The notes beneath the pieces are model-generated. The model was not told where the DNA came from. It saw only the letters and a list, made by a program, of their open reading frames with translations, and ran no database searches. DNA of 64,000 nucleotides from Lingula anatina (lineage: Eukaryota > Animalia > Brachiopoda): NCBI GenBank assembly GCA_051362555.1, contig CM120645.1, positions 2,480,001 through 2,544,000 of the forward strand. Reading direction: 5' to 3'. Below, piece by piece: positions 1 through 64,000 of the stretch (position 1 is the stretch's first letter; the number at the start of each line of letters is the position of its first letter). A program made the position numbers and the translations under genes.

Positions 1-2050
1 ACTTGGGGTTTCTCTTCATCAAACAGGATGTATTCTATGCAGAATATAACTGCCAAAGGCTCTAATAGATATGTTTCCGAGTTCCTTTCTGTCACTGATA
101 ATATTCAGTTATGAAACATTTTCTTTCCTGTGTGGCTCCTGAGAATATGTCTCCAATTTAAATATAATATCATGATCTTCTTTCAATAATGATGACTTGA
201 AACACAAAGCCTATCTTATTTTTAGAATATATTTACTTTCCTACTAGTATATTATTCAGGCTATGTCCGCACTAATTGTTTCGTGACTTTGAAGCACAAG
301 TATAATTGACGAGCTGGATTCTTGTACATCAATGCTATTTTTAAATTAAGAGCACTGCCTTTCAATTTGTCACTGTTCAGACTCTCATAACTAAGGTGGG
401 ATACCTGCTTAAATTAAGAGACAAATCAACCCTGCTTTTTTAAATGCGGATGAGTTTCCAGATCCTGTAGCTGACAGAAGAGAGTTGTTTCTATTTTCAA
501 AAGAAGATCTGATGTGAAATACTTAAGTGGGGTGGGGGTGGGGGAGGATGGGGGGGGGGAGGAGCATTTGAAGATTTTCTGAGTCAGAAACACATGGACA
601 AATTATTAGCCTGAGATACAGGTCCACTTGGCTACCTCCTTTTTTGTCTATTCTCAAACAGAAAAGAAAGAATAATGCTCAACAAGAGTAGGAAAATATC
701 CACTGATTGAAGCAACTTCCGGCTTAATTCACCTGTCAAATGTGGACCGTATCTACAAACACATGCCCTGTCTTGCTTCTGTTCTTCAATATCAATTATC
801 ACCCGGGATCATGAACTATACCTGATCATGAGCTGCTGTAAAATGCAGACAGAACCCAATTGATTTCTTCCACTTCTACCTGCTGTGAATCATATTGCAT
901 TGTTCTGTGTAAGTACACTGGTGCCAAGTTGACTTGTGCTACTGGAATCGCTCACTAGATCTCTGCGAGCCAGAAATGTCTCGTTTCCGAGAGATGATAT
1001 TTCAAATGCACTTCATCTTCCTGAAAAAATTCAAGACAAGTGGGTTAAATTTTATGATATACTGTGATTGCCACATCTGTTAGTCTTATTTTTCGAAAAT
1101 GAGACTTGGACTTCTGAGGCAAGCCCACAAAATGTAAAATTTCCACTGTGGAAAAATGTTCTGCTGTACAAAACGGACACCAAGCTTATAGTAGTAAACC
1201 CTTTCACTTCAATCTGAACTGTGCCTTTATTAGTTTTCCTTCATTAACTGGGATACTGGTAAGCAAATCTAAATCAAAATTACTTTCTTAATAATTGCAT
1301 TGATGTCACTTTTTCTTGATTGTTATGAAGTCATGATTTCTCTTTCACCAAGACCAGTGCTTGAACTGGAAATCAATACTGTGCAATTATTCTCCCTGTC
1401 ACACATATATCCATTACGTTGTCATGAATACCTGGGAATTACCTATACGTAATGGTTTCAGTCTCGATATAAAATTGCATCAAGTGAGAATGCTTCATAG
1501 CATATGGTGAGTAAATGCTACAATTATTATGTTCGGTCACTATTCAGAATCTGATTAGCATACAGAAATATCTATAGTCATGTGACTTAACTTGTACTTA
1601 TGTAAAAAAAAAATCTCACGAATAATGACAGTGTGGTAATGAAAAAATAAGTTGACAAAATTCATCACTGGATATTTTTTCTGGTTATTTTCTTCTGTTA
1701 ATGTGCTCATATAATAATAACCAGTTTAAAAGAAAGAGGCGTGTCATTCAGTCAAGCTGATTGCAGACAGCTAAAGATCATGCAAAAACTCGCATATAAT
1801 CATGTGTCAGTAACAAGTACCAATATCTCAGTGTCTCTACAATCTTAATAACAGTCTAAACAAACCCTTTATTAAACTCCGGTATGAAACAAACACTGCA
1901 GACTTAATGATAATTTGTATGGACAAGTAGGACAGTGGACAGCAGTGGTACAAGCCTTATGTGCAATCCCCCAAGGAGCAAACTGGATTATAATTTTGAT
2001 TAAATAATTTAAATTTGTGAAAACTGTAGTGCCAGACGCAAGGTAGAACC

Positions 2051-2122
2051 GGCCGGATAACTCAGGAGGTAGAGCACTTGCCCTGTTAGCGAGAGGTCCC
2101 GGGTTCGATCCCTGGTCTGGCA
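2051..2122 (+). tRNA. tRNA-like sequence (Thr-TGT-like pseudogene or tRNA-derived SINE head)
   Basis: Folds as a cloverleaf: acceptor GCCGGA/TCTGGC, D-arm CTC..GAG with A-box-like TAACTCAGGAGGTAGAGC, anticodon stem CTTGC/GCGAG with loop CCTGTTA, T-arm CCGGG-TTCGATC-CCTGG (B-box GGTTCGATCCC). Non-canonical C33, pyrimidine at 37 and a 1:72 mismatch argue against a functional tRNA. Confidence 0.6.
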
Positions 2123-2747
2123 GGTGACTTTTACACTCTCCCAAAAATGCACTACAAAACAAAAATGTGTCCTTTGTGATGTATTTAAAAAAGCCGAGTT
2201 GCTTACAGTACCCAACAGAGGTCCCTGGAAAGTCTTAGATCTCTATTCTCTGCATGGTTCTAGTAGCAGCCATGCTGAGAGTGACACAGTATCTCCGTAT
2301 AAAGGTGTTTCCATGGTGACCCTTGACACTCAGGGTGACAGTGTGACTGACACTGCCAGTGTTTCTCATATTGTTTAACATGGGATGGCCAATTCCCAAC
2401 ACTTTACCCCCCCCCCCTCCCCCAGGGATGTAAATCCATTAACATTAAAAGCTTTAAATTATGAACTGAGTTTATTACACATGAATTAAATCCTTGTGTT
2501 AAACCTCTTACAAGTTACATAAATTGATACAAGCTCTGTGATTGTGAAAAAATCAGCTGGCACTCACAACAGCAGTGGAAATATTACATCTTCATTTGTC
2601 TAACTCTGTCAGTTTGCTCGTTTAACCCTTCACTAGAAAATCAAAATCCATTTTCATACGATGAGATAATCACAGGCAACACCCATTTATATTACATACT
2701 TACCGGTAAAAAATTGGAGGACACTTGTTTTCATTCCACCGGCGGAT

Positions 2748-2782
2748 TGACGGAAGTATGAAATGCGCATGCGCCACACGTG
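2748..2782. promoter_or_regulatory. CpG-containing core promoter of HEMK1 with ETS (CGGAAGT), NRF1 (TGCGCATGCGC) and E-box (CACGTG) motifs
   Basis: CGGAAGT at 2751-2757, TGCGCATGCGC at 2764-2774 and CACGTG at 2777-2782, clustered ~480 bp upstream of the HEMK1 ATG in otherwise CpG-poor DNA. NRF1/GABP pairs are typical of nuclear genes for mitochondrial proteins. Confidence 0.6.
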
Positions 2783-3007
2783 AAATTGGACTTACTACTC
2801 TGTACTTACTTTTGTTTTGTGTTATGAGGATGCAAGTTAAAGGTAATGATTAATTTGTAGAAGGTAAACTATGCATATGAGATATACGTTACATGAGGTA
2901 TATTAAACGTAATGCACACTTCATTTTTATTCTTTATATCACCCTGTACCTCTTTTCTCACTGTAAAATAACTCTAGCTGAAGGGCTATGGCTCGATCAT
3001 CAGTGAT

Positions 3008-3029
3008 GAGAGAGAGAGAGAGAGAGAGA
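3008..3029. repeat. (GA)n microsatellite
   Basis: About 11 GA units seen directly. Confidence 0.9.
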
Positions 3030-3248
3030 TATGTAATTTGATCATGTCCGGATGTAGGGCGATTGTCAATAAACTTCTGATTCTGATTCTCTAAGTATCT
3101 CTGTTATACCAGAGCTGTATTATATCCTTTTGATTTGATTTATTGGTCTTTTTGGTTTATTTTCACCATAAACTTATTTCAGGCCATGGAGATGGTAGGA
3201 GGAATTTATAAAAGAAAGTGAGCCCTAGAAACAATAAAAGTGAAAGAA

Positions 3249-3755
3249 ATGAATTTTGCCACAAGATGTGTACACCTGCATTCAGCCTGTGGTTTGTATG
3301 CTGCAAGCACAATTTGGGCAGCGAGTTATGTGTCACCATATAAAAAACAATACCCATTATTTTACTCATTTAAGAAAAAGGAAACGACATGTTCTTTGAC
3401 TATAAAAAGAAATAATTGCACACTTGAAAAATCCATTGACAACATTCATTACATACCAGGAATGAAAGTAAATACACTGTTTTCGTTTTGGAACTCTAAA
3501 TTCACTAATTGTGGAATAAGTGAACCAGAAGCTTCAACAAATTATATCATAGCCCATGCATTAGGTAAGAAAACTTTATGGAATTTGGACAAGGAATCAA
3601 CATTGGTCAACAAGGAGCAGTTTGAAAACATTGACAGAATGTGCCGACAACGCCTTGAGAAGGTACCAGTGCAGTACCTGATAGGAGAATGGGATTTCTG
3701 TGAACTTGTACTGAAGATGGAACCACCAGTTCTGATCCCAAGACCAGAAACAGAG
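3249..3755 (+). CDS. HEMK1: HEMK1 coding exon 1
   Basis: ATG at 3249, ends ...PRPETE|gtttgc. Confidence 0.85.
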
Positions 3756-5837
3756 GTTTGCAAGTTGGGGTTGACTTGAATTTGAGGGTCATGTGGAAAT
3801 GTAAATATTCATACATATTCTCAATAAAACATGTTTCGTTACTTTCACAATATGGTCTGCTATTTGGTTATAAGTACAAAAATCAACGAATAAAAAATTG
3901 TGTAGAAAAAGAAATTGTGGCAAGTTTAAAGTGCCCTGTACTTCTCATGAGGAAGGTATAATATAAAAGGTAACCAGGTCTGGTTTCTAGTGTATTATAA
4001 AATTCACACAGATTTTATGTGGAATTTAAACTTTTGATTAATTAATTTTTTTCATTTAAAATTTTTTATTTTAATTTCAGCACATGGTGAACTTTGTTTG
4101 CAAGGATCTAGCAAGCAGTGGGAACAGATCGCCTTCCATATTGGAGATTGGTTGCGGTAGTGGTGCTATATCACTGGCCATTTTACATAAAATTAAGGAG
4201 GTGAAATAAAAGTAATATGTAGAAAAAGACACAAGGCTGTCCCTAGCATAGAATATCATAGCATATACATTTCAATGCTGAAAATACAGTTTGTAGAAAA
4301 AAGATTATTTTGATTTGTGAAAAATCAATATTGCATTACTCAGGATTTTGAGTTTTCTCAATCACATTAATATGTGTGTTTAGTCACCAGATTGCAGCAC
4401 TTGTACTGTAATCAAGACAAGACTACCTTGGTCACATTGTGACCAGAGAACTTTTTAAAATATTTAGTGTCAAATAGAATAAATATTTGTGCATTTTTCT
4501 TTCAGGCCAAAGCAGTTGCTATAGACCAGAGTATTGCTGCGTGTGAACTGACCGAGCTAAATGCCAGAATTAATCACTTGGAGGACAGACTACAGGTGCA
4601 TCACCTGGAATTAACTGATGAACTCTTGGAATCCCAGCATAAACTTTTTTGTGAAAAGTATGATGTTCTTGTAAGCAATCCACCTTACGTTCCTAGGAAA
4701 GATATAGAGAATTTACAGGAGGAAGTTGTGAGGTATTTGGAGTTGGAAATTTTAATTTTTATGGAAAGTTTTGCAGTTTTTTCTGATATGTATTTATGTA
4801 TGCTTTTGTTATTGTAACATTTTTTCTTATTTAACTAACATTCCAGATTTAATAGTTTGTGATTATTATTATATTTCTTGATATGGTTATTATTATCATT
4901 ACTATTAGTTATTTACCAATTTATACTTGTGATTATTTTCGGTGCAGTGCGTTTTAATTTTTCTTAGAAACTGACATTTTATTAAACAAGATTGTAGTAA
5001 ACATTGAATATTTAGGAACCAAGCAGTAAACTTAGAGCTTCTAATCACTGGCACAAAAAAAAAAAAAAAAAGAAAGTTGTGGCTTGGAAATTAATATAAA
5101 TAGTTTTATTTTTCGTTCTCTTTGTATTTGAATTTCAGTTAATTCATTTCTGCTGTCTTGTGTTTCAGATATGAAGACCCCAAAGCGTTAGATGGAGGAG
5201 AAGATGGAATGGATGTTATCAGAATTGTCCTTAATTCTGCATCTTCTGTCCTAAAGGAGAAAGGGTTTGTAGTCACATGGTTTACAGAACAAATAACATT
5301 CTTGGTTCTATATTAGGCCCTCACATCATGCTTTATACTTATCTTTATAACCATGTTTTGGGAGATAGACAAATTAACAGGATTGAATTTGATTGGGAGC
5401 AAACTTGTAAAAGAGACTAAAATCTCCTGTGGTGTAATTACATTAAAACACTGGGATGCAGTTAGGTATGTGGTCATTAAATTATAGACTGTAAATTGCT
5501 TAAACTAAAAAGTTGTGAGTGGTCATCATTAAATCATTCAATATTGTTGAAAACCACTTGGATCATATTTATGTAGCCTTTTACATTTCCTTGCTTATAT
5601 ATAGTACTATGGAATATACCACATAAACTGAACATTAACTTTGTTATTTGCCCTCAACTACATGAATTAATATTAATTTTCAGGTCTGTTTGGTTAGAGG
5701 TAGATACCAGTCATCCAGACATCATCCAAAAGCTTGTAACTGAGGAGAGAACTGATTTGAAACTGACGTATGTTGAAACACTTCTGGATTTTAACAAGAA
5801 GTCTCGATTTTGTCATCTTATATATGACCCAAGTTGA
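3249..5837 (+). CDS. HEMK1: HemK methyltransferase family member 1 (mitochondrial release factor N5-glutamine methyltransferase), spliced CDS 3249-3755, 4081-4200, 4506-4732, 5169-5264, 5684-5837 (~367 aa)
   Basis: Motifs VPVQYLIGEWDF, VLIPRPETE, LEIGCGSGAI (SAM binding), VSNPPY and YEDPKALDGGEDG. All introns are GT..AG with consistent phases (0,0,2,2). TGA at 5835-5837. A long basic N-terminus fits a mitochondrial targeting peptide. Confidence 0.93.
4081..4200 (+). CDS. HEMK1: HEMK1 coding exon 2
   Basis: ttcag|HMVNFVCKDLASSGNRSPSILEIGCGSGAISLAILHKIKE|gtgaaa. Confidence 0.9.
4506..4732 (+). CDS. HEMK1: HEMK1 coding exon 3
   Basis: ttcag|AKAVAID...VSNPPY...EEVV(R)|gtattt. Confidence 0.9.
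5169..5264 (+). CDS. HEMK1: HEMK1 coding exon 4
   Basis: ttcag|YEDPKALDGGEDGMDVIRIVLNSASSVLKEK(G)|gtttgt. Confidence 0.9.
5684..5837 (+). CDS. HEMK1: HEMK1 final coding exon
   Basis: ttttcag|SVWLEVDTSHP...DFNKKSRFCHLIYDPS*. Confidence 0.85.
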
Positions 5838-6810
5838 TGTAATTATTGAGAATCTTTTTTTTTTTATGATTTTAATATATTTCATTTAATTATTGACTGT
5901 AACAGTTTTGACTGTTTTATATCAGGAAAGACCATTTCCACTGATTTACTGTAGGGCAGTTTATGCCAGAATCAACTGATCTATACTTGCTGGCTGGGAA
6001 AACTTGAAAGATGCAAATTCCTATCATGAAATTTAGTGAGCGATTCTTCTATTTTGGTTGGAGGAATAATAAACAAACCATGATGATTCGATTAAATTTT
6101 TTACTGTTTAATAACAGTGCTGAAATAAACTCAGCATTTGATCTGTGTTTAAAAATGTGAATAAAATAATATTACGTAAATGATTTATTGGTACCCTAGT
6201 CTTCCAGACACACTCTAATCAATGTGACTGGTGAATAACCAAATAATAATATAAAAAAAGTTAATAATGATGGACAGTGTTTTCATTTATAAGTCATTAT
6301 AACATAAAAATATTTATTATTGCAGTTTTGTGCATAAAATAATATGCTCCTTTTTATCAGTTAAGGGTAAAAAAACATGAAATACTGGATTGTGAACAAC
6401 AAACATAAATGTGTTTGAATTTTCTATGCCAATTGTCAAAATTTGGTTACTTTTCCCCTCAAAATCTACTTTAAATTCCTTTGAAAATAGTAGAGTAAAA
6501 AGCCATGTCGATATGCCATGATGTTGAGTAAGTCAAACAGTCCCACAGCTGTCTAGAAATGTTCCTGTTTGGAATTTTTTATGCCATAATGAATTTTTCT
6601 CAAACTTGAATCACTGCAATAACTTTTGTCTTTCTAATTTAATTATTAATTGTTCAGATTTGTCCATGCTTCTCCTTCCTGAAAGATGTTGTATGTTAAT
6701 GTCTTACAATCACTGATTTCCAAATGTCATTCAGGCTATGGGAAAAGTGGTGTTCATTTCTCTTAAAGTTTTCTGTTTTCTCAATGAAGTTGTACATGTC
6801 CTTATATGCC

Positions 6811-7055
6811 TTACTGAATCAGCTCAAGAATATGAGTTTTTCCTTGCTTCTCTAGCCACTCACACAGTATTTGATGTGCCCTGTCAGGTGTCTTAGTCAG
6901 GAAGTCCAAGAAAACAGCAGTTTTTTCAGGAGATTCCTTAATATCCTCAGATTCACGGTATGAAAAGATGCGTTCTTGGATAAAGACATTGATTATGTCA
7001 AAGAGACAAGGTTCTGTGATGTATTGCTTCAATGTATCTTTGTTATTGTGGACAG
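6811..7055 (-). CDS. Terminal exon of ROCO copy 1, CARD-like death-fold domain
   Basis: AVHNNKDTLKQYITEPCLFDIINVFIQERIFSYRESEDIKESPEKTAVFLDFLTKTPDRAHQILCEWLEKQGKTHILELIQ*: ~80 aa with a six-helix hydrophobic pattern like the CARD consensus. Homologous exons follow all three copies. Confidence 0.75.
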
Positions 7056-10000
7056 CTGAAACAGTAAATGAAATGTAATAACTGCACAAAACTGATACTA
7101 GGTGATACAAATTGTTTTAACTTTATGGACATAAGTTTTCCTCACTTAGGCCACACTTTTTTAATTTTATGGATGACATCCTGCGCGCGCACCGATTTTC
7201 GCCCGTTCTCCGAAAAAAAAAAAAAAAATCCCCCCCCCCCCCAGCCCCCAACGAAGTCGGTTGGCGCAAACGTCATTAGTGAATTTGCCAGGAAATGAGC
7301 TTTCTGCGCATGCGTATTATCGCCACGTGGAAATGTGGCCGCTTTGCCGTCAAATTCATCTCTAGGATAACTTTCAAATTACACGACAATTAAAGTCATA
7401 AAGAGAACGGGTGCCGTCGTTTTGGATTGGTATGCCATTGATATTGGGCATGGAGATATCACCTTTTTACAATTGTGCGAAAGGCTGGCGGCCGCCAGCG
7501 ATTATCGCCCGAAAAATTTCAGTGACATTCTGTACAAAGCAGCACATAGGCTACCAGGTTTTCTGTAGCGAAAAAAGGGTCGACAAGGGCGTCGAGGTAT
7601 TTGGTGGGCTGAAGGTCGGACAGGCCACCTGACAGTTTGGCCGTGTGAGTCGAAGTAGACAAAATGGCATCGTCCGAAATGACCTTTAATAGATTTGGTA
7701 GTATTAAGCATATCTTTGCATCATTATTTTAAACATTTCTGTGAAGTGTTCAAAATGCTTTAATATTCTGAGAATACGAATAAAGACACACTGTTTGTTT
7801 GATATTTGTTTTATTGATTGCTATACCAACAAAATGCATGAAATAACCTTAATAGATTTTGTAATAAAAAGTATATCTATCCATGACTTTTTTTTACATT
7901 TCTACGAAGTATTCACAATGCTTTAATATTTTGAGAGCATGGATAAAGACATATTGTTAGTTTGATACGTGTTTCTGTGGTAAAATTTGTGTTTCCAGCT
8001 GTGTACTGACAGCATTCCTTTACTTAAGCAGTATTTTTTTTTTTTTTGACCGTTTTTTTTTTTTTTCGCCCTCTCGCACCGATTTTGGGGTACCCAGAGG
8101 ATGTCATCCATAAAAATAAAAAAGTGTGGCCTTATCCACCTGAAAATTATGCAGCAGTGGGTGCCTGATTCACAAACTTACTGTATTTCAAAAATGCATA
8201 TAAAAAACTAAGGTACCAGGACAACGTGTTATTATGCTATTGTAGGTCCTGCAGTCTGTAATCCTTGTTTGACCTTTTTGACAAATTTGTCACCAAAACC
8301 TTGAACAACCGATAAATAGACAATTTGGGTGGGTGGATGGGCTCTGTGTTTGACTGACATCTCTTAATATTTGTTTTATATTTTTATTAGATATGAATGG
8401 ACAAATTAAAGGAAATATAAAGCAATGGCTCATCTATTTATTTATAAAACTTTATTTGCTATGGGTAGAAACTTATGGTAAATCTAAAATATATAGGCCT
8501 TCATGGGGTTTACCAGTACTGAAAGACTTACCTTCCCGCCAACTCATGACCAGGTGTGGTGGGTAGACCAGGTCTGCAAGAATGGAAACACCTGTATTGA
8601 CACATGGCACATGTCTTGGTTTGGAAACACGACCAGGCAGGTGGGTTAGATCTAGGATCTCTCCTGGAAAAAGTGTTGGTGCTGTCTCCCCCAATCTTCT
8701 TACCGTGGATGGCACTACATCTGGGTCTTGGACAGTTGGTAAAGGTTCATTCTGAGCCTCTGATGGAAAGAGTACTGGATTCTGACTGACACAGTGTGGA
8801 CACACCAAAAATTTGTCATAGGATGCCCCAGGCCAGTCCTCTTTGATGATGGCCATGAGGTCACCATGGGCACGACAGAGAACTGACCACATCTCTGAAA
8901 GTTTTGGTCTTGATCCACGTACAGCTATTGTGATGATACTGTCTGTAGCACTGATATCAGCATCAAGTTGTTGATGCCTTTCCTGTCTAGAAATCTGCAT
9001 TTGGCTTCCTTGAAGGTCTGCAAATACCCCATCCTTCCAATCAATACGTTTGGTCTTCAAATGTCCAAGGTACTTGTGCTGACGAACAGACAATTTTTCG
9101 TATATGCCCTCTGGACATCTGTATGGAAAATTGATCTGTAGGGTTAGTTGTGTGGTGCCTGTGGGAACTTTGCTGGGCCATTTTTCATCCAACTCCGGCT
9201 GTCTCTCCAGCTTTAGAAGCCATGGAAAGTGGAATGAGATGCTGGATGGAACCAATGGATCCTCCTGGACTTGATAGCAAAGCTCCAGTTTCTGCATTAG
9301 TTCTACCATGACAGCAGCTTCAGTGGTTGATAATATGAAAGGCTCACATAAGCAGTCCATTGCTTCTCTGGAAATGATGCCTCTGCTGAAGATGTCATCA
9401 TGGATTTTCTTTGCTTTAGGTTCTGAAATACTCATGGACTGTTGGAGTTTGGCCCGAACAGCATCACTATTGTGATTCAGCACTGCTTTGAGAACATTTG
9501 CAAGAACTTCTTGCTTGTGAAACACAACTTTCTTCAGAGTAGGGCTTGAATCAAACCAAATGATGTCACCACGATGAGCAAGAAAACTTAAAATGTCACA
9601 TGTTGCCAAATCAAGATCTTCTTTGGAAGAGTTCTTGTCTCTCCAGGATGCTGAGGCAGACTGTAGAATGATGTCTTGTGTCATGTCCCAGTCTAGTGTA
9701 TTTTCAGAGCCTTCATATTTCTTGATGCGAAGATTCTTGGCAGCATCAACCCACATTTCTGGTAAAACAACAACACGCTCTCTTGCAACAGTAGTAAGGT
9801 AGTTTTGTAGTTCTTCAATTCCCTCCTTGGACTTGGAACTCACTGCGAAAATGTCATCATGGATGTCAATGACTTGGTGTTGTGAGGCCATCAGTGCACT
9901 CCTTTTGTCTTCATAGGCTTGAAGGATAGATGTTTGGATTCTATCTGTGTTCAGAATTTTCTTCTCAATGCTCTTTATTTGAGACTCATACCATTTCTGT

Positions 10001-11403
10001 TTTCTCTGCCTGTGGTCTTCAAATTGTTTTTTAATTATAGAACATTTTGCACTGTAGGTTTCATCACGATCGATATGAGTTCCCACTATTGCCATCTTTA
10101 TACCTGGCATTTGTGCTTGTACCTTGTCAATCCAGTTTCCAATGTAGAGCTGATAATGTGCCTTATTTTCTATATCATATTTTGATAGGGCAAATGTGAT
10201 GAGGGCTAAGCCCCGTTTGGAAATGAAAATGGGATGGCCAATTTTGTAGACTCCATGTCCACCAAAGTCATTGATATTGAAGCCAATATCTTGGTCAAAC
10301 TGCCATGTTCTTTGTTCCACCACTCTTGTTCTGTCTGCTTCCTCTGTGAGTGTTGGCCTTCCAGTCTGCAATGTAAGAGAGAGACTAGTTTTTCCAGCTT
10401 CTGTTTCTCCAAGCAAGTTGACCTGTATTCTACTGGACAAAATTGCCTCGGTGTCAGTTAAGGCTTCAAAATACCTTCTGATTGCATCAATTCCTCTGTC
10501 AACAACACGTTCTGGTGGTTGTATCAAAAGATTACTGCCCACTGTAATTTTTGCCAAACTTTTCATATCCTTCATCTCAGGTGGCAGGTGAGTTATGTTG
10601 TTGGAGTCCAGATGCAGTGTTTCAAGTCCATGCATTCTAGAAATATCTGCTGGTATGTCAGATATCTGGTTGTGGTTCAGGCACAGCCACTTTAGGTTAG
10701 TCATGCCGCACAGTGCTTTTGGGAATGTAGCGAAGCGATTCCTACAGATATCAAATATTTTAAGCCTTGTCATACTACTGATCTCCTTTGGTAGGTCAGA
10801 TAATTGGTTGCTAACAAGGACCAGCTTTTCTAGGGAAGTCATGCCACATAGTGCCGCAGGGAATGCAGTAAAGCTATTGCTATGAAGCCAGAACACTCTA
10901 AGCTCTGTCATTCTGCTGATCCCCACTGGTATGTCAGACAGCTTGTTTTCAGGTAACATCAGGTGGACCAGGTTAGCCATCTCAAGCAGTGCTGTTGGGA
11001 ATTTGGTGAAGGAGTTATGACCGAGATTGAATATTTTAAGTGCTGTCATTCCCTGAATCCCTTCTGGTATATCATTAAACTTGTTGTCATACAGGTTAAG
11101 CTCCTGTAGGTTAGCCATGCCACACACTACTCTGGGGAATATAGTGAAGGCATTGGCATTAAGGTCCAATACTGTGAGGTGTGGCAGGTTGGATATGGAC
11201 TGCGGTAAAGAACATAGCTTGTTTTGTTTAACTGATATCCTCCAAACATTGCTGCACCTGTCAATGGACTCGGGTAGGTTGAATATGTTAGCATTGCTAA
11301 AATCAAGCTCTGTCCATGTCTTCACAGTGTCTTGTGTTGCAGACTCCGGAGACGTCAGGAGGATGGACAGACTCTCCTTCCCTGCTACTACCCTCCCTGT
11401 CAT
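6811..11403 (-). CDS. MFHAS1-like ROCO protein copy 1: LRR(12)-ROC-COR-CARD-like, exons 11403-8532 and 7055-6811 (~1038 aa)
   Basis: 23-aa LRRs, P-loop GETEAGKTS, G3 DFGG, G4 THID, COR region, then CPHC..FPGE..LVYPP as in the MFHAS1 C-terminus. Donor GAAG|gtaagt at 8532 and acceptor ttcag|CT at 7055 join in frame. The ORF-track start at 11427 is TTG; the first ATG is 11403, matching the paralog starts. Confidence 0.88.
7149..8131. mobile_element. Non-autonomous PIF/Harbinger-type DNA transposon in the last intron of ROCO copy 1
   Basis: ~32-bp TIRs GGCCACACTTTTTTAATTTTATGGATGACATCC / GGATGTCATCCATAAAAATAAAAAAGTGTGGCC, flanked by TTA on both sides. No transposase ORF. Confidence 0.85.
8532..11403 (-). 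CDS. Main LRR-ROC-COR exon of ROCO copy 1
   Basis: Single 2872-nt open exon with intact GTPase motifs. Confidence 0.9.
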
Positions 11404-12010
11404 GTCTCCGGAGCATTGATGGCACAAATTTTAACAAATTGAAATTTTCTTTTTGGTCTATGTTCCCTTTATATTGCAAAGTAGAGGGATTTCCTTGATG
11501 TAAATAAAATTTTCATTTTTTTTCCAAAGCAAGCAATGGTAGTGGACAAAATGATCTTCTTTTCTAATCTCTTGCTCTCTCTCTTCTATAATGATGTTTC
11601 ACTACTGGGGTATGTCCACCTTTAACCTGCAATGAAAAAATAATGGTGATATTTTAATAACATAATTCTAATTTTATAAAAGCTACATTGTTCAGTATAA
11701 TTAAGATGATTTGGAGTCATTTGATCACTACTACTATTACTGATTGCTACTTATTGACAATTTTCTTCAATATTTACACTTGAATGGCTAAAAAATAAAA
11801 TAAGAATAATGACTCCCATTGGCCCAGTAGAAATCTAACCCCGTAATGTTCTTTTCTGTAAATTTTCTTTTATAGAAATGTGTTGTATAAGGCTAGAGAA
11901 GCAAAATTAACCTGGTTACTTCTTGAAGTACATCAAACATAGCTTGGTTGCTATTGCCAAGACATCAAACATTTTTCAACATGGTCACAAATTTTTGAAT
12001 GGAAGATTAA

Positions 12011-12185
12011 GGCTCCATTCAGAATAGTGGACTAGCTAGTCCGAGGGTCAAATATGGCCGACCCACTTGAATACTTCCCCATGGGATATCTTGTCAGTGT
12101 CTATTAGCGCATTAGACTGCAAGTTTTGTATTGGATTGCCATATTTGACCCTCGGACTAGTTAGTCCCCTATTCTGAATGGGGCC
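12011..12185. mobile_element. MITE (Harbinger/Tourist-like), ~175 bp
   Basis: ~48-bp imperfect TIRs GGCTCCATTCAGAATAGTGGACTAGCTAGTCCGAGGGTCAAATATGGC / GCCATATTTGACCCTCGGACTAGTTAGTCCCCTATTCTGAATGGGGCC, flanked by TAA/TTA. Confidence 0.75.
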
Positions 12186-15137
12186 TTAGATTTTCTCACA
12201 AGTTTGTGGCCATATTGAAAATGCTTTTAAAAAATCTTGAAATACCAACCAAGCTTATGAATCAAGCTAAAAATGCAAGAATGAAACAAGATATAAAACA
12301 AGATATATAAAATAGAAACTGAAGTGAAGAATTTTGAAAGGATTGTCATTTGACACATACAGAAAACTGATACAAATCTTTAATAAAATGCTGTCTAGAT
12401 TAGTATATCAATAATTAATTATAAGTAAAATATGTCTTTTTAAAATAAATATATTAATCCTCATCATTCTTACCTAGACTTTACTGAACTTCCCAAGTAA
12501 TAAACTAAACTGTGTTTATTATCACGCATGTCCATGGCCAGGCTCTGGTGCATTCTTTGCAGGTGGGAAAAGTGGCTTCCAAAGGCACACCTATAGTAAA
12601 TAAATCTCAAGAGATCAAATTAATATTCGTTCAAAGGTAATTGTTTTGCTCCAGTTGTAATTTGAAAATCTGCAACTGTTATGATCTACTGTTGAAAAAA
12701 GAAATCAAATGAGAATATGGTGATAAGACCTTGTCTGAACAAATGCTCCCATTTAATTATGAAGTACTTGTTTGTACACATTTTTGCAGTGTTGTTCATC
12801 TTTTGTTTCAAAATGACATTGTACTTTTTGTTTCTGACAATAATATTGTGAACACAAGCATTGAATTTGATTGATGCATGTAGCCATCCACTAGTTTCTG
12901 AAGCGTGTATATATATAAGGTTAGAGATTATCATAACAATATGAAATATCACATTCATCAAGACATTTAAATATCTAGAATTATAAATTGTTTGTTACTT
13001 ACAAAACATTGACAAACCTTAATACAAATAGTAATTTACTTCTTATATTTCAAATCTTGAACATCTGAAATCTGCAGGATTCCTATATATATAGCCTCAT
13101 AAAGTCCTATAGGAGATCCTATAGATCATTTTTATAAGAGAGTATATCTTGTACTTGTATATTAGTCCTTAATTGTTCTTAAATTTTGTCACAAAAGATG
13201 TACCTTCAAAACTAATACAGACACTTAACTTTCTTTTTCTACCTACCTAGACGTAGGTTAACTTTTCCAGAAGAACAATGTAATATAAATTGAAGTGTTT
13301 ATCACCACAACATGAAGTTTGATGTGACTGTTACCAAGCACCAGAAGCACTGCTGCATATTTTTGCGGGACAGTAGAAAAAATGGCTTCCACAGACACAG
13401 AGCTATGGCAAATAAACGTCATGTGACTGAGTCAATATACCTAAGTTAACCAAATGCATTGTTTTGCCTCAGCTGAAGTGCAGTCATAACATGTGATTGG
13501 TACCAAGGCACTGTTTGCATTTTTTAAGGGAGGGGGGGGGGGGGGAGGATAAAGATGAAATACTATACCATTGCATTTCTAGTCAGGTTTTGTGGCCATT
13601 GTTTAACATAATTACTTTCTTAATATGCATCTTTTAAGTTAACTTTTTCCTCTCAAGAGTTAAAACTTGTGTTGCGTAAAAGTTGAATCCCCACAAATTT
13701 TGTCTGTGTCTGAAAAACAGTTATGCTTACTTCTTATATGGAAGACTAATTATAAGAAGAACAAGACGGAATCTGACTGACAGTATGACTATGGGATATA
13801 ACAGGTAATGGACTGCAGCTGCAAAAGTGTACCTTTCACCATGAAACTTTCACATACCTAGATCAAATTTTACCCAGAGCAGACTTTTTTCTGTTTCATT
13901 TGAACCCCCCCCCCCAACCCCCTTGGGTATGTGAACCTGATAATTAACATTAAAATAAGCCTTGATAGATTTCTTACCTGTGATAAACCTCAGATAACTT
14001 GGAAACTTATTTCTCCTTCTCCTTAAATAGTAATTGCTGTTTGTGATCACCGGGACTTGATTCAGATTTGAAAACTATATATATATATATATCAGTCATT
14101 CTTTGCTAGTGGTGCACTGCAGGGGGGCCATAACAAGAATGTTATTTAAATTTAGATAGCCAACCAAATTCTCATGACATCGTTGTGTATGTTTCAATAA
14201 CAAATCAAAGAAGCTGCATGAGCAAGGAGGATGTTGTTATAAAAGCAAAAAAATAGAAAAAGCAGAAAATATATCGAAATAACCCTCAAAATGGCGTCCT
14301 TTTTTGTGGAATTTTGACCCTACCTCTATTTAAGAACAGTTTGTTTAGGGTTTGAATGGATTATTGAAGCAGGAAATACATCTACTGCAAGAAGATATAA
14401 TAAACAGAATGTGCAAATTGTTATTTAAATAAAAATTTATTTGAAGTCACTGAAAAATGATCACAAAATTAGCTTAACTTACGATACATGCGGTGTCCCA
14501 CCCCGATGAAAATTTCATCTAATCCTATCTTTCCGTATTAAAACTGTTCAATCGTCCAAAGTAGTATGTCGGTTAGTTTGTGTCACGAAGTCCATGATAA
14601 TATCAGTTTTCTTAAGAATTTCACATTTATTGCTCAGCAAGGTCGATTTTTCTTCACCGCGTCCCAATATAACGTTCGCAACGCTGAAACTTCAGAGATC
14701 GATTTTTATCAGACGACTTTAAAATGCCGCGTGAAAATTATACATCGATAGCGATCTTCTTCCATACTCACTAACTGATGACGTCTTACACACGAATGGC
14801 TTCTTTTGCACACTAAAAAAACCAGCTCAAACTGGCGGGTGGCCCATTCTGATAACATGTTACGCAATGACGCTGTCGAGATAGGATGCAGGGCACAGGT
14901 GAAATTCCCTCGATTTAACCGTCACAGGATTGTTTATTGGGATCTTCTTTGTATGAAGGTGAGAAATAATGAGTTTCGTTTCATTTTTCTTCAATTGTTT
15001 CAACATATTTGTGTACCGATTGATTTTTACCATTCTATAAGTAGGGTGACTTCGTCTGAACTTTCGTTTTGCGTCTGTTTCACATGGGGGACTAAAGGTC
15101 ATATTGAACATGGTGACGCGGTGATACCGTATTCATG

Positions 15138-16072
15138 CACGCTCGGCTGTCACCTTGATTGGATAGTAAACGATTGTCGTAAAATCGCTAAATGATATTA
15201 AAACCGGGTGCATAAACTTGAAAACCACCTACAACAACCTTGGACTGCCACATTAATCCAATACAATGCAAACATAAACTATAACAAGTGGTTAAAGCCT
15301 TCAAACCGAATGTCGTAAAGTCCCCATATACCTCCATAGAGACAATAAAATAGAAGAAGCTTCTGAAACAAACCTGATCCAGTTCCAACAGAATAATCGA
15401 AATAAAATACTGCCGGGCATCGGAGCGGCCTAAAACTTGGCACGCTTACCGCTAATACTGCAGGCTACATCATCCCGTCGCTCGTTTGTAAATTCCTTGC
15501 ATGGCATACGCACAATCAAACCGTAAAAAACAAATTCTCGGGGTGTCGTTGGCTAGGTCCACTCAACAATCCAATTCAGGAAATGACGTAACCGCAGAGG
15601 TCGCATTGTCCAATGGCATGGCTTCTTTTTCGTAATGGTAGGTTAGAGTGGACCTGGCCAACGACACCCCGAGAATTGGTTTTTTACGGTTTGATTGTGC
15701 GTATGCCATGCACGGAATTTACAAACGAGCGACGGGATGATGTAGCCTGCAGTATTAGCGGTAAGCGTGCCAAGTTTTAGGCCGCTCCGATGCCCGGCAG
15801 TATTTTATTTCGATTATTCTGTTGGAACTGGATCAGGTTTGTTTCAGAAGCTTCTTCTATTTTATTGTCTCTATGGAGGTATATGGGGACTTTACGACAT
15901 TCGGTTTGAAGGCTTTAACCACTTGTTATAGTTTATTTTTGCATTGTATTGGATTAATGTGGTAGTCCAAGGTTGTTGTAGGTGGTTTTCAAGTTTATGC
16001 ACCCGGTTTTAATATCATTTAGCGATTTTACGACAATCGTTTACTATCCAATCAAGGTGACAGCCGAGCGTG
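15138..16072. mobile_element. Fold-back non-autonomous DNA transposon: 427-bp inverted arms, 81-bp spacer, 8-bp TSD TATTCATG
   Basis: Arms 15138-15564 and 15646-16072 are reverse complements with about 5 mismatches by eye. TATTCATG at 15130-15137 and 16073-16080. Termini CACGCTCGGCTG..CAGCCGAGCGTG. Confidence 0.92.
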
Positions 16073-17518
16073 TATTCATGTTCTCTTGTTCTCGAAAACT
16101 CAATCATCGAAATTGAATTACTTTTTTTTAGTTTTGTCTTAAATTAAGCTGCTACACTGTATTCCGTGCGTTTAAAATTTAACCGTCTGTAAAAACAGCA
16201 ATAATGGATTACTAGCAACACTTAAGTTACGCAATGAAGCACCGAAAATGGGTGAAGAAAATGTGTCTCAGTAATGCGTGTTTGCCACTCATAATGCACT
16301 GTACTTTGTTTGAATAAGCAATAAACTATTTGTGATCTTAGGTTATTCATTGTTCGTTATCAGAGTTAACAGATTCTTTGTGTGATTTTTTTCAGAATCC
16401 CAAGAGTGGATGCCTTAGTGAGCACAGAACAGATATCACCATTGGTCTACATATGTCAGGAAGAATGTTATAATTACGAACTTTGTGTTACACTGAACTT
16501 CATTTTGTTAAATTTTGTATTTAACTGAACTTTATTGTGTTAAAATAATAATAATAAAATAATAGTTCTGATAAAAAACTACAATCTGGAACATTCTTTA
16601 GATCAACTTTGTTCAGTGTGTGTCCCATATGACAGAGTTACTGTAAATAAAATATGTGCATTATTCCTCTGTGTTTGTCAATTCCATTTTAAAAGCATGT
16701 GAAAGTGGTGTGCCCCTCATGAATGAAGTGTGTATGGATAATAGCAAAAATATTGTTATTATTTACATGATTATAAAAAGTTTTTGTACCCGCGTCAATA
16801 ACGTTACCGTGACCCACATATTCACCATTTTTATTAATTATGAAATGTGGATTAAATTCTTCAAAACCAGTTTTGAAGCATTGAGACAACACCCCCTTAT
16901 GATTTAAACTAAAACTGAAAACATTCCATTAGACTTTCATTAGTTTGTGCAAAATATATTACCCAGGGTAACGCGTCTTGGATTTGGTGGGTATAGCTGT
17001 TCAACTCTCCTGTGTGCCCTAAAAAGGGCAGCTGCTGTTTCCCTTTTTATGAAATGATAAACTGTGATGGTGTAGCTATCACATAGCAAAATTACAGCTT
17101 CCCAGAGAAAGTTTGAAATTTTCGGTCAAATTCAACATTTTGTAACCACTAGCAAAGAATGACAGATATATATATATACAACTGTGCAATTTCTGTGTAC
17201 GGCACTGAAAAACCCCCCAAAAATTAGCTAAGTCAGTGACAGCAGTATTTCGTAAGGCAAGCACATGTTTTATATTTCCCTTCTATATACGAACACAAGT
17301 AGATATAAGTTTGCTTTGGGCTTAGTGGGGCATACAGGCCTTGTCCTACAAAAAGGCAGGGATAATATTGATTTTGCTGCTGTTGTGTATACTACAATTA
17401 GTGCTTTTTTTCTTTCACTTTTGTTATGATCTTTAGGAACATACAGTATCAACTCAATGAAGAGGAAGTAAAATGATTGAGTCTAAAGTACAAAAATAAA
17501 GCCTACATCCATGTGATG

Positions 17519-17653
17519 CACCCTGAGCTTCAGAGCTAACTTGACACTAACCTTTTCACTGTAGCCTATCTCCATCGTGTCAAGTAACTTGACACGATGG
17601 AGATAGGCTACAGTGAAAAGGTTAGTGTCAAGTTAGCTCTGAAGCTCAGGGTG
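17519..17653. mobile_element. 135-bp perfectly palindromic MITE with 8-bp TSD ATGTGATG
   Basis: 67-bp arms around a single central A (17586). ATGTGATG at 17511-17518 and 17654-17661. Termini CACCCTGAGCT..AGCTCAGGGTG. Confidence 0.92.
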
Positions 17654-18556
17654 ATGTGATGTTAAGCTAGCAGTTTTTGTTTTCTTACTTTCTTTCTTTA
17701 GTTGGTGTCATGTCCATTCATCGGTCTTAGTGTAGCAGGGTACTTAAACTGAACAACACCGTCCATGCATGGTCTTAATCATTTAATGGCAGATCACGAA
17801 GTACATCTCAAATATCGCAAGATTACACTTCATTGTATAAGCCATGTGTCATGTGTATATAAACAACATGAGTACACTATACCCCTTTTTCCTTTGTCTG
17901 AAAGTCTAAAAAAGATTTTGCTGCAGTCAAAACAAGTCAATGAACACTTCCATAAGTCTCTGACAGCTCTTGTTCTTAATATCTCTTATGTAATAATACT
18001 TCTATGCGAAGAGAATTGTCTTTAGATCAATTTAAAACCCTGTTAACCTGATAAACATGTACAGTAAATAATTAAACACCATCATAACTACCAGTATAAA
18101 TTTTAACTCAAATACCACATGCAAATTACCACTAAACAATGCAACATTGAAACTCTCAATTAATGCAACAGTCTATTTATGCATTGCTCTTTACAAACAA
18201 TAAAAAGGAACAGTTTATTTCATTTTACTTCATTTCATTCACAAGTAGATCAGTGAAAGAAGAAAAGAAAACATCCAGGAGTAATTAAATCAGTCTCTCA
18301 AACTTTTTGCATTCATGAGTAGTTGTGCATAATGAAACCGTCTTATTTCAACAATCACCTGAGATAATGTTTTTCTCAGATGTGGATGCCAATATTGCTA
18401 ACTATTTGTCAGAATCCATTCCTGGATCACTAGCATTTGCATTAGGAATAATCTCTGAACTATTCGGAATCATTGAACTGAACTGAGTCTCTGAAAGCTG
18501 TTTCTCTCCCTTATAATCATTTTCAGCATCCTCATAGTAGTGTCAGAATACTGAAT

Positions 18557-18700
18557 CAGTGGCAGATTTAGAAGGTGGGGGGGGGGGGGGGGGGGGTCAG
18601 GGAGTCCTAGGTGATGGACGGTTTTGCATCCGAGGACTAGGCCTGTTATCTGGACATCCTCCCCCCCCCCCCCTTTAAATAATCCTGGATCCGCCCCCTG
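18557..18700. mobile_element. Small MITE with CAGTGGC(G)GATCC-type termini and poly-G/poly-C sub-terminal tracts
   Basis: CAGTGGCAGATTTAGAAG-(G)n at left and (C)n..CCTGGATCCGCCCCCTG at right. Imperfect TIR. Confidence 0.55.
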
Positions 18701-18704
18701 CTCA

Positions 18705-19440
18705 GTGCAACTGGTCTATGTGAGTTTCCATACACACCTATCCTGAATACTGACTGTATATCTTTGGTGTGATGCTTTTTCACTGACTGTGCCTAAATAT
18801 AAACTCCTAACTCATTATTTGAGGATAATTGTTAATGACAGCTTGCAGTGGAACTCCACACCTACTAAACAAGTCTCTCATGCCACTCTATCCACTTTGA
18901 GTATGCATTAAGAACAATAAGAAATTAAATAATTTCCATTTTTTCTAGGTGAACGTGTATATATGGCCGTATTTACCCATACCTTGTAGTCTCCACACAG
19001 TCTCACAGCTCCATCAGTTTTAGGGACACAAACTGGTGTTGCCCAATTACTGAAGTCAACTGGATAAATGATTCCCTCTTCCTGCATTCTGTTAAGTTCC
19101 TTTTCAGCTGCATTTCTTAATGCATAGGGAACTGGTCATGCGCTGTATGAAAAATGGGAATTGCGTCCTCCTTAACATATGTAGTGTGTGCACATCCTAA
19201 TCCAGTTTGGAAAATATCACTGTTACAAGTTCTCTTTTAATTCTGACACGTACTGGATTCATGTTCACAGCTTTCACTACTTGATACTAGGAAAATAATT
19301 CTGTCCAGTCTAATCTGAGAACTGTCATCCATTCAAGTCCCTGCAATATAGGTGTATAACACTTGAAATCTCTATGACTAATAAACAGTGGCAACTTGTC
19401 CCTTTGCTCTTTGTAGCTGACCTCCACCGAAACCAGAGTA
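18705..19440 (-). pseudogene. Degenerate Gypsy (Mag/K02A2.6-like) pol relic: post-protease region, RT N-terminus and integrase tail fragments
   Basis: Minus-strand translations with frameshifts and stops: VEVSYKEQRDKLPLFI..GLEWMTVLRLDW, VKEDAIPIF..PVPYALRNAAEKELNRMQEEGIIYPVDFSNWATP..VPKTDGAVRLCGDYKV, and WK..HIDQL near 18710-18735. Confidence 0.75.
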
Positions 19441-19798
19441 TAGACATCATGTAACTTGTGTTTATAGTTGATTGCAATGGGATTCTGAGAAAGTCTTATA
19501 GTCTCTGACAGCCTTACTGTATTTCAACCCGTTGGACCTATTATAATATTTAATTGAAATGGAACTTGTCTTGCTGATTATACATGCCTTTAAAAATGAT
19601 AGGCTGTCGACATACTGCTCCAGCAGCACTGGCAAATACTTACATTTGGGGTGCAGCATACCAAATTTCCAAGTAAAACGCACGTGTACTGCTGACAACT
19701 ACGTACTGTACAGTACCTCAGTTGGGTTAAAAAGAAGTTAGTTTGTTAAGTATATTTGCATATATATACTTCGTTAAATAGTTTGAACTTTGTTCTAT

Positions 19799-20212
19799 GA
19801 GCACATTCAGAACAGCAGACTAACAGATTTGCGGATCAAATATGGCCTACCCACTTGAATACTTGCTGCATAATCCCTGCAGGGAATCTGTCCAGTATCT
19901 AATTGGGAATTAAGCCACAAGTTTTTTAGGGGGTCGCCATATTTGTTTTATAGATCTATAACACTCCATTTCCATAGATTTTTAGATAGATCTATCCCTG
20001 TGGGGAGTCTCACTAGATTACTGTCAGCTTAGCCGGCTTAAGCTTCTGTCCCGCCTACTAAAAGCTGTAAGGGGGTAATTAACTATGGTGCCCGCTCGGT
20101 TGACTGCAATTTAGCGTGAACCCCCAGGGAGTTAGGTCGATCTAAAACTTAATCTTTAGATCGATCTAAATCTCTGGGAAAGCACCCTAAGTCTGCTGTT
20201 CTGAATACGCTC
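19799..20212. mobile_element. Nested MITEs: outer element related to the 12011 family, inner (~19961-20188) AGATCGATCT-type element
   Basis: Outer TIR GAGCACATTCAGAACAGCAGACT / AGTCTGCTGTTCTGAATACGCTC. Core CAAATATGGCC.ACCCACTTGAATACTT is shared with 12049-12076. The inner element ends TAGATCGATCTAAATCTCTGGGAAAGCACCCT, with a degenerate left counterpart. Confidence 0.6.
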
Positions 20213-21067
20213 TATAATTTTTAATATACTTTAATTTGAATCAAGCACAAAAACAAATTGACATTTTAAAGCTTTAAAATATTGAAATATTTCAATTAAA
20301 TTTGCTACTGATTTGACCAGTGGATGTCAGAAAAACTACGGTTAAACTACTGTATTTATGAACTATCTTTATTACCTGTGTCAGAACCAGTAGAAGGAGA
20401 TGGGGAAATTTAAAAAATACAGGAATAGTTCATTTCACGAGATCAAGTTTTCTATATTATTTCATTTTTGTCAGGAGAATAATGAAAAAGCTGTGATGAT
20501 CATTGTTTCGATTTATATTTTGAATATTTATTGATTGCAGCACACAAAAAGTAACATTGCTAAAATCAAGTATTTAATCAGTTTTGAAGAAAAAAATAAA
20601 AAAAAAAACAGTGAATCTAAAATGTCAGAATATATGGAGTGTCAGAATGTTACGTAAGTACTAAATAATAAATTCTTTAAAAAAAACATATTAAGTGATT
20701 AAAAGTAACCTTCCTTTGCTATCCAATAAACAGTTTTCACCTATTAATAATTTTGACTAGGAGAAAAATAAGTGAATTATGAAGAGAACTGTTTTCAAAT
20801 ATATATTTACGTACTTACTTAAGGTACCTCACAAATATGTTACAATTTTTTAATAAATAACATTGATAAAACTCAGCTTTTTTTGTATTTTAATAATAGT
20901 TCTCACATACCTAGTAACACAAAAATGCTGAACAGACCAAGCTATACAGAACCATATCTTTCTGAAAGGTTACATATCTAGGACTTTTATGCCCAAGCAA
21001 ATTTTTCTCCAAGAAAAACTCATTTCTCTCACTCAGGAATATTTGCTTAACCCATCACTTTACTTAA

Positions 21068-21260
21068 GCCCCTTTCCTTTCCGGCGTCCTTTCTGCGTCC
21101 AGCAGAGAGTTAAAAAATTATAATGCTTTACGTGCCGACAACTGGCCGATCATTGAGCATTCATTCTGATAAAAAATTAATGCTCGTCCCTCCTTATTAA
21201 GACCACAGCGATGCCAAATTTCATGGTCGCAGAAAGGACGCCGTCCAATGTAAAGGGGGC
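21068..21260. mobile_element. Harbinger-like MITE
   Basis: Imperfect TIR GCCCCTTTCC..CGGCGTCCTTTCTGCG / CGCAGAAAGGACGCCG..AAAGGGGGC. Confidence 0.6.
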
Positions 21261-21264
21261 ATTA

Positions 21265-21659
21265 GGCTGCGTTCACATGAAAAATCTAAATTCTAATTCT
21301 GATGCCTGGACAGAGGCGCATTAGTATTTCTAAACTGTGGAGTTCATCAGTTTGCACTTATATCTGTTGTGTGTAAATGGACCTCATCTTCTTCGTCTTG
21401 TTGTTGCACAAAATCCACAAAGACATTTTTCAAAGCAACCCGCAGCTGCCATTTACTTTCTCTCCTTCCTACTGTGCATGCATCCAGGTTTCAGAATCTC
21501 CTCTGAGCACAGCCAAGAATTAATAACAGCTTTGGAAGTAACTCGCTCGCGCTACTAGTAATTACACTCAGGGTATTCAGGGCACAGACCGTGATCACTA
21601 GATACCGCCAATAGATTTTTATATTTTTAGAATTTAAATTTTTTCATGTGAACGCAGCC
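21265..21659. mobile_element. Harbinger/Tourist-like MITE with TTA TSD
   Basis: TIR GGCTGCGTTCACATGAAAAA..AAATTCTAA / TTAGAATTT..TTTTTCATGTGAACGCAGCC, with TTA on both flanks. Confidence 0.85.
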
Positions 21660-22406
21660 TTAGATTCAGAATTTCTTCTCTAACCTGGAATAATCTTTAA
21701 ATTCTGAGTAGGTCAAACGGTTACATATCTTTCTTAATGTATTAGTGAAACATGGAATCATTTAGTCAAGAAACATAAACTTGTTGACTCAAGTGGTAGA
21801 ATGCATTATTAATTAACAATGAATTGTGTAACAAGGCTCACCGTGTAAGAAGTAAGTCACCCTTATAAAATTAATTTCAATTATCATATTTGCAAAATTA
21901 TTGGCTATTGCCACATATTATCAATTAGATGGCATGTATTAACATGAAATCATTTAGCAAATAAGCTAATTATCGACTTGTTATAATACATTTCACTCAA
22001 TAAGGGAGCATTTCCAGATCATATTGTATACGTACTAACTTTGGATCAAACTACCGGTATCTCCCTAAATTGCAATCAACTTAAGCATCTTAGATGTCTG
22101 TCATGCCTGCTGAAGCTGATAGGGGTAATTAACTATCCTTTAGCAGCTTTAGTAAACATGCCATACATCTAAACTGCTTATAAGCTCAAACCCCTTAATT
22201 GGAGATGGACCAATCCTGTTAGATCGATCTAGGTATGGGAACCCAGTCTAAATTGGGTAACAATTAATATTCAAGAACTTGTTAGAATTTACATATATGT
22301 GCCTCGATAAAATTATTTACAATTATCATATTACAAAATTAGTGGTTGAAGAGGTCAGCTTAATCTAGTAAACTCTATAATTTTTAATGCATGCAGAACA
22401 AACTCC

Positions 22407-22583
22407 ATGGACCTTTCCACAGATAATAACATGCATGAGCGGTTAACCTATTTCTGGAAGCTGCACATACGTATGCATTTACTGACTGGAAATGGCAGTG
22501 CAGTTATATCTAGTCTAGACTAGAATGCAGTACGCATATAACACAGTTGGCACATGCATTTCATTATCTGTGGAACAGTCCAT
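22407..22583. mobile_element. Small MITE-like inverted repeat
   Basis: ATGGACCTTTCCACAGATAATAACATGCATG / CATGCATTTCATTATCTGTGGAACAGTCCAT imperfect TIRs. Confidence 0.55.
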
Positions 22584-23630
22584 TGCTAGCTATACATATT
22601 TACATGTATTTACATATGGAACGGTCCATTACTAGCCGTGCATATTTACACATATTTTCACATTTTTAACTTCCCATCCTTTCCATGTGTTGGTCTGTTT
22701 TTGAGCAGATATGATGACAACAGACGATTGTACACAAACATATGGCCAATAATTCAGTTACACAAGGTGAAGTAAAGGTCAGAAAAGATCATTAAAATGC
22801 AAGGTCATATGATCAAATCTCTTTGGTTCCGCGCATCCTCCAGCATCCCCAGGGCCCCCAGTCCCTCTTCCAGTGTCAGACGTGGCATTACTGAACTTTT
22901 TTGTCATGTGTCATACTGGATTTGGTGACTACCTTAAATAGGTTTAATTAATCACCATATATTGAACCTGATTAATTCACACCAATCACGAGACAGGAAA
23001 AACACATGATTTTGTAATAGCTGGTCACCAAATCACTGAAGCGGAAATTTTTTTAACATCCGAGTGGTCAGCCCACTCTCTTATGACCAAACACGTGCAT
23101 TTGTACTTGTTTAAATGGTTGGAATCGGTTCTGGGTAAAAAAAAATACAAGCAAGTTTTCTGATGCGTTTTCATTGATTGTCAGTATATATATTGTAGAG
23201 ACTATAATACCTCCCTACCAGTATGTACAGTGTATCACATCTTTCTTCAACATGTCAGACAATACATAAAATTGGTCAGTTCCATATAATCTATGCCTAC
23301 ATTTTGAATTTGGGACATGAGTGTCAATTTCAGTTAGTTTGGTCTGTCTGCTTATTTGTCCATGCTTTTGCCCATATTTCTTAACCTTTGTTCAGTCTTT
23401 GCTGTAACTGCTAGTGTTCTGGATGAGGTTGTCAATGAGTAATATGTTGAGAAAGAGAATACACATCACTTGTCATCACTTCTTCAAATCTCAATGTTTG
23501 TCTACGCTTGACTACTGCAGTGTCTCTATTCATGACCACACCTCTTCTAAGTTAATATATTCCACATTCTGTCTGAAAAGCCATTTAGGCATTTGGAACT
23601 GTGTTGTTCACTTTTCTTTTTAGATATTCC

Positions 23631-23878
23631 TTAGTATTTGATTAGCTCAAGAAGATCATACCGCTCATGCTCCACAAAAAACTGACATAGAATTCCAAAT
23701 GTCTTGTCAGGTTTCTTAGTCAGGAAGTCCAAGCACACTGCAGTTTTATCAGGAGATGCCTTTATCCACTCAGATTCACGGTCTGAAAAGATGCCCTCCT
23801 GGAAAAGGAGATCGATCATGTCATAGAGATCCTGGTCTGTGATGTTTTGCTTCAGCGTATCTTTGTTCTTGTTGACTA
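23631..23878 (-). CDS. Terminal CARD-like exon of ROCO copy 2
   Basis: VVNKNKDTLKQNITDQDLYDMIDLLFQEGIFSDRESEWIKASPDKTAVCLDFLTKKPDKTFGILCQFFVEHERYDLLELIKY*. Confidence 0.75.
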
Positions 23879-26800
23879 CTGAAAGAGTAAATACAATGAA
23901 ATAAACTAATAATTTTACTACAAACTTTATGTGTGGGGATGGTTGGCTCAAGTCCCAGTTAAAACCCACTACATCACAACAACATGGTACTGTGTTGGAC
24001 CTCTCACATGTAGGAACGTGTGTTAATAAGACAGCGCCTAAGGATTTCATACAGTGTTACATACTACAGCATTACTGTTGAAGTTTTTTAATGACATTCC
24101 CAACAGCAACAACTATGTGACAATGCACAATCAACTAGTTTGTCAAAGATTTTGCAAACTAATGAATAATACCTCATTATACATTGCAATACAGAAACAA
24201 ACAGTAACCGAATTACTGAAAATATTTCACAACTGTTTATCCATAAATTAGTAAGTGATAGAAGAATTTATCTTTTTTAATTTGTTTTTCATACCTTGCT
24301 TCCAGTGTGGTGGGTAGACCAGGTCTGCAGAAATGTATTCACCAGGTTCAGTGCTGTTGCATTGCACTTTCTTTGGCCTGTCAACACCAAGTATTTCAAT
24401 CTCAAAGCGAGTTGGCACCTCATGGTTTATACTTGTACAGTGTGGACACACAAGATATTTGTCATAAGACACCCCAGGCCAGTCCTCTTTGATAATCGCC
24501 ATGAGGTCATCATGGGCACGAGAGAGAACTGGCCACATCTCTAAAAGATCTGATCCTCGGATGGCTATAGTGATGACCCAATCTGTGGTACTGTTGGCCA
24601 TTTCAAGCTGTTGACGTCTCTCCTCTCGAGACAGCTGCATTTTGCAACTTTGAAGCTGTGCATACACTCCATCCTTCCAATCTATATGCTTGGTCTTCGT
24701 ACGTGCAAGGTACTTGTGTTGACGAACAGATAGTTTTTCATATATGCCTTCTGGACATTGGAATGGAAAATGGACCTCCAGAGCTAGTTGTGTGGTGTCT
24801 GAAGAAACCTTGCTGGGCCATTTCTCATCCACCTCAAGCTGTCTCTCCTGAGTGAGAAGCCATGGAAAGTGAAATAAGATGCTGGATGGAACCAATGGAT
24901 CCTTGACTTTGTAGCATAGCTCCAGTTTTTGCATCAGTTCTACCATGACATCAGTTTCAGTGGTTGATAATCTGAAAGGCTCACAGAAGCAGTCCATTGC
25001 TTCTCTGGAAATGATGCCTCTGTTGAAGATGTCATCTTGGATTATTTTTGCTTTAGGTTCTGATATACTCATGGACTGTTGGAGTTTGGACCAAACAGCA
25101 TCACTATCATGATTGAGGACTGCTTTGAGGACATTGGCAAGAACTTCTTGCTTGTGAAACACAACTTTCTTCAGAGTAGGGCTTGAATCAAACCAAATGA
25201 TGTCTCCACGGTCAGCAAGAAAACTTAAAATATCGCGTGTTGCCAAATCAATGTCTTCTTTGGAAGTGTTATTCTCTTTCCAGGATGCTGGGGCAGACTG
25301 TAGAATGATGTCTTGTGTCTTGTCCCAGTCTAGTGTATTGTCAAAGCCTTCATATTTCTTGATGCGAAGATTCTTGGCAGCATCAACCCACATTTCTGGT
25401 AAAACAACAACACGCTTTCTTGCAACAGTAGTAAGGTAGTTTTGTAGTTCTTCAATTCCCTCCATGGTCTTGGAACTTACTCTGAAAATGTCATCATGGA
25501 TGTCCATGACTTGGTGTTGTAAGGACTTCAGTTTACTCTTCTTGTCTTCATAGGCTTGAAGGATAGATGTTTGGGTTCCATCTGTGTCCAGAATTTTTTT
25601 CTCAATGCTCTTTATTTGAGACCCGTACCATTTCTGTTTCTTCTGCCTGTGTTCTTCCAGTTTGCTTTTTACAATAGAACATTTTGCACTGTAGGCTTCG
25701 ACTTGATCAATGTGAGTTCCCACTACTGCCATCTTTATACCTGGCATTTGTGCTTGCACCTTGTCAATCCAGTTTCCAATGTAGAGCTGATAATGTGCTT
25801 TATTTTCTGGATCATATTCTGATAGGTCAAATGTGATGAGGACCAAGCTGCGTTTGGAAATGAAAATGGGATGACCAATTTTGTAGACATCATGTCCACC
25901 AAAGTCATTGATATTGAAACCAATGTCTTGGTCAGTCTCCCATGTCCCTTGTTCTACCACTCTTGTCCTGTCTGCTGACTCTGTGAGTGTTGACTTTCCT
26001 CTCTGCAATGTGTGAGAGAGACTAGTTTTCCCTGCTTCTGTTTCTCCAAGCAAGTTGATCTGTATTCTACTTGACCGGATTGCCTTGGTGGTGGTTAATG
26101 CTTCAAAATACCTTTTGATTGCATCAAGCCCTCTGTCAGCAATGCGCTCTGGTGGTTGTAACAGTGGATTCCCCCTCAACGTCAATTCCACCAAATTTTT
26201 CATATTCCCTATCGGAGGTGGCAGGTGGGTGATGTTATTGGACCTCAGATCCAGTGATTCCAGTCCAATCATTGAAATGATATCTGCTGGTATATCAGAT
26301 ATCTGGTTGTCATGCAGTCCCAGCTTCTTTAGCTTAGTCATGCTACACAGTGCTGTGGGGAATGTAATGAAAGCATTCTGATGGAGAAACAATTCTTCAA
26401 GCTCTGTAAACTCACTGATGTCCACTGGTACGTCAGATATCTGGTTCTTCCTTAGGTCCAGCAACTTAAGTTTAGCCATGTCACACAGTACTGTTGGGAA
26501 TGCAGTAAAGCAATTGCTATCAAGCCAGAACCATCTAAGCCCTGTCATATGTTTGATTTCAACTGGTATGTTAGACAGCTTGTTGCCTTTTGATAACAGT
26601 GTCCCCAGGTTAGTCATGTTAAACAGTGCTGTGGGAAATGTATTGAATTTATTAAAACTAATATCAAATCTTTGAAGGCCCGTCATACCACTGATCTTCA
26701 ATGGTAAGTCAGATAGATGGTTGCTGCTCAGGTTTAGGTCTTGTAGCTTAGCCAAGCCATACAATGCTATGGGAAATGTAGTAAAAGCATTGTTTGATAG

Positions 26801-27055
26801 GTCCAAGTAAGTGAGGAGTGACAGGTTGGATATGGACTGAGGTAAAGAAGATAACTTGTTATGAGGAGCAAATAGAAAACGAACATTAGCACACCTGCCA
26901 ATAGACTCGGGTAGGTTGTCTCCAGGCATAACAGCCATATCAAGAAGAAGGTCAGTCCATTCTTTCACAATGTCTGGTGTGTCGGACTGTGGAGACAACT
27001 CAAGTCTACGTAAGAGATCAAAACCCCCCCTTCCTGCTACTACTCTGCCAGTCAT
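23631..27055 (-). CDS. MFHAS1-like ROCO protein copy 2: LRR(12)-ROC-COR-CARD-like, exons 27055-24295 and 23878-23631 (~1002 aa)
   Basis: GETEAGKTS, DFGG, THID, CPHC, LVYPP. Donor CAAG|gtatga at 24295 and acceptor tttcag|TA at 23878 give an in-frame phase-1 join. Confidence 0.88.
24295..27055 (-). CDS. Main LRR-ROC-COR exon of ROCO copy 2
   Basis: 2761-nt open exon. Confidence 0.9.
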
Positions 27056-30000
27056 GTCTGAGGAGGGTTGATGTCTATGTTACCATTAGATTGCCAGGGG
27101 AGATTTCAGTGACTTTAGTTGCATGTTTCAATTTCTTACCATAGTTATATAATTATATGAAATTTATTTTCTTTTCTACTTTCATGACCTCTCTTCCAAA
27201 GATAGTAGTAGTTAACAAAATGCTCTTTTCTGTCCTTTCTTTTCTATGATGACGTCTCAAATTATTCACCTATAATGAAAAAATAACATAAATTAAGAGT
27301 AATTTTTTATTTCATAATTAACAGTTTGTATAAATACTACTAGTATGAAAAGTATCTTGTTCACTGGTCAAGTTGGTTTGAAGTAAATTACAACTAGTAA
27401 ATACCAAAAATGTAAGGAAAAAGAAAACATCTGTTCAAGTTTCTAAATTTCTGCAGAAGTAAATAATTTTAAAATGGTCTTCTTCAGTTTTCCATCAAAA
27501 AAAAAAAAAAAAAAAAAAAGGAAAGAAAGAAAGAAAAAAGGCACATAATTTACTAGTACCTTGCAGTAAAATAGAAAATGAACTGCTACTCAAAATTCTT
27601 AAACATATATATGCTTTTCAATTTTATATGACCACTTAATTAACTCTTTAAAATATCCTTGCAAAGTGAATACAAAAATTCATAGCATTATTTTAAATTG
27701 TACATTACCTAGACTTTGTTGAACATGGCAAAATTTAGTGTGTAAAGCCCTGCTACATGTTGTTGGATGTGTATGTCACTAGATCCCCTCTATTGTCTTT
27801 TTCGCAGGTGGGAAAATGGTGTCCACTTTCACAAAAACACCTGTGGTAAACAAGTATCATGTGAGTAAGTTTCAGTCGTAATAATAATAAAAGTAAAAAA
27901 AAATAATAATGAAAGTTCTTTAAAATTGCATTCCATGCATGACTAAGTACTGTGCAATAACAAAAGTGTCATACAAAAAATGAGAGACCAACTATTTGGG
28001 CATCTAAAAGTCTAGTAACGTAGAGAAAGCCCAAATTACCTATCTATACCCTGTTATATAAAATGACCTCATAGAAGAACTAAATAATTATAGATAGCAT
28101 AACATGATAAAACAACAGTTCAGGTAAAAAAATTGGCAGAAACAACTATTTGACCTACCTGTTTGTAATTGATGAAATTGGATTTTTCCTGAGGACAATT
28201 ATTTTTTTCCCCATCGAAAAGATCACAGGAGTGATGAATCTTACTCCTTACAACTTCGATGAAATTGTTTATATTTTAACTGATTACAGTCATTAATTAC
28301 AAGTATAGTAGGAATGGTGGTCTGCAAGCTAGAAAACAGGATATATATAGCCGTACTTGGACCTCATTCCTGTCACACTGTCTTTTTCCAAACATACAAT
28401 ATATGTACTGGTACAGTGCACATACTCATACAGATAAACTGCCCTCCCTATAATTTGTGATAATATATATATATATATATCAGAGCCTTCAGTGCTGCAT
28501 TTTGTGGCACACAAGTAAATATCACCATTTTAAAACTGAATATCACTGATTATATACCGTATTTGAGCTCTATCACGCCATATCTACTATGTACTATAGT
28601 GTTATTTTCCTTTTTTACCTTTTTTACAAATCATTGATCCAAAACTCCATTCCTGGAGGAGAGTTATTGATCAAATCCTTAACAGTTACATGTACTTCTT
28701 TTAAAAAATTCTTGGCCTTGCTACCTGTAGATATGGTGAAAAAGGCTCCTGTCTAATCCATGCAGCTGTTTGTGTAAATTAAAGTATGAAAGTCACTGAT
28801 AAACTTACCAGAAACTCTTTTTGCTGTGAACAGTGATAAAACTTCAGGTAATGTGGACTCTGATTTCTCCTCCCCTAATGTTTCTTCACTGGAACTTGAT
28901 TTGGATTTGAAAACTAACTGGTAGGCTTAATTTTTCTGGAAAAGATGTCGAGTGGCAGTGAAAGTACACCATGTAGCTATTCACGAGGAAAACAATATGA
29001 GATTTATGACAGTCATGTTAACTTTTTTTTTCTCCTGTCCAGGTGTTGAGGGGGATGAACTTGTTTACATATTCAATAAACTGACTAAAGTCACTGCTTA
29101 CAAGTGTAGCAGGAATGGTAGTCTGCTAGCTAGAAAATATAGTGCATTTACCAGTACTCAGACCTCATTACACTGGGCTATAACCCTACACCATTAGTCT
29201 GTATCAGGCATCATTTGGTGCCTGGTCTTCCATCCCTAAGACTACCATTCCCGTCTCACTGTCATATTTCAAACAATATACTCAGACAGTGTACATAGTT
29301 GGTAAAAGAGACAAAAAAATAATAACAAAGTTACCTATTATCAATGTGCATTTAGTATTTCTATTTAAATATAAGTTGGCAGGGGTAGTAGGAACCCTTT
29401 AGGCCTTGTTTTTTTTTTTCTTAATGTGATATTTCGGCACATTTGTGTAACAACAAGAAACCTCAAAACCTTCCCTGTTATTTAAAGAAGCTTCATAAAA
29501 ACACTTATAAAATTATAGATACTTATTAAAGCAGCAGTTCAGGTAAAAAAATGTCAAAAAAAAACTGTTTGACCTTCCTGTTTACCTTGCATTAGTATGT
29601 AAGTCCTAAATTGTTGAATTTTTTTTCACAAATCACAATTCTTATATAAAAAAATGTTCCTTCAAAACTATATTATACAGGTACGTATGCTTCTGCTTTT
29701 TAACTTACCTGGGCTGGTTAATTTTCCAAGAAGTAACGTAAGTTGAGGTGTTTATCCCCACAGCATAAAGTTTGTTGTGACTGTTGCTAGGCACTGGTAC
29801 ATTCTTTGCAGGTAGGAAAAAATGGCTTCCACAGGCACACCCAAGGTCAAAATCATGTGACTGAATCAGTACATTCAAAAGCTTTGTTTCCTCCATTTGT
29901 CATTAAAAATCCACAAGTGTTTTAATCTGATGTTGAAAAAACAAATTAAAGCATGACTTTGGCAACTCTTCTGAACAAATGTTCCCATTTTTATATTTAA

Positions 30001-30229
30001 GTCCACATCATTGAAGAATTAATGTTTTCCTTTTGTAAGAAAAGATGCCATTGTAATTTTCTTCTCTACCACAATTTCATTGCTGAAGTGCAGTAGCATC
30101 CATGAGAAGAATGTTTATTGAGGGAAGGATGTAAATGATTTGAAATATCACTTAAAGTTTTTTGAAGAAACGGAAAAAATTCAAATTTATAGAAGTCCTT
30201 CTTTTGTTATGGTCTTTCTTTATGAATAA

Positions 30230-31160
30230 CACATTTTATAAGCATTTAATTTTATTTTCTTTATTTATATAAAATATTTCATACAACATATTTACTATAA
30301 GGCTTACAATTTAAAAAAAAAGGAAAAATGAAATAGATTATTTAATGGAATAGTAGAAGGAGAAGAAGGGGACAAGAACAAATCAAGTTACATCTTTTTA
30401 AAGAAGAAACATGCTTTTTACTGCCATCGTTATTGATATTTTAAAACAATTCAAAAGGTGCATGCACCCACACACACACCAAATCCCAACACAAAGTAAT
30501 CCTATTTGGGGAAGTTGAGAAGAGTACCACTCATCTATAACTATATTCTATACAATTATGAGTATAATATCAAAATAAGTGGATATTATCACATAATCCT
30601 GTCCTTCCTGTCTGTGATCTATACAACATCATGGAGAAGTACAGAATGGTACAGTTTGTACACATCTGTTTGTTAGCTGGTAATTATCACACCCAAGCTA
30701 CACTGGAGATAATATTCATTTAATACTTTGTTTTATATCTATTCTATATACAATTGACCAAAAAAGTTCTGAAACATTAAATTATTTTTCAATAATTTAA
30801 AAAAACTGTAATCTAATGGGAAAATCTTCAGTGTATGTAAAAAGTAATGTGGGTGCATTATCCATCAATATTTGGTTAAAATATTTACCTTAACTCATAC
30901 AGTTTCTTAATAATTATTCAAAATAACAATGTCTCTGATTTGGCAAGGTGTATGTACAAAAATCAGACCACCCAGAGTTTCAAAGTTTCCAGAAAACTAA
31001 CCTCTATATATTATCAGCCATTTCCAGTGACTGCTGGATGACAGAGGGTAGCTTACAGTAAACTATAAAACCTAGGGTGCAGGAGAACCTCCTTTACTTA
31101 TTGTACATATTTTAAAAAAGACCCGATTTCTTTGGAAATTACCATATCAGCAGATTAATG
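30230..31160 (-). mobile_element. Possible highly decayed L1/Tx1-like LINE 3' fragment
   Basis: Broken minus-strand peptides resembling IW..K.RV..KGG..P and a W.N..I motif, ending in an A-rich tail near 30250. Very degenerate. Confidence 0.25.
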
Positions 31161-31951
31161 TACACAAATACCATGGAAAGTTCTATCAACCCTGGTGACA
31201 GTGAAGTTTATATGGCACCCACTGAAAATGGAGATTAAGCGGGTTTTGTCCTTTTCTGAAAGTTCCCATTTATATGGCACAATAACACAAATTAAAATAT
31301 TAATATTTATAGCGAGTTTCTTTATCTATGAGATATGTAATAATCATCTGATACTTGTGCTCTCTTCATTAAACATGTCTTATAAAAAAAAAAAGAGTCA
31401 AAACTTCCATAAAGGAAAAAAATTCCCTACTTAAACTACAAATAAAATGCTATGAAAACACTTCAAAATCATAAAACGTATAAATCAGACACTTAGAACA
31501 TCCCTATATACATGTACAATATAATAAAATGTATCACAGATTTCTGCATCATGTCTAATAGCACATTAAATATCCAGATTGTTATTTGTGCTTTCATTTT
31601 AAAACATAATTTAGTTGTGTCTGTGTGCTAATTTGTCCACAACTTGCCAATATTTCTTATCCTCTTTTCAGTAGATAACAATGTCATCAGTGGAATAGAA
31701 TGTTTTAGCTGAAACTGAGTAATATAAAATTTGGGCAATGAGTATAATCTTGAAATTGTCATCAATTCTTCATATCTGAACATTTGCCTCTGACTGACCA
31801 TTGCAGTGTCTTTATTCTTGACAATGTGCACAGCTCTCGTAAGTTAACATTTTCCACATCATGTCTGAGAAGTCATTTAGGCATTGGGAACTGTGTTCTT
31901 CATTTTTCTTTTTTCAAGTTTATCACATAGCACAGTGTCCTTAGGTATTCC

Positions 31952-32199
31952 TTAGTACTTGATCAACTTGAGAAGATCATACCGCTCATGCTCAACAAAA
32001 AACTGACAGAGAATATCAAATGCCTTGTCAGATTTCATGGTCAGGAAGTCTAAGAAGACAGCAGTTTTATCAGGAGATGTCTTAATCCACTCAGATTCAC
32101 GGTCTGTCAGGATGCTTTCTTGGATAAAAACATCAATCAACTCAAAGAGACAAGGTTCTGTGATGTTTTGTTTCAGCTTATTTTTGTTCTTCTTGACAA
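31952..32199 (-). CDS. Terminal CARD-like exon of ROCO copy 3
   Basis: VVKKNKNKLKQNITEPCLFELIDVFIQESILTDRESEWIKTSPDKTAVFLDFLTMKSDKAFDILCQFFVEHERYDLLKLIKY*. Confidence 0.75.
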
Positions 32200-35100
32200 C
32201 TGAAATGCCCAGGTTTGATACAAGAAAATACAATGTTACAATATTGTTGCTGGAGGTCCTACTTGCACATTCAACTGCAATCACTGTATGATGCTCAACC
32301 TAGTTTGGTTAAAATATCAGACTTGGCAAATAAGCGTGCAACATATCGTTATTTTACCCTTTTTAATTAAGAAACAAATAGAAAATACCTTGAAATAAAA
32401 TTTACTAAAGCTCATACCTTCCTGCCAGCTCATTGTCAGGTGTGGTGGGTAGACCAGGTCTGTAGGAATGTAGACACCAGTATTGACACATGGCACCTGT
32501 TTTGGTTTGGAGACGCCACCAAGCAGATAGGTCTGGTCCAGTATCTCTCCAGGGAAGAGTGTGGGATCCTCACAGTTTTCACTTGTACAGTGGGGGCACA
32601 CCAAGTATTTGTCAAAGTACACCCCAGGGCACTCTTCTTTGATGATGTCCATGAGGTCAGCATAAGCACAAGCAAAAACGGACCACATCTTTGAGAGGTC
32701 TGCTCCACGTATAGCTATAGTGATGATCCAGTCCAAGGTGCTGCTAGCAGGATGGTGATGTCTTTCCTGTCGGGAGAAATGAGTTTGACATTCTTGAAGT
32801 TCTGCATACACCCCATCCTTCCAATCAATACGTTTGGTCTTCAAAAGTCCAAGGTACTTGTGCTGACGAACAGACAATTTTTCGTATATGCCTTCTGGAC
32901 ATCTGTATGGAAAATAGTTCTGCAAAGTCAGTTGTGTGGTGCCTGTGGGAACTTTTCTGGGCCATTTTTCATCCAACTCAGGCTGTCTCTCCAGCGTAAG
33001 AAGCCATGGAAAGTGGAATGAGATGCTGGATGGAACCAATGGATCCTCCTGAACTTGATAGCACAACTCCATTTTCTGCATCAGTTCTACCATGACATCA
33101 GCTTCAGTGGTTGATAATCTGAAAGGCTCACATAAGCAGTCCATTGCTTCTCTGGAAATGATGCCTCTGCTGAAGATATCATCATGGATTTTCTTTGCTT
33201 TAGGTTCTGAAATACTCATGGACTGTTGTAGTTTGGCCCGGACAGCATCACTATCGTGATTCAGCACTGCTTTGAGAACATTTGCAAGAACCTCTTGCCT
33301 GTGAAACACAACTTTCTTCAGAGTAGGGCTTGAATCAAACCAAATGATGTCACCACGGTCAGCAAGAAAACTTAAAATGTCGCATGTTGCCAAATCAAGA
33401 CCTTCATTGGAATAATTTCTCTTTTTCCAGGGTGTTGGAGCAGACTGCAGAATAAGGTCTTGTAACTTGTCCCAGCCAAGTGTATTTTCAGAGCCTTCAT
33501 ATTTCTTGGTGCAAACCATGGTGGCAGCATCAACCCACATTTCTGGTAAAATTACAGCACGCTCTTTTGCAACAGTAGTAAGAAAACTTTGTAAACCTTC
33601 AATTCCCTCCATGGTCTTGGAACTCACCCCAAAAATGTCTTCATGGATGTCTATTACTTGGCCTTGTGACGACATCAGTTTCCACTTCTTATCTTGATAG
33701 GCTTGAAGGATAGATGTTTGGGTTTCATCTGTGTTCAGAATTTTCTTCTCAATGCTCTTTATTTGAGACTCATACCATTTTTGTTTTCTCTGCCTGTGGT
33801 TTTCAAACTGTTTTTTAATTATAGAACACTTTGCACTGTAGGCTTCATCTTGATCAATATGAGTTCCCACTACTGCCATCTTTATACCTGGCAATTTTTC
33901 TTGTACCTTGTCAATCCAGTTTCCAATGTAGAGCTGATAATGTGCTTTATTTTCTGGATCATACTCTGATAGGTCAAATGTGATTAGGACCAAGCCGTGT
34001 TTGGAAATGAAAATGGGATGGCCAATTTTGTAGACATCATGTCCGCCAAAGTCATTGATATTGAAAGCAATGTTTTGGTCAGTCTCCCATGTCCCTTGTT
34101 CTACCACTCTTGTCCTGTCTGCTAATGTTGTGAGTGTTGACTTTCCTCTCTGCAATGTGCGAGAGAGACTGGTTTTTCCTACTTCTGTTTCTCCAAGCAA
34201 GTTGACCTGTATTCTGTTTGACAGGATTGCCTCGGTGGTAGTTAATGCTTCAAAATACCTTTTGATTGCATCAAGGCCTCTGACAGCAATATGCTCTGGT
34301 GGTTGTACCAGGGGGTTCCCCCTCACATTTAATTCCACCAAGCTTTTCATATTCCCTATCTGAGGTGGCAGGTGAGTAATATTATTGGACTCCAGATCCA
34401 GTGATTCCAGCCCAGTCATTGAAATGATATCTGCTGGTAAATCAGATATCTGGTTGTTACTCAAGTCCAGCTCCTTTAGGTTAGTCAAGCTACAAAGTGC
34501 TTTGGGGAATGTAGTAAAACAATTCCAACTGAGATCCAATATTCTAAGCCCCGTCATACCACTGACCTCTACTGGTATGTCACATAGCTGGTTGCGATCC
34601 AGGTACAGCTCTGCCAGGTTGGCCAAGCTACACAATGCCACGGGGATTGTAGCGATGCAATTGGCAATGATACTAAATCTTTTAAGCCCTGTCATACCAC
34701 TGATCTCCGCTGGTATGTCAGGTATCTGGTTGGTATTAAGGTACAGCTGCTCTAGGTTTGCCATGCCACACACTGCTGTGGGGAATGCAGTGAAACGATT
34801 ACAATGAAGCCAGAACAGTCTGAGACCAGTCATTCTATTAATTTCAACTGGTATGTCAGATAGCTTACTGTCCGTTAATTCCAGATGCTCTAGGTTAGCC
34901 ATGTTCAGCAACGCTGCTGGGAATGTGGTGAAGGGATTCCCACTGAGATCGAATATTTTGAGCCCAGTCATACCGCTGATCTCCACTGGTAAGTCAGACA
35001 ACTGATTGTCATGCAAGTTCAGGATTTCTAGCTTAGTCATGCCACACAGTACTTTGGGGAATGTAGTGAAAGCATTGGCATAAAGGTCCAACATGGTGAG

Positions 35101-35334
35101 GAAAGACAGGCTGGATATGGACTGTGGTAAAGAAGATAGCCTGTTATTTTGTGCATATATTACACTAACATTGGCACACCTGTCAATGGACTCAGGAAGG
35201 TTGTCTATGTCAGCATGGCTAAAATGAAGGTCAGTCCATTTCAGCACAATGTCTGGTGTCTCAGACTGTGGAGACAACTCAAGTCTACTTAAAAAATCAA
35301 GACTCTCCTTACATGCTACTTTTCTGCCAGCCAT
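31952..35334 (-). CDS. MFHAS1-like ROCO protein copy 3: LRR(14)-ROC-COR-CARD-like, exons 35334-32418 and 32199-31952 (~1054 aa)
   Basis: GETEVGKTS, DFGG, THID, CPHC..FPGE..LVYPP. Donor GAAG|gtatga at 32418 and acceptor tttcag|TT at 32199 join in frame. A 5'-UTR acceptor sits at 35533 and a probable upstream non-coding exon ends at 36181. Confidence 0.88.
32418..35334 (-). CDS. Main LRR-ROC-COR exon of ROCO copy 3
   Basis: 2917-nt open exon. Confidence 0.9.
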
Positions 35335-37367
35335 GTCTGAGGAGTTTATCTCACCAGTATTTGAAAGTTTCTTCTGGTCTTTGTTACCATTACACTGCAG
35401 GGAAGGGAGATTTCCTGGACTTTATTTTCATAGTTGAGTTGTTTCCCAAAGCAACCAATGGTAGCGAACAAAAGGATTTTCTTTCCCTGTTCCCTCCTCT
35501 CTCTTTCTTATGATGATGCCTTACAATGTTCACCTAAAACAAAACAAATAATAATAATAAATAAATAAATAATCAAATTTCAATTACTTAATTAACAATT
35601 AGTATTGTGTTTGTGTAAATGCTAAGGAATTACGTCAGTGAACACAAAAGTTTATATATTATCTAAGAAGGTGGTAAATAAGGAGCTTTTTGGCTTACCC
35701 TTAATTCTTCTGTTAATCAAGTAATTTAACGTGAACTGACAGATGTACTAGTATAAGAACTGCAGACTGAAAACTTCACTGAAAAAAAGACAGGGAAACT
35801 TCCATTTGTTGAACATGTAAAATTTGAAAAAAATAACCTTACGAAAAAAAATCAGGTGAGGCTGAATAATAGAGCTTAATAGAACTTTTAATTTTTATGT
35901 AATAAAATGCCGCAACAATTTTTCACATTATTATTATTATTATTTTGAGGAGGGGGACCCCCACCCATAGAGGAAGGGGGTGTCCCTCCCTATGCCAACC
36001 CATGGCTGTGCCCACCTGCCGTATATATGGCCCAGCATTTTTTTATTAAGTTCAGCAACTTATTTTCCTTGACGGCGAGTTAACACTGACCACACCCCAT
36101 TAATAGATGGATAAGTCCAAAGCCAGTGCAGATATAATCACCAAAATTCATTTAAAATGTTTGCCGAAATGTCTACTTACAGTGTGTAATCAGTCATAGC
36201 ATCGACAGTGTCCTAATTGACGTGCGAGCGCTCAGGTCATCGTATTGTGAAAGTATTTTTTACCTTTCCTTCCTCACACTTGTTCAACTGATAGGTGTTA
36301 TCAAATTCAAGATAAGACAAAATCGGTAACTTTTTGCTGATAAACATAAACGGTTACCAGGGTGACAATTTAAGTGGATTTTATTTAGAAAAACGAAGGT
36401 ATGTGCAAGATTATCGATATCTTGAGATAAAATGCAATAAAATTAAATAACTTACGTTATTTTCATATCAAGCGATGCGAAAAGGTAACGTTATCACTTG
36501 CGCCATCTTACGGCTTCTAATAAAACGAATGCTGCTGTCAGCCAAAAGTAATATGTCCTCAACGTTGGTTGAATAAGGCAAGGTGGTCATTTCTTGGTAT
36601 ATTGTCCGAAATATTTCTCCAAAATAGTACATTTTAATTACCAGTGGAGTGATTTCAAAGAAGAGAGCGTGTAGGCCTCCCACTTGTATTTGTAGGACTG
36701 CTCGTCGCGTACATATGAGTTGTGAAGAGGGTGAGGAGTGAAAAACCGATATCACTTTCGGTCGGCAAAATTTCTTTGTTTCTACAAGTTTGAGAGACAG
36801 AAAATAATAGTCGTAAATTTAATCATACAAATACAAGAAGTTCGGCGGCACCTTTCCTCTGTTACCTAGATTGCAGCCAATTTTCAACGAAATTTAATTA
36901 TAGTAAAACCAGAGAACTGTCACACAATGTTATATTATGGAAGTGTAACTTTTATGGAAGTTATTTTTCCATGATGTGACTCTCCTTAAAATCCGCCGTG
37001 TTCTTCACAAGTTGAAAAATGTCTTCCACAAACAAAATTATAATCAAAATAACCTGTGGCTAAAAACGCTAAACACGTGAAGGAAAACCAAATGCCGTTT
37101 CTTGGGAGAAAATGCTACTGCACGTGCCTTTCTCCTCTAACACAATATCTTTTCTATAGCCTGTTTGATTGGCGGCAATGCGTGCAGTGCGTGTATGTGT
37201 TGCTTTAAACATGGAGCATGTGGAAACACTAAATAAAACAACGTATGAAGTGGAATTTTTAAAGAGTAAATGTTCCCTAATCTCTAGTATGACCTAAAAT
37301 ATAGTATGTGCAGATGCTTAATTGCTAATTAACATCAGTCCTAAAGCTCAATAATGCTTCTTTTTTA

Positions 37368-37658
37368 GAGGGCCCCATGGGGAGGGGGGGGGAGTGATCA
37401 CATATGCAATAAAATTAATTCACAAATCACAGTATATAATTAAAAATATTCATATCTCATAGAAAATGCAGTTGAAAATCACGTATCGCCTTGTATAAAT
37501 GACTTTGTTTCACAAATTTCAAAGAATAAAAGTGCCGCATTCACGAGTCAAGAGAAATGGGTTCCTCACAGATCTCACTGAATAATATGAAGGTTTCACT
37601 CATCTCGGGAAATAAAAATGACTTTCCTGGGTAACTAAACTACCCAGTGGGACCCTCC
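37368..37658. mobile_element. Possible MITE with short GAGGG(C/T)CCCA termini and internal TCAC repeats
   Basis: GAGGGCCCCA at left and TGGGACCCTC at right, with recurring (T)TCAC motifs inside. Confidence 0.35.
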
Positions 37659-40311
37659 TTATTATACTGTTTTATAATACCAATCAATAAAAATGTAGTA
37701 CAATTTACTAATGGAAAGTTCTTGTAAATCCAGAGAGAGAGAGAGAGAGAACAACCAATATGATGCTTTTCGTTAGTTTTCCATTTTTTATTGATCTTTC
37801 AACAAAATTCATACAAGGCAAAAAGACCATACACCAAATCAGAATATCAATACATCTGATCCTCATAGGAAGAACTGGGAAGCTTTTAAATTGTACATTT
37901 TGAACAAAACACAGAATTGTAGTTGAGAATCTGCTTGAAAATGGAGACAAACACACGTCTAGCTCCGCTTATCAAGCAACATGTAGAGATCTCACATGGG
38001 TCTCTTTCATAATAAAGCTAAGGCAACCCAATGTTTATGTTACATAGGTTGTAATGTATGATACCTCTTGAATATGTGTACACTGTAATATTCAGAAACA
38101 TTGACATTTAAATAAATTACAAAAAAAAAAAAATTAAAAAAAAAACGAACTTGTGCCCAAGTTTTACAGCTATACCAATCAGAATTTTAAAACTAAAACC
38201 CTAAATTCAGCAAACATAATGATGAAGAGTTTGCAAGTCAAAAGAAAATCAAATATTTCAAATGCTGATTGAGCATTAAAAAAATAGCTTCTTGGCTTTA
38301 CTTCAAACCAACAGAGCAACATATTCCATGGAAGAGTAAAATTGCTGATCTTCACAAAAAGAACTCACAACTTGGCATTAAAGTTCAGTAAGGAAAAAAT
38401 ATGTATAGGTGACACAAATTTTGTACCAATTTAAATTTTGTTTCAACATTTTGTGTGAGGAACTAATGTGGGTTTTAACTGCCACTAGTTGTGAGTCTTT
38501 GGTCACAAATCTGCACCAAGGGATGCAAAATTAATATAATATAACTATAAAGGCCTTTTAGGCAAACTAAATCCAATGCAATTTGAAAATGGTAGCACTG
38601 AATACCAAACCATAAAGATTTAATCTTTAATTTTTTTCCATAAACTAACTTCCTCATTTTGCAAAACTTTAAGATTATGTTTTTTTCACTATTTACCAGG
38701 ACTACTAGGTGTATGACCAGAATATCCATATTTTGTACCCCACGTCCTGACCTTCCCACTCTTCAATTCTAAAATCCTTTCCGTTTCCTTGGTAACAAAA
38801 CCCCTCTAACTTGCCATGATGTCACAAGGCAAGCCATCATTTAACATATCTTGCTGTGGGAAATCAGAATCTCTAGCCATACAACCTCCCCCTCTCTCGT
38901 CAGCCAGGAAGTTCCCCAGACGAAATAAACACACACCAGGTGGAGCCACGTGGTCAACAACCTGCAGGTGTTTGATACGAAAAACTAAGAAACTGGTACA
39001 TCTTCCTTTTAACACTGACAAGAGAGAGGTCACTACCATGGTTATTTGTATACCTTTTATTGTAAGTTTCACATGGGCTTAATCTGCATTTCATTGTGCA
39101 GATTGATGAGAAGGGTAGTACTTAGCACCTTGCATGGGTTTGTAATTCTACCTTAAAACAATATTACAATCTACGAATCTCATCCATGGATTGCTTTTTG
39201 TACTTCGAAAACTACTTTGGCAGACTAGAGCTTTAATTTCCTCTTCAAACATTAACATACTGGAGACTAGACTCATCATCTAGACTTGCTCAGTAACAAT
39301 TTACAAACTAAGAAGAGATGACAGCTGAGAGCGAAGATCCCCCCCCCCCTTTCACTTTACAAACTCTCCAAGTCCCTCTCCATTTCTGTTGTGTTAACAC
39401 CTTAATCTATATACAGTACAACAACAGAAGAACCCTTCCTTTTTAACTTTATCAGCCATATCCGGTTTGACTAAGAACAAGTCTGACTTGAATTTTACAC
39501 TTCCGTTTTTTACAGATTCTACGACTTAAAACACAGCACTGAGATCAAGTGGAAAATTGCATTACAGAAAAACTAGCCACAGGCTTACAATGGAGCTTTG
39601 AAGTTAACTAGAGCCTCACAGTAATGGCTATGTCCCAACCTCTTAGGCACTGTTTAATACGTAACCAAGCTCATGTTGCTGAACTTGTGTTGTTGTTAAA
39701 TGCTAGACCTGTAGTTTTAACTTGTGCCTTCTCTTAGATGAAATTATCTTCTGTATAAGATAGTTTGTATTTTTAAACACCCATTTTTTTTGGTGCTCCT
39801 ATAAGCCTGACCCTGTGTTTCACAACTTAGATAAAACCCAACTGTTACTATATCTAGTTACAGTAGGACAAATGCATTATAAGTTAAGACACACAGGGTT
39901 TGTCCCTACGAACATTTAAACTATGGCTTAAGACACATTATGCAGAGTAAGGGCCCTTAATAAGACCACAGCTAATAGATATCCACTTGAAAGTGTCTCC
40001 ATGCACAGTTAAGCAAGAGATGTTTTTACTGCCCTGGGTATTACAAGGTATTTCACCACCAGCTAGGTTTGACATAAGACTACAATGTCATGCTTTAACA
40101 CACAAGTTAAGGCAACATGTATGAACGAGTTTTGTATATTAAGCAAATTGAGATCACATGTAACTATACACAGGAGTCCAGTCCATGTATGACATAGAAC
40201 AAAGAACATGTAATGCGAATGCTCTGGTGTGAGCGCGAGTGTTTATAAGGCTGCTTTGTCACGCAGTGTGGCCTTAAGGAGTCATACTCTCGTGTTCAGC
40301 CAGTGTTTGAG

Positions 40312-43721
<3,410 letters not shown>

Positions 43722-45143
43722 CTGCAAAAGGAACAATAATTTCCCATTAAATATCTGCAAAATCTCTGTGATCAAATTGCATACATTTTTATGACATAAA
43801 GAAATAACAAATTGAATTATTTACATTTTTTCCCCAACAAAATATAATTTCAATCAATTAGGCTTGTGTTAAAAAAAGCTCTCAGATTGTTTTCATACAG
43901 CTTAAAAGCATAATTTATTTTCTTTTAAATAGTTTCATTCTAAATAGCTAAAAAATTATGCTGCAATAGACAATCTAAACTTAGTGCCTCCATCAGGCGA
44001 CCAAACTTCATTAATATTCTACAGGAGTTTTTTGGCCAAGTGTCAGACAATACAATGTGACAGCAAATAAGTGGGGCCCTCATTTAGTATGCCAGGGGCA
44101 TCCATCTGCTGCATATGAAGAGTATGATTCAATGCAGACAACTCTTGCAGAACTACCTTTAACAATACATGTTACTCAACGTGATTCTTTTTAAGCCAGT
44201 CTTAAGGGATAGACCAAAGATTTACTCTATGCTGCCTGCTATATTCTCCATATCGACTGAGATCTTTCTAAGAAGTTAAGATATTATAGCCCATTCCTGT
44301 AATAATTCAATCTCAAATTCTACTTTGACAGAAATATGAGCAACTGTTTACTGCCTATGTCAATATTTTTCCAAAGCTTCTTGACATTTTTTGAGTGCAC
44401 TGCTAAGGTAAACGGTCTCAAAGGGTTTAAACGTACTGACATATCCTTAAATCTGGAACTGCCAAGAGAAAAAATATTCAAAACTTGCCCAGGGAGAAAA
44501 ATTAAAGATTAGGAAATGCCATACTTTGTGTAGTAAGTCGATTTGCCCTCTCTTGCAGTTAATCTGCTAAAAGAGCAAATACATGCCATGGTAATGTCAA
44601 AATTGGTCTTAAAAACAGAAGAAGAAAAAGAAAAATCTACAGTACATAAAAGATGCATGCCATGTCTGTTTTTTTTTTTACAAGAATCTTAACAAAAATA
44701 ACGATGGACTTGTTTGATAATGAATGAAATCCCCTCTCATCTCGTCTTTCCTTGCACGACATCGTAATCATGCCCTTTAAGGGAAGTCCATTACCTACAC
44801 AAAAGACTAGTTTATCTTACGACAGGTTCTAAGAAATCACCGTCATACGGTTTATAGCTTAGAGAAAAACTACTGCATAATAACACACAATATAACAGTC
44901 AGCTGACGTGAAACTTCCAACATCTGCCACTTTTATATATTTATTCCAAATACATCTTTCTTTTTGGTTCTCCCTTGATGTGACAGTTAAATAGACTGTT
45001 TTAATCACTTCCCTCCTACCTCTAAGCAACTTAAAGACCAGACATATTCCTGTACAATGTTGCAGATACACAGAAAAAAAATGTTCAGATTCAGAACAAG
45101 AAGTTATTTGCAAACTGATTCTGCACTTGCTGCACCATTCATC

Positions 45144-45383
45144 AAGTCCAGAATCTACGAAAAGGGACAATATTTTCACTCAGTGACGGGACACAAACAA
45201 ATTAAGTCCAGAATCTTAGAAAAGGGACAATATTTTTCACTCAGTGACGGGACACAAACAAATGAAGTCCACAATCTACGAAAAGGGACAATATTTTCAC
45301 TCAGTGATGGGACACAAACAAATTAAGTCCAGAATCTTAGAAAAGGGGCAATATTTTCACTCAGTGACAGGGCACAAACAAAT
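45144..45383. repeat. Minisatellite, 4 x ~60 bp with alternating A/B units
   Basis: Unit AAGTCCAGAATCT(ACG|TAG)AAAAGGGACAATATTTTCACTCAGTGACGGGACACAAACAAAT(T|G). Units 1 and 3 have CTACG, units 2 and 4 have CTTAG. Confidence 0.9.
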
Positions 45384-46212
45384 AAAGAAGCATGTTGTAC
45401 CTAATGGGGTTTGCTACACCTGTATTTGCCTGTCAGTCTGCAGCTGTCGGGTTACTAAGAAGGTGATATAATAACATGTCAACCAGTTGTTAGCAAACAA
45501 TTAGCCCTCTCCAAACAATGAGCTATATATCTAAACAGTGAACTGTGTGACAGAATGTGGCCAGCTGATAAAAATGCTGATGTTAATCATCCAGACTTTT
45601 CGGACAACGGTCAGGTAGTTTAGTTATATAATAAACGGATAGAAAATGGACATCATGGGAAGCATGTATCAATTTCTGTTGTCATTTACAGACACACTAA
45701 CTAGGATCTTTTTGTGGTCCTTTCACATCGCGTAGATTTCACATCACAAATTTTTCTTGTTCATTTCACATTGCGTACATTTCTTTTCAATTCACTGGTG
45801 AGTACACTCCAGGTCATTACACAATCTATGGACTTGTCTGTACATACTTAAGCGCTTTCTCTCCCATTTATGACGTCACGGAATCTCCAGACCGTAAATA
45901 CGGACAATACATCCTGCGTTGTGCAAAATATTTTCTTCTCGTACCTCCATCTTTGACATTTTACTCTCACTTATTGTGCTTTACACTCCCTCAATTTAAA
46001 CATGGCTAGGAATAACTACATCAAGTGTGCTCTTCACTCGTCCTTCCTGTTTTTATTTATCAATACCTTCATTCCTGGGTCTTATTATATCATACGCCCC
46101 CTCATTTATATATATTTATATATAACATATGTAAGAGTACTCCTTTTCACAATTCTTTCTCCCATCCCTTATCCTGTTTACACCATTACCATTTCTTTAT
46201 AAACAGAACTAT

Positions 46213-46826
46213 TGTAACGATTTTACATAGCCTTAAAATTCATGGTAAAATTGCCGCAGTAAGCTTTAGCCTTTTGTTTACATTCTTGTGTGTGTTGAAC
46301 TTTGAACCTTAAGTTGGAATGGCTTGTAAGTGGTATCAGTTTACGAAAGAGGGGATTGTGGTGTCTAGTAGAGGGGTTGGCGGTCAACCATTCAAGGCCG
46401 TCCACTTTTACTCTGGCTGCCAGTCAAAGTAGCAGTGAACCATTCAAGGCCGTCCACTTTTGAAATGTATAAATACAGCTGCTCTTCGCAGTGTTGTTCA
46501 GTTAGAGTTCAGTTAGAGTTACTGTAGAGTATAGTGGCAGTACTCAGTGAGAGTATAGTGTCAGACTTAGTTTCACAACTTAGTTTGAGTCAGTTTCACA
46601 ATATAGTTCCAGTTAGTTTATTGTAGCTGAGTTGCAGTTGTTTAAATTAGAAGTACAGCAGTACAGCAAGAATAGAGACAGTGTTTAGTAAAAGATACAG
46701 AAACATGTACATTTGTGTTGAGAGTTATTCGTAGAAATAAAGTTTACAAAACAGAGACCTTGTTTTGTTGGTGGCAGCGAAGTAAGAGAACCGTACACTG
46801 GTGGCAGAAAAGCGAAGACCTTTACA
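46213..46826 (+). repeat. 5' LTR
   Basis: TGTAACG..TTTACA, with a duplicated 24-bp AACCATTCAAGGCCGTCCACTTTT, a TATAAATA box and AATAAA near the 3' end. Confidence 0.95.
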
Positions 46827-46827
46827 C

Positions 46828-46846
46828 TGGTGGCAAGCGCTGGGAT
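46828..46846 (+). other. Primer-binding site, tRNA-Leu type
   Basis: TGGTGGCAAGCGCTGGGAT versus the complement of the metazoan tRNA-Leu(AAG/TAG) 3' end, TGGTGGCAGCGGTGGGAT. Confidence 0.75.
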
Positions 46847-46896
46847 ACAGACTTTAACACGCCAAGAGAAAAGCTCAAGAAATCAAGAAATTCAAA

Positions 46897-48024
46897 ATGC
46901 CTCCTAAAAAGGACAACAGATCTGACCAGGAGGAAGTGAGAAACCTGGAGGAACAGTTAGAAGAAGCCTGCAGAGCTCTTGAAGCTGAAAAAGAAAATTC
47001 TACTCACAGAATACAAGTTGCTGTAGAAGAAGCAGAGGCAGAGAAAGAAAGATTAATTAGAAAAGCAAAAGAAAATGCGGACATCTTAGAGGCACGTGCT
47101 GAGGCTGCAGAACAGAGAGTCAGAGCCCTAGAGCGACAGAAAGAGACAGAAATAGAACACAGAGCCCAGAATGAACGCATATCAGAAACAATAACCCCTA
47201 CACTTACCCCATTTCACAGAATTAACGGCCGTAGTAACTTTGAAATACCTTTGCCCAGACAGACTCTCTTTAGTGGGAAAGAATCCTGGGAGGGTTTCAT
47301 TGAGCCATTCAAAGCACTAAGCCAGACTTGTGAATGGAGTGAGTCTGAGAAACTGTTTAGATTATGTAACAGTCTGCGTGGTGAGGCTGCTGATTTCGCC
47401 TTTGTGCAGTTGTCAGCAGAAGTGGTAAATTCCTACCCTCTGCTACAGAGGGCATTGCAAAACCGATTTCAAGAAAAGCGTACTACAAACTCCTATCTAT
47501 CAGAGCTAGAGAATAGAAAGCTTAGTTCAAGAGAGAAATTGCCAGAGTACATCTCAGATATTAGAAAGTTGGTGTTAAAAGGTTACCCGACGGCTGACTG
47601 CACCACCCGTGAGACCATCGCACTACGCCATTTCATAAAAGGGTTGCCAGACCATCAAGCCGCCGTGGCAGTGGGCATGAAAACGCCCAAAAATCTAGAC
47701 GAAGCAAGGGAGGCCCTTGAAATGTATAACAGTCTAAGAGAAGAGGCAGTGAAAAGACCAAGTGTTAGGGCAGCAAATCCTGAGGCTGTTGTAACAGAAA
47801 GTCAGCTACACCAGCTTGAAAAGAAGTTTGACAAGAAGTTAGATGAAATTAAAGACTTGATAATGAAAGAGAAAGCAAAAGACACGAAAAGTCCTCCACC
47901 ACCCAAGTCAGAAAATTGGAAAAACAACATAGAGTGTTTCAAGTGCCATAGATATGGGCATCTGGCAAGAGAATGCAAGGCACCTGTGAAAGAGGCTCCG
48001 CATGTAAACAACCAGGGAAACTGA
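46897..48024 (+). CDS. gag: Gypsy Gag (coiled coil, capsid, CCHC zinc knuckle)
   Basis: 375-aa ORF with CFKCHRYGHLAREC and a capsid-like FSGKESWEGF..LRGEAA region. Confidence 0.92.
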   Translation: MPPKKDNRSDQEEVRNLEEQLEEACRALEAEKENSTHRIQVAVEEAEAEKERLIRKAKENADILEARAEAAEQRVRALERQKETEIEHRAQNERISETITPTLTPFHRINGRSNFEIPLPRQTLFSGKESWEGFIEPFKALSQTCEWSESEKLFRLCNSLRGEAADFAFVQLSAEVVNSYPLLQRALQNRFQEKRTTNSYLSELENRKLSSREKLPEYISDIRKLVLKGYPTADCTTRETIALRHFIKGLPDHQAAVAVGMKTPKNLDEAREALEMYNSLREEAVKRPSVRAANPEAVVTESQLHQLEKKFDKKLDEIKDLIMKEKAKDTKSPPPPKSENWKNNIECFKCHRYGHLARECKAPVKEAPHVNNQGN

Positions 48025-51000
48025 GAAGGGGCATTCCAGCCGGCCAGAATGAACCCCTAAAAACACCTGTTGACAGTGACATTGAAACCGTTAGTTGTAG
48101 AAATGCTAGTGTTTCTTGGCCAGTGAAGATTCAGGGCCAAGAAGTGAACTTTATTGTAGACACTGGTGCGTCAAAAACAATTATAGCTACCCACATTTAT
48201 GAACGAATTCCCCATGATTTTAGACCTGAACTGAAAAAGACTCATAGAAAATTGCAGTTGCAGGTTGCAGACAGTAGAAACATTGAAATTGAAGGCCATG
48301 TAGAAATAAAATTTCAGTCTGGTGAAGAAGTGTTTATTTGGGACATGCTTGTAGCAAAAATAAAGGACGATGGTTTGTTAGGAATGGACTTCCTGTGCCA
48401 TCATGATTTTTCACTGGGTGTGAACGGACTGAAACTTAATGGGAAGAGAGTGCCCTGTTTGGTTGAGAGGGAACCAAAGCATGCCTTTAGAGTGACAGTG
48501 ACTAATGACGTTATTATTCCTGCAAACAGTGAGTTGATCATAGAAGGGACAGTTGATTCTAGCAAAATAAAATCAGGATTGGGACTGGTAGAGGCAATTC
48601 CAGAGAAGTCAAGTGATTTTCTGATCGGACATGTGCTAGTTGATCCTTTCAGAAGAGACAATAAAATACCTGTGAGACTCCTTAACCCTTCTAATGAAAA
48701 CATTTCACTTTTGAAAGACACCTGCGTTGCTCATTTACATGAAGTAGACCATGTGATTGGTGATAAACTTGAAGATAGCCTTTCTGTGCCCACCTTACGA
48801 GCAGACTTAACCCCTGGTAAACAAAAGTCAGACTTAACCCTTCATAGCCCAGAATTGCCCGAGTACCTGGCTGACCTCTATAAACGGTCAGGTGAGAATT
48901 TGATTGACTTTGAAAGATGTGAATTAAAGAAACTCCTGCAGAAGCACAGTGATGTTTTTGCCAAATCTTCCAGTGACATGGGTCACACATCTGTCGTGAA
49001 GCATAAGATCGTCACTGGTGATGCAAGACCCATAAAACAGCAGCCCAGAAGACCCCCTAGAGCGTTTGCTGGGGAAGAAGAGAAAATTATTCAGGAACAG
49101 CTCCAAAATGGTGTTATTAGAGAGTCCACCTCACCTTGGTCATCTCCACTAGTTTATGTCAAGAAAAAGGATGGAACAACAAGACCCTGTGTTGACTATA
49201 GACGCTTAAATGATGTAACAGTGAAAGATGCTTACCCTCTTCCTCGAATAAATGACTGTTTAGACTCTCTTGGTGGTTCAATTTTCTTCTCAATAGCTGA
49301 TTGCCAGAGCGGGTATTATCAAATCGAGGTAGCAGAAGAAGATAAGCCAAAGACTGCATTTGTGACCAGAAATGGTTTATACGAATACAATGTTATGCCT
49401 TTTGGTCTTTCCAACTCTCCTTCAACTTTCGAACGGTGTATGGAACTGATTTTACGTGGTTTGCAGTGGCAGACAGTGTTGATTTACCTTGATGACATTA
49501 TTGTGTTTGGTAAATCGTTTGAAGAACACTATAAGAGACTTGACGAGGTTTTTAATCGTCTTGGAAAAGCAGGGCTAAAACTGAAGCCAAGCAAATGCAG
49601 GTTGTTTCAAACTGAAGTTCAGTTTTTGGGACATGTAGTGACTCAAGATGGCGTTAAACCAGATCCTGAGAAGGTAGACTGTATAAAGAAATGGCCAATT
49701 CCCAGGAACCTGACTGACGTACGTAGTTTTCTAGGACTGTGCTCATATTATCGTAGATTTATAAAAGGATTTTCAACAAGAGCTGCTCCAATTAATTACC
49801 TGCTCCAGGCCGGCCAGGCGTTTACTTGGACGGACTCTTGTCAGACAGCATTTGAGGACCTCAAAAGTGCCCTTACAGGTAATGAGGTAATGGCGTATCC
49901 GAGAGACGAAGGACTGTATATTCTCGACACTGATGCTTCAGCCACGGGCATTGGTGCCGTTTTATCTCAGTTACAGTGGTGTGAGAAGACCCAGAAAGAA
50001 ATAGAGAAACCAGTCGCGTATGCAAGTAAGTCATTGACGAAAACTCAACGCCGTTACTGCGTGACTAGAAAAGAACTGCTTGCCGTTGTTACCTTTGTTC
50101 AACAATTCAGACACCATTTATTGGGTAGACAGTTTTTGGTACGAAGCGATCACAGTGCCCTCCGATGGGTTATGTCCTTTAAGGAGCCCAATGATCAGAT
50201 GGCCAGATGGCTGGAAGTGCTATCACAGTATGATTTTAAAATAGAACACCGAGCAGGGGCCAGACACGGTAACGCAGATGCAATATCGAGATTTCCATGC
50301 GACCCAGATGAGTGTACATGCTATGATGGGGAGTCCATTTTAAGAAAATTGCCATGCGAGGGTTGCGTACAGTGTAAGAAGAAACATGAACAATGGTCCA
50401 GATATCTGGAAGAAGAAGTCGTCCCTTTAGTAACCAGAAGAATGACAGAAAACCGAAAGAAAGAACCAAAATCAGACAATGGAGTCTGTGGCAGTGGTCA
50501 AGTATCGGGAAACCAAGGAAAATGTCCAGTAAAACGTGTGTATACAGCAGCTTGTTCAGTTTTATTGACAGGCCTTTACACCCTACTGACATTGTTCTTT
50601 GCAATCCTGAGCTGGGTGACCATGAAATTCAAGTGTATCTTTAAGGAAGTTAGAGCACTTTCTCTTCGAAGGATGAGAGTTTCCAAGAAAAAGGAAGTGC
50701 TGCCTAGAGAAAACTTGACATTCAAGGATCAAGATTTTTCTCATGGTGATGAAGATACAGATCTCAGTGAATCTGAGAGTGACAGAGATAGACTTCCAGC
50801 CGAGTGGCTGGGCAGTTACACTGTGAATGAATTGTTTAATTTGCAGCGTAAAGACCCCGAGTTGAAGACTGTGTTGGACTGGAAGGAACAGTCATCACAG
50901 AGACCAGAGAGAGATAAAGTGGCCGCAGAAAGTCCTGCAGTACGACAGTTATGGTTGCTTTGGGACCAACTTGTGCTGCAGGAGGGCATTTTATATACGA

Positions 51001-52343
51001 GATGGGAAACGTTAGATAAGACAGGTTCCTTTTTACAGATATTGGTTCCGAAAGAGATGAGGAATGAGGTGATGAAGGGCGTACATGACAAAGTCACGTC
51101 GGGTCACCTCGGTGTCAAGAAAACAGTGAGCAAGTTGAAAAGACACTTCTACTGGTACAAGATGAAAGAAAGTGTGCGAGATTACATAAGAAGATGTGCT
51201 ATTTGTGGTGGGAGAAAAAGACCACGGTCAAGACCTAAGGCTCCTTTGATAAGATATGCTGTAGGCGCTCCCATGGACAGAGTGGCAACAGACATCTTAG
51301 GACCTTTTCCAGTCAGTGAAAGAGGCAATAAATATATTCTTTTAGCAATGGACCAGTTTTCCAAATGGGTGGAGTGCTATGCCATCCCTGACATATCGGC
51401 TAAAACTGTAGCACACAAGCTAGTGACAGAGTTTTTCTCTAGATTTGGCCTACCCCTTGATCTCCATTCAGACCAAGGTAGCAACTATGAGTCACAGTTA
51501 TTCAAACAAGTATGTCAAGTATTAGAAATAAATAAAACCCGAACATCCAGCTATCATCCCTCAGGAAATGGAATGGTGGAGAGATTCAATATTGTGTTAT
51601 GTGACATGATATCAGCTTACGTGTCAGAAGACCAACGGGATTGGGACATTCATTTGCCTTTATTGACTGCAGCATACAGGTGCTGTAAACATGAAAGCAC
51701 TGGTTATTCCCCTAATTTGCTTATGTTAGGCAGAGAAGTTCACACAGCTACAGAACTGATCTTTGGAAAACCACCAGAAGACCGATCTGTGACGTCTCCT
51801 TCAGAGTATGTCAAAATGTTGCAAGAGAAAATGACTAGAATTCATGAAATAGTGAGATTGCATTTGAAAAAGGACTTTCAAAGGCAGAAAAGAGACCATG
51901 ACACCCGTATTTCGCAAAATAACTATAAAGTTGGTGACTTGGTGTACTTACTAGATAGCACTAGAACAGTGGGACTGAGCCCAAAGCTGAAACGTGATAA
52001 ATGGCAAGGACCTTTTGTTGTTGTCAAAAAGCACAGTGATTTGTTGTTTGCAGTGAAAGGCAAGCCTAAGTGTAAAATGAAGATCGTGCACCATGACCGT
52101 CTTAAGCCATTTTTAAGTGACCAAGTTCCAGATTGGGTGTCCAGTTTGCAGAAATGTTTACATAAAGGTAATTATGTAGAAGGCAGTCCACTGAAACGTG
52201 AAGGAAGTGCCATCAAACACAGAATGAAGCAGAGTGGCCAATCTAAACAAGTGCAAGTACCCAAGAACCAACCTGACAGTAATTTGAGAAATGAGGGAAG
52301 ACCACAAAGGAAAAGAAGACCTCCCAAGAGATTTGCTGATTGA
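47973..52343 (+). CDS. pol: Gypsy Pol polyprotein (protease, RT, RNase H, integrase), probably expressed as a Gag-Pol fusion
   Basis: FIVDTGAS, YLDDII, DTDAS..GIGAVL, HHCC (H..GH..CAIC), DILGP/HSDQG/VERFN and GPF motif. Uninterrupted 1456-codon frame. Confidence 0.95.
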   Translation: MQGTCERGSACKQPGKLRRGIPAGQNEPLKTPVDSDIETVSCRNASVSWPVKIQGQEVNFIVDTGASKTIIATHIYERIPHDFRPELKKTHRKLQLQVADSRNIEIEGHVEIKFQSGEEVFIWDMLVAKIKDDGLLGMDFLCHHDFSLGVNGLKLNGKRVPCLVEREPKHAFRVTVTNDVIIPANSELIIEGTVDSSKIKSGLGLVEAIPEKSSDFLIGHVLVDPFRRDNKIPVRLLNPSNENISLLKDTCVAHLHEVDHVIGDKLEDSLSVPTLRADLTPGKQKSDLTLHSPELPEYLADLYKRSGENLIDFERCELKKLLQKHSDVFAKSSSDMGHTSVVKHKIVTGDARPIKQQPRRPPRAFAGEEEKIIQEQLQNGVIRESTSPWSSPLVYVKKKDGTTRPCVDYRRLNDVTVKDAYPLPRINDCLDSLGGSIFFSIADCQSGYYQIEVAEEDKPKTAFVTRNGLYEYNVMPFGLSNSPSTFERCMELILRGLQWQTVLIYLDDIIVFGKSFEEHYKRLDEVFNRLGKAGLKLKPSKCRLFQTEVQFLGHVVTQDGVKPDPEKVDCIKKWPIPRNLTDVRSFLGLCSYYRRFIKGFSTRAAPINYLLQAGQAFTWTDSCQTAFEDLKSALTGNEVMAYPRDEGLYILDTDASATGIGAVLSQLQWCEKTQKEIEKPVAYASKSLTKTQRRYCVTRKELLAVVTFVQQFRHHLLGRQFLVRSDHSALRWVMSFKEPNDQMARWLEVLSQYDFKIEHRAGARHGNADAISRFPCDPDECTCYDGESILRKLPCEGCVQCKKKHEQWSRYLEEEVVPLVTRRMTENRKKEPKSDNGVCGSGQVSGNQGKCPVKRVYTAACSVLLTGLYTLLTLFFAILSWVTMKFKCIFKEVRALSLRRMRVSKKKEVLPRENLTFKDQDFSHGDEDTDLSESESDRDRLPAEWLGSYTVNELFNLQRKDPELKTVLDWKEQSSQRPERDKVAAESPAVRQLWLLWDQLVLQEGILYTRWETLDKTGSFLQILVPKEMRNEVMKGVHDKVTSGHLGVKKTVSKLKRHFYWYKMKESVRDYIRRCAICGGRKRPRSRPKAPLIRYAVGAPMDRVATDILGPFPVSERGNKYILLAMDQFSKWVECYAIPDISAKTVAHKLVTEFFSRFGLPLDLHSDQGSNYESQLFKQVCQVLEINKTRTSSYHPSGNGMVERFNIVLCDMISAYVSEDQRDWDIHLPLLTAAYRCCKHESTGYSPNLLMLGREVHTATELIFGKPPEDRSVTSPSEYVKMLQEKMTRIHEIVRLHLKKDFQRQKRDHDTRISQNNYKVGDLVYLLDSTRTVGLSPKLKRDKWQGPFVVVKKHSDLLFAVKGKPKCKMKIVHHDRLKPFLSDQVPDWVSSLQKCLHKGNYVEGSPLKREGSAIKHRMKQSGQSKQVQVPKNQPDSNLRNEGRPQRKRRPPKRFAD
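48015..48058 (+). other. -1 programmed ribosomal frameshift signal (G GGA AAC plus downstream stem-loop)
   Basis: Slippery heptamer GGGAAAC directly before the gag TGA. Hairpin AGGGGCATTC..GAATGAACCCCT starts ~4 nt downstream. pol is in the -1 frame relative to gag. Confidence 0.8.
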
Positions 52344-52615
52344 CTGTGACAATGACCTTTTAAAGTGACCATTATTATTAATCAGACAATGAACTTTAAA
52401 GTGAACATTATTATGAATCAGACTGAGAATTTAAATGACTTTAATGATTATCAATGTGGAACTTTAGAGTAATTTTATTAATCCAAGTGACACTGAACTA
52501 TTGAATGAACTTTATGAACTGACTGAATTTTTAACTGCTTAAATGATTCAGAATATTTTTAGTTTTAACTGATTTTAGTAGTTTAATAGGGCAGATCCCC
52601 GGTGGGATCAGACCT

Positions 52616-52627
52616 AGGGGGGAAGAG
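52616..52627 (+). other. Polypurine tract
   Basis: AGGGGGGAAGAG directly before the 3' LTR. Confidence 0.85.
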
Positions 52628-53241
52628 TGTAACGATTTTACATAGCCTTAAAATTCATGGTAAAATTGCCGCAGTAAGCTTTAGCCTTTTGTTTACATTC
52701 TTGTGTGTGTTGAACTTTGAACCTTAAGTTGGAATGGCTTGTAAGTGGTATCAGTTTACGAAAGAGGGGATTGTGGTGTCTAGTAGAGGGGTTGGCGGTC
52801 AACCATTCAAGGCCGTCCACTTTTACTCTGGCTGCCAGTCAAAGTAGCAGTGAACCATTCAAGGCCGTCCACTTTTGAAATGTATAAATACAGCTGCTCT
52901 TCGCAGTGTTGTTCAGTTAGAGTTCAGTTAGAGTTACTGTAGAGTATAGTGGCAGTACTCAGTGAGAGTATAGTGTCAGACTTAGTTTCACAACTTAGTT
53001 TGAGTCAGTTTCACAATATAGTTCCAGTTAGTTTATTGTAGCTGAGTTGCAGTTGTTTAAATTAGAAGTACAGCAGTACAGCAAGAATAGAGACAGTGTT
53101 TAGTAAAAGATACAGAAACATGTACATTTGTGTTGAGAGTTATTCGTAGAAATAAAGTTTACAAAACAGAGACCTTGTTTTGTTGGTGGCAGCGAAGTAA
53201 GAGAACCGTACACTGGTGGCAGAAAAGCGAAGACCTTTACA
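52628..53241 (+). repeat. 3' LTR
   Basis: 614 bp, no difference from the 5' LTR seen by eye. The same 60-aa minus-strand ORF appears in both. Confidence 0.95.
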
Positions 53242-56200
53242 CTATGCAGACAGGTTTTAATAAGAAGTGATCATTTGTCTAGTTATGATGTACCTGGCCA
53301 CATTCCAGCCCACTATCCTCTGGCTGATCAAGTGATTTTGTTGTAAAAACCATCATCATGTTTCTATTAGGCCTGTAAAGTATAAAGTTATTGGGCAGTA
53401 AAAGCATGATTTCCCCATTGTTGTTCTATGGGTAATGTAAGTTGACTTTACTTACAGGGGTTGAGTAAATAATATACTTTGTATCATAGAGAATACCAGG
53501 GCTGGACATGGCAGGCGAAAGTATGCACTGGTTCTATTTAACTTCATGATATATGTTGGTATTTCATGTTCCGTACAAAAACATTGCTCGTGGCAGTTGC
53601 ATTTTTAAGAAAATTCCAGAACTGGACAGCGCTACATTTCAAATATTGGTATTTAGGAAATCCAGGGTATATTACTTAAACTCCATACAAAATGGAGCAC
53701 TTTTGTATCAATTGTGTATTTCATAAGTTCTACAAAGAAAAATATCCCAAGTTGGTATGATAATGATGGACCAAAAGAAAAAAGTGAAATTGCTCCTAAA
53801 GTATTGCTCTCAAATGACACATTCTTTGCCAGAGTAAACAGACTCCAAAATCAATTAACTTTGGGGGAACCCAAGTCCACCCTGGCTTTTACTTTTTACC
53901 TCAGACTGTCAGATCATGTGACAGAGTACGATGTCTCGTGTCTGCACCAAGACGTCCCCCCTGAGAGGGGTGACATGTTTATTTAAGGAGACCCAGGGGT
54001 GGGGGCTTTATTAAGTACTTCAATGGAGAACACAGGGTCTGTTTAAGGAACTGCGACACTTAATTAACTCCCTACAAAAGAGGGACTACTTCTTCGCTAG
54101 GACATTTTTGTCAATCCTGAAAACGAGAGCTCTTATAATGAACTAAGTGAGTTTTCACAATAAAAGAGAAAAAAAATCTGACAAATATGTTCAAACACTT
54201 AATCTACTTATTAAAAAGTCAGGGGGTGAGGGCAATAAACCTGACGCCCAATTTCCCTTTCATACGAAGAATTCAAACTTTGTGTCACCAGTGCTTCACA
54301 ATTCACCTCCCTAGACAAGACTGAATACACATTTTTGGGTAGAATTGTTCAGATTGAATAGAGTGTTCGTGTGAGATTGAAGCACGGGCCACAAGGCATC
54401 TTACAGCATCTTGACATCTTGATATCACATTCTCAATGGTGCAAACAGATCAGCCTAATTAAATTTACCTGGCTATTGTCACTAGTATATGACAAGGACA
54501 TATCAAAGAATTTGATGTTGAAATGAAACTTTGCATGGGGTTCCATTTTTTTTTTCAAGTGTGAAAAGCAAGGTTTAAATTATTGAACTGATGTCAGAAT
54601 GTGTAAAGCTGCTTTCAAATATTTAACCCCTTCCAAATATGAAAAGAAAATAATCAATTTCACATTTTAATTATACATTTAACCAAATTTTACATTTATT
54701 ATAGTAATGGAATAACTAGGAATTAACTGAAGTAAAGGAAAGAAAAAGAAAGCAACACCCTCTTAAAAACAATACCAGTTTACTTCTAAATGACCCCACT
54801 TACACCTAGCATTAATGTCTCAAATTTTAATGGGCACACTTCAAAGTAGAATAAGAAACCAAGCACTCGTCTCTTCAATCTTTAGTAAAAAATATAAGCT
54901 CCTTAAGTCCTGTAATTGGCCACATGTGCATTCCATTCTTATGCTAGACTACCTATTAATGTCAAAACGCCACATATTTCTTTTAACACCCTGTCAATTT
55001 TTAAATATTCTCACCTTTGCGGGAGTGTGATGTACTGAATAACCATATTAGTAGTTACCATGAATGATTACCATTCATTGTATATTAATTGTAGTTTAAT
55101 TTCCCAAGTCTGGGTCTAGGAGTGTGTTTACTACTATTAGGCAGGTGCAAGCCTGTAGCAACAGGTAGAACAAGGTGCTTTCACGCATCCAATGCGTGCC
55201 TGGTAGACTTTTTTTTTCTTAAATTTCCTTTTTATCCAGCCTAACATATCAATTATATGAAAAAGACAATTACTAGATGTAGTAGACACCAGAGAACTGC
55301 ATTTCATTTACCGGAGTAACAACCTATATATACAAATTGTTAATCTACCTGAGGTGCATTTTTGCACAAGGGAGGGCAAGGAATGGTTCCAAGTTAGGGT
55401 AAGCCAAAGACGCCCTCTGTGGTTATTAAAATGTAGTAATTATTCCCCTCATGGCTGCCAATGTCTGTTGGCTGCCACTCACAGGCAGGTTAATGTAAAT
55501 TCTTTCCGTTTTAAGTCCATCGTTAATGACATTAATCAGTAACCTGAAAGGTGAGGGCAAGTGGAGAGAGAGCCAAAAGCTCATACCAAGAGGAAAATTT
55601 CTTTAATATTGGCTAATTTATTTAAATTACTAACCACTACTACAATTTGTCAACAAATAATTCACCTGTCTCATCATAAAAAGTGTACTTGACAGAAAAA
55701 TTTAAACAATCTAACTAAAGCCAAAACTATGCTAGGGTGAACCCGTAAAGCAACTTAGTTTTCCCAAAGTTCATCGGAGTTCCGTTAATACAGTGAGGGG
55801 AAATACAGTTAAAGCTTGCCCACAACACCTGATGTCAAACCAACAGGTGCACTTTTGGCATATCACCCTTTAGCCGTTATAGACCCCAGTGTGGGAACTT
55901 AAAGACCCCCCCAACTCTGACACCAAGTACAGAGTTAATTCAGCAACATTCCTCTCATGAAACTTAAACTGTAGCGCTGCATGTCTCAATACATTAACAA
56001 CAGTTAATGGTGTAAATTCCTGCAATAGCAATGTTGCGTTACCACACGAGATACCATCATTTGGCGACAATCCCTTTATAACACAACGGCAATGATGACA
56101 GATGGTTATTATCTAAATGGCTTCCATGATTCATTGGGTTGAGTGACAACCAAGTTTTGCTGATGGTAGACAGACAACTTATAGTGGCATGGGGACCTTT

Positions 56201-58205
56201 TTGTCTGACTTAGTTCAATTAAGCTACACAGGGATTGCCTGAAATGTCCTGATTAACGGTGATTATCTAGACAGACAAATTAACTGTCTGAACAAACATC
56301 TGGTAAAAATTACAGCAAAAAAATACAAGTATACTTCTCTTTTCAATTTATCATCATTGTTATTTTGGTAATTACTAAGTTTTGAAGTAACATTATCAAT
56401 TCACAAGATTGCGGTTTGTAAGTTGTCTCAAAAAATGGATAACAAATACCTTATCACATTGTTGTAAATACAGTTTTTTGAGTAGCATTGCATACACACA
56501 TGTTAACATAAAAAATCAAGTTCTCTATCTTTCAGTCATTTATCCTTAGACTTAAAAAACAAACAAGCAGTTGCATGTTACAAGTAGGCATTACACACTT
56601 CATGCAATACATTTGCAACAGATGCGCGGAATCATTACTCTGATCATAATGTTTTGTTACGACGCAAGACGACAATACTCGGCACACCCATATAAGGGTA
56701 CTTCAGCATGCAAATGCAAACACGCACACACCCACTGACGTAGTGAGTAAACAACATGTGCGCACTTCTCCACCTGAACATGTGGGACACATACATCATC
56801 TGCGCACAATACTGGAGCACGCCCAATACAATACGGGCAGGTTCAATCAATCATAATCATTCATGGCACACAAACATGTACTTATTCACTGTTATAATTT
56901 TATTTGAACAAAAGCACCAGAAAGAAAAAGATTTACATATTGTATGTTGTTTTCATCGCAAATTACTTAAGTACACTCTTTTCTCCTTGGATGCAATGGC
57001 TGCCCGATGTTGGGTACAAGATCGTAGTAAGAGAATAATGAAAGGTTACAGAGACCTTCACCTATAACTGAAAGATTAATGAAGAAGATGTGAAAAATAC
57101 ATGCTAAACTGTGTCACAAACTAGTTCATTGAGGTGAAGCAAAGGAAGCCAAACTCTAGATGGCACTACCAGACATATATCACAACACTTAACAAAGGGG
57201 AAAAAACAGGGTTTGTATTGTAATTGAACCCCGAGGAACATATCACATTAACCTCTGGGAACAATTTAACCCCACTTGGCCTCGGCTTCCACAACCATCA
57301 ATGACCAACTGAATGTCTTTAATAATCACCTCACCGCAGCTTGTGTTTTTAACCCCGTAGCATTAAGCATTCTGACTACTGACCCACCTACGGGAATTAA
57401 ACAGCAATTAGTACTCTTCTCAGAGTGTTTAAAGGGCTCGGGTCACCTTTTTTTACCTGACGAGATGGGTTTGCTGACCACCTAGAAGGCCTTTAAAGGA
57501 CAATTATGAAACGATTGACCTCAGCAGGATGGTTGTCCTCTTTAAGTGGTCAGATAGGGTTGCAAGGGTCAGTCCAGATGTCAGCACAAGAGGCTAATTT
57601 TAGTGATTCATTTGTCACTTTGTCTTTGATGTTAACAGTAAACTCAGATCCGCTGTCAACGGTTTTGTGACAGGTAAAATTGAAGAGGCACGAGTTACAT
57701 TCTTTGTTCTTTTTAAATATAAGTTTTTTTTTTCACGGGGCATCTTGCGGTGAATAATTGTGACAGTGCTGGGGGCATGTTACTGACTTGATAATAAAGA
57801 CAACAATAAAAGTAGCTAATGTCTTTGTCTGTGTGTTTGTATACATGTGCTTGTATTAGATACCCAACAAAATCAGATCTACATGTTCACTAATAAATCG
57901 CAACAGAAATGCTTCCACACAAGAGACTTATCTCGAAAAACAAAATATGTATTTTTCGAATGATGTATGTGTGCTCCTCAGACATAGCAAACTCTTCAAG
58001 TTATTAATCTACTCATGACACACATGACTATTGTCACATGTGTGGACAGATACAAAGTTTGCGATATAGAAATACCTGAGTTATCTCCATACATTCTTGA
58101 AGAGCTCAAGTGCTGTGATACTATGTCCACAAGGCTGTGATAATTTCAAGAATTTCAATGATTCATTTACAGCAGCTCTTCATCAGGGCTCATAAACCAT
58201 AGTTA

Positions 58206-58206
<1 letters not shown>

Positions 58207-58246
<40 letters not shown>

Positions 58247-58263
58247 AGTGAGAGAGAGAGAGA
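58207..58263. repeat. Compound (TG)n(GA)n microsatellite
   Basis: Seen directly. Confidence 0.9.
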
Positions 58264-61107
58264 AAGTAAAAGGTTTAAGATTGCACTAATGTACATCAAC
58301 ATTCACTTGCTCCTATCACAAAAAAAAAAAAAAAAAAAAAAAGCCAAGCAAATGGAAACAATAATCTCCCGTCTGTCGCCAGTGCGATAAAATCATAACT
58401 TAATGCAAAAACCATGCTGTCATCTCTTGCACATTTTCTCACTAACTTCACAATATCCCGCCCCTCCTGACACGGAGTAAAAAGAAACCCTGCGAAATAA
58501 ACCAACCCAGACTTCTCAAGTCTCCCAAATTTTCAAGATTAACAGTAACCTAAGCTCTGCTTGGAATCAGGTGAGCTCATTACAGCAGTGGCAGCCGCAG
58601 ATTTTAGCTGATAAAGAACAAAGCCCATTAATAGTTGCCTTCACCTGGGGAGAGGCACCACAACAAAGAGTATGGTCTTATCAAGCAAGGTATTAGGATC
58701 AGTTTCGGTAAAACTCATTACAACAAAGCCCAAACCCGCTTAGTGTTATGCCTGATGACAAAGTATGATCCATATGTTCAGCTAAAAGACAAAGGAATCA
58801 GATCAAGTCAAATCAGGGTATGATTTATGAGAAAAATATTTTCTTATCCAAAGTTATTTTTCATTTGTGTGAAGAACAATGGATTGAAAGCAAAACAAAT
58901 GTAAGGTGATGGTGTATGTAAAGCATTTTCTTTATCAATTGTTATTTTTCATTTGTGTCAGGTGTGGATGTGTCTTAAAATTCCATTTCAAGGACAACGC
59001 TGAGATAAAATGTTAAGGGACAAATCTATGACAATGGAGCACGTTCAGTTCACGCAGGGGCCTTATCATTCCCCTTCATTTCACATCAGAGTCTCCATAA
59101 CCCTGCTCCTTTCATGTTTTGACCTCTTAAATACCTTTCCTCTAACACAGATGTCATCCAACAGTTGCATGTCTCCAGCAATTATCCGTAATTCAGCGTG
59201 CTAAATCAATCCTGCCCATGTCGCCAAGAATGACGGCTTTAACCAGCAGATCATCTGCTGAGGTAACGTGTCAAAAATATAATCCAGAGCTAGGCTGAAG
59301 TTGCTATTGACCTTTATCTAGGGACAGGGACCCAAGCCCCCCCCCCCTTCAACAAATCCTTATCCACTCACAGCATATCTGGCACTTATCCTCAATTAAG
59401 TTTACTGGTCCTTCATCCCCCTCACTACCACCACTTCTCAAATTTCTCCCCCCCCCCCCCTCCCCAGAGACCTACAATCTGGCCTTAACTAAGGCCAACT
59501 GTTAAGCCCCCCACAGTCTGTACAGATCATATGACACTATTTGCTCATCTTTGTGCTCAGGAGAAGATTGTCAGGTGTAAAATCTCCACTGAAGAGGGAC
59601 AGGAAAACAGACCACAAGGACTTTGTGACCCTGTCTATCTCACAATTCGTGTCGACACAACAGCTAGGAATTTCTATCCTTAAGTCGTCCGGAAAAAAAT
59701 CCATTCAGGACATTGAGTGTGTCCTTAATGAATGAGAAGTCAAAAAGTTGACAAACATTACCTTAATGAAGATGCTCCCATGAAATTGGATCTCGGCTTT
59801 AAGAGTGCGTTAGACAGAAACATTTTGAATGGATTAGGATTAGACCTAGTCAAACATTAACACAATTAGGATGCTTTCTAAATTGAACCCCTGTAGAAAG
59901 GGGTTTGGAATGTGTAAAACTGACTCAAAATGGAATTAAACATGGTGAAGAGTTAGCAAATATTACCTAGATGAGATCAATGCTGAATAAGCCAGCTTTA
60001 GGATTTAGACAGAATGACAAGCAAAAGGACAGCAAACAGTAGCCAAATAGCTCCTTGTGAAATGTCTGAACTGAAGAGATTTGAATGAATCGTTGATTGA
60101 GGTTCAAAATACACATTATAAATTATACAATGCTTCCATGTCTAGCAACAAGTCAGTATACTTTAAAAAAAAAAAGGCATATCAATTATGTTTTCCAGAC
60201 AGCAAAAAAGACGCGAAAAAAAATTGTTTCATTTGCAGCCCATGCTGAGACAGATCACCATTTATTGCTACTGCAAGAACATTCACCCACCAATAATAAT
60301 AACATCGCTGTATTTTCCTTCTACAAGCAATAATGTTTATCCAGCGCTGCTATTATAACCCCTACGGTCCATTGAGGTGTCACTTCACTGATGGTTACAA
60401 GTCAATATACCTGCCATGCGGAGTCAAAAGGGAGAATAACAAACCCGAACTTGTAATGCAATTATTGGTTGCAAAAAATCATTTCACCTCGAGGGCTTTT
60501 GGTTCATGTGCCCATGAATATATTGTATATACTGGTGGCCTCGATGTTTGACTGCACTTATATCATGTGGGGTTGTGAAAAAAAGTAATGGAACTTTTCC
60601 TTTTTTTTTTTTTTCGAAGGGGGTGGTGGAAGAATTTTTTGATCTGGTTCTGTTTTTGTTTTGGAGCTTAATTTTAAATCACAGTTGCAACAAGGTCATT
60701 CTTTTCCATATTTACATTTTGATTCGAAAACACAATTTATCAATCCATATCTCCCCGTCAAGGTCAAGTGAGTTGAAACAACACTGACTCCTCTCTTGTG
60801 TTTGTTTCTTAATTTTTGTTTGGCAAAGTCTTCAAATGTATGATTTGAAGTATGGAGAACTATTGTGAGTATAAATAGAACCTTTCTGTGGCAAAAAATT
60901 AACAGCAGCACTTCTTGGAAGTCTGATTTTTGAAGTTCAAACTTTTGGACACTAAGGACAAAGAACAATGGAGACCTGAAAGTAGGTCAAGGAGGTGGAA
61001 AGCTGACATCACTTGAAAGTTGAAATGCTGCAAGAACTTGACTTGTATATCTCCTATCTGTTCTGAAACTACGTGGTTGATACAAAATATCTCTACTAGC
61101 ATCTGAA

Positions 61108-62961
61108 ATGACCAAGAAAAGGAATTCTTCAAAGAAAAAAGGCTACTATGCTGTGGCAAGAGGCTACCAAGTTGGTGTCTACAGGACCTGGGAAGAGACT
61201 GAAAAGCAAGTTCTAGGCTACTCTGAAAATCTGCATCAGGGATACATCTACTACTCAGGTGCCAAAAAGTTCATGACAAAGGCTGGGATTCATTCATTCA
61301 AAGTATTCGAAAATGGAAAGGAGTACGATAACGAAATTTATGAGAAACTTCTAATGGAGGAAAAAACAAAGAGCACTCTTGACACAAGTGGAGAAAATGG
61401 AGAAGCCCAAGAGGATGAGGAAACACGTGCAAAAACACAAGGTGAAACAAGTGTGAAAGAGCTCTATGAAGAGAAAAGTACTAAACCCAGGCATGAACAT
61501 GAAGAGACAGAAAGGGCCTTGAGTACCCCCATCAAACTACCAAGTAAAAGCACACCTGCGGCAACAACTACACCAAAGCAGACATTCTTGCTTAAGGCTG
61601 AATCAGTCAAGCAGAGATGGTCAGATAATTGGACTGAGAACTTTACTTCAATAAACAATGCCCTTGTCAATTTGGAGGCCAGCCAGACAGAACTCATTAA
61701 AGTCTTACAGACAAACAATGAGAGACATAGTACTGAGAACAAAGAAATGAGAGATACTATCAAGCTACAGGCAGAAAAGATAAACAATCTGAGAGATACT
61801 GTCAAGCAACAAACAGAGAAGATAAACAATCTCACCCTTCAGAGTAACCTGCTGCAAACAGAGCTGAATGAAATGAAGAAAATTGTAAAAGAGAATGCAG
61901 AAAGAATTGAAAAGAAAGAACTTGATGAAACACACTCAAACTCACACCAACTCTCACAAAATCATACAAACAGTATGATTACAGATGACTTTCCCAAAAA
62001 CAAGACTTATGCAGATATGGTGAAGACTACCAACACTGAAAGCCAAGCCCTACAGGGGACAAGTACTAGTATGTGGAAATCTACTGGAAAAGTTACTTCC
62101 CAAAAACATTCCCTGATACTGTCAGACTCAATATTTAGTAGGATGCACGAGACCCGCACAAAAAGTATGCTTGTAGAGCAGCAGTATGTACGTGGTGGGG
62201 TAGAAGCAATGATAAAAGCTATCCAAGAATGTGATAAAACAGACTTTGACAGTGTTGTGCTACATACAGGGACTAATGATCTGAAATACTTTGCAGATGG
62301 CACAATGACACCAGGGATAGCATATGATAAACTAGCATCTACAGCTAAGAAGAAGTTTACAAAGGCTTCAATCATCATGTCAAGTATTCTTCCACGGCAA
62401 GACAAGAGTTACTATGAAATAAACAATGTCAACAGGTCAATTGAGAAAGTGTGTGAGAAACAAAAACTGAAATTTCAAAATAATGACCCAGTTGTCTGTT
62501 ATAACTCTGGAAAAGTGAACAAAAGGATGTTTCACGACAATGTACACCTAAATGATAGACATGGACTCCCTCGTCTACTACTTCATACCAAACACTCACT
62601 AGGTGTGCACAGATCTGGAATTCCTCCTTTCCATGAAGACAATGACTGCAACACAGCAAATGGGCAGAACATCCCCATCATCATACAGACCCGCAGAGAT
62701 GTCAAACCTGTTAATCATACCCAAGACACTTACCGCCGTCAGACATATGGAGACTCTGGACACTTACTCTCCCCAAAGTCACATCATCAACATAGGAATT
62801 GGGGGAAAACCAATGTTTCATGGGGATACATACGCAGAAGAGAACCACAGCTATACATCCATGGCAGGCAGCCACGACATGACAGGGATGAGAGACATTG
62901 GCCATATAGCAGACAGCAAATCTTCTCAGGCACTCATTTTGACACTCGCTCCTGGGATTAA
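61108..62961 (+). CDS. LINE ORF1: RNase H1 N-terminal (hybrid-binding/Cauli_VI-like) domain, coiled coil, SGNH/GDSL esterase
   Basis: GYYAVARGYQVGVYRTWEETEKQVLGYS matches the YAV..G...G(I/V)(Y/F)..W......V.GY pattern. Heptad region at aa ~180-270. SGNH blocks ILSDS, VLHTGTNDL and FHDNVHLN. Confidence 0.8.
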   Translation: MTKKRNSSKKKGYYAVARGYQVGVYRTWEETEKQVLGYSENLHQGYIYYSGAKKFMTKAGIHSFKVFENGKEYDNEIYEKLLMEEKTKSTLDTSGENGEAQEDEETRAKTQGETSVKELYEEKSTKPRHEHEETERALSTPIKLPSKSTPAATTTPKQTFLLKAESVKQRWSDNWTENFTSINNALVNLEASQTELIKVLQTNNERHSTENKEMRDTIKLQAEKINNLRDTVKQQTEKINNLTLQSNLLQTELNEMKKIVKENAERIEKKELDETHSNSHQLSQNHTNSMITDDFPKNKTYADMVKTTNTESQALQGTSTSMWKSTGKVTSQKHSLILSDSIFSRMHETRTKSMLVEQQYVRGGVEAMIKAIQECDKTDFDSVVLHTGTNDLKYFADGTMTPGIAYDKLASTAKKKFTKASIIMSSILPRQDKSYYEINNVNRSIEKVCEKQKLKFQNNDPVVCYNSGKVNKRMFHDNVHLNDRHGLPRLLLHTKHSLGVHRSGIPPFHEDNDCNTANGQNIPIIIQTRRDVKPVNHTQDTYRRQTYGDSGHLLSPKSHHQHRNWGKTNVSWGYIRRREPQLYIHGRQPRHDRDERHWPYSRQQIFSGTHFDTRSWD

Positions 62962-63285
62962 ATGAGTATATGTAAACATGGTTGAGAAACAAAGAACTGG
63001 AAAAGTATTAAGGATAAGTAATGTGTATAATAAGTATTCCAAATGTCCACGCCATATTCTTATCAAGTCCAACCAACTCAGTAAGTACAAAATGTTTTAA
63101 CCAATTATTACTGTAAAAACATAAGTTGTTCAAAACTGAAATTGTTTAAGTTGTTGTAGGTAATCTTTACATTCATGCATATGTGCACCATTACTATCAG
63201 TGTTAAAAAATATTTAGTTTAATTCCAAATTAAGTGATGTCAGCAAGGATCCACTGCCTTGTTCATTAATATCAGTTTTTATATA

Positions 63286-64000
63286 ATGAAAAAAGTACAT
63301 TCGGATAGCATCAAAGTTGGCTCATGGAACATCCATGGAGTAGGCTGTAAGCTGGAAGATGCTGAACTAGTGAGGAAAATTTCTAGTTTTGATATATTAG
63401 CTTTAGTGGAGACCTGGTCTGATAATGATAGCAAGATAGAAATTCCAGGCTTTGTATCATACAGTAGTTGTAGGAAAAAATCAAAGAGAGCCAAGAGAAA
63501 CTCAGGTGGGATTGTAGCATTTGTTAGAAAATCAGTGACTGCTGGAGTTACCAAGTTAGAAAGCAAGTGTGAAGATATTCTGATTCTAAAATTGAGCAAA
63601 TTCTACTTTGGGTTTAGGCGTGATGTCATCCTTGTCACAGTCTACATAAGTCCCCCCAACTCTGTGATCAATGCAAATGCAGACCCATATGATAAACTTA
63701 AAGCTGAACTTACAACAGTGTCAGCTAACTGTGATATAATTATCCAAGGGGATTTCAATGCCAGAACGAAAGTTAACTCAGACTTTATCACAGATGACAG
63801 CACAGACTTAACCTTAATTTCTGGGGCCCATTATCTCAGTGATGCATACAACCCACCCCCTCCTAGAAACTCAATGGACTCCCAAAAATCCAATGCATTT
63901 GGTGGAAAGCTGCTAGAGTTATGCAAAGATTGCAATTTAAGAATCTTAAATGGCCGTAAACTAGGTGATCTACTTGGCAAATATACTTGTTATCAACCAG
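63286..64000 (+). CDS. LINE ORF2 N-terminus: apurinic/apyrimidinic-type endonuclease (partial, open to window end)
   Basis: MKKVHSDSIKVGSWNIHG..DILALVETW..KRNSGGI..VYISP..GDFNART..NAFGGKLLELC..LRILNGR..GDLLGKYTC. Absent from the ORF track because no stop lies in the window. Confidence 0.9.
   Translation, partial: MKKVHSDSIKVGSWNIHGVGCKLEDAELVRKISSFDILALVETWSDNDSKIEIPGFVSYSSCRKKSKRAKRNSGGIVAFVRKSVTAGVTKLESKCEDILILKLSKFYFGFRRDVILVTVYISPPNSVINANADPYDKLKAELTTVSANCDIIIQGDFNARTKVNSDFITDDSTDLTLISGAHYLSDAYNPPPPRNSMDSQKSNAFGGKLLELCKDCNLRILNGRKLGDLLGKYTCYQP

Follow-up and report, generated by a model that had tools for sequence, protein, structure and literature searches.

A stretch of 64,000 nucleotides from the brachiopod Lingula anatina (the window) raises the question of whether an animal could have built intracellular immune receptors on a GTPase. 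The first-pass annotation of positions 6811..35334 postulated such receptors, in which LRRs are the sensor, a ROC-COR module the switch and a CARD the effector, and in which the switch repeats the logic of the NLRs. We conclude that the three genes found there are members of a ROCO family expanded in Lingula and likely encode cytosolic sensor-switch-effector immune receptors, a reading to which we give a probability of roughly 60%.

Three genes and their products

The region 6811..35334 contains three intact minus-strand LRR-ROC-COR genes, each spliced in frame to a terminal CARD exon. The features are the following, all on the minus strand.

Gene 1 overall: ATG 11403, stop ends 6811; donor 8532/GTAAGT, acceptor TTTCAG/7055; 1038 aa
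8532..11403: gene 1 coding exon 1; N-cap, 11 LRRs, ROC GTPase with helical insertion, COR-A, COR-B; RNA coverage
10489..11247: gene 1 LRR array; 11 x 23 aa, alternating two-repeat (138-nt) unit
7056..8531: gene 1 phase-1 GT-AG intron, 1476 nt; 16 junction reads (7055-8532), 3 of 4 runs
6811..7055: gene 1 terminal CARD exon, to stop; Pfam CARD E 1.5e-5
Gene 2 overall: ATG 27055, stop 23631; donor 24295/GTATGA, acceptor TTTCAG/23878; 1002 aa
24295..27055: gene 2 coding exon 1; 11 LRRs, ROC, COR; RNA coverage
26126..26884: gene 2 LRR array; 11 x 23 aa
23879..24294: gene 2 phase-1 GT-AG intron, 416 nt; 8 junction reads (23878-24295), 2 of 4 runs
23631..23878: gene 2 terminal CARD exon, to stop; Pfam CARD E 6.7e-4, under the gathering score; 73% identity with the gene 3 CARD
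Gene 3 overall: ATG 35334, stop 31952; donor 32418/GTATGA, acceptor TTTCAG/32199; 1054 aa
32418..35334: gene 3 coding exon 1; 13 LRRs, ROC, COR; RNA coverage; 97.7% to the ROCO part of RefSeq XP_013404860
34273..35169: gene 3 LRR array; 13 x 23 aa, exceeding genes 1 and 2 by one 138-nt two-repeat unit
32200..32417: gene 3 phase-1 GT-AG intron, 218 nt; 16 junction reads (32199-32418), 2 of 4 runs
31952..32199: gene 3 terminal CARD exon, to stop; Pfam CARD E 7.2e-8; six-helix model, pLDDT 87

The spliced frames have no internal stop, and without splicing a stop codon follows 19, 15 and 33 codons beyond the donor in genes 1, 2 and 3, respectively. These open frames and the Pfam domains confirm the three paralogous ROCO genes and the phase-1 GT-AG intron leading to a homologous exon. 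The intron had been placed just after LVYPP; its phase and its ends were right, but the donor sits a few codons downstream, inside a ...W-x-Q/E-x motif. No additional ROCO or CARD pieces were found by tblastn elsewhere in the window.

All three genes are spliced and transcribed. RNA-seq reads cross the junctions at exactly the bases which had been predicted (8532/7055, 24295/23878 and 32418/32199), and the intron ends given by these reads are CT..AC on the plus strand in each case. The RNA was taken from raw-read runs with the same species label, six of nine runs being used at 6-30% of each, and the junction reads all come from one study (runs X7-X9); there were none for genes 2 and 3 in runs X1 and X4 and none for gene 1 in X5. 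Expression is low, with none in run X1. Most of the aligned reads are 90-95% alike and may therefore come from other alleles or close paralogues.

It had also been stated that the ORF track misses the fusion. The track may indeed miss it, but the RefSeq models of syntenic genes already contain the LRR-ROC-COR-CARD fusion, under the name "MFHAS1 homolog". XP_013404860 joins a kinase to the ROCO part, and we set this fusion aside as a probable gene-model chimera; the kinase matches a separate neighbouring NUAK-type gene. A genuine fusion is less probable, although 9 of 104 donor/acceptor combinations between the kinase and gene 3 would leave the frame open. Pfam finds no kinase domain in the three genes.

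That the terminal exon is a CARD was proposed from its pattern of residues and is borne out by the checks named beforehand, namely Pfam, a structure model and fold search. Pfam finds CARD PF00619 in every terminal exon, in two of the three over the gathering score, and lists no Death or DED family for them. With the predicted six-helix fold of the gene 3 exon, both fold searches were led by the CARDs of caspase-1, Apaf-1, NLRC4 and CARD8 (Z 11.5, TM about 0.8); in one of them ranks 1-19 are CARD-bearing entries bar one de novo design, and the first Death domain comes at rank 20 (Z 8.9 against 11.5). It should be noted that every Foldseek E-value for this model was >0.001, and that a single CARD exon run against PDB by phmmer gave a best E of only 0.09, so that the case needed a profile and a comparison of folds. 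A profile built from the CARDs of the family comes nearest to Apaf-1 (E 4.7e-10) and then RAIDD (2.9e-8); the CARDs of RIPK2, NOD1, CARD8 and ICEBERG match as well. Identity between the CARDs of the paralogues is 55-72%, which indicates fast evolution.

The long exon of each gene carries Pfam LRR, Roc, COR-A and COR-B, ROC being followed directly by COR. Even with E values up to 1 admitted, the three genes show no NACHT or NB-ARC family, their NTPase being Roc. The nucleotide-binding motifs G1-G5 are intact in all three, and a 34-row alignment shows G1 G/K in 28/28, G3 DFGG in 30/30 and G4 GTHxD in 31/31 rows to be invariant, with G2 R in 30/30, G2 T in 29/30 and G5 S in 30/30. Purifying selection acts on both ROC and COR (omega 0.3-0.4). 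A full-length model of the Lingula RefSeq record P0001 (pLDDT 86) has the C. tepidum LRR-Roc-COR structure 6HLU as its best match.

Copy number, LRR variation and the C-terminal slot

A count of the architecture, which the first-pass annotation had called for, points to an expansion: 22 of the 40 Lingula RefSeq records retrieved have the full LRR-ROC-COR-CARD order and 31 have a CARD, with 6-16 motif-matched LRRs per record. These are protein records from an older assembly and not from GCA_051362555.1, and records do not equal genes, since a gene may be present there as two haplotypes (gene 3 is matched by P0001 as well as by P0043). Several of the Lingula RefSeq models are split or partial. 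In a quick tree of 39 rows 14 of the 15 Lingula rows form a single clade (SH-aLRT 99); a second one had 31 rows after 14 proteins were dropped as lacking a full ROC-COR. The upstream regions of the three genes have no kB or ISRE motif in common; sites resembling kB occur at gene 3 alone and sites resembling ISRE at gene 2 alone, and both were discarded as evidence, the backgrounds in the window being 0.28 and 0.45 per kb.

The exposed strand face of the LRRs appears from the sequences to be the fastest-diverging part of the proteins, at an omega of 1.7-2.1 whose significance depends on the model. At exposed strand positions the three paralogues are 26-35% identical, as compared with 79-86% for ROC and 82-91% for the core of the LRRs. 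The selection tests used three sequences only, which are mosaics of converted blocks, and mosaicism can inflate such tests. A fixed-sites codon model gave an omega of 1.95 for the xxLxLxx positions (p 0.0003), or 1.71 with doublet changes (p 0.007), against 0.72 for other exposed LRR positions (LRT 34 for the contrast), and 0 of 60 null simulations reached the observed strand-face value. When the strand set was given its own substitution rate omega was 1.8-2.1 with p 0.07-0.11; a six-position set gave 1.2-1.3, not significant, and the Nei-Gojobori estimate for strand-face sites was 0.49-1.12. A four-position set (3, 5, 7, 8) with omega 2.1-4.4 in all three models is discounted, as it was picked after the per-position values were known. 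Near-orthologous pairs show no concave excess (gene 3/P0001 2/78, gene 2/P0004 11/66, gene 3/P0043 2/78). The entropy over 274 LRR units of the family is 3.3-3.7 bits at strand positions 3, 5, 7 and 8 and 2.3-3.5 bits at convex positions, a modest difference.

In relatives from amphioxus, from molluscs, from one annelid and from one anemone, ROC-COR is followed by a CARD, Death, caspase, OTU, trypsin or GT4 domain. Among 19 hand-picked relatives the C-terminal slot holds a CARD in 4, Death in 10, a caspase, trypsin, OTU or GT4 domain in 1 each, and none in 1; the caspase retains its SHG/QACRG catalytic motifs. One clade of the tree (support 99) is made up of six amphioxus rows in which four effector types occur, GT4, caspase, OTU and Death. 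The 39-row tree is hand-picked, midpoint-rooted and long-branched, and for this reason we claim no order of events from it. The domain comparison supports the reading of the slot as a swappable effector position across invertebrates. Two clusters of amphioxus relatives, P0087 and P0121, are 90% conserved over several species and look housekeeping-like.

A receptor model and its alternatives

We infer the cytosolic location, ligand binding, nucleotide logic, partner and outcome as follows. A ligand of microbial or damage origin would be recognised by the concave side of the LRRs, where divergence is fast. At rest the protein would be a GTP-bound monomer, by analogy with the C. tepidum Roco, and a signal would follow GTP hydrolysis or release and COR-COR dimerisation. 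The C-terminal CARDs, now in a pair, would draw in and activate either a caspase bearing a CARD or the CRADD adaptor; the outcome would be cell death or inflammatory signalling. In NLRs it is the binding of nucleotide which switches the receptor on, and the logic proposed here would be the reverse of this rule. Known CARD signalling works through wheels and filaments, beside which a dimer would make a small platform, and this counts against the receptor reading. The low expression, the lack of a kB or ISRE motif common to the three genes, the model-dependent selection results, the near-orthologous pairs and the outcome of the partner search given below count against it as well.

A switch repeating NLR logic, as first postulated, is unlikely: the best-studied Roco is a monomer when GTP-bound and a dimer when nucleotide-free (PMC6337361), and human MASL1/MFHAS1 grows more toxic when GTP is lost. 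Mutation of the P-loop may accordingly yield an auto-active protein and not a dead one. By analogy the Lingula proteins are probably dimer-switched. The other parts of the sensor-switch-effector reading fit the CARD, the splicing, the G motifs, the expansion, the LRR divergence and the swappable slot. As to partners, Lingula is reported to be without APAF-1 and caspase-2 but to possess CRADD, along with six paralogues of the CARD-bearing caspase-Y; the same report detected no PIDD or PYCARD in lophotrochozoans and describes an Owenia caspase with a ROC pro-domain (PMC11463336). A partner search with the CARD profile, a weak test, returned 16 matches, all of them Lingula ROCO proteins, with no caspase or adaptor.

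A different model regards the proteins as MFHAS1-like scaffolds whose LRRs bind host proteins and which modulate TLR/NF-kB/MAPK signalling or stress or developmental cell death, the CARD docking onto an existing pathway and not initiating one upon direct recognition of a ligand. In the literature human MFHAS1 figures as a modulator, acting downstream of TLR2 and in ERK signalling, and not as a receptor; the nearest Atlas clusters are MFHAS1-named chordate ones, and the two conserved amphioxus clusters also agree with such a role. Paralogues by the dozen, LRR numbers that differ and a strand face at 26-35% identity would not be expected of a host-protein scaffold, and we regard this model as unlikely. 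Still less probable, in our judgement, is a sensor whose CARD signals without a caspase, through a RIP-type kinase or adaptor to a transcriptional output, or a CARD decoy dampening NLR/caspase signalling. The matches to RIPK2, NOD1, CARD8 and ICEBERG, the fast evolution of the CARD and the CARD-NACHT-LRR NLRs reported in Lingula (PMC11508797) would suit it, but in relatives the slot can hold an enzyme, in one case a caspase whose catalytic motifs are intact, and this suggests an activating output. Neutral birth and death homogenised by gene conversion, with LRR variability due to relaxed constraint and repeat shuffling, could explain the mosaic blocks, the non-significant own-rate codon models, the near-orthologous pairs and the split or partial RefSeq models, but it is very improbable beside three open, spliced and transcribed genes, purifying selection on ROC and COR and a strand face set so far apart from other exposed LRR positions.

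If the receptor reading is carried further, a class of cytosolic innate receptors may have escaped notice in marine invertebrates, one in which a ROCO GTPase takes the place of the STAND ATPase. Its members would join variable LRRs to a switch that works by ROC-COR dimerisation and to an interchangeable effector, be it a CARD, Death, caspase, OTU, trypsin or GT4 domain. In Lingula, without APAF-1 and caspase-2, some 20-30 LRR-ROC-COR-CARD paralogues of differing specificity would then be the upstream activators of the expanded CARD caspases and fire on GTP loss. This extension is tentative, and we hold it to be somewhat doubtful as a whole. If the receptor reading is right, animals would have a second design of intracellular pattern-recognition receptor beside NLRs, with a switch common to LRRK2 and to predicted bacterial defence proteins. 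The proteins would be candidates for the activator of CARD caspases in lophotrochozoans that lost APAF-1, a question raised in PMC11463336, and a CARD or caspase output would be a simple read-out for the disputed ROC-COR monomer-dimer cycle. If the architecture alone is real, it is a well-supported, already machine-annotated lineage-specific expansion.

Comparison with known systems

Novelty of this architecture is unsupported or would be overstated. The fusion is already in RefSeq and Pfam, ROCO proteins with CARD or Death are reported in Trichoplax and Aplysia, and the design has been proposed in bacteria. The literature searched gave no description of a Lingula LRR-ROC-COR-CARD family, although Gerdol et al. 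(2018; doi 10.1016/j.dci.2017.12.021), which lies beyond that search, may have one; PMC6321704, PMC12373286 and PMC2575513 gave no ROC/COR passages.

MFHAS1/MASL1, of ROCO group 1 in vertebrates, has the same LRR-ROC-COR order without a kinase. The tie to it consists of RefSeq names and of Atlas likeness by features (score 0.95), none of the rows in the trees being an identified vertebrate MFHAS1. The human protein has a part in TLR2/JNK/NF-kB signalling (PMC5520684). The vertebrate protein is described as LRR and RocCOR only (PMC6337361), in agreement with the first-pass annotation, which had it ending without a death-fold. In contrast, the Lingula genes add a CARD on a separate exon and are multi-copy and apparently diversifying, where MFHAS1 is a single conserved gene.

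In bacteria, Kaur et al. (2021; PMC8195603) proposed an NLR-like counter-invader design of LRR, AP-GTPase, COR and a variable effector. The domain order is the same, and the bacterial systems likewise have fast-evolving LRRs, which were likened to NLR sensors, several paralogues in a genome and an effector at the C-terminus that can be exchanged (TIR, caspase, trypsin, GT4). A constant GTPase-COR core with an exchangeable C-terminal effector is seen among the relatives of the Lingula genes as well. "COR+CARD" occurs 0 times in the supplement files examined (n=13, one of them truncated); the Lingula effector differs in being a metazoan CARD supplied by an intron-bounded exon.

The ROCO repertoire of Trichoplax includes ROCO with CARD (Civiero et al., 2014; PMC4104024), and Aplysia has ROCO-TIR/Death proteins (PMC9334734); both resemble Lingula in having expanded ROCO genes with CARD, Death or TIR for which immune roles were suggested. 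These repertoires are of mixed architectures, that of Trichoplax possibly with LRR-ROC-COR-CARD among them, whereas Lingula expanded one. Brown-algal LRR-ROC-COR proteins of an expanded ROCO family are also candidate immune receptors (Teng et al., 2024; PMC11378527), with 23-aa LRRs, positively selected concave sites, one exon per LRR and, in most members, no effector. The Lingula LRRs all lie in one exon, vary by 138-nt two-repeat units and are followed by a CARD.

DAPK1 has the order kinase-ankyrin-ROC-COR-Death. It is a metazoan ROCO protein with a death-fold domain C-terminal to ROC-COR (PMC6337361). It differs from the Lingula genes in having a kinase, no LRR and a Death domain in place of a CARD, and in being single copy.

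The three proteins are ROCO proteins and not NLRs. They share with NOD1, NLRC4 and Apaf-1 an LRR sensor, a nucleotide switch and a CARD in one chain, as well as tandem expansion and a variable LRR face. The switch is, however, a Ras-like ROC-COR GTPase instead of a STAND ATPase, and the order is reversed, LRR-ROC-COR-CARD, where NLRs have the effector N-terminal and the repeats C-terminal; a dimer would be expected rather than a wheel, and the nucleotide logic may be the inverse.

Splicing and the terminal CARD exon

The window (animal DNA, 37.6% GC) contains three long minus-strand coding frames in which Pfam finds LRR, Roc, COR-A and COR-B. Each can be joined by a phase 1 intron to a terminal exon.

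Features of the window (donors and acceptors from sequence; acceptors pyrimidine-rich)
6811..11403 (-): gene 1; GT donor 8532, AG acceptor 7055; spliced frame 1038 aa; RefSeq counterpart XP_013404856 (89% identity, model without most LRRs)
23631..27055 (-): gene 2; GT donor 24295, AG acceptor 23878; 1002 aa; XP_013404859 (85%)
31952..35334 (-): gene 3; GT donor 32418, AG acceptor 32199; 1054 aa; XP_013404860 (protein record P0043; 97.7%, model joined to kinase)
About 3222-5700 (+): gene for a HemK/PrmC-type methyltransferase that converges on gene 1; RNA reads spliced at 5263-5683
11941-12255, 15135-16075, 17519-17653: palindromic MITE-like elements between genes 1 and 2
40312-43746 (-): NUAK-type kinase gene upstream of gene 3; exon 99.3% identical to RefSeq
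46213-53241 (+): apparently intact and very young LTR retrotransposon of Ty3/Gypsy type, with gag-like and pol ORFs, identical LTRs (616-base match) and a 4-base target duplication
61081-62958 (+): ORF with RNase H1 N-terminal and GDSL-like domains (Pfam)
63238-63999 (+): endonuclease ORF running off the window end (Pfam); by sequence, with the preceding ORF, the start of a LINE-like element

Without splicing, all three genes meet a stop 15-33 codons past the donor. RNA reads cross the junctions exactly at the predicted bases (gene 1, 16 reads in three of four runs; gene 2, 8 in two of four; gene 3, 16 in two of four); they come from a single study and the aligned reads are mostly 90-95% alike to the window, so that the splice is proven for genes 1-3 or for close alleles or paralogues of them. 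The feature claimed in the first-pass annotation is real and correctly placed. Coverage of gene 3 in read run X4 and of gene 1 in run X5 comes from first mates alone, all on the plus strand, which is what a stranded library should show for a transcript of the minus strand. Some 190-220 nt before each ATG (e.g. at 35533), where the similarity of the paralogues starts, lies a conserved pyrimidine-rich AG/G site; it is probably the acceptor of a 5' UTR intron, implying a non-coding first exon.

PF00619 is found in all three terminal exons, above the gathering score in two. A single-sequence structure model has six helices (pLDDT 87), and Foldseek places the CARDs of CARD8, caspase-1, Apaf-1 and NLRC4 at the top with TM about 0.8, but with E >0.001. 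VIA-align gives the caspase-1 CARD a Z of 11.5 and the earliest Death domain rank 20; a family CARD profile built on eight sequences finds the CARDs of Apaf-1 (E 4.7e-10) and RAIDD (E 2.9e-8). With Pfam, structure model, fold searches and family profile in agreement, the exon is by sequence and predicted fold a CARD, as first proposed.

RefSeq lists the relatives of these genes, from Lingula anatina, under the name 'MFHAS1 homolog', with a corresponding triad on one scaffold. The CARD exon is present in all three syntenic models, so public annotation already contains the fusion. Genes 1 and 2 have diverged from their syntenic copies much more than gene 3 and the kinase exon, which points to strong haplotype divergence or to paralogue replacement at two positions. 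The 1752 aa XP_013404860 model reads kinase-LRR-ROC-COR-CARD and would, if real, be DAPK-like; it is probably a chimeric gene model.

The Lingula family and its repeats

Among 40 retrieved Lingula records, which may count both haplotypes and so leave the gene number uncertain, 31 have a CARD and 22 the full LRR-ROC-COR-CARD architecture with 6-16 motif-matched LRRs; some family records have two CARDs. The CARD-less models P0009, P0011, P0017 and P0036 stop at the conserved donor position or shortly beyond it, which suggests a missed CARD exon. The ROC-COR-CARD records P0024, P0045, P0027 and P0035, with zero or one LRR, could represent truncated models, or else helpers that lack a sensor. In a quick tree of 39 chosen rows one clade holds 14 of the 15 Lingula rows (SH-aLRT 99), which fits a lineage-specific expansion.

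The G1-G5 motifs are nearly invariant across the family alignment, and so is a C-x-H-C...C cluster that closes COR-B just before the CARD linker (C913, H915, C916 and C949 in P0001), possibly a zinc site. The full-length model (pLDDT 86, pTM 0.74) best matches the C. tepidum LRR-Roc-COR, then LRRK1 and LRRK2. The ROC of P0001 carries a long, family-conserved two-helix insertion between G4 and G5 (residues about 499-557), possibly a further surface for interaction or oligomerisation.

The LRRs, each 23 aa long, form an alternating two-repeat unit of 138 nt, of which gene 3 has one more than genes 1 and 2. Identity among the three paralogues is 26-35% at exposed strand positions, 60-71% at convex and 82-91% at core positions of the LRR, 79-86% in ROC, 75-80% in COR and 55-72% in CARD. 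A fixed-sites codon model gives omega 0.30 for ROC, 0.41 for COR and 1.95 (p 0.0003) for the xxLxLxx positions, the last becoming 1.71 (p 0.007) with doublet substitutions and 1.83-2.13 (p 0.07-0.11) with a free rate; other exposed LRR positions have a codon-model omega of 0.72. None of 60 null simulations reached the observed xxLxLxx value. Diversifying selection on the strand face is suggestive but not settled, since a six-position strand set with a free rate gives a non-significant 1.2-1.3, counting methods give 0.49-1.12 at exposed strand positions, and near-orthologous pairs have no concave excess of change. The paralogues are moreover mosaics of blocks whose closest partner changes from block to block, which may bias the codon test.

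The effector slot in relatives

Searched with a profile, 1.84 billion representatives yielded 208 proteins at E <=1e-30; among the best 150 of these, which were examined, 138 were new, and 41 of the 138 continue for >55 residues past COR while 97 do not. Pfam on 19 chosen relatives found CARD in 4, Death in 10, caspase, trypsin, OTU and GT4 in one each, and nothing in one. Source organisms were looked up for 20 relatives, whose architectures are those of gene models. Branchiostoma has LRR-ROC-COR-CARD and LRR-ROC-COR-CARD-CARD models, and LRR-ROC-COR followed by caspase (SHG and QACRG both kept), trypsin, OTU or GT4; LRR-ROC-COR-Death occurs in Branchiostoma, Sinanodonta, Owenia and Actinostola. 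Six Branchiostoma rows (P0072, P0063, P0062, P0028, P0030, P0083) form one clade (99) in the 39-row tree with four kinds of effector: the caspase with intact motifs, OTU, Death and GT4. The Atlas holds Roc-COR-Death clusters in molluscs and one Roc-COR cluster, mostly of sponges, with CARD in 26% of members. Together with the Branchiostoma CARD models these clusters mean that the exact architecture is not exclusive to Lingula.

Probable working mode and known systems

Variable repeats, a conserved switch, an exchangeable effector and many paralogues make up the anatomy of a sensor-switch-effector system. Judged from sequence, immunity is the most likely job of the Lingula proteins, at a probability of roughly 0.6. 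The ROC-COR switch, by analogy, probably does not copy NLRs. An older ROCO model has dimers driven by GTP (PMC4104024). The C. tepidum Roco is mainly a monomer with GTP and a dimer when nucleotide-free, with LRR, Roc and COR passing the change on to one another (PMC6337361), and toxicity of human MASL1 rises on GTP loss (PMC3995007). From the C. tepidum and MASL1 behaviour we infer a scheme, each step beyond the anatomy included, in which the resting protein would be a GTP-bound monomer. A ligand would trigger GTP hydrolysis or release, COR dimerisation would then pair the CARDs, and these would place two caspases side by side. Dimerisation is what activates initiator caspases, and the amphioxus caspase fusion is in line with this. 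CRADD or the six caspase-Y paralogues would be the likely candidates for a partner; a CARD-profile search for one found none. Lingula is reported to be without APAF-1 and caspase-2, and PIDD and PYCARD are reported as not detected in lophotrochozoans (PMC11463336).

Reads, family, selection signal and effector swaps now give more support than the first reading had, and the feature is less novel than first rated, because the RefSeq models were already annotated and the sensor-switch-effector design had been proposed. Trichoplax ROCOs bearing CARD and Death (PMC4104024), Aplysia ROCO-TIR/Death proteins (PMC9334734), brown-algal ROCOs with selection on the concave face (PMC11378527) and amphioxus 'LRRs-caspase' shortcuts (PMC2575513) are in print. 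The literature searched (text rather than figures, in a set without Gerdol et al. 2018) describes neither the Lingula family nor a metazoan LRR-ROC-COR effector slot. At least 24 C-terminal effectors follow LRR-AP-GTPase-COR in the bacterial proteins that Kaur et al. (2021) interpret as NLR-like counter-invader systems; COR+Death is entered in their supplements for one sponge and one coral, and the supplement text searched has no COR+CARD entry (PMC8195603). The amphioxus clade, known from gene models, mirrors these variable-effector systems. By sequence the three genes are both ROCO and CARD genes; they lack NACHT/NB-ARC and have the reverse domain order, so that they are not NLRs, which they possibly resemble in working mode.
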